Translations under genes and position numbers: made by a program
UHGV virus genome: UHGV-1374697
DNA length: 64,000 nucleotides
Source of the DNA: a virus
Direction: 5' to 3' (one strand)
The notes under the pieces: model-generated
The model's input: the letters and a program-made list of their open reading frames with translations, nothing else
Databases searched by the model: none
Told to the model about the DNA's origin: nothing
In this document: in pieces, positions 1 to 64,000 of the stretch
Position numbering within the stretch: the stretch's first letter is position 1
Layout: each line of letters opens with the position of its first letter

Positions 1-87
1 GCAAAAGATGGAATTGAAGTACGACCTCGCATGGGCATTCAAGGACATCCCCGTTGATACTAACCGACTTCATTCCGTTCCAGAACT

Positions 88-693
88 ATGGGCAAAATAA
101 GTCTCAAGAAGTATCGGGAACAGATGGCGGCCAACATGAAACACCCTTGTGGGAAGCGTCGAAGAGGAAGGTTTAAGTGCAAGAAATATGGAGATAAATT
201 TTACTGGTATCGAGATAGCCCCGCGGAGCAAAAGAAGTTCTTGAGGGAGACAAAAGCTAACAAGCTTCGGTCTCGCATCATGCCTGAACATAAGCAACTT
301 ATCCATGCCTCTCTCCGGTCGAAGAAACAACTGACCGAGGAACAACTAACCTATGGTCGCATCCTTGCATCCAATAAAATATCTACTGGTGCAGTTGGAG
401 AAACTACCCCAGATGAAATCCCTAGCTGGATTAAGGGGGACAACTCCTTTTTCTTCCAGTTTAAATTTCATGGCTATTTCATCAACAGTAAAGTTCCTGT
501 GGCTCTTGTTGGAAGTTCCTCTGCGGCTCTGGAAATATGCAGGAAGGCGTACAAGTTCGCACGGAGAATTACAAGGAAGTGGACAGTCAAAGAAGGATGT
601 TTAACTCTACCCTCTCCCCGCCTCTTCGTCATAGCTAAGATGTCTATTCGCAAATATATCAACAAACAAATTTACAAGCACCTCACCAAATAG
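88..693 (+). CDS. hypothetical basic protein with an N-terminal Cys/His cluster (CGKRRRGRFKCKKYG), possibly nucleic-acid binding
   Basis: 201-aa ORF, Lys/Arg-rich, directly abuts the next ORF (stop at 693, ATG at 695). No family recognised. Confidence 0.45.
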   Translation: MGKISLKKYREQMAANMKHPCGKRRRGRFKCKKYGDKFYWYRDSPAEQKKFLRETKANKLRSRIMPEHKQLIHASLRSKKQLTEEQLTYGRILASNKISTGAVGETTPDEIPSWIKGDNSFFFQFKFHGYFINSKVPVALVGSSSAALEICRKAYKFARRITRKWTVKEGCLTLPSPRLFVIAKMSIRKYINKQIYKHLTK

Positions 694-694
694 T

Positions 695-1201
695 ATGCAC
701 GCTCACGAAGCAATCAACGCAATCGTTTCAACCAAGGTAAACTCACAGGCTTTCCCCGACCTGCCGGAAGGAAAGGAATCCATGAACGATGCCGTCAACC
801 ACCCGAAGCATTACACCTCCCACCCCAGCGGAATCGAGACCATAGAAATTACTGGCAAGCTTCCCTTCGCGTTAGGGAACGCCGTCAAGTATTTGATGCG
901 GTCACAGTACAAGAAGGACCGTATTGAAGACCTCAAGAAAGCACGGTGGTATCTCGAATACCACGCTAAGCACTGGTCCAAGGTGTTCGAAACCTTTGAC
1001 CTTTACCTTATCCTTGAACAGTTCAGGCGTACAGTCATGAGCCATAGCTACCAACGTAGCCCCGAAGATTCCATTCTGGTACGGCTCTTCTATATCTGGG
1101 CGCATGATAAGTTGGTTGAGGTAAACCCCGCATCGGAATTGCAACGATGTATCGGCGAGATTACCCAGCTAATAGAATCCCTCGAAGCGAAACAGAACTA
1201 A
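695..1201 (+). CDS. phage DUF3310-like protein
   Basis: 168 aa. Motifs PKHYTSHPSGIETIEI...GNAVKYLMRSQYKKD...LKKARWYLEYH resemble the conserved PxHY / NxxKYxxR signature I recall for phage DUF3310 proteins. This is from memory, not a search. It is followed at once by a strong intrinsic terminator. Confidence 0.5.
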   Translation: MHAHEAINAIVSTKVNSQAFPDLPEGKESMNDAVNHPKHYTSHPSGIETIEITGKLPFALGNAVKYLMRSQYKKDRIEDLKKARWYLEYHAKHWSKVFETFDLYLILEQFRRTVMSHSYQRSPEDSILVRLFYIWAHDKLVEVNPASELQRCIGEITQLIESLEAKQN

Positions 1202-1240
1202 AACAAAAACCCCGGAAGGTATTTCCTTCCGGGGTTTTCG
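1202..1240. terminator. bidirectional rho-independent terminator between the convergent plus and minus transcription units
   Basis: aaacaaaaa-CCCCGGAAGG-tattt-CCTTCCGGGG-ttttcg. A perfect 10-bp GC stem with an A-run on one side and a T-run on the other, lying between the stop of 695..1201 (+) and the stop of 1325..1705 (-). Confidence 0.75.
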
Positions 1241-1324
1241 CTTAGAACCCAAACAACTTACAGTCCAAACAGAATGATGTCGTTGCGGATTCTTTATACC
1301 ATGCAGTACCTATGATGTCAATAC

Positions 1325-1705
1325 CTAACTGACAGGAACTTCGTTTTTCTCAATGCTCGCCATCAGTTCGGCGAGCTTTTTCTTTTTGGTTTCGAGTTGT
1401 TGTTCGAGCCTCTCTATCTCTTCGACGTAATCGTGGCACGCATGCTTGGCCGCGTCCTGATAGGTGAGGAAGACAGTGTGGTTGAGATAGCCATTATCTA
1501 TGGTTCTGAATCGGTGGTTGATGTATTCGATTCTGACACGAGAAACGAAACATTCGAAGGCGACATCAGATACTTCAACGGCTCTCACTGTGGGCATGCC
1601 ACCGCAATGTACGTTAATGAACACCGTGCATCCCTTATACAGGGGGAGCTTGCTAGCTTCTTCTGCTGTGAATATTGAGTTCATACGGAGGGAAGTATGT
1701 ATCAA
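1325..1705 (-). CDS. hypothetical protein with a C-terminal coiled-coil
   Basis: 126-aa ORF, last gene of the minus unit before the terminator. The C-terminus EEIERLEQQLETKKKKLAELMASIEK is coiled-coil-like. Confidence 0.5.
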   Translation of the reverse strand: MIHTSLRMNSIFTAEEASKLPLYKGCTVFINVHCGGMPTVRAVEVSDVAFECFVSRVRIEYINHRFRTIDNGYLNHTVFLTYQDAAKHACHDYVEEIERLEQQLETKKKKLAELMASIEKNEVPVS

Positions 1706-1724
1706 CTTGAAATAATGTCAAGGA

Positions 1725-2330
1725 CTATTTTAGCCAGCAGTCAGATTCAATATCGAAGTGAGCCTTTACTGACAGGTCGCAACCACATAAGGTACAATAG
1801 AGAGGGGCCGCCCCATCAGTCAGGTCCGCAAGCCCGGAAATTTTTTCCTTGAGGAATTTGCGGCCAGCTCCTTCGGCTCCACATGTGGCGCACCCCTGCT
1901 TCTCTAAATCCGGAGGAGGCGTAGAGGTAGCATAAGGACAGGAGGCGCAGATAGCATAGCGGCGGCGAGCTTCTGCCTCATCTACAAACCTGTGTCCCCG
2001 TCGATACCAGAGAACCATAGTTCCGAAGAAGGCCAATATCTTCTTGGCACTCATGGGTTCATACTCCTTCCATTCAATTCCCTTATCTCCGCAGGTGGTG
2101 CAGTACTGGGGAGGGAGAGAAGCGCAAAGCTCTGATTCAAAGAGCGCAACCTGAAAGGGTTCTCCGTTATTCATGAAGAGACGGGCGACTGATTTGCGGA
2201 GTTGTTCCAGTGAACCCGCGGAAACCTTGGTTCCCTTGAGCCTGACACTCATGGATTCAGGGACAATAAACTTCCAGCCTCCCGGAGGGGTGGCCATAAT
2301 ATGATTGGGTACTATACGAAAAGAGGGCAT
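1725..2330 (-). CDS. Cys-rich putative zinc-ribbon protein
   Basis: 201 aa with several CxxC pairs (CTTCG, CASCP, CATCG, CTLCGC). Only 51 nt downstream of the giant ORF. Confidence 0.5.
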   Translation of the reverse strand: MPSFRIVPNHIMATPPGGWKFIVPESMSVRLKGTKVSAGSLEQLRKSVARLFMNNGEPFQVALFESELCASLPPQYCTTCGDKGIEWKEYEPMSAKKILAFFGTMVLWYRRGHRFVDEAEARRRYAICASCPYATSTPPPDLEKQGCATCGAEGAGRKFLKEKISGLADLTDGAAPLYCTLCGCDLSVKAHFDIESDCWLK

Positions 2331-2381
2331 GGGAGAATTATATCTCCCATGCCCCCGAAGGTCAAGGATATAAACAGAGGA

Positions 2382-5300
2382 CTACTGCTTCATCCGATTA
2401 TGAATTTCCTCCGCACTCAATGCCCCGTCAATCTGAATGCTACCCTTCCTCATGAGGTTGATAATGAGTTTCTTCTGCTCTTCGATTAGGCGTTTGCCCT
2501 CGTCCGTGGTATTAGACTTCTGCAATTCGCGGTTGAGCTTCGCGATAGCCTCACGTCCTGCTTGCGGGCTGATGATGTAGGGCATGATGCCTTTCATGGC
2601 CGCGCCGTAGGTCTTGGCACTCATACCGGAACTCTCAATCGCGGAAGCCAGAACTTCCTTCCGCAGAGCGGGGTCAAGCATGTTTGTAATTTCCGTAACA
2701 AACCGGACACTATTGACTAGCTTGGTGAAATTCTTCACGGCATCCGCGGTTTCCGCGGCTTCCATAGATTCCACATCCACCCCGGATTCCATTCTCTTGT
2801 AGAAGTCCGGACGAAGGACGCTCATTCGCTTCGACTTAGTGACCGCCGCGTTGGCATTCTTTAACCCGGCGGCAAGGGCTTCGGTCAAATCCTTCGGACG
2901 ACGGAGGCCCGCACCCAAGGTCTGTAACCCGTATGCCGCGGCACTCATGTCGGGCGTATCACTAAACATTTGTTTACCAGACTTGACTGCCCAGCCGTAG
3001 ACGGGAATCTTTTTATTGGCAACCGTCGCGAATCGTTCAAGGACTTGCCATGTATGTCCACTGCCGAACGAGGGGTTCAGCCCTGCGGCCAACAGGATTG
3101 CGTTGCCGACTGCCGGGAGAACGTTGACACTTTCATCACCGGAGAGGCTATGCTTGTAATTGAAGTCTTCCTCATTAAACAATTCAGTAGCTGTGTTCAG
3201 AAGGAGGGATTCTTCAAGCACCGTATTTTCCAGCAGGTTTTTCAGTTCGGCAACCTTGTTCATCCCCCACTTGTCCACATCCATATCCATGAAGAGGCTG
3301 GGCAGGGTTTTGGCTAACACCCTGATGGTCTTGAACGGGTTCATGTATTCAAGGTTCAAATACTCGAACTCATGTCGCTTCATATCTATGATGCCAATCA
3401 AGTCCCCGAACTTATCATAGTCAGGAATTAGCCCACTATCTGCCAGCTTCCTCATGACTTCCGCGTCGTCAATGATTTTACGGTCATCGTCATCTCCCAA
3501 GACACTGGCGATAATCTGTCGGGCAACCCAGGAAGAGACCGCAGAGGTTGCAGAAATAGTTCCAAAGGAACCCGCGGCACGAAGGATAGCGCGTCCCAAG
3601 AGGTAAGCCCCCTCCTTCTTCATGCCGTTATTGATAGCCCACACACCGTCTACCCCTTCACCTATGGCGTGGCCAAGGTTGTAGGCTACAGACTGGAAGG
3701 TATGGTACTGGAACATGAAGAACGGAGCCGCAACTATATTCAGGGTTTTCACCCACGAAGGAGTACGCGAACCCGTGGGGAGCAAGCTCTTCACCATGTG
3801 GGCAGTATACCTGTCCACATAAGCATCCCAACTCTGGGTAGTCTGGCTCGCGTCAAGGAGTATCTGGTCCCGCGCATTGGGGTTGTCCTTGCCCATCGCC
3901 CGCGCCAGTTGTACCTTTAATTGGGTATCGGCAATCGCTCTCTGGTTAGTGAAGAGAACAATCTTGGCCGCCGCGTCCGGCAAGCCATAGGCGAAGGACA
4001 TCGTTTTGATGGGCCATGCTACGACTTTGCCCGCCATCTTGGCGGCATCCTTAGCCACCTCGCCCTTCGTCCGTTCCTGTTTCTCGTTCAGAGCTTCGGC
4101 CAGTTTGAAGAAGGAATCCTCATTCACTTCTTCAAATTCTCCTGCCATCTTACTGAACTCGTCAGACTTCCAGACGTTGCGCAGGAACTCCCCTTGACCT
4201 GCGTCCAGCAGACCAAGCTCTTGCCAGTAGCGAATCTTCTCGTTGTACCTGTCTTCCGCGGCCAGCAGTCTATCCGCGGAAGCCTGTGAAGCAAGGTCCT
4301 TGCCCTGTGATAGCCGCCGTAGCTTACGCAACTGGACCCAGTCCCCGACAAGGTTTGCGATGTCTTTACTCCCCGTGAATGGAAGTGCACCCGCATGGGT
4401 CATTTGAGCTACTGTACCATATAAGTTACGTAACGTGGAATTAGGGCTCGCTATTAAGACAGAAAGGTTAGCCAAGCCACCCGCCTTACTCCACCATCCT
4501 TGCCCCTTGCCGGACTTCTGCCAGTACTCGCGGACCTTCTTATAGTCATCCGTCCTGCTATTCAGGATGTCGTCGCTCGGCCTATAGATGTGGTAGATGG
4601 CATCAGCTACATCCTTGTCGGCGTACATTCCGTTCAACGCATTCTTCGTATTCTTCAAGGAGATTTCCACCATGTCCGAGGTACGGTTTGTGGAATTCGG
4701 GGGTACGACCACACCCTGCGCTTTCAGTACGGAGGCATACTCGTCAGCAAGCAACTGGTTCACGGCAATCTTCGACTGCATGGATAGGGTATTCTGCAAT
4801 GTCCCAATGGCGTCCCCAATGGTGAGGTCGCTAAGTTCATACATAGCTTTCCTCTGCCATTCGGGCAAGCGTTTCCGCTGGGCCAGCGCATCTTCATTCG
4901 TCCTCTTCTTGGACAGAACTTCGTCAATGGCCTTCATGGCATCGTTCACCGCAAGACGGGAGAGTTCCGGATACTGCAACACTTTCAAGTCGGTAGCGGA
5001 GATGACGTTGCCCATATTGTTCGCCCTCATGAGAATGCCCGCCTGACCCCGGAGAAGATTGAGCGTCTTGTCCAGTCGTTCTGCGGCATTCATATCAGGC
5101 GTGTTCCATATCTGGTCGATGGCCGAAGTCGGGATAGTGGGGATGGCCTTGTTCACTTCGGAAGCCACGGATGCCGGGGATTCAAGACTGCCGATTTTGT
5201 CCGCAATCGTTTCTCCCGGAAGGTCGGAGAAGACTTCGGCGAGGAAACTATCTCTGGCATTCCTGTCCAGAGTTTCCTTCGTCTCTGTCATCTTTGACTT

Positions 5301-8300
5301 CGTGCGATAGTCTGCCTGTGCTATCATGCTCATGGCCTTATCATATATGGCACTGATGTTATGGCCATCTCGCAGGTCTGCAAGCATTTGAACCGCGCCG
5401 AAGTTGTTCTGAATGAAGTCCAGAATTTCCCTGTTCCTGTAGTTCTTGGCTACACCTTCGAACAGGAGTTTATAATTCGCGGAGGCTCTCGGTGGAGCGG
5501 ATACCAGCGGAAGTTTCAACTCGTCGTGGAGCGCGGCCAATGCCTGCATGTTGTCCAGCACTTGGCTTACGTTTTCGGATAGTTCTCTCTGGTGCGCTTC
5601 GGCATGAGAGATTGCGGCTTCCTGCAACAGTTTCGTCAGACCGTCGTATTTCTGCGCCAGTTCTCCGTTGGGGTTTGCGATGATGTCCTTCATCGTCCGG
5701 GTGAAGTCTCCGGCATGGCGTCCTACGGCCATGTAGGTGCGATGAAGATAATTCATCTCCGCGGCGTTGTCAGCCATGCGGCTATCTCCAATGAGCTTGG
5801 CAATAGAGATTTGCGTTGCGGCAATTTCTTTACGGGAATCGGCGATGACATTGTGGACCAGTTGACCTACAACCCCCTGTGACAGAAGCCACTGTTCAGC
5901 GGCATCCCGCTTAGCCATATACTCCGCTTGTTTTTGACGGCGTGCATTGAGGATAGCGTTGTCCCGTTTCAGCCACACGGAACCGGCAGGGGTAGCTACG
6001 CCAGCGCGAGTTACACCCGCCTTCTTTGTTGCGGCGTAGAAATCCTCCTTGGCTTCCCGGATGATTTGTTTAGCTTCGGCCCGTGCCTTAGCGATGTCCT
6101 GAATCATAGGAGCGATGGCGGGATGGTTTGTACTCTCCGCATAGAGATAGTCATTGCGAAGGTTGGACCACCTGTCCAGAAGTTCATCCATAGAGAAGGG
6201 ACTATCCACCTCGTTAATCATATCCGCGAGATAGTTTTGCGTGTCGCGGGCAAGGCCAAAGTAGGTGGCTTCCAGATTGGCATTCCCCGTCGCGGAGATA
6301 CGAGAGCCAAGGTCGGAGAGCGATTTGTGAATCTGCTGGGAGAGCATGGGGAGAGCTACCTGCTTGTCCAGCATGGCTCCATATCCCTTGCCGCTCATGT
6401 CTTTAATCCGGCGCATCATGTCGTTGATTTCCAATCGCCCTTCACTATTAAGCGCAAGGGAGTTAGCCAGACGCACCGCTTCCGCGTGCCTATTGACGGC
6501 ATCGGTGACGGTCTTCTTAGCCAACGCGATACGGAAGTCGCGGGTCTGTTCATGCTGACGAACTTCTGCTTGAGCCTCTGCGTTAATGCGTGCAACGGTT
6601 TCAGGGTCAATGTCGTTGTCCATATTCCCTGACATGTCGAGAATGGACTTGCTCCATTTCTTTCGCGTAGCGGCATCCCAGCCCAGATTATCCGCACGGC
6701 GTTGAAGCATATCGCCGATTTTGTCAATGCGTTTAATACTGCGTTCATACGCCGCATTCACGTTTGCCATTTGTTCCAGCACAATCAGCTTCTGTTCCTC
6801 GGACTTAACATTGATGCCAGCCTTGTCCCAGTTCTTGGTTACACCCAGCCATCCGTTCTTAATACTAGTTACCCAGTTCCCGGCATTCGTGCCAATGATT
6901 TCTGCGCCAAGGCCGAAGGACAATCTCCGGGTCATGTCAGTCTCATAGGCCATCGGGTTAAAATAATCTACCCCGTTGCCCATAGTATAATCCGTATCGT
7001 CTACCTTCCACGACGGAGTGCGAGGCATATCGAACCACTTGCCGGGGGTCATGTCCGCGACGCGGGCCACATAGGAATCCCATTCAGCCGCGCGTTCTGC
7101 GGCGGTGGTTCCGTCCATATCGTCCGCAGTTTGTCGCACGTCCCTAATCAAATCCTTAAGCCATTCGACGAGGCGCACATGAATAGGCTTCCGGCCTCCC
7201 GCCGCTTCGGCATAGCGAGCCAAATCCGTGATGGTGATATTGTCTCCGCTAGCTTCCGCTACCATGAAGTTCATGACAGGATTGGAGAACGCGACACTGG
7301 CAAATTCGTCCGGGCCGCGGAGACCATAGTTGAGGTCGGAAGCGAGCGCGGCGATGGCATTCATCTCATTGATGTCCACGCTAGCGTCATACATAGCGGA
7401 GAGACTATCGACAATGTTGTTGTAGTTCTCTGCAATCGCGCTTCTAATCCTATCCATCCGCTGGGAATAGTCCGTGTTGGTGGTACGAAGATGACGGTCA
7501 ATGAGGTGGATGACTTCGTGTAGTACCGTTCCCGTTACGCTTTCAATCGGGTTATCCCGGTTCACGTACAGGTCAATGACACCGCCGACAAGCTTCCCGT
7601 CCGTGCCGTTCATGTAGGTGATACTGGCAGGGGAAGAGATGTTCGCCGGGGCATTGGTTGCACGGATAGCAACATCCAAACCAGCGGCATGCAGTGCGCG
7701 GAGCACTCCATCAATGGCCGCGGCCTGTGCGGGGGAGGCATTAACTTGAAGGTCCGAAAGGATGCCGTAGGCATTTGCGCCAGTCCCATCCGTCGGGAGA
7801 TTGAGAGCGGAGACCTTGTCTCCCCACTTGGTGCTGGGTGTCCCTCCCTCGCCCGTGTTGTACATGCTTGCGTGCGGAGCGATGACAATGGTTTCTCCCG
7901 TGTTGCTGGTAATCATGGGGGCGTTAATCCCGGTCATCTCGTTCAGGGAGACGAGCTTCGCGCCGCGCTCCAATGGCGTACCATAGGAGAGCCACGCACC
8001 AGTATTACTATCGAACGAGGCGATTGCCGCATCCATGTTATCCACAGTTTCCACGGAACTGGGGGTAACTACTCCCGTCTCTACCATAGCGGCAACGGGG
8101 GCAATAGCATTGTCCCTCTCCTTCCGGGCAATAGCTACCGGGGATTCCTTGGGTTCCGCGGTAGCCGTGGTAGCCGTGGTAGCCGTGGGTTCCGTCAATC
8201 CGTTAATAACGTTAATGGCGGCATCAAGGTCCTCGTCCCCTGTAGTAATGATGGACAGGTCGTCGTCTACTTCGATAACCTGAACCCGGTCTCCCATAGC

Positions 8301-11300
8301 ATCAAGGGCTTCGGACAACATGGTGCGCATGGTGTCGAGGTTTTCCTTATTTGGGAATGACAGGGTATTGGGCAGGTCGTTAATGGCTTCTGCCATGAAT
8401 GAGCTTGCCGCGGCACTGCCCTCATAGGTATATATTTCGGAGGCCCGTTCCACTAGGTTGCGGAACTGGGTGAAGTTGCTGATGCCCATACGGGTTGCTC
8501 CTTCCACCCACGCCTTGCGGGTTTCATCGGAGACTGCCAGACTTTCATGGGCAATGGATTTGTCCACCCATTCGCGGGCAACTTCCGCGGCATCCCCCTT
8601 CTCCCCGGCAATCTCGATAACCTTCTTTCCGGTTTCTACCAAGCTTTCTGGTACGTTGTTTTTGGTAATGGCTTTGCCCGTTTCCTCGATGATGTTGCTC
8701 GCATCTTTCGTAATATCCGGTAGCATGGAAGTAGCATCCTTTACATCTAGGGTGGGAACGGCTTCGGTTTGGAAACGTATGTTCCCTTCACCAGCTAAGT
8801 GGCTACCAACGTAGCCGCCGATACCACCAAGGAAAGCAATCTTCATGCCTGTGCTAATCACTTGGTCAGTAGTGGCAATAGAGGATTCGGAGATTTCTCC
8901 GTTCTTCACCAGTTCGGTAAACGCCCACTCTTGGAATTCGTCTGTCAGTTCTTCGGTGGCTCCTTCCACTACGGCCTTGCTCGTGCTGTACAGATAGGAA
9001 GCAACGGCAAACGTCTTTTCCTTCGTGTTCATCTCCTTAAATGGCTTGCTTCTCCATCCGGCAATCTTCCGTTCAAGGGTTTGGAATGGAGATTGACCGC
9101 GAAGGTTTTTAGCCCCAATAATCTTACGCATGTAGGAATCCATACCTGCGCGGTTGTTGATGAGAGTACTACCAGTAGATACGAGAGCCGCGCCAAAGAG
9201 GGCACGCATGTTAGCAATGCTCTGTGCCCTGTTCAAGTTCTCGGCAGTCGGTTCCTTCCCTTCCATCTCCCTATCATAAATGGTATAGAAGATGTCGGAG
9301 TAAGCATTCGGTGCAACCTGCGAGATGATGCTAAGATTTACCCCGGCTCCGGCTCCTGCCCGTTCGAGGTTCAACGCCGCAAGGTTGTCAAGGTTGCGCT
9401 GAATAGTTCCACTCAAACGTCCCGCCAATCCCGGACGGGCGGCAGGGACAAGAGCTTCGGCCCGCTTCGCTACAACGTTAGCCGTTGCCTTCATGAATTT
9501 ATTGAGCGCGGTACGTTCCAGTGCACGGCCAGCGAGGCCGCCAACTTTACCAGCCCCCGCGGTTGCTACCATTTGGTAGCCGAGGTTAGCGATTTCCGCA
9601 GTATAGTCCGCAAGGATATTGCCTCGAACCAACTCGGCTTCTGCTTCCTGTTTTTTGTTCAGCTGGTCCCAGAGGGTGCGGGTATGTTCCATCGCCGCAC
9701 GACTGCCAACTGCATTCTGTGCAAAGAGAAGAGCACCATAGGCGGTACTTGTCCCAAGGTCGATTGCCTTGTGCGTACCTATCTGTAACCCGCGGAGAAC
9801 AGAGTTGATGGTGTCTTGCCCTTTCTCCTGCCATGCGGAGAGGATGTCCTCGTCGCTCTTGCCCGCTTCCTTCTGTTCGTTGTAAAAATTCTTGAAGGAA
9901 AGGTGCTTGTCCAGATGCTTCATGGATTCAGTCAAGATAGGGTTGAACTGCAAGCCGGAGCCAAGCCACGTATCGCGAAGCGTCCCCAGCGTCTCGTCCA
10001 ATGCAATGTTGTCCTTCACAAGTTCCTGTGCGGATTTCTTGCGGAGGTTCTGGAACTTCTCAATGGTGCGATTGATGAGACCTTCGTCCGCGCCACTAGC
10101 ACGGAGAGCCTCAATGCTCTGGTCCATCAGCTTATCATTGTAGAGAGCATTGGGGTTCAGTTCGAGTGTGGCGTTCGTATCAACTTCCTTGGTGTGCGGG
10201 TTGTACACAAAGAGACTGCCACGGCCTACGCCCAAGTCACCCATGCGTGCGGCATGGGAGAGGGAGTTGAGGGCATCGCGAGTACTTTCAATATGGTACT
10301 GGTCCATGTACTCCTTCAACCTCTCCGGTCCGACTTCAAAGGATGGGCCGCCCGGCATGCCATACCACCATGTGCCACGCTTCGTTCCCTTCCTCCATTC
10401 CATCAAACTCATTGGGTCAGCGTACTTACCCACACTATTATCCGGTTGGAAGGTAAGTACGTCCGCAATTTGTCCCGCCGTGCTTCGGTAGTTAGCCAGT
10501 GCGCCTTTGACTGCATCCATGAGAGTGCCTTTCGGCGTGGCTTTGGCGGTATAGTCCTGAATCAGTTTGGTTACTCCCGCTTGGCGCAGGGCAGATTTTG
10601 GAACCCCCGGAAACCTTGTGGCCACGGCTTCCAGTATAGCCTCACTCATGCCAATCTGTTCGGGGTTTTCGACGGTCAGAGGGCGGTCCTTCTGGCGGTG
10701 AACTTCCTCGGCAATGACCTTTGCCCGTGCACGTATTGCGTCCATGTCAGCACCGGGGACTAAAGACAGAAGGGCAGAGGCCGCGGCCTCTGGATTGAGA
10801 AGCGCGTCGCGAAGTTCGAGATAGGGAAGGCCAGTGTAGTCCTCTTCGAGGCGTCTTACGATTTTGTCGGCTGTTTCTATCTGTTCACGAATCCTATCCT
10901 CAACAGGTTTTTCTTTTTTTGAAATGAGTTTTGCTTGGTCTGTATGGAGTTGTTTCGCATATGCGGTAGCAGATTCCGGGGAATCGAAAACTCCTAGATG
11001 CTTCCCTGTTTTTCGGAATTGTTCTATTGCTTCCTTTTCCGTTAAAAGTCTTCCATCTTCGGATACTGTGGGAATAAGGTATTCTTTATCATCAACCCCT
11101 ATGGACATAGACCGTACCGTACTCACGGAACCATCAGGGTTTTTAACTTGAGGGCGTTGATTCAAATCGAGATTACCTGCCTCCACCATACCAGAGATGT
11201 CGGTCAAAGCCCGATTTCCCGATATATAACTACCACTGTTCCGGGAAAGGTAATCCCCGTAGTCGCGGACAAGTTGGAACATTTTGCTGGGAGACTTGGA

Positions 11301-12308
11301 AAGGTTGGCGAGTTCAGCAAAAACATTCCCAGTAAATGAAGGTGCTGAATCAGAGAATTCGCCAACGCCAAGCTCCCCCACGCTCGTTTGGCTGGGGGTT
11401 TTCTTCTGCAAGCCCTCTGTCGAAGCGGCCCGGTATTTGTTGTAGAGAGACTTCGCGGCTCGGTAGTTGTCAATGTCTTCGCGCCTAATCGTATTGATGA
11501 CGCTTTCTATTTCTTCTGCGGTGTAAGCAATAGGTGCGGTCTCGATGGCTTGCGCCGTAGGTTTACCAGACACAACATCTAGATTCGAGTTGAGGTAATC
11601 CTTCCGGGCCTTTTCCATTGTGTTTGCAATGGATTTGGCCACCGCCTTTGCGTCCCGGTTTCTGTCCGCGGCAATGGCGAGGAACTTTTCCGTTACCACG
11701 GGGTTCCCATCTTCTCCACTTCCGAAGCCAGAGCGGGATAAGAAGGCGGGGTGCGTAGGCGTAAGCTCGGAAGAAGACACAACGGTAATTCCCGTATTGT
11801 TGGCAAGCTTCTTAAGGGCCTCACTATCGCCGCGGGAAGCGGCCTTCAAATCAACCAGCGCATCTTCGCCGCGGTCTACGTAATCTTTCGCGTCATCAAT
11901 CTCGACGAAGTTGAATCCACGGTTTCCACGGTTCAAGACACCGAGGGCTTTCTGCTCTTCCGCGGCTTGCCATCCGGCTTCCGTATGCGCCCTGCTCTTC
12001 TTGTCCCATTCCGCTTCATTTGCATCCTTGGCTTTCTGTGCCTGTTCCTTCTCAAAGTCATCGACAGACTTAAAGAGGAAGGTGTCATAGTCTGCGGTCG
12101 CCGTCGCTCCCTTCTCGGCACGGGTCTGTCTCTTTTCCGCTAACCTTTGCTCGCGGTCCAGTGCTTTCTGTTCTCGGTCCTGCTGTTTCTGCGCTTGCGT
12201 CTCTTGCCACGCGGCGTGCCTTTCTGCGGCACGTGATTCACGCGCGATACTACTTCCCGACGTCGGAGTGAAGTCGGACATATTGGCGGTACTAAAATCG
12301 ATGGCCAT
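2382..12308 (-). CDS. giant multidomain virion or ejection protein (3308 aa) with a zincin-like HExxH motif; candidate polyvalent or internal virion protein
   Basis: Uninterrupted 9.9-kb ORF at the distal end of the late operon, after other large structural ORFs. HEVIH (VLHEVIHLIDRHL) is encoded at 7507-7521, reading on the minus strand. The N-terminal 150 aa are highly charged and coiled-coil. I found no DxDGD (double-psi beta-barrel RNA polymerase) or T7-like RNA polymerase motif by eye. Confidence 0.85.
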   Translation of the reverse strand: MAIDFSTANMSDFTPTSGSSIARESRAAERHAAWQETQAQKQQDREQKALDREQRLAEKRQTRAEKGATATADYDTFLFKSVDDFEKEQAQKAKDANEAEWDKKSRAHTEAGWQAAEEQKALGVLNRGNRGFNFVEIDDAKDYVDRGEDALVDLKAASRGDSEALKKLANNTGITVVSSSELTPTHPAFLSRSGFGSGEDGNPVVTEKFLAIAADRNRDAKAVAKSIANTMEKARKDYLNSNLDVVSGKPTAQAIETAPIAYTAEEIESVINTIRREDIDNYRAAKSLYNKYRAASTEGLQKKTPSQTSVGELGVGEFSDSAPSFTGNVFAELANLSKSPSKMFQLVRDYGDYLSRNSGSYISGNRALTDISGMVEAGNLDLNQRPQVKNPDGSVSTVRSMSIGVDDKEYLIPTVSEDGRLLTEKEAIEQFRKTGKHLGVFDSPESATAYAKQLHTDQAKLISKKEKPVEDRIREQIETADKIVRRLEEDYTGLPYLELRDALLNPEAAASALLSLVPGADMDAIRARAKVIAEEVHRQKDRPLTVENPEQIGMSEAILEAVATRFPGVPKSALRQAGVTKLIQDYTAKATPKGTLMDAVKGALANYRSTAGQIADVLTFQPDNSVGKYADPMSLMEWRKGTKRGTWWYGMPGGPSFEVGPERLKEYMDQYHIESTRDALNSLSHAARMGDLGVGRGSLFVYNPHTKEVDTNATLELNPNALYNDKLMDQSIEALRASGADEGLINRTIEKFQNLRKKSAQELVKDNIALDETLGTLRDTWLGSGLQFNPILTESMKHLDKHLSFKNFYNEQKEAGKSDEDILSAWQEKGQDTINSVLRGLQIGTHKAIDLGTSTAYGALLFAQNAVGSRAAMEHTRTLWDQLNKKQEAEAELVRGNILADYTAEIANLGYQMVATAGAGKVGGLAGRALERTALNKFMKATANVVAKRAEALVPAARPGLAGRLSGTIQRNLDNLAALNLERAGAGAGVNLSIISQVAPNAYSDIFYTIYDREMEGKEPTAENLNRAQSIANMRALFGAALVSTGSTLINNRAGMDSYMRKIIGAKNLRGQSPFQTLERKIAGWRSKPFKEMNTKEKTFAVASYLYSTSKAVVEGATEELTDEFQEWAFTELVKNGEISESSIATTDQVISTGMKIAFLGGIGGYVGSHLAGEGNIRFQTEAVPTLDVKDATSMLPDITKDASNIIEETGKAITKNNVPESLVETGKKVIEIAGEKGDAAEVAREWVDKSIAHESLAVSDETRKAWVEGATRMGISNFTQFRNLVERASEIYTYEGSAAASSFMAEAINDLPNTLSFPNKENLDTMRTMLSEALDAMGDRVQVIEVDDDLSIITTGDEDLDAAINVINGLTEPTATTATTATAEPKESPVAIARKERDNAIAPVAAMVETGVVTPSSVETVDNMDAAIASFDSNTGAWLSYGTPLERGAKLVSLNEMTGINAPMITSNTGETIVIAPHASMYNTGEGGTPSTKWGDKVSALNLPTDGTGANAYGILSDLQVNASPAQAAAIDGVLRALHAAGLDVAIRATNAPANISSPASITYMNGTDGKLVGGVIDLYVNRDNPIESVTGTVLHEVIHLIDRHLRTTNTDYSQRMDRIRSAIAENYNNIVDSLSAMYDASVDINEMNAIAALASDLNYGLRGPDEFASVAFSNPVMNFMVAEASGDNITITDLARYAEAAGGRKPIHVRLVEWLKDLIRDVRQTADDMDGTTAAERAAEWDSYVARVADMTPGKWFDMPRTPSWKVDDTDYTMGNGVDYFNPMAYETDMTRRLSFGLGAEIIGTNAGNWVTSIKNGWLGVTKNWDKAGINVKSEEQKLIVLEQMANVNAAYERSIKRIDKIGDMLQRRADNLGWDAATRKKWSKSILDMSGNMDNDIDPETVARINAEAQAEVRQHEQTRDFRIALAKKTVTDAVNRHAEAVRLANSLALNSEGRLEINDMMRRIKDMSGKGYGAMLDKQVALPMLSQQIHKSLSDLGSRISATGNANLEATYFGLARDTQNYLADMINEVDSPFSMDELLDRWSNLRNDYLYAESTNHPAIAPMIQDIAKARAEAKQIIREAKEDFYAATKKAGVTRAGVATPAGSVWLKRDNAILNARRQKQAEYMAKRDAAEQWLLSQGVVGQLVHNVIADSRKEIAATQISIAKLIGDSRMADNAAEMNYLHRTYMAVGRHAGDFTRTMKDIIANPNGELAQKYDGLTKLLQEAAISHAEAHQRELSENVSQVLDNMQALAALHDELKLPLVSAPPRASANYKLLFEGVAKNYRNREILDFIQNNFGAVQMLADLRDGHNISAIYDKAMSMIAQADYRTKSKMTETKETLDRNARDSFLAEVFSDLPGETIADKIGSLESPASVASEVNKAIPTIPTSAIDQIWNTPDMNAAERLDKTLNLLRGQAGILMRANNMGNVISATDLKVLQYPELSRLAVNDAMKAIDEVLSKKRTNEDALAQRKRLPEWQRKAMYELSDLTIGDAIGTLQNTLSMQSKIAVNQLLADEYASVLKAQGVVVPPNSTNRTSDMVEISLKNTKNALNGMYADKDVADAIYHIYRPSDDILNSRTDDYKKVREYWQKSGKGQGWWSKAGGLANLSVLIASPNSTLRNLYGTVAQMTHAGALPFTGSKDIANLVGDWVQLRKLRRLSQGKDLASQASADRLLAAEDRYNEKIRYWQELGLLDAGQGEFLRNVWKSDEFSKMAGEFEEVNEDSFFKLAEALNEKQERTKGEVAKDAAKMAGKVVAWPIKTMSFAYGLPDAAAKIVLFTNQRAIADTQLKVQLARAMGKDNPNARDQILLDASQTTQSWDAYVDRYTAHMVKSLLPTGSRTPSWVKTLNIVAAPFFMFQYHTFQSVAYNLGHAIGEGVDGVWAINNGMKKEGAYLLGRAILRAAGSFGTISATSAVSSWVARQIIASVLGDDDDRKIIDDAEVMRKLADSGLIPDYDKFGDLIGIIDMKRHEFEYLNLEYMNPFKTIRVLAKTLPSLFMDMDVDKWGMNKVAELKNLLENTVLEESLLLNTATELFNEEDFNYKHSLSGDESVNVLPAVGNAILLAAGLNPSFGSGHTWQVLERFATVANKKIPVYGWAVKSGKQMFSDTPDMSAAAYGLQTLGAGLRRPKDLTEALAAGLKNANAAVTKSKRMSVLRPDFYKRMESGVDVESMEAAETADAVKNFTKLVNSVRFVTEITNMLDPALRKEVLASAIESSGMSAKTYGAAMKGIMPYIISPQAGREAIAKLNRELQKSNTTDEGKRLIEEQKKLIINLMRKGSIQIDGALSAEEIHNRMKQ

Positions 12309-12336
12309 GTTTGTTGAGTATTAGTATAATAAGTTT

Positions 12337-12379
12337 GCCCCACTCATGTGGGTCTTCAACATCCTATCATGAGTGGGGC
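12337..12379 (-). promoter_or_regulatory. 12-bp perfect inverted repeat (stem-loop) in the 102-nt gap upstream of the giant ORF
   Basis: GCCCCACTCATG-N19-CATGAGTGGGGC. On the minus strand it lies between the stop of 12411..13568 and the ATG at 12308. It is followed by AAACTTATTATAC rather than a clean T-run, so it may be an attenuator or an RNA processing or stability element. Confidence 0.4.
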
Positions 12380-12410
12380 GAGGGTCAAGTGAAATATTAA
12401 TTATGACAAT

Positions 12411-13568
12411 TTATTTTCGGAAGTCCAAGTGAGTGAACTCCGGTCCCTTCATCAGTTCAGTGTAGAGGGTGAGCCTCGCTTGCGGGTCTTTCTTCCGCAG
12501 GGCCTGATACAGGGCGTACTGGCGGGCGAAGCGGGGGTCCCGGATGTTGAGCCGATTCCTGAACATGTTGCTAAGTTCCTTTATTTTGGCTCGTTCCAAT
12601 TTTTCGAGGGTCTTAATCTCCTTGCCATACTTTTCCGGCTGGGCATACATGGTTCGGACGCGGAGGTATGTTTGCGCCTGTGCTCTTGCTTCGGGACTGG
12701 CCGTATCATCCCTCAAGGTTCGTAGCATATTCTCGGCAGTTCCAGTACCCGCAGTCGTCGGGACGCTCGTGGGTACGGGAGCATTGCCAGAGGGGAGAGC
12801 AGAGGCGGGGAACCTAGAGCCGGAGGGGGCGGCAGTGGTTCCCGCCGCTGGTGTGGCAGTGGTGGTTCCCGCGGTAGCTCCCGCGGCGGTTCCCGCGGCG
12901 GGCGCATTCTTGGTCCGGCTCTCTACAAACTTGCTATATATCGCGTTCCTCTGCGCTTCCGGCATGGACATAAATACCTTGTACTTCTCCGGGCCAAGCA
13001 TCTTCTCCGCATGTGCATAGAACCCAGCCGTGGAGGTGTCGGGGCTAGCGGTTGGAGCGGAAGCCGTCGCTTGCCGGGGCGTAGCCGTCGCTTGCGTCGG
13101 CATAGTCGGAGATATGACGGGCATCAATCCCCTGCTTATGTTCTGGTCCACGCCACGAAGCATGAGCCTGTCCTCCGCAGAGAGTTTCCCCGCCGCGGCT
13201 TGTTGCATGCCCGCCGCATAGGTTGCCCGTTGCTGGGCGGCGTAGGCCGCGCTGTTGGGGTCGACCGCTCCGGGCGTTGCTGGTTCAGTAATCCCCCGCC
13301 CATAGGGACTAGGAGACTGGGCCGCCGCGGGAGCCGCGGATGCCGGGGGATTCTTGATGCCGTGGTTACTATTGGCCGCGGCGATGGTGTTCATCTCCTT
13401 CGCGTCGACGGGTTTGTTCGGGTCGTTGTTATTCATTGGACGGAGGGGGATGTCGGGGTTCGTCTTCGGAAGCACCTCGTCCATCGTCTTCTGCTTAATG
13501 GACTTGGCGGCGGGGATACCCCCGCGCGCGCTCGTCTCACTGGATATATCTGTTCTCTTGGTTGGCAT
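12411..13568 (-). CDS. low-complexity Ala/Thr/Pro-rich protein (385 aa), possibly an internal virion protein
   Basis: Long ORF, contiguous with its neighbours, with a strong A/T/P compositional bias and a basic helical C-terminus. Confidence 0.55.
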   Translation of the reverse strand: MPTKRTDISSETSARGGIPAAKSIKQKTMDEVLPKTNPDIPLRPMNNNDPNKPVDAKEMNTIAAANSNHGIKNPPASAAPAAAQSPSPYGRGITEPATPGAVDPNSAAYAAQQRATYAAGMQQAAAGKLSAEDRLMLRGVDQNISRGLMPVISPTMPTQATATPRQATASAPTASPDTSTAGFYAHAEKMLGPEKYKVFMSMPEAQRNAIYSKFVESRTKNAPAAGTAAGATAGTTTATPAAGTTAAPSGSRFPASALPSGNAPVPTSVPTTAGTGTAENMLRTLRDDTASPEARAQAQTYLRVRTMYAQPEKYGKEIKTLEKLERAKIKELSNMFRNRLNIRDPRFARQYALYQALRKKDPQARLTLYTELMKGPEFTHLDFRK

Positions 13569-13573
13569 TGGAG

Positions 13574-14317
13574 TTACATAAGGTTAAGTCCGGGGCACTG
13601 CATGATGCCGCCGTTCTGAATAATGTTCGGAGCCTGATACGTGCCCTGACGATATTTGCGCAGGTGGTCGTTCAGGTATTTGACGGCAAGGCCGTAGCTG
13701 TCCGTCCCCATTTGGGTATTGCCCTGCTCGTTATAGACCACGGCCAGCATCATCGCCTTCAATGCAGGAAGACATCCGGGGTAGATACGAACCTCCTTGT
13801 CCTCCCATGCCGCGTCATCATAAATGTTAAGGGACAGGCCGCGCAATGCGCACCGTGCCGAAACCGTCATGACGTTGCTCGCGGGGTTGTCGTTGATGCC
13901 GTTACTGCCCGACAGGACAGAATAGGTGCGGAGGTTCTGTTCATTCAGCCCCATGTCCAGCATGATAGCATGATAGCCGCTATCGTGCTTGGGATATTCG
14001 GAACGGAACCAAGTATTGCTTTCGAACATGGCCCGGTCAATGATGTGGTATTTCTTGCCACTGGGCGACCATGCCTCGACAATACTATCATACTCTTCGG
14101 GCAGGGAGATAGAACCCCCGCGAGGGATTCCTTCAAAGTCCAAGGTATCCACGGAATCCGGGGATACCGTGGCCTCATTGAGCAGGAGGTTCTGCGCTTC
14201 CTTCAATATGCGACGGAAGTCAACATTGGACTTTGACGGAGGCTGGTTTGTAATGAGCATGCAAAGCTCGTCACAAACATTGCGATAGGTCAAATAGGAT
14301 TTGGTAACGAATGCCAT
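13574..14317 (-). CDS. hypothetical protein (247 aa)
   Basis: ORF packed between the 985-aa and 385-aa ORFs with gaps of 4-5 nt. Confidence 0.55.
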   Translation of the reverse strand: MAFVTKSYLTYRNVCDELCMLITNQPPSKSNVDFRRILKEAQNLLLNEATVSPDSVDTLDFEGIPRGGSISLPEEYDSIVEAWSPSGKKYHIIDRAMFESNTWFRSEYPKHDSGYHAIMLDMGLNEQNLRTYSVLSGSNGINDNPASNVMTVSARCALRGLSLNIYDDAAWEDKEVRIYPGCLPALKAMMLAVVYNEQGNTQMGTDSYGLAVKYLNDHLRKYRQGTYQAPNIIQNGGIMQCPGLNLM

Positions 14318-14321
14318 AAGT

Positions 14322-17213
14322 TTAACTGGGTGGATAAATGGTTACTTTCTTGCACATCATGCCCCCGTTCCACGGTGATGCGTAATAGGAGGTCACAGGT
14401 TTCCAATCTGTGTGGGTAGTCCCCGGAAAGTTCATATTAAACCCGCCGGGAAGCCACTTGGCGTCCTGACTGCCAACGGTTACTGATATAGTCAGCGGGC
14501 CGTGGAGGCATGCGGGCAGACGGTAATCGCAAAGCGGCGAAGAGAAATACCCACTGTTCGTCGTGAACTGTACCGACGTCCCAAGGCCCCAGCCTTTAGG
14601 CCACGTGCCATCGGGGGAGAAGGCTTCCTCTACCACGGCGGTGCAGGGGCCGGAGTAACTGTCCCGCATCATCTTGGTCTGCGGGAAGTACTTGCCCTCC
14701 TGTCTGCCGGAGAGGTCGGGCCTTGTATCCCACGGAATCCAATTAACCGAACCGAACACGGCGGGGAAACTGTAGTTCATTGTCGTGGTATATTTTTTGT
14801 AGTACCCGATTCCCGGAACCTGCATGTAACTATCTACGGCGTAACAGGGGTTCACCCACTGGCGCAGGACGACGCGCGAAAGCTTACCACCCGTCGCGAC
14901 CTTCTTAAAGGTAGACCCTGTAAGGTCGCACAGGGTAAGATTAAATTGGAAATAGGGGAACTTTTGTCCGCTGTAGGATAGCGTCAGTTTATTGACTACC
15001 GCCGCATTGAGAACATAATCCCCGGCATGGTATTCCTGCTTGACGGCACGGGTGTTCTGAACCGTAAGAACCTTTTGCGTATCTAGGTCTACAGTTTCTA
15101 CGGCAATGTCGAATGCCTTCTCCCCGTTAATCAGAATGGGAATAGTGCCATTGATTGCAGACCCTTTGGGATTAGCTATGACTACTAGGTTAAGCCACCC
15201 ATTGGTAATGTCCAGATACGCCCCCTGTATCCCGGAAGGAAGAGACCCTACGGAGAACATCATTTCAGAAGTATACGAAGCGTCGCGTTGCCTGAAGCTA
15301 GTACCTTGGAGCAGTCCTACGGGGAAGGTCCAAGTTTCGTCCGCAACAATTTCAGCATACAGGGTGGACTGAATAATAGCCTCCATATCTGCCTTAACCT
15401 GTCCGTCTTCGGTGTACCACGGACCTTGTGGGGTGATGGAGAAGTATGCGTAGTCAAGCTGGAATGTTCCCGGCGAATAGGACGTAGGATAGCTGTTCTG
15501 AATATATACGTTCCACCATCGTTTATTGCGGAAATAGATGCCGAAATTTCCTCCCCTGTCAGCGTGAGAACTATTGAGCTGACCCTTAATAATCCCGCTA
15601 ATGCCCATAAAACCTTGGTACTCCGGATAGTTAGGGTCGTTCATGCCATAGTTCAAATAGGGAATGCCCAGTATCTCGGTAGGGGTTACGGAATCTTCTT
15701 GAACCGTCAGTTCCCAAGATTCCACATTTTCAATCGTGGTCCACTTCGTGTCTGGGACGGTGACGGGAACCAGAGTAACAGGTTCCTCCAGCTTCCGGGC
15801 ATAGTAGGCATTACCCACGGCATCCGTGTATTTGGTGAATCCTTCCTTCTGCCAATCAGTATCGAAGTCAGTGCTCGGTTCGTGCACAATCTTCCGCAGT
15901 ACAGGATAGACCTGATTGGTTATCCTATCGAACGAGGATTCCCAGAATTCATCAATCTGGTCGTAGGTGGTGCAACTCTTTCGCGTTTCCTTGTGGCTAT
16001 ATCCTTCATGTACTACCACAGAGGAATCTACACGCCATTGGCTACAGTTCTCGCCGGGGTCGGGAGGGTCAATCGCAGGGACATCGCCGTTCGCTGTCCA
16101 GTCAACGGACTGGCTAGTCGTCACGGTTGTGTTGATGCACCGGACAAAACGGGAATCCGGGTTACAACAATTACCGGAGAGGCTGTTCTGTTCCTCTTTC
16201 TCCGCAATGTTACTGTTCCGTTTGTACATAGATACAAGGGTGTACATCTGCGTACTCGGATAACTGCCCTTGTCCCAGCCAGCACTAACGGGTTTATTGT
16301 CCAGTTCAAGGAGGGGCATGTGAGGAATGCGGGCCTGTCCCGGTTCCTTCCCTCCACCGTCGACAGGCCAAAGCGGCGCGGCCCAGACCTCCCTCGATAA
16401 CTTAATTGCAGTCTGCGCCACCCATTCAGATTCGGGCAGGGCTGTTCCCGGACCGCCTTCATCCCACACCGTATCTCCCTTCTGCCAAATGTTATAAGGG
16501 ACGAACTCTTTAACCACCGGGCCGGGCAGGGTTTTATACACACGGATGACCTTACGAAAGTACTTGCGCAGGTGTTCCTCTTCGAACTGGGCTACTTCTT
16601 CATATACCAGCTGGGCATCATATGCCGTGTAGAAATGCTGGTCATAGAAGTCAGGGTCAAGCTTTTCGTTGCTGGGGTCAAACGAGCCAAGGGGGAGCGG
16701 GGCATACGCGGAATCCGTGGGTTCCACCCATTCCCGTGTAATCTCGTAGAAGTCCTTCAACTCTTCCGTGTCTGCATCCGGCCCCATGAACTTACCCGTA
16801 GCGGCAGTATCTTTCAACGTATAGCCGTCACGGATTTTCTTCATGTCCTGAATGTTATATCGGAACTGCTGTTCCGGCGGGACCATGTAGTAGAAACGAT
16901 AAACGTGCTGTCTCGCCGCCTCATTGACGGGTTCGACATGCACGAGAACTGCATCCCGCATGAACGGGAGGAAGGTCGTACCTGCGGTGGGTACGAACGG
17001 GGTTCCCAATTCAATGGTAATCTCGCTGGGATTCTTGGCAATCCTCTCAACGAAGAACATCACGTTCTTTACCACAGGAGTGGGAAAGTTAATTATCGGC
17101 TCACCCATTGGCCTGTCAGGACTGAACCCATTGCGCCACGAGGAATCCGTGGTTCCAATGGGTATCGTCGGAGGCTGTGGGTTGGAGGCCGGAGTGTTAG
17201 GAATTAAGGCCAT
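14322..17213 (-). CDS. large structural protein (tail or ejection candidate, about 963 aa)
   Basis: Long ORF. The first in-frame ATG at 17279 gives an implausible MCTCCGHPRF N-terminus that overlaps the upstream gene. The ATG at 17213 (MALIPNTPASNP...) has an A-rich leader and abuts the upstream stop at 17197. Confidence 0.6.
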   Translation of the reverse strand: MALIPNTPASNPQPPTIPIGTTDSSWRNGFSPDRPMGEPIINFPTPVVKNVMFFVERIAKNPSEITIELGTPFVPTAGTTFLPFMRDAVLVHVEPVNEAARQHVYRFYYMVPPEQQFRYNIQDMKKIRDGYTLKDTAATGKFMGPDADTEELKDFYEITREWVEPTDSAYAPLPLGSFDPSNEKLDPDFYDQHFYTAYDAQLVYEEVAQFEEEHLRKYFRKVIRVYKTLPGPVVKEFVPYNIWQKGDTVWDEGGPGTALPESEWVAQTAIKLSREVWAAPLWPVDGGGKEPGQARIPHMPLLELDNKPVSAGWDKGSYPSTQMYTLVSMYKRNSNIAEKEEQNSLSGNCCNPDSRFVRCINTTVTTSQSVDWTANGDVPAIDPPDPGENCSQWRVDSSVVVHEGYSHKETRKSCTTYDQIDEFWESSFDRITNQVYPVLRKIVHEPSTDFDTDWQKEGFTKYTDAVGNAYYARKLEEPVTLVPVTVPDTKWTTIENVESWELTVQEDSVTPTEILGIPYLNYGMNDPNYPEYQGFMGISGIIKGQLNSSHADRGGNFGIYFRNKRWWNVYIQNSYPTSYSPGTFQLDYAYFSITPQGPWYTEDGQVKADMEAIIQSTLYAEIVADETWTFPVGLLQGTSFRQRDASYTSEMMFSVGSLPSGIQGAYLDITNGWLNLVVIANPKGSAINGTIPILINGEKAFDIAVETVDLDTQKVLTVQNTRAVKQEYHAGDYVLNAAVVNKLTLSYSGQKFPYFQFNLTLCDLTGSTFKKVATGGKLSRVVLRQWVNPCYAVDSYMQVPGIGYYKKYTTTMNYSFPAVFGSVNWIPWDTRPDLSGRQEGKYFPQTKMMRDSYSGPCTAVVEEAFSPDGTWPKGWGLGTSVQFTTNSGYFSSPLCDYRLPACLHGPLTISVTVGSQDAKWLPGGFNMNFPGTTHTDWKPVTSYYASPWNGGMMCKKVTIYPPS

Positions 17214-17709
17214 GTATATTGGTTTGATAGAACGGCATGATTGCACCGGGAAGCGGGGGTGTCCACAACATGTGCACATGTCCGTTCAACGTTAATTGCA
17301 TTGGTTCTCCCCGCTGAAAACTTACTGTTTCGCCCCGATAATAGGTGCGGTTTGTTCTCCTGTCAATAACATATCCTCGTATGACAAGTAATTTATGGCT
17401 TCTCTCCGCGTCAATGATTCTTGGCAGTTGAACTTCTTCACGAGTTTTAACCTGTGTAACCGAAGAGGTAAGGGTTTCTCCGTCATAACGAATTCCTACT
17501 TTCCCTCGTAAAAAATAGGCCCATTGGTTTCGGGGCAGTTTTAGCTCACCCTCGCGACCAAGAGGAAGGGAGGCATAGAACCGATTCCTTGAGCGGAGTT
17601 TTTCAGTACACGCACGGATGCTTTCCTGTAATTGATTAAGATTCCGAGACAACTCGTTTTCGAGTTGTTCCTGCTCGGGGCTTTTTCGGAACAGATTGAA
17701 TAGTTTCAT
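17197..17709 (-). CDS. hypothetical protein (170 aa)
   Basis: ORF overlapping the upstream gene by 74 nt. There is no alternative internal ATG, so the true start may be a non-ATG codon. Confidence 0.45.
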   Translation of the reverse strand: MKLFNLFRKSPEQEQLENELSRNLNQLQESIRACTEKLRSRNRFYASLPLGREGELKLPRNQWAYFLRGKVGIRYDGETLTSSVTQVKTREEVQLPRIIDAERSHKLLVIRGYVIDRRTNRTYYRGETVSFQRGEPMQLTLNGHVHMLWTPPLPGAIMPFYQTNIHGLNS

Positions 17710-18058
17710 TTCTGTCGGAGGGGGGTGTATCTTGTTGCGAGATAGCGCAGAAGGCGCGGTCGATTATCTCTTCATGGTCGCTTCGTAGATTGTCTATTTT
17801 TCCATGTAATTGGTCTAGAGAATCATCCAACTCGGATATAACTCTTAGAGCTTCTTGCAATAATATGAGAAAGGACTTCTCCTTGTCAAGACTAAACTCT
17901 ATCTTTTTTGAGAGGTACTTATATGCCAGCTTTACTGCCACGTAAATAACTCCCACAAATACGAGATATGCGGGAGACATTTCATCGACGATACGAGTGA
18001 GAAACAATGCCCACACGTTGCCGTCAGTAGCATTAAGCTGTGCGATGAAATTAAACAT
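17636..18058 (-). CDS. membrane protein with an N-terminal transmembrane segment and a coiled-coil (holin or i-spanin-like lysis accessory candidate)
   Basis: 140 aa. The hydrophobic segment AYLVFVGVIYVAVKLAYKYL is followed by a coiled-coil (LQEALRVISELDDSLDQLHGKIDNLR). It lies immediately downstream of the endolysin candidate. Confidence 0.45.
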   Translation of the reverse strand: MFNFIAQLNATDGNVWALFLTRIVDEMSPAYLVFVGVIYVAVKLAYKYLSKKIEFSLDKEKSFLILLQEALRVISELDDSLDQLHGKIDNLRSDHEEIIDRAFCAISQQDTPPSDRNETIQSVPKKPRAGTTRKRVVSES

Positions 18059-18125
18059 GGCGGCAAGGAATTACCTCACCGCCATGTTAGCATTTGGGAT
18101 TTAATGGGTCAAGGAAATTCCCCGC

Positions 18126-18887
18126 TTATTTCCTTGACAACAGAGTTAGGGCGTAAGCATGTCGCGCATTGCATCGGTTGGACCAGCCGGAGAGAAACTT
18201 CGCCTTCACTGGATTGGCCCTTACAATGGAACAGTAGCGGGCACGACAAGCACGGTCCAGCGAATCGAGAACTTCCTTTTCATCCCATGATTGAATGGCG
18301 TCTGTCCATTTGGCTTGAGTATTTTTCCCCCACTTGCCATCAATACCAATGTCGAGCATGCGCTGGACGACCTTAGTCGTTCCCGCCACGCCCATGTTGA
18401 AGGTCATGTCACGAAGCATGAACTCAATGGCGTAGCATCCTGCAACTCCCTTGGCAACCAGTGGTTCCGTATTGGCGAGAACATAGCGGAGGCATTCATC
18501 CCATGCCGCATCCCTGTCGCCCCGGTCCATCATGGATTTGATTAGATTGAATTCCTTGGGTTCAATCCCATCACAGATACCGGCAATCTCCCACTTGCCG
18601 CCGCCATCACCCGAGGGGAGGCGAGTTACGCGCAGAGAATCGGGACCTGTAATCTTGTAGTCCTCCATGTTGAGAATCTTCTTTGCCATGTCCTTGCGGA
18701 CAAGCTCGGCCGGAGGTTCCACGGGACCCGCGGATACCGGGGAATCGTTGGGTTGTTCATCGGGTTCCACGGAAACCGTGGGTTGTATCTTCTTCCATAT
18801 AGCATCAATGGTCTTATCACCAAGGATACCGTCGGGTGAAGTTCCCGCCCACTTCTGTATTTCCTTTATCTTGTCTTTCCTTGTCAT
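18126..18887 (-). CDS. putative endolysin or peptidoglycan-binding lysis enzyme
   Basis: 253 aa. The N-terminal WAGTSPDGILGDKTIDAIWKKIQ matches the PG_binding_1-type motif (DGxxGxxTxxAl). A second related motif occurs as IDGKWGKNTQAKWTDAIQ. I did not match the catalytic domain to a specific family. Confidence 0.5.
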   Translation of the reverse strand: MTRKDKIKEIQKWAGTSPDGILGDKTIDAIWKKIQPTVSVEPDEQPNDSPVSAGPVEPPAELVRKDMAKKILNMEDYKITGPDSLRVTRLPSGDGGGKWEIAGICDGIEPKEFNLIKSMMDRGDRDAAWDECLRYVLANTEPLVAKGVAGCYAIEFMLRDMTFNMGVAGTTKVVQRMLDIGIDGKWGKNTQAKWTDAIQSWDEKEVLDSLDRACRARYCSIVRANPVKAKFLSGWSNRCNARHAYALTLLSRK

Positions 18888-19333
18888 CGGTTTCTTTCTA
18901 CTTTGATTCCGTCTGGGGTTAGCTTCCCCATTGAGATTTGAAGATTAATAATGTTAGCCATCGACCGGGCTATCTCTTCGCCCCATTGCTTGAAATGAAG
19001 AGTGCCCAACGGGGTGGGGATTTCGTGAGTAATGCTTGCGACAACGTAGCCATCCAACATAACCCGAATTATATTCGAGCATACTTTTTCTACCTTGGCT
19101 TCCGTGGGTACGAGTTCGATTTCATACCACATGACCTCCTGTATCTCTTCATCTTCATCCCCTTGCGGGTAATGGACACGAACGACGCCAGCATCATCCT
19201 CGTCGGACACTACCCGAAGGATAGAATCGACGGGGATGCTATCTCCACAGGTCCCACATCTCCCCGTATCTACTCTGCGAACGATGTTGCCGTACTTAAA
19301 TCTGCTCTTACCTTTTCCGGGCTCTACTTTCAT
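18884..19333 (-). CDS. hypothetical protein with a KOW/SH3-like KxGxxVRR motif (149 aa)
   Basis: ORF with an ATGA-type overlap to its neighbours. The N-terminus SRFKYGNIVRRVDTG is paralogous to motifs in 19330..19743 and 27630..28037. Confidence 0.5.
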   Translation of the reverse strand: MKVEPGKGKSRFKYGNIVRRVDTGRCGTCGDSIPVDSILRVVSDEDDAGVVRVHYPQGDEDEEIQEVMWYEIELVPTEAKVEKVCSNIIRVMLDGYVVASITHEIPTPLGTLHFKQWGEEIARSMANIINLQISMGKLTPDGIKVERNR

Positions 19334-19743
19334 TTCTTTTCTTTTTCGTTTATATCAGGTAATATGACATGCTCGTTAAGGTCCTCAACGATTTGATTAG
19401 CCCAGTCCACTACTTCCTCGCACATATCGACCTCTTGGTCGCCCAGCCGGTACTTGGTAGGTATGCGGAGAACGGGCTGATAGTTGAAGAGGATGATAGC
19501 CTCGTCCCGTGTGTATCGGACGAAGACTTCATGTTTGGTCTCTTCCACTAGCTCAAACTCGTAGAAGGGATACCACTTCCCTTCGTTGTCCTCGGTCTTG
19601 ACAAGGATGCAGTGGTTCCTATCTTCTCCGCCTTGAACATACGCTAAGGAACCCTCCGCTAGGCTCTCCCATATTTCTGGATGCCTTCCTGTGTTGATGA
19701 ACCGAACAAGGTCTCCCTTTTTGAATCTGCGCTTATCTGTCAT
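19330..19743 (-). CDS. hypothetical protein with a KOW/SH3-like motif (137 aa)
   Basis: The first ATG at 19800 overlaps the upstream gene by 61 nt. The ATG at 19743 (MTDKRRFKKGDLVRFINTG) gives a 4-nt overlap with the stop of 19740..19988. Confidence 0.5.
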   Translation of the reverse strand: MTDKRRFKKGDLVRFINTGRHPEIWESLAEGSLAYVQGGEDRNHCILVKTEDNEGKWYPFYEFELVEETKHEVFVRYTRDEAIILFNYQPVLRIPTKYRLGDQEVDMCEEVVDWANQIVEDLNEHVILPDINEKEKK

Positions 19744-19988
19744 TGATGTTGTTCCTTTTCGACGAAGGTAATCCCCGTGTCGGATTCTTCCGTCGTGCAT
19801 TTCTTAATCTTGTCACGAAGTTCGATTGCCATTTTGAGGGCACAGTCCCTTGTCGGAAGTCCCTTCTCATCCTCGCTCCTGTGATAGGGGAACATAGCGA
19901 TACGGTAGTTTCGATGAATCACCGCAATGATTCCTGCTCGCGGGTATTCCATTAAGAAGGTTTCCAGTAGATATTTATCGTTGGTCAT
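19740..19988 (-). CDS. small paralog family member 1 (82 aa, divergent)
   Basis: Member of a tandem array of six overlapping genes of about 80 aa. It shares the G(I/F)xxV...F.YxR..DE...T...A.K.A..L..KI.K arrangement with the others. Confidence 0.5.
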   Translation of the reverse strand: MTNDKYLLETFLMEYPRAGIIAVIHRNYRIAMFPYHRSEDEKGLPTRDCALKMAIELRDKIKKCTTEESDTGITFVEKEQHQ

Positions 19989-20223
19989 TGTTGTTCCTTT
20001 CCCGTTTAACGAGTTTAAATCCTTTTTTGGTTTCGATAATCATGCTCTTGTCAATTTTGCGGACTAGCTTCTCGGTCAGCTTCTTGGCTTGCTTCTTGGT
20101 GAAATGTCCTTCCTCGCCTTCCGTGCAATAGTAAAAGGCGGCAACGCAACAGTTTTCAAGCATGACCCGGAAAAATCCGGCAACGGGGTCATCTACGGTG
20201 GTAATATTTAGAGTGTCAGTCAT
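19975..20223 (-). CDS. small paralog family member 2 (82 aa)
   Basis: MTDTLNITTVDDPVAGFFRVMLENCCVAAFYYC...FTKKQAKKLTEKLVRKIDKS. About 75% identical to member 4, and overlaps its neighbours by 8-14 nt. Confidence 0.6.
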   Translation of the reverse strand: MTDTLNITTVDDPVAGFFRVMLENCCVAAFYYCTEGEEGHFTKKQAKKLTEKLVRKIDKSMIIETKKGFKLVKRERNNNDQR

Positions 20224-20452
20224 TAGTATTGTTCCTTTTAAGTTTGATTCCCATCTTTGTTTCTATGACCGTGCTCTTCTCAATTTTGCGGGCGAGCTTG
20301 TCAGCTAGTTTCTTAGCTTGCTTCTTGGTGAAGAAGCCACTTTCCTCTGCCACGCAATAGTTGAAAACGGCGACGCAACTTCCCATGTGCTTGACGCGGA
20401 ACATTCCGCTAGTAGGGAGGTCATAAATACGGGTATCTGAATCGTTATTCAT
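20216..20452 (-). CDS. small paralog family member 3 (78 aa)
   Basis: ...GMFRVKHMGSCVAVFNYCVAEESGFFTKKQAKKLADKLARKIEKS. Overlaps both neighbours by 8 nt. Confidence 0.6.
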   Translation of the reverse strand: MNNDSDTRIYDLPTSGMFRVKHMGSCVAVFNYCVAEESGFFTKKQAKKLADKLARKIEKSTVIETKMGIKLKRNNTND

Positions 20453-20681
20453 TGATGTTGTTCCTTTCCAATTTGATTCCCTTTTCGGTTTCGATAATCA
20501 TGCTCTTCTCGATTTTGCGGGCGAGCTTGTCGGCTAGTTTCTTAGCTTGCTTCTTGGTGAAGAAGCCACTATCATCTTTCACGCAATAGTAAAAGGTGGC
20601 AACGCAACAGTTTTCAAGCAGGACCCAGAAAAATCCGATATCGGGGTCATCTATGGTGGTAATATTTAGAGTGTCAGTCAT
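20445..20681 (-). CDS. small paralog family member 4 (78 aa)
   Basis: MTDTLNITTIDDPDIGFFWVLLENCCVATFYYCVKDDSGFFTKKQAKKLADKLARKIEKS. Confidence 0.6.
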   Translation of the reverse strand: MTDTLNITTIDDPDIGFFWVLLENCCVATFYYCVKDDSGFFTKKQAKKLADKLARKIEKSMIIETEKGIKLERNNINE

Positions 20682-20913
20682 CGATGTTGAAAATGATTTG
20701 GTTAAGTGATACTCCCTCGATGGTACAAACTGTCCCTCTGCTAACTATGTAGCGGGCAATCTTCGTTGCCAGTTTCTTTGCGGAATCTCGTGTCATATAT
20801 CCTTGTTCACCAGAGCCTGTGCAGTAAAGAAAATCTGCAATGACACTTCCACAGTGAGTTACTCGGAAGAATCCAAATCCTTTGTCTTCTAAAATAGCTA
20901 CTTTGTCGTTCAT
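20674..20913 (-). CDS. small paralog family member 5 (79 aa)
   Basis: ...GFGFFRVTHCGSVIADFLYCTGSGEQGYMTRDSAKKLATKIARYI. Has the same architecture but is more divergent. Confidence 0.55.
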   Translation of the reverse strand: MNDKVAILEDKGFGFFRVTHCGSVIADFLYCTGSGEQGYMTRDSAKKLATKIARYIVSRGTVCTIEGVSLNQIIFNIDD

Positions 20914-20916
20914 GGT

Positions 20917-21171
20917 TTATTCGTCTTTGATTGTACAGTCCGTCGGGTAAAGGTCAATGCCCCTTTCTGTCATAACAGGATTCGTGTGGATGAGATGGCG
21001 AGCAACCATCTTCGCCATTTCTATAGCCCTTTCGCGCGTGGGATAACACTGTTCCTTCTCGTCTCCCTCCCGACAATAGTTAAAGATGGCAAAGGTATCT
21101 CCATCATATTTCACCTTGAGGATTCCTACTCTCTTATTATCTACAATACTAATCTCGTTGGTCTTCTCCAT
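20917..21171 (-). CDS. small paralog family member 6 (84 aa)
   Basis: ...VGILKVKYDGDTFAIFNYCREGDEKEQCYPTRERAIEMAKMVARHL. A divergent member. Confidence 0.5.
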   Translation of the reverse strand: MEKTNEISIVDNKRVGILKVKYDGDTFAIFNYCREGDEKEQCYPTRERAIEMAKMVARHLIHTNPVMTERGIDLYPTDCTIKDE

Positions 21172-21175
21172 TGGT

Positions 21176-21679
21176 CTATGCGTTTGCGGTTTCTATTTTT
21201 GAGGGGTCGCCGGGAATGGCAATCTCCCAACAGAAGGAGGCGATGAAATCGTTGCGAAGAGTTACCTCTTCTCCGACTTTATACCATCCATCGGGAAGGA
21301 GATAATCCCTCTTCATATCAATGGCGGCTCCTGCCTCTATTGGTTCCAACGCCATGAAACGGTAGTCCCATTCGCCGCTCTCGGTCTTGAACGATTGCAG
21401 GATGAACCAAGGAGTAACGTCGGCATCTCCATCCTCGGTTTCCTCCCCAGTAGGCGTTCCTACGACGCGGGCACAATAACCGTTCCTCATGTTCTCCAAG
21501 GCAACCCCGAAGGGCAGGTTGAAGTGAGAGAGGGAATAGGCAATAACGCCCCATGTCAAGGACCGGGCGCGGGAGCAAACCCCGTCAAGCCTTGGAAGTA
21601 CCGTGGCTATTACTTCGGGGTTGCTCTCCGGGCCGTCGGAACAAAGAAAAAATTCTCGGACGCGAGTTGTTGTAGGCAT
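21176..21679 (-). CDS. hypothetical protein (167 aa)
   Basis: ORF contiguous with the array, with gaps of 4-8 nt. Confidence 0.5.
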   Translation of the reverse strand: MPTTTRVREFFLCSDGPESNPEVIATVLPRLDGVCSRARSLTWGVIAYSLSHFNLPFGVALENMRNGYCARVVGTPTGEETEDGDADVTPWFILQSFKTESGEWDYRFMALEPIEAGAAIDMKRDYLLPDGWYKVGEEVTLRNDFIASFCWEIAIPGDPSKIETANA

Positions 21680-21687
21680 GGGTTCTA

Positions 21688-22059
21688 TTAGACGTAATTG
21701 TTCAGTAGTCCGTAAATCTTTTGGGCACTCTGCTCGAAGTCCTCTGCCAGTTTCCTTAGCGCGGGTTCATTCCCGGCAATGGTGTAGAGGTAGGGAACGA
21801 TGTCATGTAGGATGACATTTCTGTACAGGATAATGCAATTAGTAGAAGTATCGGGCAACACGGGACGCACCAACATGGGCTTTACCTTCCAGTCGCGGCC
21901 ATGTAGTCCGAGATAGGTTTCAATGAAACTGTCGGCAATGCCGCCCAATTCTTCTACCGCATCATCGTATCGTTCATGATGGAATCCACTACTTGTCTGG
22001 TAATGGAGGACCTTCAGGACGGGGTAGAGTTGCAGGATGTGGGATAAATCTAATTGCAT
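21688..22059 (-). CDS. hypothetical protein (123 aa)
   Basis: Tightly packed ORF. Confidence 0.5.
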   Translation of the reverse strand: MQLDLSHILQLYPVLKVLHYQTSSGFHHERYDDAVEELGGIADSFIETYLGLHGRDWKVKPMLVRPVLPDTSTNCIILYRNVILHDIVPYLYTIAGNEPALRKLAEDFEQSAQKIYGLLNNYV

Positions 22060-22061
22060 GG

Positions 22062-22514
22062 TTAGATGATTTGAAGTGTGAAGGGGAAGGTGCGGGTCCA
22101 GTCAACCGTATTGGAGAACTCAACAGTCATCCAGTAGGTCCCGGCAGGATATTCGTCAGAATCTAATTCAAAGATGTCCGTAGGAAGGATAATGGTGTCA
22201 GCAGTGCCTCCGGGTTTCTCCGGGGACGTCATGCCAGACGCGACTGTCTTCCATACAGGCAAGGCTCCGGCGTTGAGCGGGGCTAACTGAATCTTCCATG
22301 TAAAGGGGTTTGACAGGGAGATGTTGCCAAGAAGAGCCGAGGCATGGGAGAAATTAAACCAGATGTCTCCCTTAAATCCCGCACCAAGAGGGAGGATAAG
22401 AGAGGACATTCCATGCTGAACTTCCAACGTGGGATTTACGCTTACCTGTTCGTAGTTCGCCTTGCGAATGAACTGTCCGAGGCTTCCGTCAAAATATAAT
22501 TGGTTGGTATTCAT
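22062..22514 (-). CDS. hypothetical beta-rich protein (150 aa)
   Basis: Tightly packed ORF with no recognised motif. Confidence 0.5.
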   Translation of the reverse strand: MNTNQLYFDGSLGQFIRKANYEQVSVNPTLEVQHGMSSLILPLGAGFKGDIWFNFSHASALLGNISLSNPFTWKIQLAPLNAGALPVWKTVASGMTSPEKPGGTADTIILPTDIFELDSDEYPAGTYWMTVEFSNTVDWTRTFPFTLQII

Positions 22515-22528
22515 GGTGTGAATGAAGA

Positions 22529-23206
22529 TTAAATATTCTGTTTGGGTTTGTCAACATTAATCTGCACGCGGCGCGGATAATCCGCGGAGCATGGGGCGGT
22601 GCTTGCGCTCTTTTCCCAGCCGCGTTTCACGGCAATGTCGAGAACCTCCTTGTCGTATTGGTAGTCGAGGCTCACTCCGAAGTGTCCAGCGAACGCGTCA
22701 TGATAGACATAATAGATATTTCTCATCTTCTTAATGGCTTTCAGGTCGCTATCGTGCCGGAACCCCCACACACTACCATCAACTATGCTGGTCCATGCAG
22801 GGTAGTCTTCGATGTTCGTCCGCTTCATTCCCATGTATGCGGAGATGAAGATGACATCCTTCTCGGTAGCTATCTGGCTAGCCATAACGTCGAGAAGGTC
22901 CGCTTCGCGCACCGGGCATTGAGTATCGAGCACCATGATGTCCATTCCCGCATGCTCCGCGGCGATGGAGAGGATGGCTTCATCGGGTGCGTCAGGGACG
23001 CGGGCAACGTTCAGCCCCTCCGCTTTGCCCCATGAAAGAACGCCAAGGTCCTCGGACATGACGGTAATGCGCTCGCCGGGGATGTGCAGGGATTTAAGAT
23101 AATTGACCGTGTAATGGATTAGGTTTGATTCCCTCTCCGGCCAATGAAGGGAGGGGTTATACGCGCTAATGATGTAATGGAAGTTATTGTCCATGCCCGC
23201 CATCAT
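22529..23206 (-). CDS. putative GT-A-fold glycosyltransferase (225 aa)
   Basis: The N-terminus FHYIISAYNPSL resembles the start of the nucleotide-binding strand of GT2 enzymes. The match is weak. It sits next to a clearer GT2 gene. Confidence 0.4.
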   Translation of the reverse strand: MMAGMDNNFHYIISAYNPSLHWPERESNLIHYTVNYLKSLHIPGERITVMSEDLGVLSWGKAEGLNVARVPDAPDEAILSIAAEHAGMDIMVLDTQCPVREADLLDVMASQIATEKDVIFISAYMGMKRTNIEDYPAWTSIVDGSVWGFRHDSDLKAIKKMRNIYYVYHDAFAGHFGVSLDYQYDKEVLDIAVKRGWEKSASTAPCSADYPRRVQINVDKPKQNI

Positions 23207-23249
23207 ACACAGGAGAAGATTCTGGTCAAGAAATTTTTAATTGGTATGA

Positions 23250-23315
23250 CACAACGGAGAACCCACGGAACCCATTGTGACCGTTTGGCCGTGGGTTCCG
23301 TGGGTTCCGTGGGAG
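23250..23315. promoter_or_regulatory. inverted and direct repeats of the GGAACCCACGG / CCGTGGGTTCC motif in a 159-nt intergenic gap
   Basis: gagaACCCACGGAACCCattgtgaccgtttggccGTGGGTTCCGTGGGTTCCGTGGGag. Two 13-bp inverted arms with an extra direct copy. The same motif recurs at 53279-53330, 54020-54045, 55600-55640, 56987-57047, 60906-60930 and 61010-61034. Confidence 0.5.
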
Positions 23316-23365
23316 TTTAACGTCCTGACATTTCGATGTACGAAATCGATAAGCCAGTTGTACTG

Positions 23366-24118
23366 CTACATTGAATTGTCAGAAGGAAAGACACATTCAC
23401 GTAACTCCTTCATGGCTAATGCCCTAAGTCTTCTCGGCTTGAAGGAGGGCATAACCATACCGAAGGTGACCACGGAAAAGTGTTTATACTTTTCCGGGGT
23501 TACGGTGAAGCTCATCCAGTTCCATGCAGTCCATCTCGCCGAAGGGGTCGATGGCGTCCAAGGAAACTCTTTAAGAATGTTTTCCTCTCCCACGATAGTG
23601 GAAGCCAGTCGATATATCTCTAAATCTTCCGGAGCCGTTTCTGACCAATCTGTCCAAGACAAAGATTTCTGAAATGCTTGCTTTGCCAGCTTCCCCGTCA
23701 TGGCATAACATGTTCCGTGTATATAGTAAATGTTCTTCCATGCAGTATAGCGTGAGCTACATCCAGCCATGCTCTTCCCCTGCGCTAGCATGTCTTCAAT
23801 CCAGTCCGCAGACAGAAGACAAGTATCGGAATCTAGCTTTATCACAATGTCCTCGTCTCCAACATCTTGTGCTAGGTAGGAGAGGATGCCTCGCACACAT
23901 TCGGGACCGTTAAGATTTCCCCTTCGATTAAATTGGCTTCGCTCATAATGTGTGGCTCCCGCTTGTAGGAACTGGGTTTCTGCGCCTTCCGTACACGGGG
24001 AATTTCCATCATCGACTACAGTAATAACTGCATGAGGGAGAGTTTTTCTCGCGCAACGTACACATTCCAGCGCATCTGGCTGGTCTCTTCTGTAAGTGAA
24101 TATATAGATGTAAGTCAT
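23366..24118 (-). CDS. family 2 (GT-A) glycosyltransferase
   Basis: 250 aa. HAVITVVDDGNS matches the canonical GT2 (I/V)VDDGS nucleotide-binding motif, and IKLDSDT provides the DxD motif. Confidence 0.65.
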   Translation of the reverse strand: MTYIYIFTYRRDQPDALECVRCARKTLPHAVITVVDDGNSPCTEGAETQFLQAGATHYERSQFNRRGNLNGPECVRGILSYLAQDVGDEDIVIKLDSDTCLLSADWIEDMLAQGKSMAGCSSRYTAWKNIYYIHGTCYAMTGKLAKQAFQKSLSWTDWSETAPEDLEIYRLASTIVGEENILKEFPWTPSTPSARWTAWNWMSFTVTPEKYKHFSVVTFGMVMPSFKPRRLRALAMKELRECVFPSDNSM

Positions 24119-24130
24119 GGGGGTGGGGGT

Positions 24131-24691
24131 TTAAGCAGGACCAAAGACAAATTCAGAACCAATGAATACGGCTCCTCTGTGTAATTGCTGAATGTACCCG
24201 TTGGTTCCTTTTCGAGTTCGAGCTACGGGAAGAGAAAAGAAGGCATCCGGCGATGGCACACTACTTACCATAGACAGACCATAATCATCTCTATTGACGT
24301 TAAGATACCATATAATATCATCATCAAGGGGCGCCCTTTCTCCGCTTGCTACGGGGTGTAAATTTCCGGGAGCACCACCTATGTTAAAAACTGCGCTTCC
24401 AGATACAATAACCCCGGCCACAAACATGACCGCCGCGTTAGGTCCGGAATCCGTTGGGTTATACACGATGGAGAACATGCTCTCTTCCCGGTTGCGCATG
24501 AGGGGGTCATCATTATATACCGGGGTATGGAACGTCCCTATATCACTATCCCCATAGACAGGGGCAATCGGGTCCGGCATTGAATCAAACGGCGGGGCCT
24601 CATTAAACATCTCCGTACCCACGGGAACCGAGGGTACGGGATGATTAAAGAGGTCAGGAGCTTGTGGAATCTCTTGATACTCTTCTGCCAT
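24131..24691 (-). CDS. hypothetical protein (about 186 aa)
   Basis: The first ATG at 24733 overlaps the upstream gene by 41 nt. The ATG at 24691 (MAEEYQEIPQ) lies 1 nt after the upstream stop at 24693-24695. Confidence 0.5.
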   Translation of the reverse strand: MAEEYQEIPQAPDLFNHPVPSVPVGTEMFNEAPPFDSMPDPIAPVYGDSDIGTFHTPVYNDDPLMRNREESMFSIVYNPTDSGPNAAVMFVAGVIVSGSAVFNIGGAPGNLHPVASGERAPLDDDIIWYLNVNRDDYGLSMVSSVPSPDAFFSLPVARTRKGTNGYIQQLHRGAVFIGSEFVFGPA

Positions 24692-24692
24692 A

Positions 24693-25127
24693 TTATTTAC
24701 AGAATTCCTTGCTGGGAATGATGACAGGAGCAACCTCGCTCTTGGGCTGTTCCTGCGTAAAGGTCAACCTTCCGGGGCTAACAATTACACAAGATTCTCC
24801 ATTGCAGATAACTGCACGGTCCTTACTCACATCCGCGTAGGTGCAACTACTCTGCCCCAATGCTCCAAACATGGCTAAAGCTCCAAGGGCGGCACTAATA
24901 ATCCCGGAGATGATAGTCTTGTACTTGCCGGGTACGCCAAGCTGGACACAGTACTTCGCCGTCAGCTGGGCAAAGATGTCAGCCTCTCCCTTGATTAGTT
25001 TGCCCGCCATGTTCATGTAGGGCTTTTTCTTTACCGCGGTGAGCTGGTCCCACGGGGTTGGAAGTTCGGCCATGCTATAGAGCTTGGCCGCGACTTCTGC
25101 CTGTTCATTGAGATTATTCTTTTCCAT
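24693..25127 (-). CDS. membrane protein (144 aa, one central transmembrane helix)
   Basis: The hydrophobic segment IISGIISAALGALAMFGALG. Confidence 0.5.
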   Translation of the reverse strand: MEKNNLNEQAEVAAKLYSMAELPTPWDQLTAVKKKPYMNMAGKLIKGEADIFAQLTAKYCVQLGVPGKYKTIISGIISAALGALAMFGALGQSSCTYADVSKDRAVICNGESCVIVSPGRLTFTQEQPKSEVAPVIIPSKEFCK

Positions 25128-25132
25128 GTTGA

Positions 25133-25486
25133 TTAGATTGTTTGTGGCCGGAAGATGTCACGACAGAAAGTGATACCTTTCGGAGTTAGTTTACTTTTAG
25201 TCTGTCTCCTCGACCCCCTCACTCCCTCGTATTCAATATACCCTTTTTCTTCCAGCTTGCGCAGGATAGAGTAAAGAGAAGATATGGGGATGCGAGTGCT
25301 CTCACTTATTGTAGGATTCTCATGTTTCTGCTCGAAGCCATTGGCGTGCATGTACAGAAGAACACGAACATAGTCGAGAGGGAGCGAAGGGTCAAGAAGG
25401 TCAATATTCAGAAGGAGACCGAGCAAGGCTCGCTGATTGCTCTGGCCCTTCTGTATGGTTCTGGTTGTGGAGTAGGTCGTTCTCAT
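25133..25486 (-). CDS. PadR-like winged-helix transcriptional regulator
   Basis: 117 aa. ISSLYSILRKLEEKGYIEYEGVRGSRRQTKSKLTPKG matches the PadR recognition helix and wing pattern (tlYpxLxrLExxGlixxxxxxxxxrrrkyYxlTxxG). Confidence 0.5.
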   Translation of the reverse strand: MRTTYSTTRTIQKGQSNQRALLGLLLNIDLLDPSLPLDYVRVLLYMHANGFEQKHENPTISESTRIPISSLYSILRKLEEKGYIEYEGVRGSRRQTKSKLTPKGITFCRDIFRPQTI

Positions 25487-25959
25487 ACGTCAGAGCTATC
25501 TAAACCTAAATGGGACAACAAGTCAACTATGTTGTACGCAAATCGTGTTCTACGCCCGCGAGGGTCACTATCATCACGATACCGTACACGTTGAACTTTG
25601 CCCCGCTTGAAGAGGGTGGTCAGATACGCAGGGGACTTTAGTCCCGTAGATTCCAATGCGGTAGCTACATCAACGTACCCTTCCGGGATATTGTCATATA
25701 GGCCTTTGACCTGCATCTGAATATATTCATTGGCTCCTTCCCCTTCCCAGTACATGGTATGCCCACAACGAACGTGTTTGACCTTCAATCGGTTCAGGGC
25801 GTGAATTACCCACACGGAGCTTCTCCCAATTTTATCGGCAATCTCCCCGGTGGCAATGTAGCCCTTCGGTATGTTCTTTACCGGGGGAGTACTATGCCGT
25901 GGCCTCCGTGGATGTTTCAATCCGGGATGGACGATTAGTCCTCTACTGTTCTTCTTCAT
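25483..25959 (-). CDS. putative HTH DNA-binding protein (158 aa)
   Basis: IATGEIADKIGRSSVWVIHAL is HTH-like. It overlaps the PadR-like gene by 4 nt. Confidence 0.45.
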   Translation of the reverse strand: MKKNSRGLIVHPGLKHPRRPRHSTPPVKNIPKGYIATGEIADKIGRSSVWVIHALNRLKVKHVRCGHTMYWEGEGANEYIQMQVKGLYDNIPEGYVDVATALESTGLKSPAYLTTLFKRGKVQRVRYRDDSDPRGRRTRFAYNIVDLLSHLGLDSSDV

Positions 25960-26042
25960 GCAGGGGTAAAGTCGTTGTCGTTATTGTTCTCGATGATGTA
26001 GTAGAAGAGAATACCGAGAAGAAATCCGATTAGTGTGTACAT
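25956..26042 (-). CDS. 28-aa hydrophobic micro-ORF (MYTLIGFLLGILFYYIIENNNDNDFTPA) coupled to the HTH gene
   Basis: Hand-translated from the 87-nt gap. Its TGA overlaps the ATG of 25483..25959 as an ATGA. It falls below the ORF-track size cutoff. Confidence 0.3.
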   Translation of the reverse strand: MYTLIGFLLGILFYYIIENNNDNDFTPA

Positions 26043-26046
26043 ACGT

Positions 26047-26277
26047 TTAGCGTGAGAGTTTCGTTGCATGGTTCAATGCGTCATTGGGAATTAGGAGAAT
26101 TTCATCCGCGGTCGTATATCCACCGTTATATGGTACGACGAAGGAGAATCCATCCGCGATGAGCTTGTCGATAAGCTCTGTGTCCGAGAGGATAGCAAGG
26201 AGAGCTGGGGACATGAGTTTCTCTCCCAGAAGGAAGTTACGCAGTTGTTTAATTTGTCCAATGTATGGTAGGTTCAT
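26047..26277 (-). CDS. hypothetical protein (76 aa)
   Basis: An ORF only. Confidence 0.4.
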   Translation of the reverse strand: MNLPYIGQIKQLRNFLLGEKLMSPALLAILSDTELIDKLIADGFSFVVPYNGGYTTADEILLIPNDALNHATKLSR

Positions 26278-26374
26278 GAGATAAAATGTTATGCGGCGAG
26301 GTCTCCCTCCGCGATTAGTATTGAGTTAATGGGGAGGACGAATCCTCCCCCGCTAATGGTTGTCCAGTGAGCGT

Positions 26375-27511
26375 TCATTTTTCTTGGGACTTCATAGTTA
26401 ATACGAAGCTATTCCAGCGGGCTACCGCTTCTTCGCGAGTGCGGCCATGAATGGAAATGCTATGAGGAAGAAGCTTGGCCCCGTTGCAGACGACATAGCA
26501 ATGTTCCTCTCCGGGATAGATGGTTTCCCCCACGACCTCCGGGATTTCTCCACAGTAGGGGCAGGGTCGAGGATGGGCATTGCGTTCATTCACGAACCGG
26601 AGTGCCGCTTGCTTCACTCTTTCGGCAAACATATCAACAATATGCTTCGGCACAATGTGCTTCAGCACAATTCCTTCGTCCCCGGAATCCGTGGCTTCCT
26701 CGTAGTTCAGGAGATGGCCCAGCCCTTCGTCGAAACAGGAGAGACAGGGTTCCACAGATTTGTCCAGATTTTTGTACTTACATGTATCACATGTGGGTCT
26801 CATGATGGTCTCTTCCCCATCCTTGTCCTCCGCTTCTTCATATTCCGGGTACTCAATTCCCCGCTCCCGTCGGCAATGTGAGCATGGAGGATTGCAACGG
26901 AGGTTATCCCGGTGAGTGCAAGTATTGCACGGTTCGATGACATCGTCGTTCTCGTCCGTACCTTCGGCACATGGGGTTGCCTCGTCGGGAGTGTAGTTAT
27001 CATACCAGTTGCAGGAGTGACAGGGTTCCACAGACCTATCCAGATTTTTGTACTTACAGGTGTCACAGGTCCGCTTCAACAATTCTTCTTCCTGCTTCCT
27101 CCGCGCAGATTCATCTGGGGTATAATTCTGATAGCCGTTGCAGGAGATGCAGGGTTCCTCTTCGATAGATACCCCCTTATGTTTACATGTCAGACAGGTA
27201 GGACCAGCCATCTCGGCTTCCCTCTGCTTTATCACTTCCCGCTTCATCATCTCCATCTCTACCAATTTGTTGGTATCGGAGGTGAAGCTGGGAAGTCCGG
27301 GAGTGAGAGCACACTTCCGGCAAGGGGATTGCACTATCGGGACATCGCGGAATTTGCAGAGGGAGCACCTCCGTGCATCCTCGCTTGCCGCGGTGTCCGT
27401 CGCTTGCGTGGATTCAAAGTGGCTAAAGTCCTTGTCGCAGGAAGCACAGGGTTCCGCGGTTTCGGGGAGGTGGCTGTATTTGCAGGTCCAACAATTTGGT
27501 TCGTCGGTCAT
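26375..27511 (-). CDS. protein with seven tandem CxxC-N11-13-CxxC zinc-ribbon repeats (378 aa)
   Basis: Repeated modules such as TCDTCKYKNLDKSVEPCLSC and TCDTCKYKNLDRSVEPCHSC. About 90 nt of the DNA is duplicated with a 276-nt period (around 26743 and 27019). The C-terminus has CPYCGE...CYVVCNG. Confidence 0.65.
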   Translation of the reverse strand: MTDEPNCWTCKYSHLPETAEPCASCDKDFSHFESTQATDTAASEDARRCSLCKFRDVPIVQSPCRKCALTPGLPSFTSDTNKLVEMEMMKREVIKQREAEMAGPTCLTCKHKGVSIEEEPCISCNGYQNYTPDESARRKQEEELLKRTCDTCKYKNLDRSVEPCHSCNWYDNYTPDEATPCAEGTDENDDVIEPCNTCTHRDNLRCNPPCSHCRRERGIEYPEYEEAEDKDGEETIMRPTCDTCKYKNLDKSVEPCLSCFDEGLGHLLNYEEATDSGDEGIVLKHIVPKHIVDMFAERVKQAALRFVNERNAHPRPCPYCGEIPEVVGETIYPGEEHCYVVCNGAKLLPHSISIHGRTREEAVARWNSFVLTMKSQEK

Positions 27512-27627
27512 TTTCTTTTGATGTATTTCTTAATGGTTTCGATTACCCACAGGGTGAATAGGGCGAGGGCGCACAGAGCAATAGCACCCCATGCGAGGAT
27601 GTCAGTAATACCAACAAATATTGTCAT
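27508..27627 (-). CDS. 39-aa single-transmembrane micropeptide (MTIFVGITDILAWGAIALCALALFTLWVIETIKKYIKRK)
   Basis: Hand-translated from the 118-nt gap. Its TGA overlaps the ATG of the zinc-ribbon repeat gene as an ATGA. It lies 3 nt after the upstream stop. Confidence 0.4.
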   Translation of the reverse strand: MTIFVGITDILAWGAIALCALALFTLWVIETIKKYIKRK

Positions 27628-27629
27628 GG

Positions 27630-28037
27630 TTAGTCGATTAGTTTAAGGTCAAAGAACATAACGGTGTTGAAGTAGTTAGTGGTCACTCCATCGATAGCTA
27701 CCCAGCCGTCGCTGTCTTCATCATCGTAAACCGCGTACTCCTGATAGGGCATAGGCTCTTCATCGTAGCTTACCCAGCCACGAGGAACGAATTGTACCCT
27801 ATCCCCTCTCTTGAACGGTCGCCGGGGTTTGGCGGCGTTAGTGCAACCAGCGCGGACAGATTCTTCTGGCGCATCTAGAATTTCTTCCATCTGGTTAGCA
27901 GAGGCCCACTCCGCTAATCCTCCCGAATAGCGTACCTTGTACGGGTAGGAAGAACGTTCGTTGTCGATTTCCACGACGCGACCGCAAGGGCCGCCGTTGA
28001 CGCGGACAATCATTCCGAGTTTTACTTCGTTCGTCAT
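27630..28037 (-). CDS. hypothetical protein with two KOW/SH3-like motifs (about 135 aa)
   Basis: The ATG at 28037 (MTNEVKLGMIVRVNGG) lies 3 nt after the upstream stop, whereas the ATG at 28091 would overlap by 52 nt. A second motif is KRGDRVQFVPRG. Confidence 0.5.
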   Translation of the reverse strand: MTNEVKLGMIVRVNGGPCGRVVEIDNERSSYPYKVRYSGGLAEWASANQMEEILDAPEESVRAGCTNAAKPRRPFKRGDRVQFVPRGWVSYDEEPMPYQEYAVYDDEDSDGWVAIDGVTTNYFNTVMFFDLKLID

Positions 28038-28039
28038 GA

Positions 28040-28501
28040 TTAGAATTTGATGTTTGGGTATTCGCGGTAAAGTCGATAGCGGGTCATCCATATGTAGATT
28101 CCCACAGTTACATAGTTAGCGAGCACGATAAGGAAGAATCCTTCGGCAAGCCACGCAGTGATGATTGAGAGAACGAGCAAGAAGGGGGCAGGAAGAATGG
28201 AGAGGCACTCCACAATGATGGCTACAATCGTTCCAACTACTCCTGCGATAGTCCACAGGATAGAAGTATTAAAGATGTGGTCATACATTGCTTTCATTTC
28301 TCTACGCTCGTAGAGCGTATATCCTCCTCCCCTCGTCCGGTAGCTATTGGTCTCGATGCCAATGAGCTTCCAGTGAGCTTTCAGTCTCTCGGCCATCTTG
28401 GTGAGGGCAGTACCTCCTAAGCCGCGGAGAGCTACACCCGCAAGCGCGAAAAGGCCCGCAAGCGCGAAGTATTGTGTGGTTGATAGATGCAATGCGTTCA
28501 T
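28040..28501 (-). CDS. integral membrane protein (153 aa, 3-4 transmembrane helices)
   Basis: Multiple hydrophobic helices (LAGLFALAGVAL..., ILWTIAGVVGTIVAIIVECLSILPAPFLLVLSIITAWL). Confidence 0.55.
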   Translation of the reverse strand: MNALHLSTTQYFALAGLFALAGVALRGLGGTALTKMAERLKAHWKLIGIETNSYRTRGGGYTLYERREMKAMYDHIFNTSILWTIAGVVGTIVAIIVECLSILPAPFLLVLSIITAWLAEGFFLIVLANYVTVGIYIWMTRYRLYREYPNIKF

Positions 28502-28519
28502 GATTGTTCTCCTTCATGG

Positions 28520-28942
28520 TTACTCGGCTTGCTCCATTCCCCACGGCCATTCAACTATCCTGCCGGGTTCAATGCTTCGTCCGTCTTCCAACAGGATGCG
28601 CATGGAGACACGGGTTCTTCCTGCAACGATTCCAGTATGCCGACGGAACATACCGTCGAAGTACTGGATTTCGTCACCGGGTTGAAGACGCAGAACCGGA
28701 GGGAGTTCTTCAATAAACTGGCGGGCGGTAAGCCATGCCTTTTCCTTCGCCTCTTCATAATCGTCACTGTCATCTCCCAGCACCGCTAATTCGCAACTCA
28801 TACACTCTACGAACACGTAGTTGCCGCGATGTGCTTCTCTCAATAGGCCGCCGCAGATTGGGCAGAACAGTTGAGGAGGTCCCTCTTCCTCTGGGAATAC
28901 TTCGTCAATAGTAATCTGTTTGGTGTTTGATGTCTTGGACAT
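28520..28942 (-). CDS. zinc-ribbon protein (140 aa)
   Basis: CPICGG...CMSCE, a four-Cys ribbon. The C-terminus has a PGDEIQYFDG KOW-like motif. It is the first gene after the terminator and promoter region. Confidence 0.5.
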   Translation of the reverse strand: MSKTSNTKQITIDEVFPEEEGPPQLFCPICGGLLREAHRGNYVFVECMSCELAVLGDDSDDYEEAKEKAWLTARQFIEELPPVLRLQPGDEIQYFDGMFRRHTGIVAGRTRVSMRILLEDGRSIEPGRIVEWPWGMEQAE

Positions 28943-28990
28943 GCCACCACCATATAATAATTTTATTATTTGTCAAGAAATTATTTCAAT

Positions 28991-29020
28991 AAAAATCCCC
29001 GGAGGGATTACCCTCCGGGG
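28991..29020 (-). terminator. rho-independent terminator, followed by a TTGACA-containing promoter-like region
   Basis: On the minus strand: CCCCGGAGGG-taat-CCCTCCGGGG-atttttattg, then TTCTTGACAAATAATAAAATTATTATATGG and ggtggtggcATG (28942). Confidence 0.65.
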
Positions 29021-29080
29021 CGATGTGCTACTTGCGCTTCCAGCCAAGTAAGTCAAGAAGTTCGAGTAAGCTCATGATTA

Positions 29081-29473
29081 TCATCCTTTTGTGAAGAAGT
29101 TAAAGAAGGATAGTGTACCACTATCGGTGAGTACGAACTGGGGATATTGGTCAGGGGTAAATATTTTTGTACCCCCGGAATCCCCGGTAGCCTCGACAGT
29201 CAGAAGGACTGCGGGCACATTGTCCGTCGGGCTGGAAGGGGATGGAATATCTCCCAATCGTGCCCAAACTTGGCACGCTTGCCACTGTTCGTCAAGAGCG
29301 GCAATGGCCTCGATAGCCTTAACCATTGCAGGTATCTGCTCCTTCGGCAACGTGGTCTCGTTGTATTGGTCAAGGTGCGTAAAGCCCAGTGCGTCCGCGT
29401 AGATTACGCTCATAATGAGCTTTGTCCAGTCGCCGGGCTGTGGGAATTGAATTTGTATTTCTGCGTTGTTCAT
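29081..29473 (-). CDS. hypothetical protein (130 aa)
   Basis: An ORF that overlaps the upstream gene by 4 nt. Confidence 0.5.
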   Translation of the reverse strand: MNNAEIQIQFPQPGDWTKLIMSVIYADALGFTHLDQYNETTLPKEQIPAMVKAIEAIAALDEQWQACQVWARLGDIPSPSSPTDNVPAVLLTVEATGDSGGTKIFTPDQYPQFVLTDSGTLSFFNFFTKG

Positions 29474-31626
29474 GCCTGTTCAATGGGGATGTTAATATCT
29501 TCGAAATCCGTGGTTTCCTCGGATTCAATGGCACTGACGGCCATTGCTTCCATTGCGTAATAGGTGGGATTGGTCATTCCATTGGCATAAAGATGCCGTG
29601 TGCCCGTACCCACGTCAGCTGAAAGGGCGTATGTTTTCTCATTGCGTGCGTCAATAATCAGGGTGCTTACGCCCGTTCCTGCCTCGAAATTGATGAAGCC
29701 GCGGAGAGAAGCTATCTTGAACAGGGTATTGGTACTGCCGCCTCCCAGCTCCATATAAAGAGCCGCCTTTTCCTCTCGCTCTTCTAGGTCCGGTGGTCCG
29801 CTCTGCATGTAAATAAGCCTGTTCAACCCGGATGGCATCAGCTCATTCAACCCCAATGGAAGAAATACGGTTGTCGTCTTCACCTGCCAGTGACCTACGG
29901 ATTTTACATAAAAGATTTCTCTCACTCTGATTGCATACCCTTTGCGGTCAGTATCGTAAGGAGTATTGATGGTAACATCAATGATTTCCCCGTAGTTGAT
30001 GGCCAGATTGGCTCCCGGAATCATGGAATAAGAATCCATCGTCAACCCGGTTCTGTTGGTTTTCGAACCACGGCCTATGCCAAAAGTAAATTTAGCGAAG
30101 GTTGTCGCGTTGACCGCAAGGGAAAATCCGCACACGGAACTGTAATTAAATTGACCGTTAGGCCCTATCAGGGGGACAATCGCTGTCCCATACGCATTGG
30201 AATCGGCAGAAGCCGCGCCCACTGAAAATCTCTGCATCAACCCGGTAAGAGTACCTTTGGAAGCTTTAGAGATGGAACCCGTGACTGTGATTGAACCGGA
30301 ATTAAGGTATATAGGCTGAACCAACGCCGACATAGCACCGGCCAATCCCAACGCATAAAAGCGATTAACCGCGCCCGTATCCATCGGTGCACCTACAGTC
30401 AGAGGGATGTTAATCCCGGCGTTGGCATTGGGGGTTTTGCTGAATGTAAAAGTCCCGGTCACGTTAGTAAAGCCACCAAGATGGACATCAGCATAGAACA
30501 AAGACATTCCATAATGGTTTTCCTGTTTGTTGAACCAAAGGTTCCCAGCCCCATCAATGGCCATTGACCTATCGTTGATGTTATTGGGGTCAGTAACGGA
30601 GAGACTCCCGTTGGATTCTTCGTAGAGTATGCAACGGGTAGGACCGCTCTCCTTGCCGAAGAGGATGCACTTCATCCTCTCGCCAGAGGCGGCAATGAAG
30701 CTAATAACTTCATCAAAAGTGGTAGGGTCTTGGAACTTGACAGGAATCGCAACGTCCATGTGGGAAGCGTTCGTCCCCTCAATGACTGCGGCTCCATTAC
30801 CATCCCCGTGAAGTTTCACTGCGTCTGCCCCCTGTCCGAGAACTAGAGGAACTTCGTTACCGAGAACTACTCCTGCCGTGTTGGTGAAATTCCATGCCCC
30901 GGTGATATTCTGGTCTAGGGAGGGGTCAAACCCCGCACCCTCACCGGAGCCTAAACTAAAATTTCGGATAGAGACGAAGAAGTCCGCTTCTTCAATCGTA
31001 CTGCCGATAGAAAGAATTGCGGAAGTTTCAGTTGCCACAAAGACCAGCTGGGCAGTAGTCTTGCCGCCAGCGAGGAAGGCCTTAGGATTGTTGTCAGCTC
31101 CTACGCTAAAAAGCGCATAGCTGAATTCCGGATTAGGCTTCGTTTCCATCAAGCCGCCCAAGTCAGGATGTACATTGATGGAGTAAAGCTTACCACTTTC
31201 GAGATTGGAGATTTTGTAGAAACCCTCGGAGACAGGGCCATCACCGTCCAGCGGGAGGGCCTGATACTCTTGGTCGTAGTTGAAGCCCAACGGGTGAAGA
31301 GCAATCGTTGCGTGTGCGCTCTCAACCGAAGCATTCTTATCCTGTGCGTTAGTGGGGACGACGAAGTACTTACCGTTGGGAGATGCAATCTCAATCACCT
31401 GTCCCGCGACCGAACCATTGATGACGAACTGTTCCGGCGTAATGTTGGACCACAGTTCGTCAGTAGGAGCGGTAGCGGAAAGCTTGAAGAGACAGGGAGA
31501 ACTGGAAGCAAGAAGCCACGCGGTGTGCGTGTCGGCATCGCCCAGCTTATAGGTTACGCCCGGCGTAATAGGAGAGCCGTTGACGTAATTTTCAATTTGG
31601 ATTTCAGAAGAACGTTTACGTGCCAT
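29470..31626 (-). CDS. large structural protein (718 aa), tail fiber or receptor-binding candidate
   Basis: A long Gly/Ser/Thr/Asn-rich ORF. It is the first gene after an intrinsic terminator in the structural block. The function is inferred from position and composition only. Confidence 0.55.
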   Translation of the reverse strand: MARKRSSEIQIENYVNGSPITPGVTYKLGDADTHTAWLLASSSPCLFKLSATAPTDELWSNITPEQFVINGSVAGQVIEIASPNGKYFVVPTNAQDKNASVESAHATIALHPLGFNYDQEYQALPLDGDGPVSEGFYKISNLESGKLYSINVHPDLGGLMETKPNPEFSYALFSVGADNNPKAFLAGGKTTAQLVFVATETSAILSIGSTIEEADFFVSIRNFSLGSGEGAGFDPSLDQNITGAWNFTNTAGVVLGNEVPLVLGQGADAVKLHGDGNGAAVIEGTNASHMDVAIPVKFQDPTTFDEVISFIAASGERMKCILFGKESGPTRCILYEESNGSLSVTDPNNINDRSMAIDGAGNLWFNKQENHYGMSLFYADVHLGGFTNVTGTFTFSKTPNANAGINIPLTVGAPMDTGAVNRFYALGLAGAMSALVQPIYLNSGSITVTGSISKASKGTLTGLMQRFSVGAASADSNAYGTAIVPLIGPNGQFNYSSVCGFSLAVNATTFAKFTFGIGRGSKTNRTGLTMDSYSMIPGANLAINYGEIIDVTINTPYDTDRKGYAIRVREIFYVKSVGHWQVKTTTVFLPLGLNELMPSGLNRLIYMQSGPPDLEEREEKAALYMELGGGSTNTLFKIASLRGFINFEAGTGVSTLIIDARNEKTYALSADVGTGTRHLYANGMTNPTYYAMEAMAVSAIESEETTDFEDINIPIEQA

Positions 31627-31632
31627 GATAGT

Positions 31633-31681
31633 AAAAATTTGGGGCTGAACCCATAGAAGTTTAGCTCATGAGTTCAGCCCC
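31633..31681 (-). terminator. rho-independent terminator immediately upstream of the 718-aa gene
   Basis: On the minus strand: GGGGCTGAAC-N21-GTTCAGCCCC-aaatttttactatcATG. A 10-bp perfect stem followed by a T-run. Confidence 0.6.
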
Positions 31682-31700
31682 GTCAAGGTTTAATTGTTGG

Positions 31701-32672
31701 TTATGCGATATTTCCAACGAAGGTAATCACCGCAGTCCCTTTAAAGGTCCCGGCATCACCGCCCGTAGGAATCTGGAACGAGGCAACGGCGGCTCGCTGT
31801 CCCGCACCAAGAGCTGTTCCCTGTGAAAAGATAAGAGTTCCTCGAAGGTTCTTACCAGTCACAATACCCTGCGTGGCCGTGAGAGGAAGAAGACCTTGCG
31901 CCCCTGCTTCCCCAACTACGTTGGTAAGGACTACGTTCTGGTTCTGGATAGTGATGTTGCCATCGTATTGGAATTCAGGTGCGTCGGCTTCGGTCACGAA
32001 GTCCACGCGGTAATATCCGGCAGGGGTAGGACCTACAAGAGCTACGTCGGAAACGGTGTCCGAAAGGGTCGTAAGCTGGGGAGCGGTAAGACCCTCAATC
32101 CCCTGCGCGGCTACGATGTCAACGTTAGCCTTTACTGCTCCATCTACGTACACCCACGCTTTCGTACCGGTGGAAGTGAAACGAGTGGTCCCTGCGGCAG
32201 TTACAAACGGAGGTTCTTCTATTGCGTCTGCAATGGTATCTCCTGTCTTGACAAATACGGTTACAGGGACTTCCGCACTTACTTTCAATTCATACCCCGT
32301 ATCTGCGACTAAATCACCGATACTATACCACTTGTCAGGTGATAAGTCTGCGGGAAGAGTTGCTTCTTCGGGAGCCGGAATTTGGTCAGCCTTCATAGTC
32401 AAGGTAATCTCCGCGCCCTCAAGGGCATCGATGCGGAGGTAAGCGTTAGTCTGACCACCCTCCGTCGCGAAGTAGAAAGCACGGCCAGAAAGATACCCTT
32501 CGGCTTCCACCTGCTCCAACGCTTCATCTTTCGCGATGACCACATGCGGGCACTTGGTAGACGTGACAATAAACTTATACCGAGTAGCCTCGGTCAGTCC
32601 GGTAAGCTGATAGATTTGCCCGCGAGCGATAGTTGCATTCTCTGCGGGAATGGGAAGATTTACTACTGCCAT
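31701..32672 (-). CDS. structural protein (323 aa, beta-rich; tail or decoration candidate)
   Basis: An ORF within the structural block. No motif recognised. Confidence 0.5.
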   Translation of the reverse strand: MAVVNLPIPAENATIARGQIYQLTGLTEATRYKFIVTSTKCPHVVIAKDEALEQVEAEGYLSGRAFYFATEGGQTNAYLRIDALEGAEITLTMKADQIPAPEEATLPADLSPDKWYSIGDLVADTGYELKVSAEVPVTVFVKTGDTIADAIEEPPFVTAAGTTRFTSTGTKAWVYVDGAVKANVDIVAAQGIEGLTAPQLTTLSDTVSDVALVGPTPAGYYRVDFVTEADAPEFQYDGNITIQNQNVVLTNVVGEAGAQGLLPLTATQGIVTGKNLRGTLIFSQGTALGAGQRAAVASFQIPTGGDAGTFKGTAVITFVGNIA

Positions 32673-32677
32673 AATTA

Positions 32678-33193
32678 TTATTCGTTAAGAGTTGCTACTG
32701 TTTTAGCTTGATGAATAAGGGGAGTTAAAGTTATTCCCCTATTCACAGGGATGTGCGCAGTATCTGACGCAGGGATAATAATATCTCCATCATTCACTAA
32801 TACACTTTGAACACTATTTTCAACATCAATACCGAAGTAAAGAACTTCGGGTTGATTAGTGGGAATAGACACCAAGTGCTTAACTCCCATAGCTACGGGA
32901 ATTGCTTGCACCGCCAGAGGTGTTGCGGCACGGACTTCTAGGGTTAATACGGTCCCCGAAAGAGATTCCGTAACAGTTAAATCCCCGGCGGCTTTGAGAT
33001 GTGCTTTGAACTCCCGGTTTACGAGGGAAGAACCTTCGGCAAGGGTCTTCTCGTCCTCCGTCAGTTTGACGACAGGAACTCCCCTATCACTGGTGATAGT
33101 AATAAGAAAGTCTCCTTCCTCGCTGGGAATGAGCGTATTCTCAACTCCTGATTCGAGGACAACTGGTTCTGTAGTGGGAACGTCGATTTCCAT
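32678..33193 (-). CDS. hypothetical structural protein (171 aa)
   Basis: An ORF within the structural block. Confidence 0.5.
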   Translation of the reverse strand: MEIDVPTTEPVVLESGVENTLIPSEEGDFLITITSDRGVPVVKLTEDEKTLAEGSSLVNREFKAHLKAAGDLTVTESLSGTVLTLEVRAATPLAVQAIPVAMGVKHLVSIPTNQPEVLYFGIDVENSVQSVLVNDGDIIIPASDTAHIPVNRGITLTPLIHQAKTVATLNE

Positions 33194-33207
33194 ACTAGTT
33201 AAAAAGG

Positions 33208-33480
33208 TTATGCTCCAAAGCCAGAGGCGATAATAGAACCAATGTCGGCTCCTTCTGCCAGTTCTTCGGCTTCTTCGGTTTCGGTTTCCTGTTTGGGAGA
33301 TTCGGTTTCTTCTTCTTCTTCGGAGTTATCGTCGCTATCATCGTCACCTATTTCTTGGTCCTCGATAGAAACAATCTCAATAGATTTGCCGTCATCTGAA
33401 ACAACGCCAACTCCCATGAGCTGAACATCATCCCCCGGTTTAAGGTCTCCAAATTTTTCAGGGTCATACGTAATCTTCAT
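33208..33480 (-). CDS. small highly acidic protein (about 90 aa)
   Basis: The C-terminus DDDSDDNSEEEEETESPKQETETEEAEE is highly acidic. The ATG at 33510 falls inside the loop of the terminator hairpin, so the ATG at 33480 (MKITYDPEKF) is preferred. Confidence 0.45.
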   Translation of the reverse strand: MKITYDPEKFGDLKPGDDVQLMGVGVVSDDGKSIEIVSIEDQEIGDDDSDDNSEEEEETESPKQETETEEAEELAEGADIGSIIASGFGA

Positions 33481-33490
33481 GCAGATAAAA

Positions 33491-33525
33491 ATTGAGGCGA
33501 GCGGGTTCATCCCGCCCGCCTCGGT
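33491..33525 (-). terminator. rho-independent terminator directly after the major capsid gene
   Basis: On the minus strand: GAGGCGGGCGGG-atgaac-CCGCTCGCCTC-aatttttatctgc. A stem of about 11 bp with a T-run, in the classic position after a major capsid gene. Confidence 0.65.
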
Positions 33526-33546
33526 TTAAGGGTTATAGGTTTAGGC

Positions 33547-34803
33547 TTAGAGGCCAGATACTACCGCAGGGGTACTTACCAGAGAGCCAACGGGCTTACC
33601 GTCAGCACCGACGAGTTCGCGGCCAGCGGTCGTGCGAATGTGTCGGATGACTACACCGTGACGCGGGAAGACAGGCATCGGAGCGGCAGAAAGTGTCGCG
33701 ATGAACAGGCCCTGCGTACCCATGTAGTTACCGCCGTTGTCCTTGTTGTTCACCCAAGTCAGCTCACCAGCGTAAGTCACAGGGTCCCACTTGGCCTGAC
33801 CGTAGGCAGACACCGGACGAGGAACGAGGGACTTGTACACGTCCTTCACAAAGATAATCGTATCTTCGTAGGGGGCGTTCATGTACGCGGGGTTCGGCAC
33901 ATAGCGGTTACCAACAGTCGTTTCCACCTTGATATACTGGGGAACTTCCACCCACTTCTGACCAGTCGGCTTGCTGTCGTCGAAGGTGTAGCGGGGGTTC
34001 ATGTTGTCCACGATGTAGGTAAAGCCCTTGTACGTCCACTTCACGCCCAGCTGACGCAGGAGAGTAGCATCCTTGCCTTCCGCGGCCTCTGCGAAGTTCC
34101 AGTCCTTGCGGATAACTTCGTTGTGACGCAGGATGAAGTCCACGGTGTCCTTAGACGTGTAAGCCAAGAAGACAGGGGAACCTTGGTCCATCAGAGCGGC
34201 AGATTCGCCAGCACCTTCATTGATGAGCAACTGCCAAGCTTGGTTCATCAGGTCATCATTCAGCGCGGCTTCGGGCTTAACTTCCGGCATGGAGTTAATA
34301 TCGTTGCTCACGACATCAAGACCAACTACACCCGCCTTCGTGGGGATGAGTTTGTAGCTGGCGATTTTGATGTAGCTCTCACGGTAGAAGCGAGACCAAG
34401 TATTACCGACGGCACGGACCAACTGCTTCACCACATTCTCGGCCTGTTGCTTAGCTTGCCAAGACTGACGCATGCGGAGTACGTCCAGTTTCTGGGAGGC
34501 AAGCCTCGTGATGAAGCGGCTGTAGGAGTATTCCGTAGCCCCCGTATCATTTACCGTAATCGGAATCTGGTCAGAGGTGGAATCGAGGTTAATGTTCATC
34601 CATTCGGGACGGGGGTCCGTAGCACCGAAGGTTGCGATACGCCCGGAATCACCAACACCATCGGTCCATTCTCCCGTCATAATCATCTGGGAGTTCCACG
34701 GAGAAGTACGAGCAAAGGTGCTGAACATGTTGGCGTTAAGAAGGTTGGTCATCGTGACCAGCTTCAATTCTTGGGCCTGAATTTCGTTAGGAGTAGTAGC
34801 CAT
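33547..34803 (-). CDS. major capsid protein candidate (HK97-fold size class, 418 aa)
   Basis: Lies downstream of the portal and scaffold-like genes. It is preceded by a long regulatory gap and an A-rich leader, and followed by a strong terminator. These are the expression signatures of the most abundant virion protein. No motif matched by eye. Confidence 0.55.
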   Translation of the reverse strand: MATTPNEIQAQELKLVTMTNLLNANMFSTFARTSPWNSQMIMTGEWTDGVGDSGRIATFGATDPRPEWMNINLDSTSDQIPITVNDTGATEYSYSRFITRLASQKLDVLRMRQSWQAKQQAENVVKQLVRAVGNTWSRFYRESYIKIASYKLIPTKAGVVGLDVVSNDINSMPEVKPEAALNDDLMNQAWQLLINEGAGESAALMDQGSPVFLAYTSKDTVDFILRHNEVIRKDWNFAEAAEGKDATLLRQLGVKWTYKGFTYIVDNMNPRYTFDDSKPTGQKWVEVPQYIKVETTVGNRYVPNPAYMNAPYEDTIIFVKDVYKSLVPRPVSAYGQAKWDPVTYAGELTWVNNKDNGGNYMGTQGLFIATLSAAPMPVFPRHGVVIRHIRTTAGRELVGADGKPVGSLVSTPAVVSGL

Positions 34804-34947
34804 TTGTAAATTAAATTTGGTTTAATTTGCAACGCCTAGTACTCTTTGGAAGAATTTGTTTTGGGGTCTTACGCGGTCATGGCAGGGTCAGGACCAAGAA
34901 TTTTCACACCTGCATAAAGGTTTGTTTTGGTTTGCTCGCGGGAAAGC

Positions 34948-34981
34948 AAGAATGGGACACCGCATTTGATGCCCCATTCTT
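34948..34981 (-). promoter_or_regulatory. hairpin in the 212-nt gap between the scaffold and capsid genes
   Basis: AAGAATGGG-N16-CCCATTCTT, a 9-bp stem. The surrounding gap contains TTGACA-like hexamers, so it may be an attenuator or processing site combined with a capsid promoter. Confidence 0.35.
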
Positions 34982-35015
34982 GTCATAAAATTACCAGTAT
35001 GTCAAGGATTATTTA

Positions 35016-36227
35016 TCATAATCCAAAGGCACTACCAATAATGTCCCCGACTGCGGTCGGCCCAGCGGGCGGCTGGGTCTCTGGGGCTTCAGGGCTACCA
35101 CCGTTAGCGGAGGGGCGGGCCTTGCGGAGTTTGGCCACCTTCACGTTGAGAGCCTCAATCGTTGCCCTCGCGTCTGCCAATTCCTTGACCATGAGTTCCG
35201 CAAGTGCTCCATCCATGAAGGAACCATTATTTATCTTGTGGGCAAGATGGCGGGCATGCTTCACATTCTCTTCGGTAATCTCCGTGGTCATGCCCAGTTC
35301 CTTGGCGCGTTCCTTCATCGCTTCCAATGTGTAGTTATCGAGATTGACGGTGTAGGTCCCGGCCTCCGACTTGCCACCGCGGCTAGCCTTCAACTCTTCC
35401 ACATACTTGTCGGCTTCGGCCTGATAGTTTCCGTGGGCGACAATGGCCGCGTCGCGGACCTTAGCCATGCGGACAAATTTGAACACGGCAGAATCGCTAA
35501 TGCCCAGTTCCTTCCCAATGGCCTCATACGCTTCTTCGCGGTCGTACTCGTCGAGGTCGGGATTAAGGGCAACTTCATTCAGCTTGTCCATGTCCAGAGA
35601 TGCACCAGAGGCGCGGGCAATCTCCGCAAGTTTGGCGTTGGCCTTATTATACGGGGCAGTTACATTGGTCTTGTATTCTTCGGTTGCGGTGAAGGCATAG
35701 CCGCGTACAATCTCGCGCAGAGATTCAAGCTCTTCATTGTTGGGAGAGGATTTACCCGCTTCTTCCAGCTTGGCCTTCAAGTCCGCGATTTCTTTCTTCG
35801 CGCCCCTTAACTGGACGCGCATCTCGGCGAATGCCTTGCTCGCGGCCTTGCTCGCTTTCTGTTCCTTAGGACTATTGTTCTGTTCCTCCTCGTTGTTCTG
35901 TTCCTCTTCATTGTTCTGTTCCTCTTCATTGTTCTGTTCCTCGTCATCCCCGGATTCCGTGGTATCACCGTTGTTCTGTTCATCGTCAACGACGGTTCCC
36001 GTGGTATTGACTACTTCATCATCCGCGATGCGGGGACCAGCGTTCGGCATGACTACCGTACCGTCCGGGGATTCAATGGGAGCCGTGGGGTTAGCGGGAT
36101 TGGTGGGTTGAGTGGAATCCGTGGGTTCCGGGGCGAACAGGGTCTGTTCAAAAATGTTATGTATGTCGTTGTGAATAGCACCATCTATGATGCCCTCCGC
36201 TACTGCGGGAATATTTACGTTGTCCAT
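35016..36227 (-). CDS. scaffold-like protein (403 aa) with an acidic EEQNN x5 repeat
   Basis: Lies between the portal and capsid genes. It has coiled-coil segments (KKEIADLKAKLEEAGK) and an N-terminal acidic tandem repeat NNEEEQNNEEEQNNEEEQNN encoded by an 18-bp DNA tandem repeat (35870-35950). Confidence 0.5.
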   Translation of the reverse strand: MDNVNIPAVAEGIIDGAIHNDIHNIFEQTLFAPEPTDSTQPTNPANPTAPIESPDGTVVMPNAGPRIADDEVVNTTGTVVDDEQNNGDTTESGDDEEQNNEEEQNNEEEQNNEEEQNNSPKEQKASKAASKAFAEMRVQLRGAKKEIADLKAKLEEAGKSSPNNEELESLREIVRGYAFTATEEYKTNVTAPYNKANAKLAEIARASGASLDMDKLNEVALNPDLDEYDREEAYEAIGKELGISDSAVFKFVRMAKVRDAAIVAHGNYQAEADKYVEELKASRGGKSEAGTYTVNLDNYTLEAMKERAKELGMTTEITEENVKHARHLAHKINNGSFMDGALAELMVKELADARATIEALNVKVAKLRKARPSANGGSPEAPETQPPAGPTAVGDIIGSAFGL

Positions 36228-36234
36228 TTATGTA

Positions 36235-36552
36235 TTACCTGTTGGGTGAAAGTGAGTTAATCCAAGCGTTACGCTCGGTCATGGGATGATTCATCATAGT
36301 TACCGGGGATTCGGTTTCTTCATTCTCTTCGGCCAGATTGAAGAGAGCGGCGATAACGGATTTAGCCCCTGCCGCGAAAGCTCCGTTCAATGCGGCGGCT
36401 TCCATTGTGGGCTGTAATGTCGCATTGAGTTTTGACTGAACAATGCAGAGAGCTTCTTCCATTACCGGGTCATGCAGGAGTTCAGCAAGGCGGCCAGTCG
36501 CCGCCTTGTTGCTTTTGAACCCTTCGACAGTGTAGGTAGGAACTGCCTTCAT
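36235..36552 (-). CDS. hypothetical protein (105 aa)
   Basis: ORF overlapping the portal stop by 4 nt. Confidence 0.5.
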   Translation of the reverse strand: MKAVPTYTVEGFKSNKAATGRLAELLHDPVMEEALCIVQSKLNATLQPTMEAAALNGAFAAGAKSVIAALFNLAEENEETESPVTMMNHPMTERNAWINSLSPNR

Positions 36553-38819
36553 CGTGCACCTCCCAGCGATTGAGCCGCTTTAGCGTTGGCTTCTACGGCG
36601 TTACGAGTAATCTCGGCATCCTGCTTTTCCTTAGCCAACTGGATTTCAGCTTCCGTCTTCATGCGCTTCAATTCAATTTCGGCTTCGGCTTTCATCTGTT
36701 CAGGAGTAGGTCCTTCTTGGGGAGCCGCTTCTTCGTTCTGTTGCATCGCTTCCAAGGCCCGCATGCCGTTGGTAATAACCTCGTTGCACCTCTTGACCAG
36801 TTTCTCGTACTGTTCAAATTCGGGGACAACTTCCTTGGCGGCCTGCAAATAGTCCATGTGTCCTGCCAACTGGGCGACCAGAAGCTGTAGAGGTTGAGCT
36901 AGCTGGGCCATCTCTTCGGGTTCCAGCTGTGCGTCCGGTAGCATGGACATGATGAAGTTGGCATGCACTTCCGCGTGCGTCCTGTGGTCCTCGTTCGGCA
37001 TAACCGGAACTTCCTGCCCTGCCATGAGCTGGTTGTTCTGGATGGATGCGATAGAGGCGGCCACGGTTTCGGACGGGTTGGGGTCATCCTTCAACGGCAT
37101 GAACAACTGTGCGGTGCGTCCGTTCGTTTCATTGGCAATGGCCATGCGGATGAGACGTTCCTGCCCAGCTCGTGGCATGAACTGCATGTAGTTGAGACAC
37201 TGACGGAGAGCCATCGTGCGGCGAACCTTACTGCCCGCACCGATAGGCGGGAGAGCGGTAACGCTGTCAAGGTCGATAGCGAAGAAGGCCTCCCTTGGCA
37301 CACCTGCTTCGTCCAGACGTTGGAGCATGCGTTCACGTTCCTTAAACCCGCCAATCCCTTCATCGTAGTCCTTGCGGATGATGCGGCGAACGATTTCACG
37401 GAGAAGGATGGTCATGTGCTCCAAGAGCATATCCATGATGTTATTGCTGACCTTGCTCGCATTGCCCATACGGATTTCAGCTTCCAGCTGGGTGCGGCCC
37501 ATGCCTCCATCAGCATTCACGTCAATCTCGCCCAAGCGTTCCCGGATTTGGTTCTGCAAGAATGCGAGGGGAGTTCCGGCAACCTGTTGCAGATTCGGCA
37601 CGGGATTAGGAACCACTTGCGTTGACGGGTCCAAAATGGTATAGGCCCCCATCGGGTTCACCATTGCGGAGAGACGGGAGGTTTCATTGGTGGCAGAGAC
37701 GTTTAACGCCATGCCGAGGAACGCCGCGTCCGTCGCTTGGTTCATCAACTTGTCAATGACACGAGTGTGGGGCAGGAGGTCATTCCCATATCCGCGAAGG
37801 GCATGAATATCTCCATTGGTGCTACTGCCCAGCGGGAAGAGGACGAACGCTTCTTCCATAGAGTTGTAGGCTCCTTCCTTGGTGTAGAGGAACTTGGTGT
37901 CATCTACATCGCGGTTCTGGTCACGCTTCACATCCTGACCATTGCCGCCGCTTCCGTTGACGAAGAAGATGGAGTGAGTAACCGTACCGTTGAATTCGCG
38001 AACCCACATGTGGGCAATCGGAATACTGGTTCCAATTACGTCGGTCAGGGTGTAGTCTCCGTTTTTGAGCATCTTCTCGGTCTCCCAAGAAATGCGCTGG
38101 GGCTGTACCGTCTGATTGTAACTACAGGTCTTCAACACCTTCATGACCTCTTCCACATCCCAGCCAGCTTCCCTTGCGGTCTGCGGGTCACGAATGAAAT
38201 CGTAGAGTTCATGGGCACGAAGGGTACGAGTAGCAAACACAACCTCAAGGGTGCTACTGTCCGGCTTAACCTTTCGCTCGAAGGCAAACTCGTTCAGACT
38301 GCCCGCCTTGAAGTACCAAGTGTCGGGGTCCTCAAAGTAGGCAAGGCCGAAGCCGTGGAAGGAGAAGTTGTGAAGAAGGTCTGTCATGATGGAAGTGAAT
38401 CCCGGCATGGACTTGACCATCTTCGTCACCTCGGTGGAAAGGATGTCTGAATAAATGGGGCGACGAGCATTATCTCCGAAGGTGGTTTGCACCGAAACAA
38501 GTTCGGGGTTATCCCACACTTCGCGGAGGCTAGCCGCCACCTTTTCACGAACAATCCGCATCGTGCGGAAGTTGTAGTTGGTTCGATAATTCTGACCAAC
38601 TGCGGAAAGGGCCATTGGGTCATACGGGCGTTGTCCGTCCAGCTCTGCCTGTGCCTCTGTCCTCGCTTGCATGGATAGCTGGTCAGCGGTGAGACAGAAG
38701 TAGAGCATGGCGCGGGCTTGGTCAGCGGTCGGAACCCTTCGCTTGAGAAGGGTTCCGTTCTCGTCAACCACGCCAATAACCCCCGGACCTACGGGAGCAT
38801 TTGCGTCTGGTTTCGGCAT
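36549..38819 (-). CDS. portal protein candidate (756 aa)
   Basis: The size is typical of a portal, and it sits between the terminase block and the scaffold and capsid genes. This is a positional inference. I did not match a specific motif. Confidence 0.55.
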   Translation of the reverse strand: MPKPDANAPVGPGVIGVVDENGTLLKRRVPTADQARAMLYFCLTADQLSMQARTEAQAELDGQRPYDPMALSAVGQNYRTNYNFRTMRIVREKVAASLREVWDNPELVSVQTTFGDNARRPIYSDILSTEVTKMVKSMPGFTSIMTDLLHNFSFHGFGLAYFEDPDTWYFKAGSLNEFAFERKVKPDSSTLEVVFATRTLRAHELYDFIRDPQTAREAGWDVEEVMKVLKTCSYNQTVQPQRISWETEKMLKNGDYTLTDVIGTSIPIAHMWVREFNGTVTHSIFFVNGSGGNGQDVKRDQNRDVDDTKFLYTKEGAYNSMEEAFVLFPLGSSTNGDIHALRGYGNDLLPHTRVIDKLMNQATDAAFLGMALNVSATNETSRLSAMVNPMGAYTILDPSTQVVPNPVPNLQQVAGTPLAFLQNQIRERLGEIDVNADGGMGRTQLEAEIRMGNASKVSNNIMDMLLEHMTILLREIVRRIIRKDYDEGIGGFKERERMLQRLDEAGVPREAFFAIDLDSVTALPPIGAGSKVRRTMALRQCLNYMQFMPRAGQERLIRMAIANETNGRTAQLFMPLKDDPNPSETVAASIASIQNNQLMAGQEVPVMPNEDHRTHAEVHANFIMSMLPDAQLEPEEMAQLAQPLQLLVAQLAGHMDYLQAAKEVVPEFEQYEKLVKRCNEVITNGMRALEAMQQNEEAAPQEGPTPEQMKAEAEIELKRMKTEAEIQLAKEKQDAEITRNAVEANAKAAQSLGGAR

Positions 38820-38824
38820 ATCTA

Positions 38825-39715
38825 CTATTTGTCAATTTCGTCTTCACCCTCAACCGCGTCAGCCTTCATGGCTTTCTTGGTCTTGGACTTCACAGGAGAA
38901 GGTGTAGCAACTTTCACGCTCGGTGTCAAGTCCTCAACGTTCCTCAAGTCTTCGCGAGCCTTTGTAGCTCCACCGACTTGCTCGGACTGTCCCATCATAT
39001 TGACAGATTCCGCTTTGAAGCTGGCGATAGATACCTCGGCAGGGGTTGTTACCGTCACCTCGCCAAGAACTTGGGGAAGCTTAAAGTTGTCCGCGTCAGG
39101 GATTTCACCGACAGTGATGAGGTCGTCCCAGTTCTCCACGTTGAAACACTTCTCGGTCAGCACCTTATCGAGGAAGAGACGGAAATGCTGGGAGATGGTG
39201 ACGTAGGGAACTCGCTGTGGATAGAGTTTCGCCAGCTGACTGGACATGACGAAAGTTCCATCCACGGTATGAGATTCATAAGAGTTCTCGGTGGCAGGAA
39301 TCGTAAAATACTTGCCCGCAATAACCGGAGCCTTCTTGCGATAGAACGTTGCATCCAGCGTATCAATCGCGCCGGGCTTAAACTTTTCATTGCCGCGTTC
39401 GGAAACCCAAATGATAGCTCGTTCGTCCGGCGCGTTCTCGTAAGCCAGAGCCTGTTGCAGTCGGGCGAAGAGATGAGTAACGAGAGCGTAATTATCCGTG
39501 ACAGGGGTCAGCAACTCAATCGTGCGAAGGTCCCGGAACTGATTCTTCAAGATTTTAATCATGGGTTCAGCGGCGGCCTTGGCCCGGTAAGGGAGCAGGA
39601 GCCAAACATCGTGGTCGCCACGGCTGGAAGCCGCAACGCTGTCAATGAGGTTCTGTGCAATGTTCGCGCCGTTGATGAGGACGCGAGGTTCACAAGGGAT
39701 TGCTATTGTAGCCAT
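38825..39715 (-). CDS. hypothetical protein (296 aa)
   Basis: An ORF 5 nt upstream of the portal gene. Confidence 0.5.
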   Translation of the reverse strand: MATIAIPCEPRVLINGANIAQNLIDSVAASSRGDHDVWLLLPYRAKAAAEPMIKILKNQFRDLRTIELLTPVTDNYALVTHLFARLQQALAYENAPDERAIIWVSERGNEKFKPGAIDTLDATFYRKKAPVIAGKYFTIPATENSYESHTVDGTFVMSSQLAKLYPQRVPYVTISQHFRLFLDKVLTEKCFNVENWDDLITVGEIPDADNFKLPQVLGEVTVTTPAEVSIASFKAESVNMMGQSEQVGGATKAREDLRNVEDLTPSVKVATPSPVKSKTKKAMKADAVEGEDEIDK

Positions 39716-39721
39716 TGTCGT

Positions 39722-40213
39722 TTATTTTGTTTTAGTTGCTTTGAGGGCGCGGCGTTCAGCCTGTATGCCCAAGGATGTGTCCGCTTGAGGCGGCAGGATA
39801 TTGAATGCCCATTCAGTTACCAACTGCTGGAAGAGATACCAGCGGAAGTAGAGCTGGGATTCGACGAGAGGCTCATACATTAGATAGGAGAAGAAGGGGT
39901 ACTTTCGAGGACTGCCCAGATTTAATCTGTAAGGCTCGAGGTGGGGGGCTTCCGAACTATTCGAGAATATCTTTGTCCGAAAGTATTTAGGACGCACCCC
40001 ATGTACGGGGTCGACGTCTTTGAACGCCATCACATGGGTTGGATTCGCTCTGTCTGGGTAGGGGTGCATGACCTCGCCACGTGTAGGCGCGAGCCTTGCG
40101 GTATTTCCATTTACCCACGCAAGGTAGTAGGCACGGTATCTCCATGCTTTTCCCCACACCTCCTTATCCCGTGCTACCTCATGGAAGACGGTGGCGTTTT
40201 CGCTAATTGCCAT
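39722..40213 (-). CDS. hypothetical protein (163 aa)
   Basis: An ORF. Confidence 0.45.
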   Translation of the reverse strand: MAISENATVFHEVARDKEVWGKAWRYRAYYLAWVNGNTARLAPTRGEVMHPYPDRANPTHVMAFKDVDPVHGVRPKYFRTKIFSNSSEAPHLEPYRLNLGSPRKYPFFSYLMYEPLVESQLYFRWYLFQQLVTEWAFNILPPQADTSLGIQAERRALKATKTK

Positions 40214-40964
40214 ACTCCGTGGTCCCTTTCAGGTTTTTATCCTCTTGTGCGTCCGCAAGGTAGTTGACGAAGTTAATGAAGGTAGCCGCGTCGAATTCGG
40301 GCAGTTCGTTTTTGTAACTGGCGTATGCGCTCGTATTGGCCATAGGAATTGCGGGCCACGGTTTATATACGTTGGTCAACTTCTCGGCAATGTCGCGCAG
40401 GAACTGGCTGTACTCTTCTGATGGAGCCACGAGGGAGAGGAAAGCATCCGGATGTTCGGGATTGTCCGAAGTCTCTACCTCCCGGTCAAACGTCAGCGGG
40501 TCGTCCGCGTATTCGACATGGGAGAGTTTGGCGTTGTACTTTCTTGTTCTCTTGAGGCTCTTCTTATACTTCTTCGCATGTTCACGAAGCTTGTCAAGGT
40601 CGTCGAGCCACATAGGAACCTGTTGCCACCACGAGCGCATAGCCTCGACGCGTAAGCGAATGAGATAGGCTGAACGCATGATTTGGGTCAGGCATCCGCA
40701 ATGGTAGTGTGTGCGCGTTAAATGTTTGTGGTTCATCGTGACCACATTCCCGCATGCACATTGCGCGACATACGGATATCGGACATCGTGGGAGTACCCG
40801 ATAACTGTTAGAATCCCCTGACTATGACCAACAGGCAACGGTTCATCATCCGTCCCCATATAATCGGGGAACGTTTCTGGGGTCTTCACTTCCTCCGGCA
40901 AGTTCATGAGAGCTACCGGGGTCCAACGACGGAATACTTCCTGAATGTTTTCGGGTTTGGACAT
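40203..40964 (-). CDS. putative HNH-like zinc-finger nuclease (253 aa)
   Basis: CACGN...NHKHL...HYHCGC resembles an HNH endonuclease core with a CxxC zinc knuckle. HNH nucleases often accompany terminases. The assignment is weak. Confidence 0.4.
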   Translation of the reverse strand: MSKPENIQEVFRRWTPVALMNLPEEVKTPETFPDYMGTDDEPLPVGHSQGILTVIGYSHDVRYPYVAQCACGNVVTMNHKHLTRTHYHCGCLTQIMRSAYLIRLRVEAMRSWWQQVPMWLDDLDKLREHAKKYKKSLKRTRKYNAKLSHVEYADDPLTFDREVETSDNPEHPDAFLSLVAPSEEYSQFLRDIAEKLTNVYKPWPAIPMANTSAYASYKNELPEFDAATFINFVNYLADAQEDKNLKGTTEYGN

Positions 40965-41000
40965 GACCTCAATATAGAAGAAAAAAGAATCTTGTCAAGT

Positions 41001-41660
41001 TTATTTAGTGTCTTCTTCGGGCTTTTCGCCCTTCTTCTTGAGCTTCAAGGTGATGGTACGGGCCGCGCTTCCTTCTTCCAGTTCAGGGCGAGTGCCATCC
41101 TTGTTCAGAGTTACTGGTCCACCCTGCAATCCCATCTGTGTCACTATCTCGGTTTGTTCCAGCTCGAACTGCTGGATGACCTGTGACAGTAGGTCCATGT
41201 CGCGCTTCGCAATCGCTTCGTTAAACTTCTCCCACAGACCGTGGCTTCGCTCCATGATAGAGAGGAAGAGAGGTACATCCTTAATTGATTGTATCTCTGC
41301 GTCGGCCATGAAGGAAGCGACACGGGAGAATCCACTGTTCATCAGTTCTTTGTACTGGCTACTCATGGATTCAACGATGTCAAGCTCTATCTTCGTCCTC
41401 GCCTCTTGGCGTTGGAGGATGCGTGCCTGTGTGTTCTGTGTGTACGTATTGAGAAGTTCATTGCGGATAGCCAGTTCCTCCTTCGAGAGTTGGACGCTAT
41501 CAACAATCTTATCAACACGTTCACGGGGGAGGCCAGTAACTTCCGAGATGACAGGAACCGGGGTCCCTGCCTTGTACATCTCAATGGCCTTCCTTATAAC
41601 GGTGTTCTCGTTAGTGATTGGTTTGGGGGTGGCTATCTTTGCGGCGGCTCTTAGGTCCAT
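41001..41660 (-). CDS. HTH plus coiled-coil protein (219 aa); possible small terminase or packaging factor, though its position downstream of terL is atypical
   Basis: The N-terminal HTH VISEVTGLPRERVDKIV resembles sigma-70 region 4 or a small-terminase HTH. It overlaps the terL stop by 10 nt. Confidence 0.45.
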   Translation of the reverse strand: MDLRAAAKIATPKPITNENTVIRKAIEMYKAGTPVPVISEVTGLPRERVDKIVDSVQLSKEELAIRNELLNTYTQNTQARILQRQEARTKIELDIVESMSSQYKELMNSGFSRVASFMADAEIQSIKDVPLFLSIMERSHGLWEKFNEAIAKRDMDLLSQVIQQFELEQTEIVTQMGLQGGPVTLNKDGTRPELEEGSAARTITLKLKKKGEKPEEDTK

Positions 41661-43486
41661 AGCATGTTCATTGCGGCGGTTACGTCGGAGGCAAAGGTGT
41701 CGCGGGCAGGAGCGGGGGCATTGCTGTCGTGGGTAAACCCTCCGAGATACCTGCCAATGTCTGCGGCTTCGATGTACGCAGTTCCGTCTTCGCGATATTT
41801 GATTACCTCTTGATGTTCTACCACCTTATGGTTCTGAATGTCAAGCCTAATCTTACCGAACTCCGGTCCCATGATTCCCCGGCACACGTGCACCAATAGT
41901 GCTAGTGCGTCCGCGTTGTCCGGGGATTTATGAATCCGTTTCTTCATGGCCGCCTTGGGTTCCACGGCAATTCGGGTTCCATTCATGGTGTAGAGCCGGG
42001 ATTTAAGCTCGACGATAGTTGTCGGGTCGAGGCCATAAAGTTGGCGAGCATTGATTGCCAGTTTCATACATCCCCAAAGCTCGGAGACCTTGTTGCTATA
42101 TTGCTGGCATGCCTCCTGATTCTGCAACAGGCCAATGGGCACTTTGCTCGCCATACCCGCGAAGCTGACCGTCTGGAAGTCCGTGCCAACGTGCTGGGCG
42201 AGGATGTCGATGAAACCAGTGCCTCCGGTTACGTCCACGGCAAGGTACTTACTGTCGACATTGTTAGCGCGGAGAATCTCTCCAACTTGCTGGGCGATGT
42301 CGAAGTTCCTTTGCTTCATCCGTTCCTTGTCGGACGTAGACTTCAACAGATAGGTACGGAACACCGCGCACGCCCAAAGCCCTTCAACCGTTCGTCCGAC
42401 TTTGGCGAGCTTCAAACATGACTGGTCACCGCCGTTGGTGTAGGCAGGGTCCAATCCTGCGATGGTAATCAACTCGCCGTCTCCCCAGACGGGCATGGCA
42501 TCCGCGCCACTGCCGTAAATTTCAGCCTCCGACATTAGCGAACCTTCTTCCGTATCATCTGAAAAGGTTGCCCGGTGGAACCGCATCACGAACGGACTAT
42601 TCTCCCCATATTGTTCAATCGTTTGCTGAACGATGTCCAACGGGGTGTAGAAGCTCCAATCCTCGCGGCCATATTTGATGCGGGGGTTTTGAGTGTTATC
42701 GAAGCGGATGTAAATCCCGTCCTTGGTCTCCCACTCGTATTCCTCAAAGATGTCAACGCTGTTCCACCCATCCTTGGGCATAGCCATAACACCAAAGGCA
42801 TCGGTGCGGCTCTTGGGGTTAGAGGCGGCCATCAGGGTAGGAGGCGTGTCCGCTCTGTTGGTGATGAGGTTGGTACGCCACACCTCGACGAGTTCAATCG
42901 GCAATTCGGAAAGCTCGTCGTAAAAGACGTGCATGTTCTTTGCCTTAATACCGATAAATCGGCTACTGGGGTCGCCGACGTTCGCGCAGGGGATAATGGA
43001 GATGCCGCGGGAATCGTCAATATCTCCGTCCTCGTTCACGCCTTTAATCTGTCCCTTGCCATCAACGAGCTTACCCGGAAATTCCTTGCGCCACAACCGT
43101 TTAATATCCTTGAAGATACGTTTCTTCGCACCTTCAATAGTAGTCGATGTGACTAGGCAAAGAGTATCGACGGGGTCGGCCAGATAGAAGAGCGTCGCCA
43201 TGATAGCCATAGATAATGACTTCCCAGAGGACGAGCCTCCACCCATGATGACCACATCATATTTGCACGCGGTTTCAATCATCCGTTCAATCCACGGTGT
43301 CCAGATAATGGGAGTAGGACTGCCCTTGTAATTCCACAGGAGGTTGATGGCGTTCTTAGCGTGTCCATACCTGCCCAGCCCTCCCTTCTCTTCGGGCCAT
43401 GCGTATTTGAAGCACCAGAGTTCGATGTCCAATTCCGAAACTCCGTACTCCCATTGTCGTCCATAGCGGGTAAAGTGTCTAGCCAT
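41651..43486 (-). CDS. terL: terminase large subunit
   Basis: 611 aa with an N-terminal Walker-A-like motif GGGSSSGKSLS. The C-terminus is RNaseH-like with acidic residues. The typical position is upstream of the portal. Confidence 0.8.
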   Translation of the reverse strand: MARHFTRYGRQWEYGVSELDIELWCFKYAWPEEKGGLGRYGHAKNAINLLWNYKGSPTPIIWTPWIERMIETACKYDVVIMGGGSSSGKSLSMAIMATLFYLADPVDTLCLVTSTTIEGAKKRIFKDIKRLWRKEFPGKLVDGKGQIKGVNEDGDIDDSRGISIIPCANVGDPSSRFIGIKAKNMHVFYDELSELPIELVEVWRTNLITNRADTPPTLMAASNPKSRTDAFGVMAMPKDGWNSVDIFEEYEWETKDGIYIRFDNTQNPRIKYGREDWSFYTPLDIVQQTIEQYGENSPFVMRFHRATFSDDTEEGSLMSEAEIYGSGADAMPVWGDGELITIAGLDPAYTNGGDQSCLKLAKVGRTVEGLWACAVFRTYLLKSTSDKERMKQRNFDIAQQVGEILRANNVDSKYLAVDVTGGTGFIDILAQHVGTDFQTVSFAGMASKVPIGLLQNQEACQQYSNKVSELWGCMKLAINARQLYGLDPTTIVELKSRLYTMNGTRIAVEPKAAMKKRIHKSPDNADALALLVHVCRGIMGPEFGKIRLDIQNHKVVEHQEVIKYREDGTAYIEAADIGRYLGGFTHDSNAPAPARDTFASDVTAAMNMLWT

Positions 43487-43492
43487 AACAGG

Positions 43493-44008
43493 TCAAAGCC
43501 TTTCTATATCCCAGTTGTCGAGGGTCAGTGTGTGGTCGTCGTTCAGTTCCCGGTACGCGTACAATAGAATGAGAAGAGCGTCAGCGTTCTGTAGCGTCAC
43601 CTTCGCGCCGGGGAAGTTCTCCATCGCGATGCGTTTCAGGTTGTTCTTCCACCGGGTCCTGTCACGGGCGGTCAGGCCCGTATCATACGCGCCAACGGCA
43701 CGCATCCATACGATTGGGGAAACCTTTGTGACGGTGTACCCCGCCGCCGCGGCGTAACCGAGGACCTTCCCGGTTGCCTCTCCCAATACGCCACTACTTC
43801 TCGGATTGGACACCTTGCCACCTCCGCTCATGGCATAGCTCATCTTCTCAATGTACATGATACGATGACGGCTACGTGGCAGTTTGTTCAATATGATTTC
43901 CAGTTCCCTTTCGTCCTCTGGCATGTGCTTTATCCAGATTTTCTTGCTCCGGGTGTCCGCGAGTACGAGGGCTCCGTGGGTTCCGGGGTCACAACCAATA
44001 ATCTGCAT
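43493..44008 (-). CDS. RuvC/YqgF-like Holliday junction resolvase
   Basis: The N-terminus MQIIGCDPGTHGALV matches the hallmark (I/V)(I/L)G(I/L)DPG of RuvC-fold resolvases. 171 aa. Confidence 0.6.
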   Translation of the reverse strand: MQIIGCDPGTHGALVLADTRSKKIWIKHMPEDERELEIILNKLPRSRHRIMYIEKMSYAMSGGGKVSNPRSSGVLGEATGKVLGYAAAAGYTVTKVSPIVWMRAVGAYDTGLTARDRTRWKNNLKRIAMENFPGAKVTLQNADALLILLYAYRELNDDHTLTLDNWDIERL

Positions 44009-44013
44009 GACAG

Positions 44014-44042
44014 ACTATACTGGATAAATCCCTACTAGTCAA
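44014..44042 (-). promoter_or_regulatory. sigma70-like promoter TTGACT-N17-TATAGT, with the ATG only 5 nt after the -10 box (a leaderless mRNA candidate)
   Basis: On the minus strand: cggcTTGACTagtagggatttatccagTATAGTctgtcATG (ATG at 44008). Confidence 0.45.
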
Positions 44043-44150
44043 GCCGGAAAATAAGACGGCCACCCCGGTATGGGATGGCCGAATGGAACGTGCTCCTTTT
44101 TTACCCGCAATGCGGTGCTACGGGATAAACCCGTCAGAGCCGGGAGGGGG

Positions 44151-44918
44151 TTACTTGGTCACGGCGGAAAGGAGGCCCATCTCTTGGATGGCTTCAACCT
44201 GACCTTCCACCGGGTGCGGTTTGAACTTGAGATACGCTTTGGCGTAGCTGTTCTTCCCGTCACGGGAGACGGCGCGTTGTGCGCCAATCTGCACACGGAA
44301 GGGCAGGGAGCCGAGCTTGTTCCCCTTCAACATCATGAACTGGATGAAGGGAGCACCAACGCCCGTGTACTGGTTACCTTCCGGGGTGTATCGTGCCAGC
44401 GTCCACTGGTCGCCCATGAAGTCAATGGTGAAGAGAGCGTCAAGGTCATCCTCGGTGGTACTTGCGTCCTTAATACCCTGCGGCTTCTTAACCAGTAGCC
44501 ACATGGCAAGGGCACGGTTGACCTGCGACTTGTCGAATCCTTCTGCTTCATACTCTTCCTTCGTATTCCACGTCTTAGCATATACGCCGGGCTGACGTTC
44601 GTTGTACGGGATGTATTCGCGGAAGAACTTACGAGCCTTCAATACGATACATTCAAGAGGATTATTGCGCTCGGCAACGACCAGACCGTTGAGAAGGAAC
44701 GCACCCAAACTGCCAATCGGTTCTTCCAGCTTAGCCTCATCGCAAGAGGCTTGCCACAGTTTGAGGTAAGGAATCTGGATATCCGAAGCGTCGGTCTCGC
44801 CCTCGAAGGAGTGGTATTCCGTAGCGGTTGCGAGTTGATTGGGTTCCGGGGTTCCCAGTTCCAATGCGTCTCCCGGGTCTATTCCTAAGGTTTCGTGTTC
44901 TGTTTTCTTAGTAGCCAT
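44151..44918 (-). CDS. hypothetical protein (255 aa); possible ssDNA-binding or annealing partner of the adjacent nuclease
   Basis: ORF lying between a RecB-like nuclease gene and a RuvC-like gene and preceded by its own promoter. No motif recognised, so the function is inferred from context only. Confidence 0.5.
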   Translation of the reverse strand: MATKKTEHETLGIDPGDALELGTPEPNQLATATEYHSFEGETDASDIQIPYLKLWQASCDEAKLEEPIGSLGAFLLNGLVVAERNNPLECIVLKARKFFREYIPYNERQPGVYAKTWNTKEEYEAEGFDKSQVNRALAMWLLVKKPQGIKDASTTEDDLDALFTIDFMGDQWTLARYTPEGNQYTGVGAPFIQFMMLKGNKLGSLPFRVQIGAQRAVSRDGKNSYAKAYLKFKPHPVEGQVEAIQEMGLLSAVTK

Positions 44919-44994
44919 AGTATTCGTTTATTCTTGGTTTTGGGTTGAGGGCTTCTTTGGCGAGTGAACTACCCTCGGTAACTTCTCTGACGCG

Positions 44995-45022
44995 ACTATA
45001 TCACAAGTTCGTGAGATGTCAA
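44995..45022 (-). promoter_or_regulatory. sigma70-like promoter TTGACA-N16-TATAGT with an AT-rich upstream element
   Basis: On the minus strand: ctcaaaatcaaataaagttcTTGACAtctcacgaacttgtgaTATAGT, about 75 nt upstream of the ATG at 44918. Confidence 0.5.
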
Positions 45023-45027
45023 GAACT

Positions 45028-46242
45028 TTATTTGATTTTGAGCAAAGCCATCGCGCTCGTCACTTCTTTCACCACTCCAAGTTCTTGAAGCTCTTCGAGC
45101 AACGATTCCTTGGCTTCCTTCATCTCGGCACGTGTGGCTCCTTCAACTTTGTTTTTATCTACCACCATGTCAAGAAGCTTCGACACAGGAAGGCGGGAGA
45201 TGCTGTCCAGAATTTCCTCTGGGGAAATGTACTGCTCGACGTAGGCACGGAAGGCATCATTGTCCACCTTCACGGTATTGCCTCGCCGTGCATACTTCCA
45301 TCCGGGAACATCAACGCCGCAAGCGAAGAGGGTCTTGGCATAGTCCTTATGCACCTTGTTGGCCTCCGCGATAATGTTCGCAAAGGAAAGAAGGGAGCCA
45401 AGGGTTTCCGGGTTGTCCATCGCCGTACCGACGTTATCAATCATCCCTTCGGCTAGGTCCTTGTCCTTCAACACTTTGAGCGAGAAGTTACGGGCCATGC
45501 TAGTCACCTTCTTGCACTGGGCAAGCCGGGAACAGTAGGGGCAGACGTGCGGAGAGGATGAGTAGGCATAAGGATTCTCCGCATCACGGCAATGGCGGGC
45601 AATGACTGCGGACATGTTTCCCCTTGCGGTAGCTTCATCCATAGGGACGACAGACATATCCGTGGTGAACTTCGGCCCCTTACCATCACGGTAGAACGCC
45701 GCAATCTTCATGCTTTCGGTCTGGCTGGGCTGAACCACCGCGAGGATAATGCGCTTACATTCAGGGCGTTCTGCCATTTCCAGCAAACCGTAGTAGATGA
45801 ACTGGGTATTCTCGGCAGGGTCGGATACGGGGACCATCCCCATCTTGTAGTCAATAATCATGGAAGTATCACCATGCCGGACAAGAACGTCAGCCGTTCC
45901 GGTTTGTGCTTCATCGTCTGGGTTGAAGACGATTCCTTCAAACTTATGTTCCGGGAGTACTTCTACCTTGTCCGTTTGTACCTCGGTTGCGAAGATGGAC
46001 ATGAGCCTATCCACCATGTTGGATGCCGCAGTGTAGAGGATGTGTTCATGCTTGGTCAAAAGGGAATCTGGGTTCTTGGTTTCGAGGGCCGCGTGAACAC
46101 GGGTCCCAATGGCCGCCGGGGAGAAGTCATCCTCTTCTTCCTCTTTAGTCATGGGGCGTGGGACATATCCGGGACAGGTAGCGAGCAATGCCATCTTACT
46201 CGGACTATACTTACTATGAGTGTTGGTTTCGTTATTAGCCAT
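45028..46242 (-). CDS. RecB-family PD-(D/E)xK exonuclease with a Cas4-like four-Cys cluster
   Basis: GTADVLVRHGD...MIIDYKMG matches RecB motifs II and III, and TQFIYYG matches the QxxxY motif. One N-terminal Cys (LLATCPGYV) plus the C-terminal CPYCSRLAQC fit the Cas4/AddB Fe-S arrangement. Confidence 0.7.
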   Translation of the reverse strand: MANNETNTHSKYSPSKMALLATCPGYVPRPMTKEEEEDDFSPAAIGTRVHAALETKNPDSLLTKHEHILYTAASNMVDRLMSIFATEVQTDKVEVLPEHKFEGIVFNPDDEAQTGTADVLVRHGDTSMIIDYKMGMVPVSDPAENTQFIYYGLLEMAERPECKRIILAVVQPSQTESMKIAAFYRDGKGPKFTTDMSVVPMDEATARGNMSAVIARHCRDAENPYAYSSSPHVCPYCSRLAQCKKVTSMARNFSLKVLKDKDLAEGMIDNVGTAMDNPETLGSLLSFANIIAEANKVHKDYAKTLFACGVDVPGWKYARRGNTVKVDNDAFRAYVEQYISPEEILDSISRLPVSKLLDMVVDKNKVEGATRAEMKEAKESLLEELQELGVVKEVTSAMALLKIK

Positions 46243-47590
46243 TTGATGTTAATGCGTTAAGACAAATTTCTTTTGTGTTGAGTGCTTGAATAATTCTTTC
46301 TTCCACCGTACCGGAGGCGGTCACGATGTATTGCAATGTGTGTGACTTTGCACCGAGGCGGGCGATACGTCCTTGTGCCTGAAGCAAATTGACAATGGCG
46401 AAGTCCGGCGAGATAAGTGCGGCGCGGGGGTGGCCTCCCTCGGTATCGTGAAGCGACACCCCAGTTCCTCCTGCACTAATCTGCACGAGAGCGAGAGGAA
46501 CTTCATTCCGTTGGAACTTGTCCACCTCTTCCTGTCGGTTCTTCCCGGTCACCGCTCCACTAATCTCGGAGTAGGGAACTGTTCTCCCCGATTTATTGTT
46601 AATGAGTTCCGAGAGTGTGGAGAGACTGTCGAGGAAAGACACGAAGATGGTGACGCTATATCCGCTGTCTAGAAGTTCAACTGCCTTCTCTGCCATCGTG
46701 GGGAGCTTAGCCAATTCAGATTGCTGGCGAAGCCGAAGGAGTTCAACGATAGCAGGAAGTTCGATTCCCTTCTCGTTAGCACGTTCGATGGACTGGTCCC
46801 ACGATTTGTCCAGCTTGTCAAGTGCTTTCTGTAATTGTTTAATCTCTTTCATACCTTTCATGTCCACGTCCACGGACAAGTATTCGATTCTATTCTCTGG
46901 GAAGAAAGTGTCAAGCTTTTCCTTGTCAATCTCTGTCATAACTCCCGCGGTGTAGAGCTTTTGTTTCAGGCCCTCCATCATAGCGTGGTTACGGGGGTTG
47001 AGCTTAAACTCGATGCCTCCCCAGAAGCAATCGGTGCATCCGTGCATACGTGCCCAGAGCCAGAACCCGCGCCGGGGGTCTTGAATCCACTTGGCATACG
47101 TCGCGGGAACGCTCATGTCAAGAGGGGAGACGAAGGGAGTGGCAGAGAGCATAATCGTTGGAAGCCTTTGATGAGCCGCAGTTAATGCCATGATGTTGCT
47201 TTGGCTACCATAGGTTTTGGCCTTATGGCTTTCATCAAGGACCAGCAAGGAATCGTCGGGAAGGGTCCAAGCCCCGAAGACTATCCGGGACTTGGGAACC
47301 TTTGTAGGGCGTTTGTAGTAGGAGGTACTTCCCCTGCGCACCTTCTCCCATGAGAGGACATCCACCGCGTCCGCTCCTTGCTGTTCAATCGCTCGCTTCC
47401 ATTGGGTCACTACGATGGCAGGGCAGACGACGAGAAGTCTCTTGCCCATAGCCTTCGCGGTTTCGATAGTAACCAATGTCTTCCCCGTACCCGTGCAGGA
47501 TTTATTAATCACGAAGCCATGCCGGGTAATTGCTTCCACCATATCATGGATGCAATCTTCTTGCGGAGGGAATGGAGTAAGTGCAACCAT
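46235..47590 (-). CDS. SF2 (DEAD/DEAH or SNF2-like) helicase
   Basis: Walker A CTGTGKT, motif II LVLDESH, motif III LSATP, and motif VI QAQGRIARLG. Confidence 0.8.
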   Translation of the reverse strand: MVALTPFPPQEDCIHDMVEAITRHGFVINKSCTGTGKTLVTIETAKAMGKRLLVVCPAIVVTQWKRAIEQQGADAVDVLSWEKVRRGSTSYYKRPTKVPKSRIVFGAWTLPDDSLLVLDESHKAKTYGSQSNIMALTAAHQRLPTIMLSATPFVSPLDMSVPATYAKWIQDPRRGFWLWARMHGCTDCFWGGIEFKLNPRNHAMMEGLKQKLYTAGVMTEIDKEKLDTFFPENRIEYLSVDVDMKGMKEIKQLQKALDKLDKSWDQSIERANEKGIELPAIVELLRLRQQSELAKLPTMAEKAVELLDSGYSVTIFVSFLDSLSTLSELINNKSGRTVPYSEISGAVTGKNRQEEVDKFQRNEVPLALVQISAGGTGVSLHDTEGGHPRAALISPDFAIVNLLQAQGRIARLGAKSHTLQYIVTASGTVEERIIQALNTKEICLNALTSNG

Positions 47591-49509
47591 TATTTTCTGT
47601 ACTTGTCCATGATTTCAGGTTCGGCAAGGAGCGGAAGGGAAGAAGCCCACTGCGGAGTTTCTTCCATTATCTGTTCGATGCGCTGGGCGTATTCCTCGGC
47701 ACGGTCAGCCGGAACCATCACTACGGCTTCGTCATGTACGAGAAGGACAGGTTGCGCACCCTCTAATTCCTTGCACAGGCGATTGAACGTGCGGACCATG
47801 AGGTCACGTGCGATTGCCTGAATATTGTTGTTGCTAAGGAGGTTAGTATTGACAATGGAGGACTTGTATCCGAGGTCGACACATGTTGCGAAGTAGGGAC
47901 GGCGACCATCCTTCGGCTGAACCAGCTTCTTGTAACAGTTCCGATAATAAAGCTTCCGGCCAGAGGGAAGGGAGAGCGCAAAACTATGGGAGGGGGTACG
48001 ATAGCCACGAGCCGCTAATGCGTCCAACTCTCTCCACCATGCCACCACTTCTGGGCTACGACTGCGGTACATGTCCACAATCGCTTGGCACTGGTCCCTG
48101 TCCATTCCGGGGTTCGAGCGTTGAATAGCCTTCCATCCAGCACTAAAGCCGCAAGCAAGTACCCCAGCCTTCACATGCTGACGTAAATCCGCTTGCCCCG
48201 GAGTTTCCTTACAGTACTGTTTGAAGTCCTTAACGTCCGCGGGGATGAGGCCCCAGCCTTTCGCGTTAGCGGCATAGATGTCCTTCTCACCAGCACGGAG
48301 GGTGTCAAGAATTTTCTCCTGCCCACAGAGCCAAGCGGTCAGACGTGCTTCAATCCCTGCCCAGTCGCATACCACGAGCTTATACCCTTCCGGGGCCTGA
48401 ATGGCATTGCGCTGGCTAAAGCCCAAAACATCCTCACGGTTAAGCTGTTGCAGGTTCAGTTTATCGCCTCCGGCTGACCAGCGTCCCGTACTTGCGCCAC
48501 AATATGTCAGAGTATAGGGAAGCCGTTCCACTCCTTCATGGTCAGTATAGACGCGGGAAAGCATGCGCTCGGTAATACTAATCATGCGGTTTACGCTCCT
48601 GTATTTCCCAATAAGCGTTACCCACGGGACGAGATGGCCATACTCTTCCAGCCAGTCCGTAAATTTCTCACTGACCTTACTTGTCGTCTCCGGCGGCGGG
48701 ATGTTCAGCTCTTCACACGCTTTGTGTAATTGAGGAATTGAAAGTTTCTTTTCAAGTGGGATAGCTTCCTTGTAGTCCTCTTTCGCCTGATGGAGTTTCT
48801 CCAATCCGTCAAGAAGATACTGGCGGGAAGTAGGAACTCCGCGCCATCCCATGATGCAGGTATTGAGCCAACAGGCGCGTTCATCTTCCGGCCAGAAGTT
48901 CTTCATCTTGTCCCACACGGCGAGACAGTAGTAACTATCGCCCGCCACGTATTCCTTCATGTCGTCTGGGATGACTTCCATCTTGCGGAAATCAACGCCT
49001 TCGGCCTTGGCTCGGACTTCCTTGCTAATCTCTACTCCCCAAAGCTTTGCGACAATCTTGTCAAGAGAGCCATAGATGGCGAGATAGTTGGAAGCGGCGC
49101 GGGAACAGAGCCATGCCTTGAAGGGCGGCTGGAAGCTTGGCGTGCACGGGATGCCCTTGGACCCCGGCGCGTGCAATCCAAAGAGGTAAACGGCATAGTC
49201 GAAGCTGGCGTTAAACGCGACGAGGGTTTTGTCCTTCGTAGTTTTCTCCCAATCAAAATCCTTCGGATGTCCTACCCAGCAATACTTCCCGTCATAGACG
49301 GACATGATGTATGCGTCGAACCGTGGGTCCAGACAGTAGGAATGCGGGTCCATGAACTTGAGGGAATATTTCCCCTCATAATACGTTTCAAAGTCAACGG
49401 CAAGAGTATCACCTGTGAGTTTGGTCTGGTCGTCTGTAATCTCCATTTCATACCCCGGAATGCGAGGCAATGAAAATGATATAGGGTTCTTATCTATTTC
49501 TTCGTGCAT
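47590..49509 (-). CDS. family A DNA polymerase with a 3'-5' exonuclease domain
   Basis: Motif A LVVCDWAGIEARL, motif B RQHVKAGVLACGFSAGW, and motif C LLVHDEAVV. The N-terminal exonuclease region has FDYAVYLF. Taking the start at 49509 (MHEEIDKNP) gives a TAATG overlap with the upstream gene, whereas the longest ORF from 49644 overlaps by 136 nt. Confidence 0.85.
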   Translation of the reverse strand: MHEEIDKNPISFSLPRIPGYEMEITDDQTKLTGDTLAVDFETYYEGKYSLKFMDPHSYCLDPRFDAYIMSVYDGKYCWVGHPKDFDWEKTTKDKTLVAFNASFDYAVYLFGLHAPGSKGIPCTPSFQPPFKAWLCSRAASNYLAIYGSLDKIVAKLWGVEISKEVRAKAEGVDFRKMEVIPDDMKEYVAGDSYYCLAVWDKMKNFWPEDERACWLNTCIMGWRGVPTSRQYLLDGLEKLHQAKEDYKEAIPLEKKLSIPQLHKACEELNIPPPETTSKVSEKFTDWLEEYGHLVPWVTLIGKYRSVNRMISITERMLSRVYTDHEGVERLPYTLTYCGASTGRWSAGGDKLNLQQLNREDVLGFSQRNAIQAPEGYKLVVCDWAGIEARLTAWLCGQEKILDTLRAGEKDIYAANAKGWGLIPADVKDFKQYCKETPGQADLRQHVKAGVLACGFSAGWKAIQRSNPGMDRDQCQAIVDMYRSRSPEVVAWWRELDALAARGYRTPSHSFALSLPSGRKLYYRNCYKKLVQPKDGRRPYFATCVDLGYKSSIVNTNLLSNNNIQAIARDLMVRTFNRLCKELEGAQPVLLVHDEAVVMVPADRAEEYAQRIEQIMEETPQWASSLPLLAEPEIMDKYRK

Positions 49510-49892
49510 TAGTGTTTGGGTGTATTTAGTTGTTCCTTCGCTTGCGCGTAGTATTCTTGTGGGGTGCTCATAGGAATTCCGGCGGTTCTGTCCTTCTTGT
49601 ACATCTTGACGGCACGGTTCATGTGGTTCACGACTTCCCGGCATTTTTCGTTTGCGAGGAATATCCCATCCTCAAAGGAGAAACCTTCATCGCGCCCCGT
49701 AGCGGCTACTAGGCGCAATGCGAGAATGGCGATGTCGGTTGCCTCCTTTACGCGGTCCTCCGCGTCAGCTTCCCGGTATTCTTCAATCTCCCACAGAAGA
49801 TGGCGCAGGAGGTCAGCGGCTGATTCCTCTAATCCCATATAGGAGAAGTGGGAATCAACAGTTTGGGCGGCGATTGCAATTTCGTTGTACAT
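49509..49892 (-). CDS. possible MazG-like all-alpha NTP pyrophosphohydrolase (127 aa)
   Basis: HLLWEIEEYREADAEDRVKEATDIAILALRL resembles the MazG ExxE...ExxD metal-binding helices. The match is weak. Confidence 0.4.
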   Translation of the reverse strand: MYNEIAIAAQTVDSHFSYMGLEESAADLLRHLLWEIEEYREADAEDRVKEATDIAILALRLVAATGRDEGFSFEDGIFLANEKCREVVNHMNRAVKMYKKDRTAGIPMSTPQEYYAQAKEQLNTPKH

Positions 49893-49895
49893 AGT

Positions 49896-50156
49896 TTAGC
49901 GTGATATGATTATGAAGAAGAGAGTGACCAATGTTGCGGAGAGGCCAAAGATATTGACGTTCATGTCCCGGTTACTCCGTTTCAATAGATGTGTGAGGGT
50001 GATGTAGATGAAGGACCACACCAACAGAACGATGAGGACGAGAATGAGCGAGAAGATGAGGGAGGCCAGTAGGGGCATACCATTGACCAGAAAGCCCATA
50101 GATAGGGAGAGGTAATAGATGCCCATGTAGGGGGATAATTCTGCTAGGTCTTTCAT
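49896..50156 (-). CDS. small membrane protein (86 aa, 2-3 transmembrane helices)
   Basis: Strongly hydrophobic. Part of a string of four small transmembrane genes. Confidence 0.5.
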   Translation of the reverse strand: MKDLAELSPYMGIYYLSLSMGFLVNGMPLLASLIFSLILVLIVLLVWSFIYITLTHLLKRSNRDMNVNIFGLSATLVTLFFIIISR

Positions 50157-50158
50157 GA

Positions 50159-50464
50159 TTAGCTCTTCATCGCATTATAGAGGCAGAGTATAGGGACTAA
50201 GTAGAAACCAGCGGCGGCGACTGCCCCGAAAAAGAAAGAATCCTTCTTCGGAATGGAGTTCACCGTAACAACAAAGAGAATTTGAAGCACGTGACTGCCG
50301 AGTACCGCTAAGAAGCACGTCATCCACGAATATTCAGGAGAATACCCTTTAACCACTAGGGTAAGGACAAAGGGTATGAATGAGAGAACCGGAAGCATCT
50401 GCTCCAACGTGTCCTCGAGGTTTTCCCTAAATCTTTGAGAGTAGTCCATGTTTTCCAATGTCAT
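50159..50464 (-). CDS. small membrane protein (about 101 aa)
   Basis: Hydrophobic. Taking the start at 50464 (MTLENMDYS) gives an ATGA overlap with the stop of the upstream micro-ORF, whereas the ATG at 50479 would overlap by 19 nt. Confidence 0.5.
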   Translation of the reverse strand: MTLENMDYSQRFRENLEDTLEQMLPVLSFIPFVLTLVVKGYSPEYSWMTCFLAVLGSHVLQILFVVTVNSIPKKDSFFFGAVAAAGFYLVPILCLYNAMKS

Positions 50465-50619
50465 AAGTCTTTTGGGCATAAGAGGTTAGATTTATTGTCC
50501 GTTTCTTTGTAATAGCTCCACAGGTCTTTTGCGTATATGGAAGCCCCCTCGTAAATCAGGAGGAGCAGATTCACTATTCCAACAAATACTACAACTAAAA
50601 CTAAAATATCTTCCAACAT
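50461..50619 (-). CDS. unannotated 52-aa single-transmembrane protein (MLEDILVLVVVFVGIVNLLLLIYEGASIYAKDLWSYYKETDNKSNLLCPKDL)
   Basis: Hand-translated from the 141-nt gap. The ATG lies 1 nt after the upstream TAA, and the stop overlaps the downstream ATG. It falls below the ORF-track cutoff. Confidence 0.45.
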   Translation of the reverse strand: MLEDILVLVVVFVGIVNLLLLIYEGASIYAKDLWSYYKETDNKSNLLCPKDL

Positions 50620-50620
50620 A

Positions 50621-50932
50621 TTAATGAACAAGTTTATAGATTACCCATACCACAGGACGCACGATTACCATGTGGAAAAGTTGTTGAATATAGTGCAAGA
50701 GAAACAAAGAGCCTTTGTGTATCATGAATGGGACGAGCACCATAGGTATAAGTATGACCATAAAGCAGGCCTTGGCATAAAGAGACTCGTCTTTCAGGAA
50801 GATGAAGGCGCGGTACTGGCAATATAGAAACAATCCGGATACCAATATCGTCAAAGTGATAAGTGCTAGTTTGTCCTTCCCATCCCTCACCAAGCCGGTG
50901 AACCACGATTTCCATTCTTCTTTTGCTGTCAT
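50621..50932 (-). CDS. small membrane protein (103 aa)
   Basis: Hydrophobic helices (LALITLTILVSGLFLY..., VILIPMVLVPFMI). Confidence 0.5.
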   Translation of the reverse strand: MTAKEEWKSWFTGLVRDGKDKLALITLTILVSGLFLYCQYRAFIFLKDESLYAKACFMVILIPMVLVPFMIHKGSLFLLHYIQQLFHMVIVRPVVWVIYKLVH

Positions 50933-51086
50933 GTTTGTTGCTTGTTTGCTTAGTTGTATTCTATGGGATTAGCGGAACGGGATTGGCCCCGCCCCGGAAT
51001 CCCGGTGACGAGGCCAATGTATCAAAGATTGGATTTTTGTCAAGAAGTTTTTAGAAGAAATTTTTGATGAAGTTGTAACTCGCTCA

Positions 51087-53927
51087 CTATCCTACGATTA
51101 CTTCTTGGCGTTGTTTGTCCTGTTCTTCCCATTCGGGGAAGTCCCGATACCAACGGGCCTTAGTACTGTCGCTTGCGTACTTGAGCCAGTCTTCTACATG
51201 GAGGAACCTCATGCGCCGTCTTCCTCCCGACACCTGTTTCGTTTTCCACCATGCTTCGTCTTGGAAGTAAGTGGTGATGGCGGTCTTGAACCCTGCGAGG
51301 GACTGACGCTTAGGAGCGTTAGCGGAACGCGGCTGGTCCGTCACCACCCCCGTATCTCGGATGGTGTAGAGAATATGCAGGAGAGCTTGCGGCCCCGTAT
51401 AGGTGATGGGAATATGCTTCCACAAAGGATTGCCCTCCTTATCCGTATCTATGTCCCAATCAACCGGACGAAGCTGGGTCACAAGGGATTCCTCCGCGGA
51501 TTCCCGCATGCCATACTTGGTGTTTATCTCTTGGGACTTCTGCACCACCATGCTTACAAGTTCGCTAACATCCTTGCTTAGCGAGTGGTAGTTCTCATAC
51601 ACCTGCGCCCATAGTTGCTGTATATCTATGGAATCACGAACCTTCTTCGCCGTAGCTAGGTCCCCTCCCATACTGCGGACATAAAGGACAGAGTAGCGGC
51701 GGTTCCCCGTGGCATCCGTCAGTGGGTTGGGGTCGTTGGACGTACCAATGAACACCGCCTTCGGCTTATACATCCGCTGGTCACGCTGGTATGCCGCACG
51801 GGTCTTGGCGGGCTGGATGTCAAGAGCATTCTTCACTTTGTTCGCGTCCTCCGGGTTAGAGAGGATTCGGTCAATCTCGTCCAGCTGGATAACATGGGTA
51901 CTGCTCTTCTGCACGATAGCATCCTTCTCATTATGGATGTCAAAGCTACTCGTGAAGCATCCGGGATAGTCGGCAAGGAGCTTAGAGGCCCAGTAAGATT
52001 TACCGCTACCTTGGCTACCAATGAAGATGGGGCAGAAGATGGGGCACATGTTATTAACATCTTCCATCGACTTCTCCATGTGGTCGAGGACGGTGTAGAG
52101 CCATGTACGAAGCACGAAGTCCAGCCACTCTTCTTCGGTATAGCCTTCCGGGGCCATGCCCTCTTCCAGTTCAAGAGTACGGATGTACTGCCCCACTCGG
52201 TCAATACCATCCCAAGGTTTTACGCACAAGGTGGATGCGAGGGGGTGGTAGAAGAAGTTGGTGGAGATACTGCGGAAGGTTGCGTCCAGTTCGTGTTGCA
52301 ATTTGGAGGTAGCCGTTCCTACTGCCAGATAGCTGGCCCACTTGCCCGCGATGTGGTTCACGAACTCCGGGTCGTAAGGATAGAGCCTTCGGCTCACGAG
52401 GTCCAGCACCAGTTTGGTCTCATTAGCTACATCGGTCACAATGCGGAGACCAATGGAGGCAAGAAGGAAGCTAACATTAACGAATGATACGGAAACGATG
52501 TCCTTCTTGGGGTCCTTCATGGGGAAGTCGAGAGTAGCCCAGCGTTCAGGTTTCTTTGCCTGATAAGCCTTCCCCTCCGGTAAGGGTCCGGTCTCGGCAA
52601 GGATTTTCTTTAGCTCTGCGTCGGGGTTATATATCTTATCCAGCAAGGATTCAGATTCAGCATCCGTAACCGGAGGGGTTATGGTGGCAATGTCTCTGTT
52701 CTCGATGTCCAGCACATACATGCGGAACAGGTCATTCATGCTCTTCACCTTCCGGTCCTTGTCTTGGCAGGAGCTATGGAGGCAATGGAACCATGAGGTA
52801 GATGGGAAGTCCCGGACAATGTTGAATTGCAGGTCACGGTCGGCACGGTGTCCCGTGCATACGCTTGCGCACGCGGGGCACATGCCGTACATGTGGTTCC
52901 CCTCCCAGCGCATTGCCCGGAAGCCCTCGGCCTGTTCGGCGTAGCCATTATCGTCCAGCCACTTGGGGAACTCGGAGATAAGAATGGGAAGCGGGTCCCG
53001 CTCGGTCAGGAGGTCATCCTCTGCCGCGGGAGCCACGGTTTCCTTGGTAGCCCGTTCGACCAGCTTGTCAAGGGAGGGCACGGTAAATACCTGCGGCGTA
53101 TCTTTATCCCGTTCCACCAACTCCCCGTGGTAGAGGAACTGCAACCGGGAGATGTCCTTACATGCGGGGTCGCAGGTCAGACCGGAGAGGTTGTACACTT
53201 GGTCCCACAGGTATTTGCAGATTAGCTGGTGGCGAGCCTGACGAATAGCCGCGACGTACTTGCCCATATCCGGGATATGGGAATCCGTGGAATCCGTGGA
53301 TTCCGGGGGTTCCGAGATGTTGAGAGCCTCGCGTGCCCGTTCATCGACTTGGACGAAGAACTTGAACCCGCCACTGGGGCTGACGTACCCGAACAAGTAA
53401 CCGGGCAAGTGGGAGAGCTTATCCTCGGCAATGCGTTTAAGTTCCTCCGTAGTGGCGGGGTTCGTATCTTCATCCTTCTTCTTTAGGTCAATGTCCAGAC
53501 CAATGATGCCGGAGTGGGACCAGAAGGAGATAGCCCGGCGCAATGCGGTACGCGGGTCAACGGTCTTCTTATTCTCGCCCAGCATAGATGGGACGGAATG
53601 GAAGATGACGGAAGGGATGAGGGCAGGAAGCGCGTTCTTGACCTTCACCTCGCCATCTGGGCTGTTCTCCTTCCATCGGGTATAGACCTTCTCATAGGCG
53701 GGAGCCAATGGCGCACGAAGTGGCCGCCCTGCCTGTTTATCGAGAAGGAGTGATAATTGGAGACTTGTCTTTAACCGCTCGTCCGCGATGTCGTTACTGC
53801 GGAGGAAGTTAATGAGACAGTCGATTGTAATTGCCTGTGGATTCTTCCCGCTTCCGGTAAAGACGCGAGGAGCGTTACTCCGCTCCAACAAATCCCAAGG
53901 CGTGGGGATTAGAGTAATGGATTGCAT
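51087..53927 (-). CDS. bifunctional primase-polymerase (AEP) fused to an SF3 (D5-like) helicase
   Basis: AEP motif I IIGLDID. SF3 Walker A FIGSQGSGKS, Walker B VIQLDEID, and motif C GTSNDPN. Four-Cys zinc motif CPACASVC...CLHSSC. The start at 53927 (MQSITLIPT) has an A-rich leader. The ATG at 54032 is an upstream in-frame extension. Confidence 0.8.
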   Translation of the reverse strand: MQSITLIPTPWDLLERSNAPRVFTGSGKNPQAITIDCLINFLRSNDIADERLKTSLQLSLLLDKQAGRPLRAPLAPAYEKVYTRWKENSPDGEVKVKNALPALIPSVIFHSVPSMLGENKKTVDPRTALRRAISFWSHSGIIGLDIDLKKKDEDTNPATTEELKRIAEDKLSHLPGYLFGYVSPSGGFKFFVQVDERAREALNISEPPESTDSTDSHIPDMGKYVAAIRQARHQLICKYLWDQVYNLSGLTCDPACKDISRLQFLYHGELVERDKDTPQVFTVPSLDKLVERATKETVAPAAEDDLLTERDPLPILISEFPKWLDDNGYAEQAEGFRAMRWEGNHMYGMCPACASVCTGHRADRDLQFNIVRDFPSTSWFHCLHSSCQDKDRKVKSMNDLFRMYVLDIENRDIATITPPVTDAESESLLDKIYNPDAELKKILAETGPLPEGKAYQAKKPERWATLDFPMKDPKKDIVSVSFVNVSFLLASIGLRIVTDVANETKLVLDLVSRRLYPYDPEFVNHIAGKWASYLAVGTATSKLQHELDATFRSISTNFFYHPLASTLCVKPWDGIDRVGQYIRTLELEEGMAPEGYTEEEWLDFVLRTWLYTVLDHMEKSMEDVNNMCPIFCPIFIGSQGSGKSYWASKLLADYPGCFTSSFDIHNEKDAIVQKSSTHVIQLDEIDRILSNPEDANKVKNALDIQPAKTRAAYQRDQRMYKPKAVFIGTSNDPNPLTDATGNRRYSVLYVRSMGGDLATAKKVRDSIDIQQLWAQVYENYHSLSKDVSELVSMVVQKSQEINTKYGMRESAEESLVTQLRPVDWDIDTDKEGNPLWKHIPITYTGPQALLHILYTIRDTGVVTDQPRSANAPKRQSLAGFKTAITTYFQDEAWWKTKQVSGGRRRMRFLHVEDWLKYASDSTKARWYRDFPEWEEQDKQRQEVIVG

Positions 53928-54090
53928 ACTTTTATGAATGAGGCCGGTGGAGCGTGGACGGCGTAGTCCGCACCCTCGTGGCCTATGGTTTGAATTGCCG
54001 TCCGGAGGTCGAACGGTGTCCGAGGCTACCACGGGTTCCGGGGGTTGTCAAGTAGAATCTACGACCCTTAACAAGCATGTAACAAGCAAG

Positions 54091-54562
54091 ATTTAGAGTA
54101 GTTGTTACGGTAAGTTATTGAGTATATACGACTTAACAACTATAACAAGCATAACAAGCAAAAACCGTAGTTAAACGTGTACGCACTCGTCCTCGTGCCG
54201 TATGGCGGTCGCGCTACGCGCTCCGCGAACCATGTTTTTATGATAGGGAAAGGGCTAACTCGGAAAGCGATTAAAACTGAATGAGTTAGCGTAACAACCT
54301 ATCAAAATCTCGATGTAAGATGTTAAGAGCCAAGTACTTAACAGCTGAAGCTCGAAAGAAGTTGTTACGCTGGGTCATTGATAATAAACGACTTAACAAC
54401 TATAACAAGCAAACAAGCAAATTCTACAGACTCTATATATGTGTATATAAGGCCTCCCCTATACCCCTCTTTTCTTATATAACTACTATTTTTGCTTGTT
54501 TTGGTTGTTATAGTTGTTAAACTATTAAAAAAGAAGGGGTTAGCGTAACAACTACTCTAAAT
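54091..54562. repeat. AT-rich iteron block bracketed by 19-bp inverted repeats; origin-of-replication candidate
   Basis: ATTTAGAGTAGTTGTTACG (54091-54109) and its reverse complement (54544-54562) flank several copies of AACAACTATAACAAGCA-type units. A 22-bp perfect direct repeat CGACTTAACAACTATAACAAGC sits at 54129 and 54389, with inverted copies near 54497 and 54585. The block is adjacent to the primase-helicase gene. Confidence 0.5.
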
Positions 54563-54937
54563 CATGCTTGTTATAGGTTGTTAGTAGATGTTACAAGATT
54601 GAGAATGAACGGATTAAGAGAACAGCATTGGGCGTCAGCCACTTATGAGTATGGGGTTCTCCGGCTAAAGAAAAACCCTTCGGAAGCAGGACATGCCTAC
54701 CTCCGAAGGGCTACGCCTTGGGAACATCAACCTAGGAGATGGGTGACAGGAGGGCGTTGCTTCGAGTAGGACTTACCTACTACCTTACTGCCTACCCTCC
54801 ACGCGTTGCCCTCCTGTCTGGCCGTATAATACCAGCCCCATCGAAAAAGTCAAGACAATCCTCTGCCAATATGTTATTTTGTTATGCACGCGTATATACG
54901 CGCCCACATGTGTGTACGCCCCCTTTCCAAATCTCCT

Positions 54938-55060
54938 GAATTTAATCGAGCGTCCTACCCTAGAACGCGCCGCAACCCTCCCTCCGCTACAACTATCCAC
55001 CCGGACCCCGTCCCCTCCTTCTACCCCGCCACACTGGATTAAATTCGTAAACGCGCCATC
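54938..55060. repeat. copy 1 of a roughly 70-90-bp direct repeat family in the control region
   Basis: GAATTTAATCGAG(C/G)GTCCTACCCTAGAACGCGCC(G/A)CAACC...CCGCTA(C/T)AACTA. A second copy lies at 55417-55481 with the adjacent A-segment permuted. Confidence 0.5.
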
Positions 55061-55231
55061 ACACCAATTTCCTCTTGACTTTCTCCCCTGATGTGATATG
55101 TTGCACCTGTTCGCTCCGAACGGCAACCGAACCAGCTAAGCCCAATGCTTCTGGCTATCCCAAGCGGGGAATCCGCATGCCACAGGAGCGGACTAAACAC
55201 TCTCCTTTCTACAGGCATTTTCCATAGTTAC

Positions 55232-55276
55232 GCCCGTGGGTAGTCTCGTCAAGCTACCTGCGGGCTTTTTCTTTGC
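55232..55276 (+). terminator. plus-strand rho-independent terminator inside the non-coding region, marking the possible 3' end of an ncRNA
   Basis: GCCCGTGGGTAG-tctcgtcaag-CTACCTGCGGGC-tttttctttg. No protein-coding gene lies upstream on the plus strand. Confidence 0.4.
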
Positions 55277-55389
55277 CGCCAAATCCGCGAGAGCCGCTCC
55301 GTCGCATTATGCCCGCCGTGCGCAAATTTGGTCGATGGTAGTGCCCTATCTCCTGTTTCATGACTAATGTACCCACTCGCTACCTATAC

Positions 55390-55481
55390 CCCGTCACACT
55401 CTTGTAAATTTGCCCGAATTTAATCGAGGGTCCTACCCTAGAACGCGCCACAACCGCTGGTCCGCTATAACTACCCGCCCG
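55390..55481. repeat. copy 2 of the roughly 70-90-bp direct repeat family
   Basis: See copy 1. The two copies are more than 85% identical over about 65 bp. Confidence 0.5.
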
Positions 55482-55859
55482 AAGAGTATGCCCGCCTTCT
55501 AGGTTGATACGTCCCCCCGTGGACTAGCCGCGTGTCGATTTTTCTTGACTAGGCGGGGATGGGGTGCAGACCAGATGAGGCTGAAACAGACCAGAGGTCA
55601 TGACCATCATGTTGAACCCACGGAACCCACGCACCCCGCGAAGCGGCCATGACCATGTACCCACCCATGTACCCGCCGCATGTCGATTTTGCTTGACAAC
55701 CGACAACCGACATGCCCAGAAGGGTACTCCCTCCCCCGTACCCCACGGAAAAAATTTGACCCAACTATTTACTATGGGCCGCGTGCAACCCCGGAGCCTG
55801 GGAAACCGTGGTGGTGTTTGGATTTTCTTGGTATCCAATTTCCCCCTATACCTACGGAA

Positions 55860-56070
55860 TCGGTGCATCACGGAACCTTTTTGCCTCTGATTGCACCGGG
55901 AACGGTATATCCCGGGGGGGCCTGCCTATCCCCCACATGCACCGGAATCGGTAAGATAGGCCACCGTGTTGCAACGGGAACGGTATACCACCTGCCCTGA
56001 ACTGCCACCGCCCCTGTCATGGGAACGGTACGCCATGCAACCCATTGAATCCTCGGAATCTGTTGCAACC
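55860..56070. repeat. cluster of degenerate GGGAACGGTA / CGGAATCGGT direct repeats
   Basis: ccGGGAACGGTAtatcc, caacGGGAACGGTAtacc, catGGGAACGGTAcgcc, plus cCGGAATCGGTgcatc, caCCGGAATCGGTaagat and cctCGGAATCtgttg, spaced 30-40 bp apart. Confidence 0.45.
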
Positions 56071-56394
56071 GTCTGATGATAAGGAACTTATGGTATAAAG
56101 AGGTCTGTAGGTCTCCGGGGGAACCGAGGGTGCAATACCTGTTTCCCACTGACACCCTGATATGCGTAACTCGTTGATACTCTAGGCAATCCGCTTCCAT
56201 ACTTCGCATAATACATATAATGCAAAATCGCATTCCGGTTTTCCTACTAATCCGATAGGAATTGAAATTGAAGGTGCTGGAGAAGGCAGGAAAGGGGCAG
56301 GGTCTTGCCCTCAAATTGTTCAACTCTGGACGGGTTAAGTATCAACAACATATGAAGCATACCCTAGGGGGTATAGGTATCCTTCCCTCATTAA

Positions 56395-56552
56395 TAGTCA
56401 AATATTGGACTAATGGCTTTTACATTTTTGTAAAAGCCCTATATCTTGTATGTCAAATTGTCACACCCCTATATCTTGCGTACCTGTAGCGGTGCAATCG
56501 GCAGGCGGCCAGTCCTTGCGGTTTTGCCGTCAGATAGTCAAATATCGGACTA
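56395..56552. promoter_or_regulatory. two near-palindromic 18-bp operator-like sites TAGTCAAATAT(T/C)GGACTA
   Basis: Sites at 56395-56412 and 56533-56552 with GACTA/TAGTC half-sites. The direct repeat CCCTATATCTTG x2 (56443-56490) lies between them. Confidence 0.45.
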
Positions 56553-56577
56553 TCTATCTTCAAAGATTGTTAGACCG

Positions 56578-56783
56578 GACTTATAAAGTTAGGCTGGACT
56601 TAAAAGTTAGGCTGGACTTATAAAGTTAGACCGGACTTAATAAGTTAGGCTGGACTTATAAAGTTAGGCTGGACTTAAAAGTTAGGCTGGACTTATAAAG
56701 TTAGGCTGGACTTAAAAGTTAGTCCAAACTTAAAATGTTAGGCCGGACTTAATAAGTTAGACGGCACTTACAAGGGAGGAATG
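56578..56783. repeat. tandem array of about 11 units of 18-19 bp, GTTAGGCTGGACTTA(T)AAA
   Basis: Alternating 19-bp and 18-bp units, with degenerate units at the 3' end. They share the GGACT half-site with the upstream palindromes. There are no unique spacers. Confidence 0.8.
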
Positions 56784-56819
56784 TTTAAGAATCCTTAATA
56801 GTTATGAATCCTTAACTAT

Positions 56820-56882
56820 CTTGAAGCCCTTGAAGCCCTTGAAGCCCTTGAAGCCCTTGAAGCCCTTGAAGCCGTTGAAGCC
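56820..56882. repeat. tandem repeat of 9 bp x7 (CTTGAAGCC)
   Basis: Six perfect copies plus GTTGAAGCC. Confidence 0.85.
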
Positions 56883-56986
56883 GCTATCCCACCACAACCG
56901 ATTGCCCGAAATTGTTCCATGTGGAACATTTTAAGGCCAAAAGATACCAAAAGAATACAAAAGAATCCCCTACACTATATATATAA

Positions 56987-57047
56987 AAGGGGAACCGGGG
57001 GAACCGGATACCGGGGGAACCGGGGGAACCGGGAATCATGGATACCG
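56987..57047. repeat. GGGGGAACCG x4 direct repeats (the GGAACC motif family) just upstream of the first early promoter
   Basis: aaaGGGGAACCGGGGGAACCGGataCCGGGGGAACCGGGGGAACCGGgaatcatggataccg. Confidence 0.7.
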
Positions 57048-57116
57048 AAGGGTTGTATGACACAATTATAACACGCAGATAGTCAGCAGGTTACAACGCG
57101 CCGGAAAGAAAACCGC

Positions 57117-57171
57117 TTGACGCACCCGGCAATCATGTTAAATTGCAATCATCCAACGGGGAACAACCCCC
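57117..57171 (+). promoter_or_regulatory. early promoter and leader-hairpin cassette, copy a (degenerate)
   Basis: TTGACG-N15-TTAAAT, then tgcaatcatcc and the hairpin CGGGG-aacaa-CCCCG, upstream of the ATG at 57215. Confidence 0.4.
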
Positions 57172-57214
57172 GGACAATGAGAACACTAATTAAATAGATA
57201 GGAGACCACTAATC

Positions 57215-57499
57215 ATGATTATCAACATCATCATCAATCGCAGGTGCGGCCTCATTAACTATGACGCCGCTACACATCTTAAAGCTATCTATGACTACGC
57301 AACCGCCGCCGGACTGTCAGACCTAGCCCGTGCGTTGGATAGCGGAAAAGAAGCTGATGTTAAGGCCGCTCTCATGCACTATGTCATCAATGGGGGTTGC
57401 AACCCGGACATCCACCACTACAACATGTTTGACTTGTGCTTATTTATCAACCGGGTGCGGTGGACGGATGAAGAAGAAGAATCTGCTGATACTGAATGA
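57215..57499 (+). CDS. early hypothetical protein (94 aa)
   Basis: First plus-strand ORF after the control region, with an A-rich leader. Confidence 0.5.
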   Translation: MIINIIINRRCGLINYDAATHLKAIYDYATAAGLSDLARALDSGKEADVKAALMHYVINGGCNPDIHHYNMFDLCLFINRVRWTDEEEESADTE

Positions 57500-57532
57500 T
57501 TTATGATTGTGTCATACAACTCAAAAAACTAT

Positions 57533-57585
57533 TTGACAACACTCTAAAATCTGATAAATTGCAATCATCCACCGGGGCAACCCGG
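57533..57585 (+). promoter_or_regulatory. early promoter and leader-hairpin cassette, copy b
   Basis: TTGACA-N16-TAAATT, then gcaatcatcc and the hairpin CCGGG-gcaa-CCCGG. It is preceded by GTCATACAACTCAAAAAACT, and AACAATAGAAAGAAATAA lies 8 nt before the ATG at 57628. Confidence 0.55.
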
Positions 57586-57627
57586 ACAACGAAAAGAAAC
57601 ACTAAAACAATAGAAAGAAATAATACA

Positions 57628-58056
57628 ATGAGCACATATACAGATCACGCAAAGAGATTCCTTGAAAATTGCGGAATCAGAATTACCGGAAAGTATAAGG
57701 GAAGATATGTTCCCTTGTGGGATAAAGAGCCGCATAGCACATGGGAAATTGTCCTGCGGCGTGAAGACCGCCGGAAGGGAGAAAAAGACGCAATCTTCAT
57801 CACGTTTTATCAGTCACACGCAGATAAGTACAAGACGCCCACCGCTTATGCCGTACTGGCTTGCCTGTGTAAGTCAGATTGTGGCTCCTATCAGGACTTT
57901 TGTGAAGATATGGGATTGCCCCTATATGACGAGGATACGGGGGAACGCAATATGGATTCCTATTGCCAGTACACAGCGGCGTGCCATGAGTACGCAGATC
58001 TTAAAACCTTCTTCACCCGCCCGGGTGAATGGGAAGAGCTGGAAGAGATTTATTGA
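57628..58056 (+). CDS. early hypothetical Cys-rich protein (142 aa)
   Basis: The start at 57628 (MSTYTDHAKRF) is supported by the conserved leader. The ATG at 57496 lies inside the promoter cassette. Confidence 0.55.
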   Translation: MSTYTDHAKRFLENCGIRITGKYKGRYVPLWDKEPHSTWEIVLRREDRRKGEKDAIFITFYQSHADKYKTPTAYAVLACLCKSDCGSYQDFCEDMGLPLYDEDTGERNMDSYCQYTAACHEYADLKTFFTRPGEWEELEEIY

Positions 58057-58122
58057 ACCTTGAAAAGATACGCCACTCTACGAAACATTTAACCACAAAC
58101 CAACAACAGAAAGAATAATACT

Positions 58123-58512
58123 ATGAAAGACATATCAGAATTACACATCAGAAAGGAAATAAAAGTAGAAGGAAACGGAAAAGTTCACCTCGCCATTGAA
58201 AGCTTTAATTCCTTGCACCGAAAAGAGTATACTCTTTCCCCCGCCATGTGGGCGGCTTCGGAAGTACTACAGGACAAGGTTTCCCGGCCGGGAAGTATGT
58301 ACCTGAAAGATACGTTTTCTATCTATCGCGTAGGTGCTTATGACGTTATGATAATTTCATCCGTGGATGAATCCCCATATTCAACCCTTGAAAGATTATC
58401 GCTAGCGGAAAAGATAGCATGGTTCCCTTTCGGCATTGAAAACGTCCAACAGGTAGAAGATACCCGGCATTCTAATTCACAACATGTATCTTATCTGCGT
58501 ATCATTCAATGA
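58123..58512 (+). CDS. early hypothetical protein (129 aa)
   Basis: ORF with the leader AGAAAGAATAATACT-ATG. Confidence 0.5.
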   Translation: MKDISELHIRKEIKVEGNGKVHLAIESFNSLHRKEYTLSPAMWAASEVLQDKVSRPGSMYLKDTFSIYRVGAYDVMIISSVDESPYSTLERLSLAEKIAWFPFGIENVQQVEDTRHSNSQHVSYLRIIQ

Positions 58513-58588
58513 ATATGAAACCCGTTAAAGCTGAATAATTACACCGCCCTAACATATTAACAATAAAACAATAGAAAGAAATAAAATC

Positions 58589-59116
58589 ATGAATACATTT
58601 CCTAAAATGCTCAATGTTACTGAATACGCCCTGATTCATGACATTCCAGAATGGGCAATCTACTCCCTTGAATACGGAGAAGGTGAAGAAGATATGGCAG
58701 ATGAAGACCTTAAAATCCTTGAAGAGTGGGAAAAAGACTACTACCCTGTTTCCTCGGTGGAAGACCAGCCGGAAGCACATTTCACCAGCACGCCCGCCTT
58801 TGGCTTGCCCTGTGACTGTGTAAAATATTATGTTCTCCCTTGGTATATAGATGCCGTCTATATGTGGGCAAAACCCGGATGCCGCATGACAAATTGTTAC
58901 CTTAAGTTCACGCTAGTTTCAGGCTCGCAGGTAAAGGTGTATCTGAACGGGCATCAAACCCTGCGGAGTGCTATCCGCAACCTGATAGGGCAGGTAGAAA
59001 TGGGGCATACTTTCACAGACGTGAACGGGCATGAAGTTACTCCAAAAGCCCGCGATATCATTAACTTCTGGATTTGTACAATGCAAGGGCAAACCCTAGC
59101 TACAGGGCGCATTTAA
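58589..59116 (+). CDS. early protein, paralog A of a duplicated pair (175 aa)
   Basis: About 60% identical to 60324..60854 (shared ...YALIHDIPEWA...TPAFGLPCDCVKYYVLP...PGCRMTNCYL...GHQTLRSAIRNLIG...GHTFTD...QTLATGRI). Has the conserved AACAATAGAAAGAAATAAAATC leader. Confidence 0.6.
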   Translation: MNTFPKMLNVTEYALIHDIPEWAIYSLEYGEGEEDMADEDLKILEEWEKDYYPVSSVEDQPEAHFTSTPAFGLPCDCVKYYVLPWYIDAVYMWAKPGCRMTNCYLKFTLVSGSQVKVYLNGHQTLRSAIRNLIGQVEMGHTFTDVNGHEVTPKARDIINFWICTMQGQTLATGRI

Positions 59117-59152
59117 CATATTAACAATAAAACAATAGAAAGAAATAAAATC

Positions 59153-59455
59153 ATGAATGAAGACGAAAAGAAAACGGCAATAGATATTTTAGCCGCTCAT
59201 ATCCGGGAAACGCGCCCCTACCTTTTCCAGTTGTCCGCACGCCATGATGAAGAGCTGGAACTAATCGCCGCACTAGCGGAAGCAACCGGAAGCAAGCTTA
59301 CCTTGCTTGTCAGGAACCGGGAATCCCGGGAAATGCGGGCAATCAGCATTGCGGACTATCGCCCTCATGAAATGGTAGTCAGCCGTGCCTTTATTTCAGA
59401 CCCACTATGCCTTGCCCTTGAGGAAGCGGGCGCAAGGATTGTGTATAACCGTTAA
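59153..59455 (+). CDS. early hypothetical protein (100 aa)
   Basis: ORF with the conserved leader. Confidence 0.5.
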   Translation: MNEDEKKTAIDILAAHIRETRPYLFQLSARHDEELELIAALAEATGSKLTLLVRNRESREMRAISIADYRPHEMVVSRAFISDPLCLALEEAGARIVYNR

Positions 59456-59492
59456 GTCCCCCCTGAAAAGTTACACCACCCTAAAAAAGTAT

Positions 59493-59550
59493 TTGACAAG
59501 ATAATAAAATCCGATAAACTAAAATCAGCAAGCGGGAGACAAGCTCCCGC
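59493..59550 (+). promoter_or_regulatory. early promoter and leader-hairpin cassette, copy c
   Basis: TTGACA-N16-TAAACT, then aaaatcagcaa and the hairpin GCGGGAG-acaag-CTCCCGC. It is preceded by TTACACCACCCTAAAAAAGTA, and the leader ATTAGAAAGAAATAACTT-ATG follows. Confidence 0.6.
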
Positions 59551-59581
59551 ATAACCTCAAACCATTAGAAAGAAATAACTT

Positions 59582-59908
59582 ATGAAAGAAATACTAAAAT
59601 TAGACTATGACGAAATGACTGTATCAGACCCTGACAAGATGACAATCTTGCCCCATAACTGGAAGGAAGATACTGCTCTCATGCTTACCGTTACGGATAG
59701 GGTATGCAAGGGAATCGAAAAAGCAAGGAAGCTACTTCCCACCCTACCCCGGGGAAGTGAGATTAAAATCAGGCTGGATTCTTGGTACATTCTGGGAGAA
59801 CTTAAAGGATATACGCCGGACTTCGGATATATTGTGATAAGACCGTTCGAAACTGCTTTTGTACTAGCCCTTTCTGATTCCCCGGAAACTATTTCTTGGT
59901 CGCTCTAA
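59582..59908 (+). CDS. early hypothetical protein (108 aa)
   Basis: ORF downstream of cassette c. Confidence 0.5.
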   Translation: MKEILKLDYDEMTVSDPDKMTILPHNWKEDTALMLTVTDRVCKGIEKARKLLPTLPRGSEIKIRLDSWYILGELKGYTPDFGYIVIRPFETAFVLALSDSPETISWSL

Positions 59909-59945
59909 TTTATCATACAACTGAAAACCTAAACAACACTATATC

Positions 59946-60269
59946 ATGAACACTCAAATTGAATTGAAAGACAACGAAATCCCGGCATGGGCATTCTACG
60001 AAAACGGCGAGGGCCTTCTGTCCCTTATCTTTTTCGCCGCATCACCTTCACATGCACGCCCCATTGCCGCCCTGCTTAACATATACCCGTGGGATGCCCT
60101 GCCAGAATTAGATGATTCTGACATTGTGCGCTTGTGGCAGGCGGTGAAAGAGAATGAGTTAGGGGACTGGTGTACCTATGACGCAAAGGAAATTAACCGG
60201 TATCTGGAACAACGGTTCTGCCAGTCAGTAGCTACAGCTTCTATAATTACGCCGCTCCCCATTGAATAA
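59946..60269 (+). CDS. early hypothetical protein (107 aa)
   Basis: An ORF. Confidence 0.5.
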   Translation: MNTQIELKDNEIPAWAFYENGEGLLSLIFFAASPSHARPIAALLNIYPWDALPELDDSDIVRLWQAVKENELGDWCTYDAKEINRYLEQRFCQSVATASIITPLPIE

Positions 60270-60323
60270 CTACGCCGCCCTATAAAATCAAACTAATAAT
60301 AAACAATAGAAAGCAACCATATT

Positions 60324-60854
60324 ATGAAGACTACAACTAAACCGGAAATACTTAAAGTATCAGACTATGCCCTTATCCATGACATTCCCACCTATGCCCT
60401 CAATTACTTGGTGTGCGGGGAAGATGAAAGCCTCGCCCCTGATGACATTGAAAACATTGAAGAGTGGAAAAAAGACTACTATCTTGCCCCCCTAGTTGAA
60501 GGCCAGCTGGTTGCTCTTCATTCTGCCACTCCGGCTTTCGGTTCACCCTGCCCTTGTGTAAAATACTATGTCCTGCCTCGCTTTATGGGGGCAGTCCTGA
60601 CATGGATAAATCCGGGTTGCCGGATGACTAACTGCTACCTTGAACTTAAGCTTACAGACGGTGGCCGGGTAAAGGTGTATCTGAAAGGGCATCAAACCCT
60701 GCGCAGTACTATCCGCAACCTGATTGGCTTGGTAGAAACGGGACATACTTTCACCGATATGAACGGCCACAATGTATCCCCCCGTCCCCGTGATATCGTT
60801 AATTTCTGGATTCGTACAATGCACGGGCAAACGCTGGCAACCGGAAGAATATAA
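60324..60854 (+). CDS. early protein, paralog B of the duplicated pair (176 aa)
   Basis: See 58589..59116. Has the leader AACAATAGAAAGCAACCATATT-ATG. Confidence 0.6.
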   Translation: MKTTTKPEILKVSDYALIHDIPTYALNYLVCGEDESLAPDDIENIEEWKKDYYLAPLVEGQLVALHSATPAFGSPCPCVKYYVLPRFMGAVLTWINPGCRMTNCYLELKLTDGGRVKVYLKGHQTLRSTIRNLIGLVETGHTFTDMNGHNVSPRPRDIVNFWIRTMHGQTLATGRI

Positions 60855-60905
60855 ACCACTTGCGGCTTGTTCCGGGGAATCAAAATTGTTCCACGTGGAA
60901 CATTT

Positions 60906-61034
60906 AAACCCCGGAACCCCCGGAACCCGTCAAATAACTCTAACCAAATAACAACGTAGAAAGACAAAGGAATAATTCCCGCCCCCGGAATGCGGGGGAT
61001 ATCGGGTGCAACGGGTTCCGGGGGTTCCGGGGTT
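60906..61034. repeat. 21-bp perfect inverted repeat pair (CCCCGGAACCCCCGGAACCCG ... CGGGTTCCGGGGGTTCCGGGG) enclosing a leader-like segment and a GC hairpin, with no ORF
   Basis: The arms lie at 60906-60930 and 61010-61034. Between them sits AACTCTAACCAAATAACAACGTAGAAAGACAAAGG (leader-like) and the hairpin CCCGCCCCCGG-aat-GCGGGGGATATCGGG. Confidence 0.6.
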
Positions 61035-61095
61035 TAACAATAAACCAATCATAAATTACAGACCGTGAATAACTACGCCGCTCTATAAAAAGTAT

Positions 61096-61149
61096 TTGAC
61101 AAGATAAGAAAATCTGCTAAACTGAAATCATCAGCCACCGGAAGGGTGG
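61096..61149 (+). promoter_or_regulatory. early promoter and leader-hairpin cassette, copy d
   Basis: TTGACA-N16-TAAACT, then gaaatcatcag and the hairpin CCACC-ggaag-GGTGG. It is preceded by CTACGCCGCTCTATAAAAAGTA, and the leader AACAATAGAAAGAATAATACT-ATG (61186) follows. Confidence 0.6.
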
Positions 61150-61185
61150 CAACTATATCAACAAAACAATAGAAAGAATAATACT

Positions 61186-61614
61186 ATGAAAGAAAATGAG
61201 ATTGAAGTATGGGGAACTACGGAAGCGCAAGACGTTTCATCAAACGCCGTTAATAGCCGAGGTGAAAAGTGCCGCATTGTGCGCACCTATGACTACTACC
61301 CGGACGAGCATGAGATACATGAACACGTCAGTATTCAGAATGCCGTTAGTATTAAACTGGTAGAGTTTAACGCTTACAAGGTGCGGGACTTGATTGAAAA
61401 TACAGAAAGGTTCCGTGCTCGTCTTTCCGATTGCACAACCACCGTTCCTACGTGCGAACCGAAAGCCGAACCGTATGCGAGAAGCAACTCTATTAGAGTA
61501 TTCCGGGAAAGAGCCGTGCAATATTATGGCACAAACTCTGATTCTTTTACTCTCTACACGGATAGAAACTTTTTGGACATTCCTATACCCCTCGTTGTTC
61601 TCTTCTCAAAATAA
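61186..61614 (+). CDS. early hypothetical protein (142 aa)
   Basis: ORF downstream of cassette d. Confidence 0.5.
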   Translation: MKENEIEVWGTTEAQDVSSNAVNSRGEKCRIVRTYDYYPDEHEIHEHVSIQNAVSIKLVEFNAYKVRDLIENTERFRARLSDCTTTVPTCEPKAEPYARSNSIRVFRERAVQYYGTNSDSFTLYTDRNFLDIPIPLVVLFSK

Positions 61615-61652
61615 ATAGGATACGCCTTTTGTCATACAAAACAAAAAACTAG

Positions 61653-61709
61653 TTGACAAGATAAGAAAATCTGCTAAACTGAAATCATCCAGCGGGGGAC
61701 AAGCCCCGC
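61653..61709 (+). promoter_or_regulatory. early promoter and leader-hairpin cassette, copy e
   Basis: TTGACA-N16-TAAACT, then gaaatcatcca and the hairpin GCGGGG-gacaa-GCCCCGC. It is preceded by GTCATACAAAACAAAAAACTAG, and the leader CCGATAGAAAGAATAAAACA-ATG (61754) follows. Confidence 0.6.
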
Positions 61710-61753
61710 AACAATAAACCAAACAACAATAAACCGATAGAAAGAATAAAACA

Positions 61754-62503
61754 ATGAATACTACATCCGCAAACCTCACCAGTGCCGCCGCCATTAATGC
61801 CCTTACTGAACGGGCAAATGCCGCTATCGATGCCGCCGTAGACAAGGTGCGTGACGACCTCATGAAGAATAATCAGAATGACTATGTCATCCCGGTGAAA
61901 AATATGGGGCATAACCTGAAACAGGTTGTCCGAGATAATGCCGCCTATGGTCTGGCCGCCTTTATTACTCACCGCATGCTGATACTAGTGGCCGAACGCC
62001 TTCGCCAGTTTGAAGGCAAGGTCTATAACGTCCGAGTAGAACGGATGATGGATGACTGTCTGGCCGCCGCAATCGTGCAAAGCGTTGATGCGGACATTAA
62101 AATCCGAGCCTATATAGATAGAAGTCACTACGCATGGCCGAAAGTGGTGTTTCATCATATCCTCCCCGGCATGTATGATAACATAAATATTTCCTTTAAC
62201 TTTGACGTCAACGAATTGACGCAGAAGCAGAAGCGGATTGTCACCGGGAGGGACATGGAGAAATTCATTGAAGGAATCTTCAATGATATGGTTCGCCTTG
62301 ATACCAAGCTTCAAGAAATTGAGGATTCAAACTACCGCCTTTGCAATTCCGACTACATGTGCGCCTATTTTACACAAGCCGTTAAAGTGGAAGAGCAAGT
62401 GGAGAGCTTGAAGCAAGGCCTTAAAAACCTGACTGGTGCACAATACTATCGCTTCGACTATAACCACACAACCGTTTCCACCCTTCCCTCCTACAGGGCA
62501 TGA
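61754..62503 (+). CDS. early hypothetical protein (249 aa)
   Basis: The largest early ORF. No motif recognised. Confidence 0.55.
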   Translation: MNTTSANLTSAAAINALTERANAAIDAAVDKVRDDLMKNNQNDYVIPVKNMGHNLKQVVRDNAAYGLAAFITHRMLILVAERLRQFEGKVYNVRVERMMDDCLAAAIVQSVDADIKIRAYIDRSHYAWPKVVFHHILPGMYDNINISFNFDVNELTQKQKRIVTGRDMEKFIEGIFNDMVRLDTKLQEIEDSNYRLCNSDYMCAYFTQAVKVEEQVESLKQGLKNLTGAQYYRFDYNHTTVSTLPSYRA

Positions 62504-62588
62504 CTTAAACCCCGCCCCAGCTACCCTATTTATTAGAACCCTCAAATAACTCTAACCAAACAATCAACAAACCAAACAATAAAACACC

Positions 62589-62903
62589 ATGAGAACCTAC
62601 ATTGAAAAATTAGGCAAGGAATACATTGAAGGCAGAAAAGAAAGTGGTAAGTCTCCCTTGCGGACCGGATTATACGGAGTGCGTTTGCGCTCCATGACAT
62701 GGAAGCGCACCCGACTTTTCTCCTATCAAACGCATGTTGCCACCCTCGACCGCCTAGGTAAAGTACTGTATGTTACGACCAAAAAATATTCACAAACCAC
62801 TACCCGGCAAATGCGGGATATTGAATGGCTCGCAAGTTGCAACGGCTTTCATATCGTACCTACCGAACGCGTTGAAGATTATGCACATATCCTTGAAGGA
62901 TAG
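62589..62903 (+). CDS. early hypothetical basic protein (104 aa)
   Basis: ORF with the A/C-rich leader AACTCTAACCAAACAATCAACAAACCAAACAATAAAACACC-ATG. Confidence 0.5.
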   Translation: MRTYIEKLGKEYIEGRKESGKSPLRTGLYGVRLRSMTWKRTRLFSYQTHVATLDRLGKVLYVTTKKYSQTTTRQMRDIEWLASCNGFHIVPTERVEDYAHILEG

Positions 62904-62979
62904 TATCATACATATTAAAGTAAAAACCTGATAGAGTATTATCTTTTCCCTTAGAACCGACAAAGAACACTACAAAATT

Positions 62980-63585
62980 ATGACTGCATTTGACATTGAT
63001 ATCACAGGCAGGAAACGTGATGAACTTTCCCGCACGGAATGGCTTAAACTCACAAATCGAATCAATAAACTTCAACCTGCAATCTTTTCTTTTAAGGCAG
63101 GTGTAATATCCCATAGGATAGACAGGCCTTCCGAATGGAATGGAGAAGGAACGGCATATGTTAAGCCGTACATGCGGCCCTACGCAATCGAACTGGAACG
63201 CACGCACAATGGCGCGTGCATTGTCCGGCTCCACAAGTTGAAGTGGAATGGCACGGTGTGGAAACTTGCGGAAACGGCGGCTCTGACTGTAGGGGATGCT
63301 ATAGAACTGGCAAAGCACTTTATTGCGGTGGTTAATCAGAACTGGCAGGAAGTGGGGTTGCGTATTGCGCAGGAAGCAGGGGCAGTGGACTTCATGGTTG
63401 ATGGTAGCCTCACCTATATGCGCTTCCGATTCCTTACGCCCGATAAGGAATCCATGAATAAACTTAACTCTATAAAGGTTCGCAAGCTGGCGGAACGTTT
63501 CTTCCTCCCCTGCATGGTGAAGTTTACGAGCAACAAATGGCACGACGATTTGAATCTGGAAACCGTGAAGCTCGTACTCCGTTGA
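62980..63585 (+). CDS. early hypothetical protein (201 aa)
   Basis: An ORF. Confidence 0.5.
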   Translation: MTAFDIDITGRKRDELSRTEWLKLTNRINKLQPAIFSFKAGVISHRIDRPSEWNGEGTAYVKPYMRPYAIELERTHNGACIVRLHKLKWNGTVWKLAETAALTVGDAIELAKHFIAVVNQNWQEVGLRIAQEAGAVDFMVDGSLTYMRFRFLTPDKESMNKLNSIKVRKLAERFFLPCMVKFTSNKWHDDLNLETVKLVLR

Positions 63586-63615
63586 ACCCTTAGAAACCTC
63601 ACATAGCTCTATAAT

Positions 63616-63969
63616 ATGACACCCGAAAAAGAATCTAACGTCATCATCCTCCGCAAGAACTGTCTCCACCACATCGGGCGAGCCGATAGGCTTCATACCC
63701 TGTGGAGCCTCGTGGAGCACCTGCATTCGGTAGTGGACATTGTTGCCCTCGTAAGTGCGCTGGTTTGTTTAGGATACCTCCTTGCCACTGGTGAACTTCT
63801 CGTATCGTACCTTACATGGTGCGTCATCATCACGGGCTGGTTTGTCTTCCAGTTGCTGGTAGAATGGGGCATTGACATCATACGCCGACGCCTAGAGCGG
63901 CATCAGCTGGAAGCAAATCGCCTCGCCCGTTGCCTTGAAGACATGGGATTCACTCGCCCCCTCTTCTAA
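63616..63969 (+). CDS. early small membrane protein (117 aa, 2 transmembrane helices)
   Basis: The hydrophobic stretch IVALVSALVCLGYLLATGELLVSYLTWCVIITGWFVFQLLV. Confidence 0.5.
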   Translation: MTPEKESNVIILRKNCLHHIGRADRLHTLWSLVEHLHSVVDIVALVSALVCLGYLLATGELLVSYLTWCVIITGWFVFQLLVEWGIDIIRRRLERHQLEANRLARCLEDMGFTRPLF

Positions 63970-64000
63970 TTAGAACCCCCACATGGCTCTACAAAAACAA

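Follow-up and report, generated by a model that had tools for sequence, protein, structure and literature searches.

Distribution and anatomy of the repeats

The window, that is, the whole stretch of 64,000 nucleotides of DNA of an uncultured phage that was analysed, carries repeats with a GGAACC core in genes, in a non-coding region of 3.2 kb (54033–57214) and at gene borders. The features are as follows.

8143–8194, minus strand: coding units in a 3308-aa ORF (TEP-TAT-TAT-TAT-AEP)
23255–23315, minus strand: hairpin of inverted 9-bp units, arms 23259–23274 and 23292–23307, loop of 17 nt
36115–36133, minus strand: coding units in a 403-aa ORF (PEP-TDS)
43974–43988, minus strand: coding copy in a 171-aa ORF, read in another frame (f2) as D-P-G-T-H-G near the N-terminus
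53281–53313, minus strand: tandem array in the primase-helicase gene, encoding the loop SEPPESTDSTDS
54034–54043, minus strand: single unit upstream of the primase, in the 17-nt spacer between a -35-like TTGACA (54051–54046) and TAGCCT (54028–54023)
55614–55631, plus strand: two direct units GAACCCACG in the non-coding region, not structured (z = -0.85)
56820–56882, plus strand: array of seven CTTGAAGCC units, a diverged member of the 9-bp family
56913–56928, no strand assigned: first copy of the palindrome GTTCC-N4-GGAAC, TGTTCCATGTGGAACA (fold z = -3.1)
56989–57047, plus strand: direct array of GGGGAACCG units, 2+2 plus degenerate copies, not structured (z = -1.6)
58123–58512, plus strand: gene of 129 aa, 93% identical to L006:3601-3990 and 2.9 kb upstream of the arm locus
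60887–60902, no strand assigned: second copy of the palindrome, TGTTCCACGTGGAACA, 2 nt before the left arm
60904–61037, plus strand: arms element, in which two perfect inverted arms of 27 nt, each made of two 9-bp units, enclose an 80-nt spacer
61038–61069, plus strand: orphan leader CAATAAACCAATCATAAATTACAGACC and deletion junction (GTGAATAAC...), recognised by comparison with relatives

The first-pass annotation described the motif as dispersed over a series of loci, and it is present at every one of them, with the corrections of detail given below. Further coding copies are found at 8143–8194, 16709–16725, 36115–36133, 43974–43988 and 44842–44851. GGTTCCGKGG has 12 matches in the window against 0.31 ± 0.56 expected, GGAACCCACGG with at most one mismatch has 21 against 1.37, and CCCCGGAA and CGGAACCC are the two most frequent 8-mers. 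The source of this excess is about ten local tandem arrays of the 9-bp unit CGGAAYCCN and not dispersed single sites. The genome-wide comparison with simulated expectation that had been proposed earlier confirms the enrichment and places it in 9-bp-periodic tandem pairs, both intergenic (5 observed, 0.0 simulated) and coding (8 observed, 0.3 simulated); period 9 also accounts for 15 of the 44 tandem-repeat rows. The bare hexamer in coding DNA is at the level expected from trinucleotide composition (64 versus 59 ± 7). Synonymous-codon shuffles of the genes reveal an excess beyond protein sequence for CGGAWYCC (19 observed, 5.9 in shuffles) and ACGGATTCC (7 observed, 0.7 in shuffles), and codon-pair bias explains only part of it. 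Inverted sets of units are confined to two loci, 23259–23307 and 60904–61037, and the motif class as a whole is mixed, comprising linker codons in genes, hypervariable arrays without structure and the arms of hairpins.

Coding copies

The coding unit reads xCG GA[A/T] [C/T]CC in the sense frame and yields T/P-E/D-P/S loops. The motif does lie within the primase gene as annotated earlier; the repeat that it encodes, given as STDSTDS, is corrected here to the loop listed above. The number of TDS units in the primase is two in the window and ranges from two to seven among relatives (five to seven in L010 and L008), and the loop is missing from primases that are 47–49% identical. The same 24-mer of three units is frequent in bacterial genomes of high GC content, most probably as codons of PEP/TEP linkers.

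Control region at 54–57 kb

The primase start is placed at ATG 53927, because relatives show indels of 1, 2 and 19 nt between 53927 and 54032. The copy upstream of it was said to overlap TTGACA; the copy is there, but it lies 2 nt away, and the stretch is not structured (z = -0.5). The TTGACA/TAGCCT site at 54051–54023 is missing from the promoter-scan list, and its status as a promoter is therefore uncertain.

The direct arrays of the non-coding region are unstructured, and their unit, period and copy number vary between near-identical relatives. At the position of the 56820–56882 array relatives have arrays of GTTGAACCC or CCCGGAACC instead. The array at 56989–57047, which adjoins a (TA)n tract and precedes the first early promoter (57117) by about 70 nt, numbers seven copies in L010, whereas L003 has an 18-bp GGGGAATCATGGATACCG unit and L199 a CCCCGGAAC unit. 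Earlier assignment of this array (as 56987–57047) to the motif holds at the level of the family, but its variant unit has only the GGAACC core and the 9-bp period in common with the other copies. The GGAAYC cores are kept throughout the control region despite changes in unit, period (7, 9 or 18) and copy number, and the palindrome at 56913–56928 is kept in 8 of 8 haplotypes of an otherwise hypervariable stretch, its four central nucleotides alone varying. An iteron-like array of ten 19-bp repeats and an AT-rich tract also lie beside the direct arrays.

The two inverted sets

The 23.2-kb hairpin is placed between the stop codon of the gene at 23366–24118 and the promoter TTGACC-16-TATGAT (23229–23202). 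Its fold has an energy of -47 kcal/mol (z = -4.75), and the 100-nt segment that encloses it ranks 4 of 2108 for stability on the minus strand. The hairpin is near-perfect in all relatives with sequence there (about 29), and its few polymorphisms are G-U-compatible on the sense strand. In most relatives the stem is followed by TTCGTTGT, an imperfect T-rich tail with 5 T in 8. Two unrelated upstream genes alternate among relatives and join exactly at the 5' arm, with homology between the alternative modules beginning inside that arm. No GTTCC-N4-GGAAC palindrome occurs at this hairpin.

The arms element is 134 nt overall. Its inverted arms (60904–60930 and 61011–61037) are perfect as first described, but they are 27 nt long and 80 nt apart, not 21 bp. 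The leader-like stretch reported between them is there, together with an inner CCCCCGGAATGCGGGGG hairpin; it was described as having no ORF, and the sole ORF is one of 15 codons (60990–61037). The spacer contains no promoter. The element folds at -85 kcal/mol (z = -7.0), the most stable 140-nt segment on the plus strand of the early block falls within its locus, and what comes next is TTTAACAAT, with no U-tract. Context and orientation are identical in the 21 relatives that carry the element, and the arms with a spacer of 80–85 nt are kept as a single unit in all of them. The only polymorphic arm position is most commonly a C-A mismatch on the sense strand (9–10 of 20 relatives), so that RNA pairing is not visibly selected at that position. 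The preceding palindrome copy is absent only from haplotypes of the L008/L050 type.

The orphan leader has been explained earlier as the remnant of a cassette deleted or mobilised from between the arms. A check of the 21 relatives found no cassette between the arms in any of them, the differences there amounting to one 5-nt and one 1-nt indel. Shuffling of a cassette did take place, but beside the arms. In about 11 of 20 relatives the 129-aa gene lies directly 3' of the right arm and starts ...ACAGACC-ATGAAAGAC, so that in about half of the relatives the leader after the right arm runs straight into its ATG. In the window the locus reads ...ACAGACC-GTGAATAAC and the gene is not there; the leader is an orphan because the gene has been relocated from the arm locus.

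Comparison with known systems

Promoter-early stem-loops (PeSLs) have been reported in T4-type phages (Arbiol et al., 2010, PMC2839356; Comeau et al., 2014, PMC4122927). As in the window, they combine strong sigma70-like promoters, an AT-rich upstream tract and a GC-rich stem-loop, which may lie upstream of the -35 box, between the boxes, over the -10 box or downstream (all these layouts occur in the window), and they recur at the edges of small genes without known function, in variable regions. Recombination between PeSL copies shuffles cassettes, and the window has a relocated cassette. The stem-loops of PeSLs have been shown to terminate transcription (PMC2839356); termination or attenuation of upstream transcription by the GGAACC stem-loops is putative. 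The two GGAACC stem-loops differ in being built of tandem 9-bp units, with perfect stems of 16–27 bp and loops of 17 and 80 nt, and in lying 30–60 nt upstream of the -35 box, not within the promoter. The unit is also found as coding linkers and direct arrays, and the leaders of this phage, which is unrelated to T4, have no Shine-Dalgarno sequence.

T7-like phages have RNase III processing sites between early genes, in the form of irregular hairpins of about 60 nt with an internal loop. The arms element shares with them a long (predicted) double-stranded stem and an inter-cistronic position in an early polycistronic transcript; in relatives of the L006 type the arms separate two cistrons that have no promoter between them. 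Its stem is, in contrast, a perfect 27 bp with a structured 80-nt loop, and cleavage is putative. REPIN/REP and MITE elements consist of two inverted sequences of 20–30 nt with a spacer of about 70–80 nt, lie outside genes and form long hairpins. The arms element has the same inverted pair around a spacer outside genes and the same long hairpin, but it occurs in one context per genome and not in tens to hundreds of dispersed copies, without a consistent target duplication, and neither a RAYT nor a transposase was detected. Arrays of short units are known as operators, centromeres and iterons, including the omega-repressor heptads of pSM19035, ParR/parC and the P4 alpha ori/crr. These resemble the window in having short direct and inverted units upstream of promoters and beside a likely origin, with the motif dispersed to secondary sites, whereas here both the spacing and the sequence of the units differ between close relatives, the unit doubles as codons and the binder is only a candidate.

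Interpretation

From the observed enrichment, anatomy, conservation, copy-number variation, coincidence with a gene junction and relocation of a cassette, we tentatively favour, at somewhat less than even probability, a joint explanation. The motif would be a slippage-prone, GC-rich 9-bp repeat family with the core GGAAYC, typically CGGAAYCCN, whose role is set by context and which is not one recognition site, and the inverted sets would be stem-loop boundary elements of PeSL-like promoter/stem-loop cassettes. Coding copies would be in-frame T/P-E/D-P/S loops that expand and contract, and the direct arrays of the control region would be hypervariable and microsatellite-like. The inverted sets at 23.2 and 60.9 kb would give long perfect stems in the transcript and may serve in the RNA as attenuators or processing sites. 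Such putative stem-loops may stop or attenuate transcription that reads through from upstream, or mark its product for processing, and they would mark module boundaries where relatives swapped or moved genes. A 27-bp duplex is a good RNase III substrate.

Both inverted sets have a stop codon on the 5' side and the next sigma70-type promoter on the 3' side. The same slot is filled by canonical CCCCGG...CCGGGG terminators in other gaps (28943–29080, 44009–44150 and 1202–1324), and the position of the inverted sets therefore counts for a terminator-like role. Promoters in the window are generally paired with GC-rich stems, some of which enclose the -10 hexamer; among the array loci of the motif the two inverted sets are the only structured ones, and the direct arrays tested do not fold. 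The loops of the inverted sets (17 and 80 nt) are not those of canonical terminators, and neither is the missing U-tract after the arms element. A full terminator at the arms would also silence the 129-aa gene in those relatives where it follows the arms with no promoter between. The excess of the unit in genes over synonymous-codon shuffles and the retention of GGAAYC cores in changing units also count against the favoured explanation. Similar inverted arrays occur at sites without evident transcription: for example, L005 has one ahead of the first early promoter (z = -9.3) and L044 one upstream of the primase (z = -5.3), a hint of a DNA-level or protein-binding role.

These two arrays count for the leading, though rather doubtful, alternative, in which a phage DNA-binding protein would recognise GGAAC half-sites, the palindrome being the high-affinity site and the arrays accessory sites, and operator-, iteron- or centromere-like complexes would control early promoters or the origin. 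Both copies of the palindrome are intergenic, 2–75 nt from arrays and about 170–200 nt upstream of an early promoter. Its retention among haplotypes and the stability of the GGAAYC cores fit such a protein, as do the arrays that recur close to the primase promoter of relatives whose primases are only 67% and 49% identical. Candidate binders are the primase-helicase and a MarR/PadR-like wHTH protein (25133–25486); the latter is present in 29 of 29 relatives, but this universality precludes any correlation with the motif. Distances between arrays and promoters are not fixed (from inside the spacer to -190), and genomes that are nearly identical differ freely in the number and sequence of the units, which is unusual for tuned operators. 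Many unrelated short arrays in the same stretch (CGATTGCC, GCATAAAT, CCAAAAGATA) suggest that the region is simply repeat-prone, the 19-bp array is a better iteron candidate, and the 23.2-kb hairpin lacks the palindrome. The first-pass suggestion of a target for a binding protein or recombination stays a conjecture: the motif class is heterogeneous, one of the two hairpins does lie at a gene junction, and the conserved palindrome beside arrays at two loci leaves a protein-binding role some probability.

Repeat-proneness is central to the view that the arrays are neutral by-products of replication slippage and gene conversion, with hairpins persisting because they are harmless. Period-9 arrays of many different sequences, extreme turnover of copy number and unit, and a hexamer frequency in genes explained by local composition agree with it, but we consider it unlikely, given the near-perfect conservation of both inverted sets among relatives and the occurrence of inverted arrays around a 70–115-nt loop at four different loci across the clade with differing unit variants. 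Unless they are maintained, long perfect inverted repeats are as a rule unstable, and their persistence also argues against neutrality. That the motif is the target of cassette-moving recombination, either site-specific or driven by homology at repeats, seems improbable: the homology that starts within the 5' arm at 23.2 kb, the heavy shuffling of the early region and the swapping of unit types at the same locus favour it, but a junction falls at only 1 of about 10 motif loci, the junctions mapped in the early region are placed in shared gene-end/leader repeats (e.g., TGAATAACTACGCCGC and ACAGACC|ATGAA) and not in GGAACC units, and Pfam and PHROG scans of about 59 ORFs detected no integrase or invertase. 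Most improbable of all is a mobile or switchable arms element, a MITE/REPIN-like insertion or an invertible, phase-variable segment. The geometry of the element fits, and its excision with a 45-nt upstream stretch holding the palindrome and one TTAA would roughly restore the standard leader after the paralogous gene at 59117. Against this, all 21 copies share context and orientation, searches of the viral collection with the inner 26-mer and an arm 20-mer find the element in no other context, the TTAA flanks are missing in the L008 and L197 variants, and there is neither a promoter in the spacer nor a recombinase gene found. Under the explanation that we favour, a repeat family with context-dependent roles, the GGAACC repeats of this phage look like an ordinary, though neat, regulatory repeat family and not a single new recognition site.

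Genome organization and relatives

The window holds most of the ~70-kb genome of an uncultured phage. No DNA match to it was found by megablast among 50,697 deposited phage records and no match to its TerL by tblastn, and matches to the DNA polymerase and the VapE-type primase-helicase were only remote (<30% identity). Relatives are present in IMG/VR as more than 30 contigs with 75-99% identity (the compared contigs carry L numbers here), which indicate a circular or permuted map of which ~5 kb is absent from the window. The main parts of the window are the following.

1325-54032, - strand: block in which this strand carries almost all genes, with a 3308-aa ORF, large terminase, exonuclease, helicase, DNA polymerase and primase-helicase
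54033-57214: 3.2 kb of non-coding, repeat-rich DNA between both blocks (control region)
57215-64000, + strand: early block of small genes behind near-consensus TTGACA-N16-TAAAYT promoters, with 5' hairpins and a common leader without Shine-Dalgarno sequence

The layout, in which the early block is short and runs rightward and the long block runs leftward and ends in a giant gene, recalls N4-like phages, but the early promoters of the window are of the host sigma70 type. The 3308-aa ORF (2382-12308, - strand) is without Pfam match. At 20014-20681 (- strand), a 229-bp unit present three times in tandem with 64-84% identity yields three consecutive paralogous ORFs of ~78-82 aa. The window has no tRNA or tmRNA and no Rfam match at gathering score, the sole hit being a meaningless long-hairpin match to a plant miRNA model (E = 0.07).

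Enrichment and nature of the motif

The first-pass annotation had described a dispersed GGTTCCGKGG motif, and the motif is present at every locus that it listed. GGTTCCGKGG has 12 hits in the window against 0.31 expected, and GGAACCCACGG with at most one mismatch has 21 against 1.37; the two commonest 8-mers of the window are CCCCGGAA and CGGAACCC. The excess rests on tandem pairs with a 9-bp period (5 intergenic and 8 coding against ~0 simulated), and the bare hexamer occurs in genes at the frequency expected from local (second-order) composition. Period 9 also dominates the tandem repeats of the genome (15 of 44 rows), arrays of unrelated sequence among them. A Chi-like or other orienting polar signal was rejected, the skew being moderate (CGGAACCC, 13 versus 6) and inseparable from the effects of gene strand and frame. 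Overall, the motif forms a genuine, conserved family that varies on known regulatory stem-loops and tandem repeats and does not represent a novel type of element.

Inverted copies at gene boundaries

Inverted sets of the unit occur at only two loci in the window, where their anatomy, their conservation and their coincidence with junctions can be read directly. The sets and the promoters that follow them are as listed.

23259-23307, - strand: hairpin with a 16-17-bp stem (z = -4.75)
23229-23202, - strand: promoter TTGACC-16-TATGAT, preceded by AATTAAAAATTT
60904-61037, + strand: arms element, a 27-bp perfect stem with 80 nt enclosed (z = -7.0)
61096-61123, + strand: promoter TTGACA-16-TAAACT, preceded by AAAAAGTAT

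The hairpin at 23.2 kb begins ~50 nt past the stop codon of the upstream gene, and its 100-nt window ranks 4 of 2108 on the - strand by stability. It is kept in all relatives with sequence at the locus. Six of these have an unrelated alternative gene upstream of it, and homology starts inside the 5' arm.

The arms element follows the stop codon of a DUF6926 gene and precedes the 61096 promoter, and the most stable 140-nt window of the + strand of the early block lies in it. The pair had been reported as perfect inverted arms of 21 bp; it is perfect, with a length of 27 nt. Set against the paralogue at 58589-59116, the arms and the palindrome beside them look like ~185 nt of extra sequence in an otherwise standard leader. 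Arms and spacer are conserved as one unit in 21 relatives, in the same context and orientation, and differ by indels of 5 nt and 1 nt only; therefore, no cassette comes or goes between the arms. In about half of the relatives a 129-aa gene follows the right arm directly, its ATG preceded by ...ACAGACC. In the window this gene (93% identical) is found at 58123-58512, and the ...ACAGACC of the arm locus is followed by the gene-end repeat GTGAATAAC. The leader at 61038-61069, directly 3' of the right arm, was thus orphaned by relocation of the cassette. The first-pass idea of a deleted or mobilised cassette between the arms was partly right: the relocated cassette is that of the 129-aa gene, with its place beside the arms. 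The 3' ends of the DUF6926 paralogues (58589-59116 and 60324-60854) are 80% identical. In relatives the early DNA that separates them has been rearranged, the junctions falling in shared gene-end/leader repeats (TGAATAACTACGCCGC..., AACAATAGAAAGAA).

We infer that the inverted sets are stem-loop boundary elements of PeSL-like (promoter/stem-loop) cassettes, acting at the RNA level. Their role would be to terminate or attenuate read-through or, alternatively, to provide sites of RNase III-type processing or of 3'-end stabilisation. Their stems are built from a slippage-prone 9-bp unit, which also gives rise to the variable linkers in proteins and the hypervariable arrays of the control region. 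In the PeSLs of T4-type phages the stem-loops have been shown to terminate, and copies mediate cassette shuffling (PMC2839356). At both loci of the window a sigma70-like promoter and an AT-rich tract stand beside the stem-loop, and the copies flank variable small genes with indels or replacements among relatives. PeSL stems lie within or immediately around the promoter, whereas the very stable stems of the window end upstream of the -35, by 30 nt for the next gene's promoter at 23.2 kb and by 59 nt for the 61096 promoter. Many other promoters of the window have a GC-rich stem, placed either across the -10 or at +1, and in other gaps the same slot from stop codon to promoter holds canonical CCCCGG...CCGGGG terminators. 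PeSLs of T4-type phages have been described with this architecture.

The - strand promoters at 2331-2381, 12309-12410, 18059-18125 and 31627-31700 have a conserved cTTGAC -35, and a strong GC-rich hairpin holds their -10 in its loop or 5' arm, e.g., GGGCATGGGAGA[TATAAT]TCTCCCATGCCC. This hairpin-embedded -10 matches the commonest PeSL subclass of T4-type phages.

Copies inside genes

On the sense strand the unit reads xCG-GA[A/T]-[C/T]CC and encodes T/P/A/S-E/D-P/S. The primase copy SEPPESTDSTDS lies in a variable loop with two TDS units in the window and up to seven in relatives, and the loop is missing from primases at 47-49% identity. Copies in other frames give D-P-G-T-H-G at 43974 and G-T-P-G-I-P-G in the polymerase of contig L005. 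A terS/pac link for the 43974 copy was dropped; its ORF starts with IIGCDPGTHGA, by eye presumably a resolvase-like motif, and because of this putative motif the copy looks like ordinary codons. A genome-collection scan found the three-unit 24-mer to be common in high-GC bacteria, mainly Actinomycetota and Phycisphaerae, where the matches are most likely codons of PEP/TEP linkers; the scan pointed to no host.

Codon choice leans to the motif, TDS being encoded by ACGGATTCC in 7 of 9 cases; codon-pair bias lifts the expectation to ~1.2 of 9 and accounts for part of the skew. The motif excess in coding copies persists against synonymous shuffles. Peptide and codon usage were rejected as a full account of these copies, a mild DNA-level excess being left over. 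In addition, L187, L195, L198, L201, L207-L210 and L219 have a further CCCCGGAACCCCCGGAACCC copy, to which the motif search found no counterpart in the window; translated as I-P-G-T-P-G-T-P, it lies in an apparently coding region with a primase-like CxDPA...QFxY stretch.

Direct arrays and other repeats of the control region

The direct arrays at 54034, 55614-31 and 56989-57047 fold no better than shuffles. Among relatives they differ in copy number (seven units in L010), in unit (GGGGAACCG, CCCCGGAAC or the 18-bp GGGGAATCATGGATACCG) and in period (7 bp for the CGGAACC array of L046 and L208). The site of the CTTGAAGCC x7 array of the window holds GTTGAACCC or CCCGGAACC arrays in relatives. 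The palindrome AAATGTTCCAYRTGGAACATTT is the constant part of this otherwise changing stretch, and a second copy of it stands at 60887, 2 nt ahead of the left arm. An AT-rich tract adjoins the direct arrays, but they were rejected as origin iterons, with unit, period (7, 9, 18) and number varying across 8 haplotypes. A classic iteron-like array, ~10 copies of the 19-bp unit GTTAGGCTGGACTTATAAA at 56569-56760 with a (TA)n tract ~200 nt away, makes a stronger candidate for the origin than the 9-mers do.

Several other repeats occur in this stretch and near promoters. Two pairs of a sigma70-like promoter and a canonical intrinsic terminator, at 54674-54853 (-) and 55075-55265 (+) within the 'non-coding' region, would yield small RNAs of ~110-150 nt; neither matches any Rfam family. 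An 89-nt direct repeat (54935-55023 and 55413-55501) stands ahead of promoter-like sites. Large inverted repeats just upstream of the primase gene (54080-54173 / 54480-54573) have arms of 34-41 nt that are 90-94% complementary, with TAACAAGCA/TAACAAC 9-mers around an AT-rich centre. In L044, the same TGCTTGTTA repeats are flanked by GGAACC-type arrays. The motif TTGTGTCATAC(AA) is found upstream of several promoters, at 23239-23249 (-), 57053-57065 (inverted), 57507-57519 and 61627-61639. Relatives have 1-4 tandem copies of the 27-28-bp unit TTGTGTCATACCCACTAGCGTGTGCGG ahead of this motif, which seems to be a second operator-like repeat in its own right. L005 (IMGVR_UViG_3300045988_115270), a more distant relative, has at the counterpart of 56989-57047 (L005:7290-7480) a 37-42-bp stem of (CCACGGTTT)x3.5 against (GGAAACCGT)x4 around (GAACCCACG)x3, which folds as DNA with z = -9.3. 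The repeats break assemblies, and several relatives' contigs end within this stretch.

Alternative explanations

Mobility of the arms element and inversion are disfavoured, as is the site-specific recombination that had been proposed. A MITE/REPIN would be expected to occur in several contexts; the window has one copy, all 21 copies of the viral collection are in homologous context, and the TTAA that flanks the window copy, a possible target duplication, is absent in the L008 and L197 variants. No transposase or RAYT was hit in profile scans of ORFs, and the element has no sign of mobility. An empty site, with flanks and no arms, was not found in relatives, because the arm-less genomes L005 and L199 are also without the flanking genes. 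None of 21 relatives has the element inverted. Both the inverton and the MITE were rejected because all copies have one orientation and one context. At the RNA level, intrinsic terminators have a GC-rich stem, a loop of 3-8 nt and a U-tract directly after it. Here the loops measure 17 and 80 nt, and the stem is followed by TCTCCGTT or TTCGTTGT at 23.2 kb and by TTTAACAA at the arms. Neither set is listed in the terminator scan, and an intrinsic terminator was rejected for both. RNase III needs ~20 bp or more of transcribed, inter-cistronic dsRNA; the arms offer 27 perfect bp and the 23.2-kb stem 16-17 bp, with transcription judged from gene order.

The boundary-element reading has weak points in the large loops, in the arms without U-tract and in the commonest arm polymorphism, which leaves the sense strand with a C-A mismatch (the single varying pair is C/G in 2, T/A in 8, C/A in 9-10 and T/G in 1 relatives). 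In addition, comparable inverted arrays occur in relatives at sites without evident transcription (L005, z = -9.3; L044, z = -5.3). These points, the conserved GTTCC-N4-GGAAC palindromes and a winged-helix protein universally present in relatives keep alive the alternative that the units are bound by a GGAAC-binding protein, which is considered rather unlikely. The Pfam search of ~49 ORFs gave the winged-helix protein as the only DNA-binding candidate, with none in the early block.

25133-25486, - strand: winged-helix protein of 117 aa, HTH_34/MarR/PadR-like, in 29 of 29 relatives

An extended form of the binding model is quite improbable. In it, GGAAC would be the half-site of the winged-helix protein or of the primase-helicase, palindromes would nucleate binding, and direct or inverted 7/9/18-bp arrays would build higher-order complexes at the likely origin/terminus and at two distant loci. 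Coding copies would belong to the same network, and array turnover would be a contingency tuning of early expression or replication. Such a network is likened to omega/ParR-like or P4 ori/crr-like ones, here in an uncultured lytic phage.

Significance

A GGAAC-binding protein, if real, would amount to a new operator or iteron code in phages. If the inverted sets are instead boundary elements, an uncultured lineage would organise its variable genes by the logic of promoter/stem-loop cassettes, known first from T4-type phages, and the PeSL idea would extend to an unrelated phage group. In this lineage the stems derive from a 9-bp repeat, the source also of variable linkers in proteins and of hypervariable arrays in the control region, and on this reading there would be a simple marker of module boundaries and for strain typing (VNTRs) in metagenomes.

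Follow-up and report, generated by a model that had tools for sequence, protein, structure and literature searches.

What does a phage gain from a gene whose product strings cysteine pairs together on acidic linkers, and is the very short membrane peptide encoded immediately ahead of it a partner or merely a neighbour? These questions are raised by positions 26375 to 27627 of a 64,000-nt stretch of virus genome UHGV-1374697 (hereafter the window). Both genes were found at the distal end of an accessory cassette of five genes, carried by a tailed phage that is uncultivated and approximately 68-70 kb long; the larger of the two encodes an array of six zinc-ribbon modules that ends in a conserved domain resembling the Lar family of restriction alleviation proteins.

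The accessory cassette and its phage

The phage, to which contigs grouping around 68-72 kb are related, encodes a terminase, a family-A DNA polymerase, a primase-helicase, a helicase and an exonuclease, along with an endolysin-like gene at 18126..18887, and almost every one of its genes lies on the minus strand, as do all of the cassette features described below. A Shine-Dalgarno-like motif was present in only three of 44 genes. Neither at the DNA nor at the protein level did a search for the zinc-ribbon and micropeptide locus find a match among records of cultured phages, and the relatives of the phage DNA polymerase were all at most 27% identical to it, hence there is no annotated reference genome for this phage. 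The zinc-ribbon gene is located outside the replication block (44-54 kb), in a separate cassette that follows the presumed, though unannotated, structural genes.

The five genes of the cassette are tightly packed. The first (28520..28942, minus strand) encodes a 140-aa protein with a Lar-like zinc ribbon of its own (PF14354, E = 5e-4, residues 27-70), the second (28040..28501, minus strand) a 153-aa multi-pass membrane protein, and the third (27630..28037, minus strand) a protein of approximately 135 aa, the probable start of which is M19 of a 153-aa ORF and which gave weak SH3/Tudor-like matches; the fourth and fifth are the 39-aa peptide and the zinc-ribbon array. Gene content at the head of the cassette, upstream of the last two genes, varied among relatives, as expected for accessory genes. 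The transcription unit probably starts at 28949..29020 (minus strand), where a strong terminator-like hairpin with a T-run (28997-29020) and two sigma-70-like promoter matches (28949-28989) were located, both kinds of element being consensus matches only. Directly after the zinc-ribbon gene lies a GC-rich hairpin (26331..26350, minus strand; GGGGAGGA-UUCG-UCCUCCCC), the stem of which is kept in variant loci. The fold of this region had a z-score of -3.6, and the hairpin is probably the 3' end, or a stability element, of the cassette.

Anatomy of the zinc-ribbon array gene

An earlier note, made from the sequence without database searches, had placed a 378-aa ORF at this position, and a gene encoding a product of that length was indeed found at 26375..27511 on the minus strand. 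The protein has a pI of 5.0, a net charge of approximately -24 (69 acidic versus 45 basic residues), 30 cysteines and strongly acidic linkers. A profile HMM built from non-redundant modules recognised six domains in it, with independent E-values of 7e-11 to 2e-16 and a whole-sequence E-value of 4e-81, and matched no other ORF among the six-frame ORFs of the window. Read in order on the minus strand, these are module 1 (27437..27493; residues 7-25, CWTC-X11-CASC), module 2 (27311..27367; residues 49-67, CSLC-X11-CRKC), module 3 (27140..27196; residues 106-124, CLTC-X11-CISC), module 4 (27011..27067; residues 149-167, CDTC-X11-CHSC), module 5 (26873..26929; residues 195-213, CNTC-X11-CSHC, with one extra cysteine) and module 6 (26735..26791; residues 241-259, CDTC-X11-CLSC). 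Module 4 is missing from the commonest five-module relatives.

The modules belong to the type represented by phrog_19852, in that they combine a profile match (residues 241-263, in the region of module 6, E = 4.1e-8), the C-x2-C-x11-C-x2-C pattern and a Pro-Cys pair. In the 219 distinct modules collected from homologues, all four cysteines were invariant, as was the proline before the third cysteine, bar a single serine; the consensus was P-[TN]-C-x-T-C-K-[YH]-x9-E-P-C-x-S-C followed by an aromatic and acidic tail. The protein had been described as a seven-fold repeat of units with spacings of 11 to 13 residues from which it was almost entirely built. Six of the seven units are exact C-x2-C-x11-C-x2-C modules, whilst the seventh (CPYC-X17-CYVVC) was not seen by the module HMM and belongs to another family; the spacing is 11 residues in every module, and the zinc-knuckle cores account for only approximately 37% of the protein. 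An AlphaFold model, computed with a 30-sequence alignment, assigned the remainder to acidic linkers, helices at residues 80-101 and 134-150 and a 95-aa C-terminal domain, and rendered the modules as low-confidence beads (pLDDT below 50) with the two helices in the linkers between them. Neither the module profile nor the C-terminal domain found a significant sequence match in the PDB, and Foldseek searches against viral models returned only uncharacterised, non-significant matches.

A Lar-like domain at the C-terminus

The C-terminal domain (26378..26659, minus strand; residues 285-378) was the only part of the protein that AlphaFold modelled confidently, as a helix, three strands and a further helix with pLDDT values of 77-93. 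Between the first helix and the strands lies the seventh cysteine unit, a zinc ribbon at residues 317-342 in which the second knuckle is CxxxC. Residues 316-368 aligned with positions 3-53 of the 55-position profile TIGR03655 (Lar family restriction alleviation protein; E = 1.2e-4), at 22.3 bits against a curated cut-off of 39.6, and the tail was also matched by phrog_599 (Lar-like restriction alleviation protein; E = 4e-4). PF14354 gave no match to the 378-aa protein at E <= 1, although it matched 12 of 30 homologues at E <= 0.01 (best 7.2e-5) and appears in the precomputed annotations of many others. The earlier note did not recognise the module formed by the two genes; the C-terminus of the zinc-ribbon protein is nevertheless a conserved, Lar-like domain, and a fragment of the protein in the nr database already bears the name 'restriction alleviation protein'. 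The 378-aa product thus comprises six phage-specific modules on acidic and helical linkers, followed by a well-folded conserved helix and a Lar-like ribbon.

The domain shares with the Lar family (Lar of the Rac prophage; PF14354, TIGR03655, phrog_599) an alignment over the full profile, a CPxCG knuckle, a second cysteine pair, a beta-sheet and a C-terminal helix with a 'WN' end, and it is likewise phage-encoded within an accessory region, with relatives that are automatically annotated as Lar. It differs in its sub-cut-off scores, in the CxxxC form of its second knuckle and in its setting, since family members are free-standing, with profiles of approximately 55-58 positions, whereas the present domain occupies the last 65-95 residues of a multidomain protein of 378 aa. 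Apart from the CPxCG motif, BLASTP revealed no meaningful resemblance between this tail and the 140-aa Lar-like protein encoded at the head of the cassette. Only one member of the Lar family is known to have been characterised by experiment (King & Murray 1995), and no mechanism is known for the family, so that 'restriction alleviation' is a label rather than a demonstrated activity. The literature searched on Lar, zinc ribbons and DUF3310 yielded no mechanism that could be transferred to this protein.

Repeats and module shuffling in the array

A duplication of one module at the DNA level, with a period of 276 nt, had also been reported. The repeat is real, consisting of 59-nt direct copies at 26736-26794 and 27012-27070 that are 88% identical and spaced by 276 nt, but it is not tandem: the copies correspond to the cores of modules 6 and 4, and module 5 lies between them. 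A second repeat, with 75% identity and a spacing of 129 nt, involves the tails of modules 3 and 4. The modules are mosaics of cores and tails.

Homologues of the protein (115 clusters) ranged from 207 to 413 aa and carried between zero and seven canonical modules, most often five (36 clusters), four (34), three (24) or six (10). When cores and tails were labelled by type in 114 clusters, approximately 50 distinct architectures were distinguished, including chimeric combinations of core and tail, a figure which is an upper estimate because some of the variants are frameshifted or truncated gene calls. The commonest architecture, A-B-C-E-A/f-Lar, occurred 23 times; that of the window, A-B-C-D-E-F-Lar, was unique among the representatives, with identical copies present on contigs from independent samples. 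Some variant architectures may be assembly artefacts. Apparent disruptions of the zinc-ribbon gene in two loci, L028 and L032, were traced to gaps in gene calling, the ORF being intact in the DNA.

The other parts of the locus were far less variable. Six variants of the Lar-like tail were left after filtering at 90% identity, and the upstream cassette gene had identities of 88-99% in the majority of those loci; set against the approximately 50 architectures, these values identify the array as a hypervariable segment on a conserved head. Between closely related phages, therefore, the array gains, loses and recombines modules, whilst the C-terminal domain and the neighbouring genes are conserved.

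The 39-aa membrane peptide

The small ORF upstream, with its predicted transmembrane segment and an ATGA overlap between its stop codon and the ATG of the zinc-ribbon gene, was confirmed at 27508..27627 on the minus strand. It encodes MTIFVGITDILAWGAIALCALALFTLWVIETIKKYIKRK, a strongly hydrophobic single-pass peptide with a Kyte-Doolittle maximum of 2.29 over 19 residues (the usual threshold for a transmembrane helix is approximately 1.6) and a basic tail, KKYIKRK, from which the positive-inside rule would predict an N-out/C-in topology. The earlier note would have regarded the gene as refuted by a lack of conservation in relatives, such as a frameshift, in combination with a missing translation signal; the ORF was neither lost nor frameshifted, which favours a real gene, and it was intact and overlapped the start of the zinc-ribbon gene in all 38 related loci, a set that included 25 IMG/VR loci, 12 further contigs and the diverged locus L039. 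Eleven variants of the peptide were distinguished by substitutions of one hydrophobic residue for another and by one in-frame indel of two codons, with a pN/pS of 0.38 and with 8, 8 and 10 variable sites at the three codon positions. In L039, the most diverged locus, the zinc-ribbon protein is 55% identical to that of the window and the peptide, MSTTLFISISDIITWAAIALCVLVLLTLWAVEAINKKIKKNES, is 56% identical, keeping the helix, the flanking Trp residues and the basic tail, and here the two genes overlap by 11 nt. In another locus (L040, protein P0143) a deletion has joined the C-terminal half of the micropeptide to the helix with which the 153-aa protein begins, and the chimera retains a transmembrane segment, the basic tail and the ATGA overlap.

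Although the ORF is called unannotated in the earlier note, public gene calls list the 39-aa product on identical and related contigs, and it is called as a gene in 84 blocks of the public collection; together with its conservation in relatives, this indicates that the micropeptide is a real gene, and not one that automated pipelines have overlooked. We conclude that the 39-aa product is an authentic and conserved membrane protein with a single pass, the gene for which shares a transcription unit with the zinc-ribbon gene.

No family match for the peptide was found in Pfam, PHROGs or NCBIfam. A resemblance to circular bacteriocins (E = 0.01-0.03) fell below cut-offs and was dismissed as noise from hydrophobic composition. 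Holins, antiholins and superinfection-exclusion peptides likewise have a small hydrophobic helix, a basic C-terminal tail and a location in phage accessory regions, but the micropeptide matches none of their families and does not adjoin the endolysin gene, which is approximately 8.6 kb away, and a role in lysis was rejected. A programmed frameshift fusing the peptide to the zinc-ribbon protein was also rejected, because the frame relation between the two ORFs is not conserved: relative to the peptide, the zinc-ribbon frame is -1 in the window (ATGA) and +1 in L039 (11-nt overlap). At the candidate slippery site, moreover, an AAA codon is replaced by ATA in locus L001.

The overlap of the two genes is in keeping with the rest of the genome. 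Of the 60 junctions between same-strand genes in a crude set of ORFs, seven had an ATGA overlap and 32 had either an overlap or a gap of at most 10 nt, which makes the coupling of micropeptide and zinc-ribbon gene the default spacing of this phage. Their linkage is also not specific to the pair, because the whole cassette is syntenic. The micropeptide family comprises 28 clusters, of which those with examined context all belonged to this phage clade. A dedicated two-gene module would be expected to recur in unrelated genomes, and no such co-occurrence was found in the contexts examined.

Distribution of the module in other phages

When 1.84 billion representative sequences were scanned with the module profile HMM, 458 clusters were retrieved at E <= 1e-3, among them proteins with a single module (34-80 aa), numerous proteins with two, and longer arrays that reach 11 modules in a 654-aa protein (P0146). 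Most of the 140 matches from outside the clade had no other domain; DUF3310 was present in seven, dGTP_diPhyd_N in two and dUTPase in one. Three distant arrays were examined in their genomic contexts. One (P0115, locus L038) lies between NrdD/NrdG and dUTPase genes, the 11-module array (locus L041) between dUTPase and ThyX/dNMP kinase genes, and the third (P0168, locus L042) between a T7-type RNA polymerase gene and genes for SSB and a primase-helicase; all three are without a Lar tail, and no transmembrane micro-ORF precedes any of them. The occurrence of arrays without Lar amid genes of nucleotide metabolism and replication points to a different or broader role of the module.

The array of the window thus shares with other phrog_19852-type proteins and tandem arrays the C-x2-C-x11-C-x2-C unit, the 'PC' at the third cysteine and the aromatic and acidic tail. 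It differs in that this clade joins the array to a Lar-like tail, whereas others end in DUF3310 or in nothing, and in that extreme shuffling within a clade is documented only here.

Possible functions of the locus

The reading that we favour, tentatively and with a probability of roughly 0.4, is that the zinc-ribbon protein serves the phage in host takeover or against host defence, in the manner of a restriction-alleviation factor. The Lar-like tail would be its conserved, functional head and the array an expandable, multivalent protein-binding adaptor, the turnover of which may track changing host targets. The micropeptide, treated here as a small membrane protein in its own right within the cassette, would be co-expressed but not necessarily a partner; it is probably translated with the zinc-ribbon gene by termination-reinitiation, as would be usual in a genome poor in Shine-Dalgarno motifs. 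A precedent for a short phage zinc ribbon acting as an anti-defence binding unit is offered by Enki, a 52-aa protein described in a preprint as inhibiting AbiH and a retron (bioRxiv 10.1101/2024.06.14.598830), although the likeness, drawn from that description, is one of analogy only and Enki is a single domain rather than a multi-module array. We counted in favour of the anti-defence reading the resemblance of the tail to Lar, its conservation and confident fold next to a variable array, and the second, 140-aa Lar-like protein encoded in the same cassette. Counted against it were the Lar similarity, which is below both curated cut-offs, the distant arrays that are without Lar and fused to DUF3310, dUTPase or dGTP-diphosphohydrolase domains, and the variation in copy number, which could reflect recombination-prone repeats under weak constraint instead of an arms race.

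The contexts of the three distant arrays and the fusions to DUF3310 (7/140), dGTP_diPhyd_N (2) and dUTPase (1) suggest a role in nucleotide or DNA metabolism as the main rival: the array could regulate replication or nucleotide-pool enzymes or serve as their adaptor, or else bind nucleic acids, and the tail would then be just one more zinc ribbon, with no anti-restriction role. We consider this unlikely, if still a serious contender, as the gene of the window lies in an accessory cassette outside the replication block, the strongly acidic character of the protein disfavours direct binding of nucleic acids and such fusions are confined to approximately ten of the 140 module proteins. A different view would give importance to the Lar-like domain only, making of the array a nearly neutral, recombination-prone tract and of the micropeptide a protein with an unrelated task such as superinfection exclusion or membrane perturbation. 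It could account for relatives with zero to three modules and for tail-only calls of 85-165 aa, for a natural Cys-to-Arg loss in module 2 of locus L028 and for frameshifted arrays with an intact tail. On the other hand, the invariance of the four cysteines and the proline over 219 distinct modules (one Pro to Ser change excepted), the exact 11-residue spacing, the conservation of the module family in 458 clusters and unrelated phages and the retention of four to six modules in most homologues all argue for selection on each module, and a neutral array appears rather improbable to us.

A pairing of the two products as a membrane-anchored sensor or effector, raised in the earlier note, is unlikely in our judgement and is suggested by linkage within one clade and by complementary charge only. 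The micropeptide and the zinc-ribbon protein would on this proposal form a dedicated two-part machine, in which the cytoplasmic basic tail of the peptide brings the acidic array to the inner membrane and the pair senses or acts on, for example, incoming DNA or a membrane-bound host system. Adjacency and the overlap of start and stop codons are conserved in all 38 loci, L039 among them, the P0143 chimera still combines a transmembrane helix with that basic tail and keeps the ATGA overlap, and the charges of the tail (approximately +4) and of the protein (approximately -24) are opposite. Overlapping or near-zero spacing is, however, the rule at 32 of 60 junctions, the cassette is syntenic as a whole, the micropeptide family belongs to this clade in the contexts examined, and the arrays of L038, L041 and L042 manage without such a peptide; a dedicated machine is thus distinctly doubtful. 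More speculative again, and a long shot in our estimation, is the notion that the micropeptide tethers the zinc-ribbon and Lar-like protein at the site of genome entry in the inner membrane, where the array might capture host defence complexes near the membrane, such as type I restriction-modification enzymes or abortive-infection effectors. That the 39-aa ORF is not translated at all and serves as a mere spacer or leader for the zinc-ribbon gene would agree with its lack of a match in Pfam, PHROGs or NCBIfam and with the even spread of variable sites over codon positions (8/8/10). It is hardly credible, however, given 38 loci without a stop or frameshift, an indel that stays in frame, a helix, flanking Trp residues and basic tail that persist at 56% identity, and a pN/pS of 0.38.

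The findings themselves are descriptive, and it is only from a sub-threshold family resemblance and an evolutionary pattern that we infer a function. Two of the components were already known, namely the Lar family, to which the tail loosely belongs, and the module, which is an uncharacterised but widespread PHROG; no description of the array-Lar fusion, of this degree of intragenic shuffling or of the conserved flanking micropeptide was found in the literature searched. Should the array prove to be an expandable scaffold on a Lar-like head, as the anti-defence reading would have it, this would provide a mechanism for a common uncharacterised module (458 clusters) and for the poorly understood Lar family, and also a clear natural case of domain-number shuffling as a strategy for fast evolution in a phage accessory gene. 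Were the membrane-tether proposal true, the locus would represent an undescribed class of membrane-anchored anti-defence scaffold, tunable in copy number, the modules of which are reshuffled between sibling phages following host immunity. The conserved 39-aa membrane peptide is, for its part, a well-supported small phage protein that is experimentally tractable.

Cassette head and variation among related loci

Just upstream of the cassette (window 28949..29020, minus strand) lies a strong terminator-like hairpin of 10 bp, nine of them GC, with a T-run, directly after which two sigma-70-like promoter matches overlap each other. A Shine-Dalgarno-like motif was found at only 3 of the 44 genes in the window, which suggests that the host uses SD-independent initiation. 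The first cassette gene (28520..28942, minus strand) encodes a 140-aa protein with a Lar-like zinc ribbon in its N-terminal part (PF14354, residues 27-70, E = 5e-4) and an SH3/PUA-like C-terminal region; as this protein carries a Lar-like ribbon of its own, there are two Lar-like proteins in the one cassette.

A natural deletion in the related locus L040 has removed the whole of the ~135-aa gene along with most of the 153-aa membrane gene. The resulting 51-aa chimeric peptide (P0143; L040 5001..5156) joins the N-terminal helix of the 153-aa protein to the C-terminal half of the micropeptide, and the ATGA overlap of its gene with the zinc gene is preserved. In another related locus, L028, the zinc gene (about 3117..4130) is otherwise intact but has naturally lost one zinc ligand: the third ligand Cys of module 2 is replaced by Arg (SPRQKC versus SPCRKC). 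The entire zinc gene had been overlooked by the JGI gene calls on both L028 and a further related locus, L032.

Small ORFs downstream of the zinc gene

The stop codon of the zinc gene is overlapped, as ATGA, by the start of a 29-aa ORF (MNAHWTTISGGGFVLPINSILIAEGDLAA; window 26289..26378, minus strand), which is uninterrupted in 34 of 35 relatives. Two RNA hairpins coincide with this ORF, and both arms of the first are altered in variant loci with the 6-bp stem retained. This stretch may be a micro-ORF, may serve as a terminator or stability element, or may combine the two.

A second hydrophobic micro-ORF of 37 aa (MQRNSHAKRMYTLIGFLLGILFYYIIENNNDNDFTPA; 25956..26069, minus strand), predicted as a gene in relatives, is ATGA-coupled to the 158-aa gene that follows (25483..25959, minus strand). 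Small transmembrane peptides coupled to genes downstream are a recurrent pattern in this genome.

Large ORFs and zinc-ribbon arrays in other phages

A giant ORF of 3308 aa (2382..12308, minus strand) had no match in Pfam at E<=1e-3 or in PHROG at E<=1e-5, and the same held for ORFs of 985, 756 and 718 aa; essentially none of the large proteins in this phage lineage can be annotated.

The zinc-ribbon module itself recurs in other phages as arrays of 8-11 copies, including P0146 (3001..4965) and P0168 (3001..4314) at the distant phage loci L041 and L042, respectively. Arrays built in this way seem not to have been characterised to date. Some of the arrays have DUF3310 as their terminal domain, and their genes are surrounded by nucleotide-metabolism or early replication blocks.

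Follow-up and report, generated by a model that had tools for sequence, protein, structure and literature searches.

The 3.3-kb region between the two gene blocks of this phage most likely combines several promoters with an origin of replication, a pair of small RNA genes and a rapidly changing block of tandem repeats. Judging from the sequence, we put it slightly above even that the region is the genome's non-coding center, the starting point of both divergent gene blocks, with at least four working parts. The origin, RNA genes, promoters and arrays are most likely new instances of element types that are already known. We infer their functions from the repeats, the missing coding signal, the preserved layout, the promoter and terminator signatures and the helicase fold, each of which was observed directly.

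The window, a stretch of 64,000 nucleotides, derives from an uncultured human-gut phage of about 70 kb. Its gene-free stretch covers positions 53928–57214 (3287 bp) and is flanked by divergent gene blocks, the minus-strand block running from 53927 down to 1725 and the plus-strand block starting at 57215. The initial annotation had described 54033–57214 as gene-free and placed between divergent units. Both properties hold and only the left limit moves: the primase gene more probably starts with the ATG at 53927 than with the GTG at 54032, so the non-coding stretch begins at 53928. Nowhere in the region did we find an open reading frame whose frame or length is preserved in relatives. Variable sites showed no 3-nt periodicity, either in separate blocks (p = 0.25–0.78) or against the related contig L013 (p = 0.70); the primase, used as control, gave p = 7e-22 in the same test. 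Substitutions without codon periodicity indicate that the region is non-coding. Tandem repeats detected by TRF make up 500 nt, or 15.7%, of the region and 2.3% of the remainder of the window, compared with a mean of 7.7 nt (about 0.2%; maximum 50 nt) in 100 dinucleotide-preserving shuffles. GC skew over 55001–56000 is −0.18.

The layout and order of elements are the same in at least four clades of ~70-kb human-gut phages. These are the window clade, L013, L035/L036/L038 and L082, with primases 67%, 49%, 34% and 29% identical to that of the window. In BLASTN searches against distant clades, the region aligns only at 55699–55845, an island of 72–77% identity, and at 56139–56223.

The candidate origin occupies 54060–54600 and contains 15 TAACAA(G/C) hexamer iterons, nine in plus and six in minus orientation. 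Half of the 30 TAACAA sites of the whole window thus fall within 541 bp (0.85% of the window). The iterons face each other across an 80%-AT core (54470–54530), the most AT-rich 60 nt of the region. The block consists of two direct repeats of ~257 bp (families D5 and D7) and carries an outer pair of 34-nt inverted repeats (54080–54113 / 54540–54573, 94% complementary) and an inner pair with 41-nt arms (54133–54173 / 54480–54520). The iteron block had been recognized correctly in the initial annotation, and its outer pair replaces the 19-bp inverted repeats by which it was said to be bounded. The same layout recurs with a clade-specific word in L013, L035, L036, L038, L039, L015 and L082, and this word tracks primase divergence: it is TAACAA at 45–67% identity, TAACAT/TAACAC in L015 (47%), GGAACAA at 34% and AATAGTA at 29%. 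In relatives, the iteron blocks are flanked by 9-bp CCGTGG-type arrays.

The adjoining gene encodes a primase-helicase of 946 amino acids with a VapE domain. Among PDB entries, only SaPI1 Rep (7PDS, E = 1.5e-8) is related to it in sequence. When the C-terminal half was modeled with AlphaFold2 (pLDDT 82.8), the best structural match was again 7PDS (about 400 alignment columns, E = 1e-12), followed by the NrS-1 and poxvirus D5/E5 primase-helicases. The protein is a fused Pri-Rep-type self-loading helicase. SaPI Reps bind iterons of 5–6 nt whose orientation is reversed from one side of an AT-rich center to the other (PMC9371898). Like SaPI Rep, the phage primase-helicase would bind the TAACAA hexamers flanking the 80%-AT core and open the DNA there, and the block at 54060–54600 is most likely the replication origin. 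An origin beside the primase-helicase gene had been proposed earlier; the recurrence of the layout in every clade and the Rep-like helicase uphold this for the iteron block, but not for the 18/19-bp array described below.

The resemblance to SaPI/PICI origins (PDB 7PDS, 7OLA; PMC9371898) covers both the helicase half, closest to SaPI1 Rep by sequence and structure, and the short hexamers in opposite directions around an AT-rich center beside the initiator gene. The two differ in that the phage block has 15 iterons rather than 6–12, is built as a tandem duplication of ~257 bp and includes long nested inverted repeats, has 9-bp arrays beside it in relatives, and belongs to a ~70-kb phage and not to a satellite island; binding is putative here. 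In phage P4, the alpha protein combines primase, helicase and origin binding, and ori/crr likewise has short iterons in two separated or duplicated sets. A single protein would have these three roles in our phage as well, origin binding being putative. The P4 iteron, TGTTCACC, differs in word and spacing.

SaPI origins lie downstream of rep, whereas the iteron block lies upstream of the primase gene start, so that an autoregulatory operator of the primase promoter is an equally good reading. A promoter-like motif, GTAGATTCTACTTGACA (54045–54062, minus strand), is located in front of the primase-helicase gene and is a putative promoter. It is a third copy (54062–54047), with two mismatches, of the GTCGATTTTNCTTGAC / TGTCGATTTT(T/G)CTTGAC motif discussed below, and is followed after 17 nt by TAGCCT. 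The iteron block lies directly upstream of this promoter. The 34- and 41-nt inverted repeats, which flank 306–426 bp, could also delimit an invertible phase-variation switch; Bacteroidales invertons have a similar geometry, and the interior of another, smaller hairpin of the region takes opposite orientations in different clades. However, all relatives aligned across the block are colinear with the window, with no inverted copy seen, and no recombinase was found among the proteins scanned. Facing hexamers and an AT-rich core beside a Rep-type helicase are the signature of an origin, which argues against an operator or inverton as the only role, and the operator and origin roles are compatible. 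That the block is an operator or a switch and not an origin is therefore very unlikely in our assessment.

The region might instead hold the physical ends of the packaged genome, as a direct terminal repeat or a pac/cos site, an idea already raised in the initial annotation. The arrays would then serve terminase recognition or concatemer processing, comparable to the short repeats beside the T7 terminal repeat, or would stop DNA injection, comparable to the T5 iss region. Many contigs terminate here, including six metagenome contigs of 67–71 kb, both gene blocks would be read inward, and sequencing adapters appear here in one contig from Logan (L015) and two from ENA (L024, L026). However, most of the contig ends read fall in arrays longer than the assembly k-mer (long arrays end L007, L009, L013, L022, L025, L028, L032 and L039), and L002, L004 and L016 end in the 89-nt repeat. 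The adapters are untrimmed read-through at differing positions, one of them outside the region. Other full-length contigs are broken near window position 50165 (L003), in the giant gene (L005) and near 30 kb (L008), and such breaks at unrelated places fit a circular assembly. The large terminase gene is 10 kb distant (41651–43486), and no DnaA box was found in the region. With contig ends lying inside arrays, the terminal-repeat proposal is left without support, and we regard genome ends at this site as quite unlikely. The T5 iss itself is a non-coding stretch of more than 1.5 kb beside the earliest genes and has eight paired DnaA boxes within the long terminal repeat (bioRxiv 10.1101/866236). 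It resembles our region in its direct and inverted repeats, its palindromes, its 9-copy tandem repeat and an order kept among relatives, but our region lacks DnaA boxes and adds a candidate iteron origin and predicted sRNA genes.

Two short predicted transcription units follow the candidate origin. The minus-strand unit (54853–54665), an addition to the initial annotation, which missed it, is directed at the origin block. It has a promoter, TTGACT-16-TATTAT (54853–54826; 10/12 match with TG), a hairpin (54818–54745) with an 11-bp stem, GACAGGAGGGC / GCCCUCCUGUC, and a G-rich interior, and an intrinsic terminator of 17 pairs (54712–54665). Its fold energy is −69.9 kcal/mol (z = −4.4). The hairpin is preserved in L013, whose terminator stem shows a 2-bp deletion that is compensated; an analogous unit in L035 and L082 shows covarying stems and conserved loops. 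The promoter would fire towards the origin and yield a G-rich hairpin RNA of ~150 nt that stops about 80 nt short of the iteron block (edge near 54585). This RNA may be an independent small RNA, or it may serve the origin as an activating or priming transcript.

The plus-strand unit (55075–55275) consists of a promoter, TTGACT-N16-TATGTTGC (55075–55104), and an intrinsic terminator with a stem at 55232–55265 and a T-tract to 55275. A non-coding RNA ending at 55232–55276 had been suggested from the terminator, and it gains a promoter of the phage's own family 130 nt upstream, in a unit kept in four clades. This family, TTGAC-N16-18-TAnnWTG, has seven matches versus 0.43 expected, and the six others all lie just upstream of gene starts. 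The predicted RNA of ~165 nt has a branched 5′ domain and a single-stranded stretch with an invariant CCUUUCUA (55204–55211), which lies inside a 7–11-nt copy of the Bacteroidota-type 16S rRNA 3′ tail. Homologous units in L035, L038 and L082 have the promoter, CCUUUCUA and a different GC-rich terminator, so that these three parts are preserved in four clades amid diverging sequence. No conserved open reading frame is present on either strand of the unit, and a search of Rfam gave no match. One hairpin shows two fully compensatory base pairs, which represent a single evolutionary event. The 5′ domain is not significantly structured (z = −1.6 in the window, −0.7 in L035 and +1.2 in L038). L036 has no such gene at all, which indicates that the sRNA is dispensable in at least one genome. 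The promoter, the terminator and the preservation in four clades support the identification of the plus-strand unit as a putative sRNA gene.

The CCUUUCUA motif is complementary to a UAGAAAG box that most early genes carry 8–10 nt ahead of their start codon; across three clades, TAGAAAG starts 15–17 nt before the ATG of early genes. Shine-Dalgarno sequences are otherwise scarce in the genome (8/60 genes). The sRNA is predicted to pair only weakly with the early leaders (about −7 kcal/mol over 7 bp), and no better than with translation-initiation regions of the other block (−8.8 kcal/mol). The real seed performed marginally better than shuffled seeds, 4% of 200 shuffles equalling it. With its phage-type promoter, the unit would produce a terminated RNA with an exposed CCUUUCUA that probably acts on translation. 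Regulatory small RNAs known from phages include P1/P7 c4, lambda OOP and P22 sar, and there are also C/U-rich sRNAs that pair with ribosome-binding sites. The predicted RNA resembles them in its short length, its own promoter and intrinsic terminator, and an exposed pyrimidine motif complementary to the ribosome-binding region of phage genes. Unlike them, it is not antisense to its candidate targets, lacks an Rfam family, carries the 16S rRNA 3′ tail as its motif in a genome otherwise largely without Shine-Dalgarno sites, and has a pairing of only 7 bp that is not favored energetically.

Both promoter–terminator units could alternatively be resting antitermination switches. As in lambda PR′-tR′ (6S RNA) and HK022 put, which are antitermination leaders, polymerase would halt after transcribing ~150 nt, and either a phage factor or the leader itself would have to allow read-through, into the 52-kb minus-strand block on one side and the early genes on the other. 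The shared features are a strong promoter, an intrinsic terminator within ~150–190 nt, a very long operon ahead and a hairpin at the RNA 5′ end. Each of the two units is directed at one of the long gene blocks. As in put-type RNAs, no more than a few nucleotides separate the minus-strand hairpin from the predicted transcription start in the window clade, L035, L038 and L082. Few promoters of the recognized family occur inside the minus block (four matches in 52 kb). However, the primase gene is preceded, beyond the terminator, by a promoter-like motif of its own, and the early genes are served by separate promoters 1.8 kb past the plus-strand terminator. No Q- or N-like antiterminator protein was identified, and L036 lacks the plus-strand unit. 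Antitermination switches in place of sRNA genes are thus unlikely.

An 89-nt direct repeat (family D3) surrounds the plus-strand unit, with copies at 54935–55023 and 55413–55501 (plus strand, 79% identity). The second copy had been placed about 20 nt too far left; otherwise, all seven repeat families of the initial annotation and its terminator are real and lie within about 25 nt of their assigned positions. Copy 1 is found only in the window clade and L013 and is flanked by a 10-bp inverted repeat, GAATTTAATC / GATTAAATTC (54938–54947 / 55037–55046; family I18).

Conserved plus-strand motifs follow. The 24-nt motif GCCGYRYGTCGATTTYKCTTGACA (family D11; 55525–55549 and 55673–55698) includes the two previously reported TGTCGATTTT(T/G)CTTGAC copies, confirmed at 55533–55549 and 55681–55697. 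Every clade has two to four copies in the same orientation, and deletions in L036 and L008 end at them. There is no −10 box at a fixed distance, so the 24-nt motifs may not be promoters. Adjacent is the conserved island aligned by BLASTN (55699–55845), TGCCCAGAAGGGTAC ... AAAAAATTTG ... TACTATGG ... GGAAACCGTGGTGGT ... TTGG, in which TACTATGG is a putative promoter. GGAAACCGTGGTGGT is exact in six relatives with primases down to 34% identical and in L082 (29%), and differs by one base in L008. Dispersed GGGAACGGTA / CGGAATCGGT copies (families D8 and D10), also noted before, lie at 55857–56064 with the C-rich strand as plus. The 26-mer CATACTTCGCATAATACATATAATGC (56198–56223) ends in a TATAATGC box and is a further candidate promoter. 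It is exact in L035–L037 and L082 and has one mismatch in L038 and L029; a degenerate pattern based on it (Y at position 5, R at position 16) has one match per contig in 19 IMG/VR contigs. The 26-mer marks an apparent recombination joint, and in L005 the sequence passes from window type to L038 type directly after it. A small conserved hairpin, UUCCUA-N9-UAGGAA, follows at about 56243–56263. The 24-nt motif, TACTATGG and the 26-mer with its TATAATGC box are promoter-like and would all be directed towards the early genes.

Downstream are the two known near-palindromes ATAGTCAAATAT(T/C)GGACTA (56394–56412 and 56534–56552; families D13 and D14), with an AT-rich hairpin (56415–56438) and a direct repeat, TTGT(A/C)A...CCCTATATCTTG, between them. 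The TTTTACA...TGTAAAA palindrome of this zone is present in the L035/L038 clade too. A multi-operator early/late switch, as proposed in the initial annotation, is plausible given such palindromes and the conserved promoter-like motifs; no regulator protein for it was identified.

The tandem-repeat search then yielded an 11-unit array of 18/19 bp, GTTAG-NCYRG-ACTTA(N)AAA, at 56569–56774, about 9 nt from where its 11 units had been located. It is followed by 2 × 17 bp (56780–56813), 7 × CTTGAAGCC (56820–56882, exactly as annotated), about 3 × 10 bp (56937–56966) and 4–5 × GGGGGAACC (56988–57047). The last confirms the GGGGGAACCG repeats, 4–5 copies of which lie there, with an extra copy at 56117. 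The 18/19-bp motif has 2–10 units in 28 related loci, and TRF did not find the array in either L005 or L006, an absence that speaks against its being essential. In close relatives, other arrays with periods of 6, 7, 8, 9, 17, 27 or 42 bp occupy the same place. Even strains with about 92% identity across the region's conserved part differ in the unit, copy number and presence of arrays. This zone appears to change quickly by slippage and recombination.

Whether the zone at 56390–57050 is slippage-prone filler with no sequence-specific function bears on these arrays. Such filler would suit the variation among near-identical strains, the absence of the 18/19-bp array from some, the different arrays of L003 and L006, which share their first early genes, and the 96–100% purity of many arrays, which points to recent expansion. 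However, every clade, even the most distant, has some array at this place, and the rest of these phage genomes is compact. A single theme, CCG-KKG-RAN, underlies the 9-bp units. The 18/19-bp unit has constant flanks around a variable 5-nt center and contains the half-site GGACT(T)A, which is also present in the two near-palindromes. We therefore consider filler possible but doubtful.

It is extremely unlikely that the 18/19-bp array is transcribed into a decoy RNA, such as a mimic of a ToxI-like type III antitoxin directed against a host abortive-infection toxin. TRF offers an alternative reading of 5.1 copies of a 37-nt (19 + 18) unit, the copy number varies from strain to strain as expected of an arms race, and each unit, read from the sequence, could form a 5-bp hairpin with a variable loop. 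However, the true unit is 18/19 nt, the best Rfam match (IMES-3) is below threshold (20.9 bits versus a gathering score of 55), no toxN-like gene is nearby, no terminator follows the array, and L005 and L006 do without it.

The arrays probably provide series of protein-binding sites or serve as structural DNA ahead of the first early promoter. This promoter, TTGACG-N16-TAAATTGC, and a leader, GCAATCATCC...hairpin, occupy 57117–57214 on the plus strand and precede the first early gene (ATG at 57215). The same promoter and leader module recurs at 57533.

Reading of the sequence from 53500 to 57800, together with repeat tools, recovered all the repeat families and the terminator listed in the initial annotation, with positions shifted by no more than about 25 nt. 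Tandem repeats detected by Tandem Repeats Finder (TRF) cover 500 nt (15.7%) of 54033–57214, compared to 2.3% elsewhere in the window, and 100 dinucleotide-preserving shuffles of the region gave a mean of 7.7 nt and a maximum of 50 nt. The minus-strand flank is the gene for a 946-aa VapE-type primase-helicase, which most probably starts at an ATG at 53927, and the plus-strand flank consists of small ORFs from 57215. The gene-free stretch therefore spans 53928–57214, between diverging gene blocks.

ORFs of up to 151 aa occur within this stretch. In a set of 10 related contigs neither their frames nor their lengths are kept, and Arg, Gly, Pro and Trp are frequent in the translations. Variable alignment columns showed no 3-nt periodicity, either in 54745–56016 compared to the related locus L013 (p = 0.70) or in separate blocks of a nine-genome alignment (p = 0.25–0.78); the adjoining primase gene, as control, gave p = 7e-22. 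Hidden protein genes among the ORFs of 96–151 aa in 55524–56323 were rejected on the grounds of unconserved frames and lengths, noise-like translations and absent codon periodicity. A further minus-strand ORF, located under the plus-strand RNA unit at 55075–55275 and behind a perfect Shine–Dalgarno-like AGAAAGGAG, is not conserved either, because the related locus L035 has stop codons immediately. The initial annotation had proposed covariance-model searches here; matches to Rfam 15 in the region are at chance level only (E ≥ 0.63), and in the window as a whole nothing reaches the gathering score. Searches for tRNA and tmRNA genes gave none, and a CRISPR array was dismissed, as the repeat units are arranged head-to-tail without spacers.

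Window positions 47215–64000 are 100% identical to the JGI metagenome contig Ga0495776_051220 (71,261 bp), and the relatives are human-gut metagenome contigs of about 67–72 kb. Among the 50,697 phage records of INPHARED, no close relative was found, whether the query was the nucleotide sequence of the region or the protein sequence of the primase, the DNA polymerase or the terminase; a search of 185,579 species genomes for a host or prophage likewise found no relative. Human-gut metagenomes commonly contain this phage family, with dozens of contigs of ~70 kb in independent samples; it is without a cultured relative and almost without annotated genes. Beyond the replication genes and the early DUF6926 genes, family matches comprise only DUF3310, the large terminase, an exonuclease and an endolysin, and most other tested window proteins gave no family match. 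Shine–Dalgarno-like words, even loose ones, lie upstream of 8 of 60 genes, and the leaders are A-rich. Such leaders with few Shine–Dalgarno words are a known habit of Bacteroidota (PMC7797042), and because the window shares both traits its host is likely a member of this phylum.

Relatives were gathered through primase homologues and a conserved 26-mer, and they form at least four clades, with primases 67% (L012, L013), 45–49% (L014, L015, L035–L037, L039), 34% (L038) and 29% (L082) identical to that of the window. In all clades with enough upstream DNA, the elements follow the same order: the primase gene, in some clades preceded by an extra gene; 9-bp CCGTGG-type arrays and an AT-rich iteron block; a promoter–hairpin–terminator unit on the minus strand; a promoter–RNA–terminator unit on the plus strand; two to four copies of GCCGYRYGTCGATTTYKCTTGACA; an island with GGAAACCGTGGTGGT at its end; the 26-mer CATACTTCGCATAATACATATAATGC; AT-rich palindromes and tandem arrays; and an early promoter followed by the early genes. 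Within the window clade, 54000–56300 is ~92% identical, and sequences diverge sharply past ~56330. Compared to L012, identity is 83.7% in the non-coding 54745–56016, 79% in the alignable part of the primase gene and 93.8% in the downstream replication genes, indicating that the region is conserved about like coding DNA, in a genome that is mosaic. In the distant clades only 55672–55831 and 56139–56223 align (72–77%), and some short motifs are kept exactly or nearly so.

The kinds of component are already known: iteron origins of the Rep type, small RNAs with terminators, promoters, and arrays of tandem repeats. What is new is their combination, conserved across an uncultured gut phage family, and within it a candidate origin upstream of a fused Pri-Rep gene, a candidate small RNA (sRNA) resembling the 16S rRNA tail, and a hypervariable array zone. 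Together they offer testable handles: a hexamer and a candidate initiator for the candidate origin, a promoter consensus found at late genes too, two candidate small RNAs, and a 26-nt landmark of a recombination joint between genome modules. In overall appearance the region resembles the untranslated injection-stop (iss) region of phage T5, with which it shares a density of repeats and an order kept among relatives; iss itself sits in the T5 long terminal repeat, where the first-step-transfer DNA ends. Unlike T5, whose inverted repeats carry paired DnaA boxes, the present region has none: TTWTNCACA occurs on neither strand of 53928–57214, and all 8 sites in the window lie elsewhere.

The candidate origin occupies 54060–54600. 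Half of the TAACAA sites in the window (15 of 30) fall within this block, nine in plus and six in minus orientation. An AT-rich core at ~54420–54500 is faced by plus-oriented copies at 54394 and 54403 on its left and minus-oriented copies at 54505 and 54514 on its right, and AT content over 60 nt peaks, at 80%, in the stretch that begins at 54470, the highest value in the region. Facing iterons around an AT-rich core are also found in L013, L035, L038 and L082. The commonest word in the equivalent block tracks primase divergence, being TAACAA where the primase is 45–67% identical, TAACAT/TAACAC in L015 (47%), GGAACAA in L038 (34%) and AATAGTA in L082 (29%).

The adjoining primase-helicase carries a Pfam VapE-like domain (E = 6e-27), and the only PDB match of the primase-family profile was 7PDS, the SaPI1 Rep (E = 1.5e-8). 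We modeled residues 540–946 with AlphaFold2 from a 40-sequence alignment (pLDDT 82.8). The best Foldseek match of this model was again 7PDS (E = 1e-12, ~400 alignment columns), followed by the NrS-1 and poxvirus D5/E5 primase-helicases. The model aligns to 7PDS over nearly its full length, and residues 296–406 form helices and a short β-hairpin, any C-terminal winged-helix domain being compared here as part of the whole model. SaPI Reps are self-loading helicases that double as initiators, and their C-terminal winged-helix domain recognises 5–6-nt iterons; SaPI origins have six to twelve iterons beside rep, which surround an AT-rich centre, two or more to a side, and point in opposite directions (PMC9371898). 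Like these SaPI/PICI origins, the phage block adjoins the gene for a VapE/Rep-family self-loading SF3-type helicase, has short iterons (15 TAACAA sites, for 6–12 iterons of 5–6 nt in the SaPI layout) and has opposed iterons flanking a central AT-rich region. The difference is one of position. A SaPI origin lies immediately downstream of the rep ORF, whereas the phage block lies upstream of the primase-helicase gene, 130–670 bp from its start codon, and is separated from it by another gene in L013, L015, L038, L039 and L082. Since the layout agrees in all but this upstream position, we regard the block as a candidate that probably works like a Rep-type origin and do not claim strict family membership. 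The iterons beside the primase-helicase gene could also be an autoregulatory operator, a possible function of the same sites.

Two further readings at the candidate origin were discarded. One is an inverton (invertible promoter) at 54080–54573: all the relatives that were aligned over this stretch run colinear with the window. The other takes a turn in GC skew near 54 kb as origin evidence; it was set aside because the coding strand changes at the same place. Separately, a gene of 315–337 aa with no family match sits between iteron block and primase in L012 (2025–2972), L013 (2042–2989), L015 (254–1267) and L039 (259–1083). It is absent from the window clade and L035, and an unrelated gene takes its place in L038 and L082.

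In the minus-strand unit, 54853–54665, the promoter (TTGACT-16-TATTAT) agrees with the consensus at 10 of 12 positions and carries an extended TG; the terminator has 17 pairs and a T-tract. The predicted RNA of ~150 nt, spanning ~54819–54665, opens with a long hairpin (fold z = −4.4), is G-rich and ends ~80 nt before the iteron block; given this composition and proximity, it may activate or prime the origin. In L013 the hairpin is kept, both arms of the terminator stem carry a matched 2-bp deletion, and the promoter sits ~60 nt further upstream. A longer unit occupies the same place and orientation in L035 and L082, and their terminator-type stems change on both sides (GGGGGUC/GACCCCC compared to GAGGGAG/CUCCCUC) around a conserved loop.

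Some smaller changes were seen in hairpins of the region. Within the window hairpin (54745–54818), the direct repeat GCGTTGC ... GCGTTGC reads GCATTGC ... GCATTGC in L013, a concerted change in two copies that are not paired with each other. A 9-bp inverted repeat, ATGTTACCC/GGGTAACAT, bounds a hairpin in L035 (~4450–4545, locus coordinates), L038 and L082 (~9730–9850, locus coordinates). Its ~70-nt interior is inverted in the L082 clade relative to L035 and L038, reflecting either a small evolutionary inversion of the hairpin loop or a flip-flop element.

The promoter family TTGAC-N16-18-TAnnWTG[CGT] has seven matches in the window, compared to 0.43 expected from shuffles: 55075, 57117 and 57533 on the plus strand, and 51043, 23229, 18112 and 12388 on the minus strand. 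Six are correctly oriented and sit a short way upstream of gene starts, one of them that of a gene for a 3308-aa protein; the seventh, at 55075, would drive the candidate sRNA. A terminator without a protein gene upstream had raised the idea of a non-coding RNA, which the sequence evidence upholds, as a promoter and a strong terminator bound a unit (55075–55275) that is kept in relatives. This promoter (TTGACT-N16-TATGTTGC; TATGTT(GC) with TG) fits the promoter family, and the terminator has 13 pairs and a T-tract; the predicted transcript spans ~55109–55275. Promoter–terminator units are conserved in four clades and match no described RNA family in Rfam 15. In the helix 4 hairpin of the sRNA, GCGG/CCGC is replaced by GCAA/UUGC between strains, two pairs being changed on both sides; such structure-preserving changes come from a shallow comparison, with about one event per helix. 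The plus-strand units of L035, L038 and L082 have the same promoter type, a different GC-rich terminator, and an invariant CCUUUCUA ~23–26 nt before that terminator.

With its flanks, CCUUUCUA copies 7–11 nt of ACCUCCUUUCU, which we take to be the 3′ tail of Bacteroidota 16S rRNA. The copy is 9 nt in the window (CUCCUUUCU), 10 nt in L035 (CCUCCUUUCU), 11 nt in L082 (ACCUCCUUUCU) and 7 nt in L038 (CCUUUCU only). The tail sequence agrees with the oligonucleotide pair AGAAAGGAGGU/ACCUCCUUUCU of PMC7797042. TAGAAAG, which is complementary to CCUUUCUA, begins 15–17 nt before the ATG of seven early genes in the window. Eight of its 10 plus-strand copies in the window lie within 57.6–61.8 kb, and the early-gene box is found also in L035, L075, L085 and L082. 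This complementarity between a 16S-tail-like motif and the early-gene box suggests that the sRNA acts on translation. Bacteroidota-type ribosomes normally hide the anti-Shine–Dalgarno sequence, and an effect of such an sRNA on translation would bear on phages facing hosts that do not use Shine–Dalgarno sites.

Several observations weaken a role in translation. Pairing of the sRNA with early leaders amounts to just 7 bp (~−7 kcal/mol) and does not exceed that with the initiation regions of the other gene block (−8.8 kcal/mol); it beats shuffled seeds only marginally, 4% of 200 shuffles being equally good. Pairing was thus rejected as target evidence. A strongly structured 5′ domain across clades was also rejected, since it is not significant in the window, L035 or L038, and L036 has no plus-strand unit, which is deleted between two copies of a 24-nt motif. 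In a further and quite unlikely reading, the conserved sRNA of ~165 nt would mimic the 16S rRNA 3′ tail and take over translation. Such a mimic would either titrate the UAGAAAG box, so that early translation stops in the course of infection, or bind those host mRNAs, few in number, that have strong Shine–Dalgarno sites, such as those of ribosomal protein genes like rpsR, and so alter which messages the ribosome translates. Either option, if true, would amount to an RNA-based phage takeover of translation.

As a separate observation, the leader AACAATAGAAAGAAATAA is present on most early genes in 57600–61760 (e.g. 57611, 58572, 59136, 59566, 60307, 61170 and 61738) and also in L035, L075, L082 and L085. 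Its TAGAAAG stands at Shine–Dalgarno distance and complements the extreme 3′ end of 16S rRNA of the Bacteroidota type; elsewhere the genome is without Shine–Dalgarno sites (8 of 60 genes).

The 24-nt motif (55525–55549 and 55673–55698) occurs two to four times per genome, always pointing to the early genes, with a weaker copy facing the primase gene. In L035 and L038 one copy forms the −35 region of the sRNA promoter. At the other copies no −10 box stands at a constant distance, because the spacer to the next conserved block varies by 0–17 nt, so these copies may serve for binding and not as promoters. Where relatives have deletions, these terminate at the 24-nt motifs. A sigma-54 reading of TGGCAC-N5-TTGC in L035 and L036 was discarded, as its spacing is not kept in other clades. 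Transcription would start after TACTATGG (55770–55777) and TATAATGC (56216–56223). The latter ends the 26-mer (56198–56223) and fits the −10 pattern of the promoter family. A degenerate 26-mer pattern gave one match per contig in 19 IMG/VR contigs, and the small hairpin after it keeps its stem, half of the loop being variable. In L005, and also in L075, the sequence switches from window type to L038 type exactly after the 26-mer (window equivalent 56224). This switch indicates that the 26-mer marks a recombination joint between left and right control-region modules.

To the right, the tandem-array zone (56390–57050) is built in part from 18/19-bp units with constant flanks, GTTAG...ACTTA-N-AAA, around a variable 5-nt centre. 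By motif count, 28 related loci have 2–10 such units; TRF detects no array in L005 and L006. Other strains have arrays at the same place with periods of 6, 7, 8, 9, 17, 27 or 42 bp, many of them 96–100% pure, and the related loci L003 and L006 have their first early genes in common and their arrays not. The 9-bp units look like variants of a CCG-KKG-RAN theme, and the iteron block of distant clades is flanked by similar arrays. We read the zone, which precedes the first early promoter, as probable rapidly evolving arrays of binding sites or as structural DNA. A serious rival is that it is neutral filler prone to slippage. A ToxI-like type III toxin–antitoxin was rejected: the array has no terminator behind it, Pfam and PHROG gave no toxN-family match for the ORFs downstream, and the absence of the array in L005 and L006 speaks against a ToxI-like repeat RNA. 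CCGTGG/CCACGG was also discarded as a genome-wide enriched signal, since its 79 copies are scattered across the window and the listed over-represented hexamers do not include it. Repeats of the 9-bp CCGTGG/GGAAYCC type occur within coding regions too (53280–53314 in the primase gene, 8150–8195, 23289–23313 and 11916–11933), as well as in L014 (1–60) and at the upstream end of L039.

A terminal repeat had also been proposed for the region, and many contigs do end within it. In 18 of these contigs the terminal 110 nt were inspected. Most stop within tandem arrays or the 89-nt direct repeat (54935–55023 and 55413–55501), and three run into untrimmed TruSeq/Nextera adapters at unrelated positions; other full-length contigs break elsewhere. 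Contig ends were accordingly dropped as evidence of termini, as arrays and adapters account for them: their clustering arises from assembly and neither supports nor opposes termini here. The adapter sequence in these public contigs (Logan, ENA), in L015 at 1–26 and in L024 and L026 at their ends, might be taken for genome termini.

The 3308-aa protein (2382–12308, minus strand) has no Pfam or PHROG match, and its three loose DxDxD matches decide nothing. It is a candidate for either a virion RNA polymerase, reading the 24-nt motifs, or an ejection or tail protein. In composition it is rich in Ala, Leu, Ser, Asp and Glu. Elsewhere in the window, the early genes at 58589–59116 and 60324–60854 are paralogues with a DUF6926 domain, and the early block, which is mosaic between strains, repeats a module made up of a promoter, a leader and a small gene. 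Six tandem paralogous genes of 78–84 aa lie on the minus strand at 19740–21171, part of which TRF reports as a 229-bp repeat of 2.9 copies.
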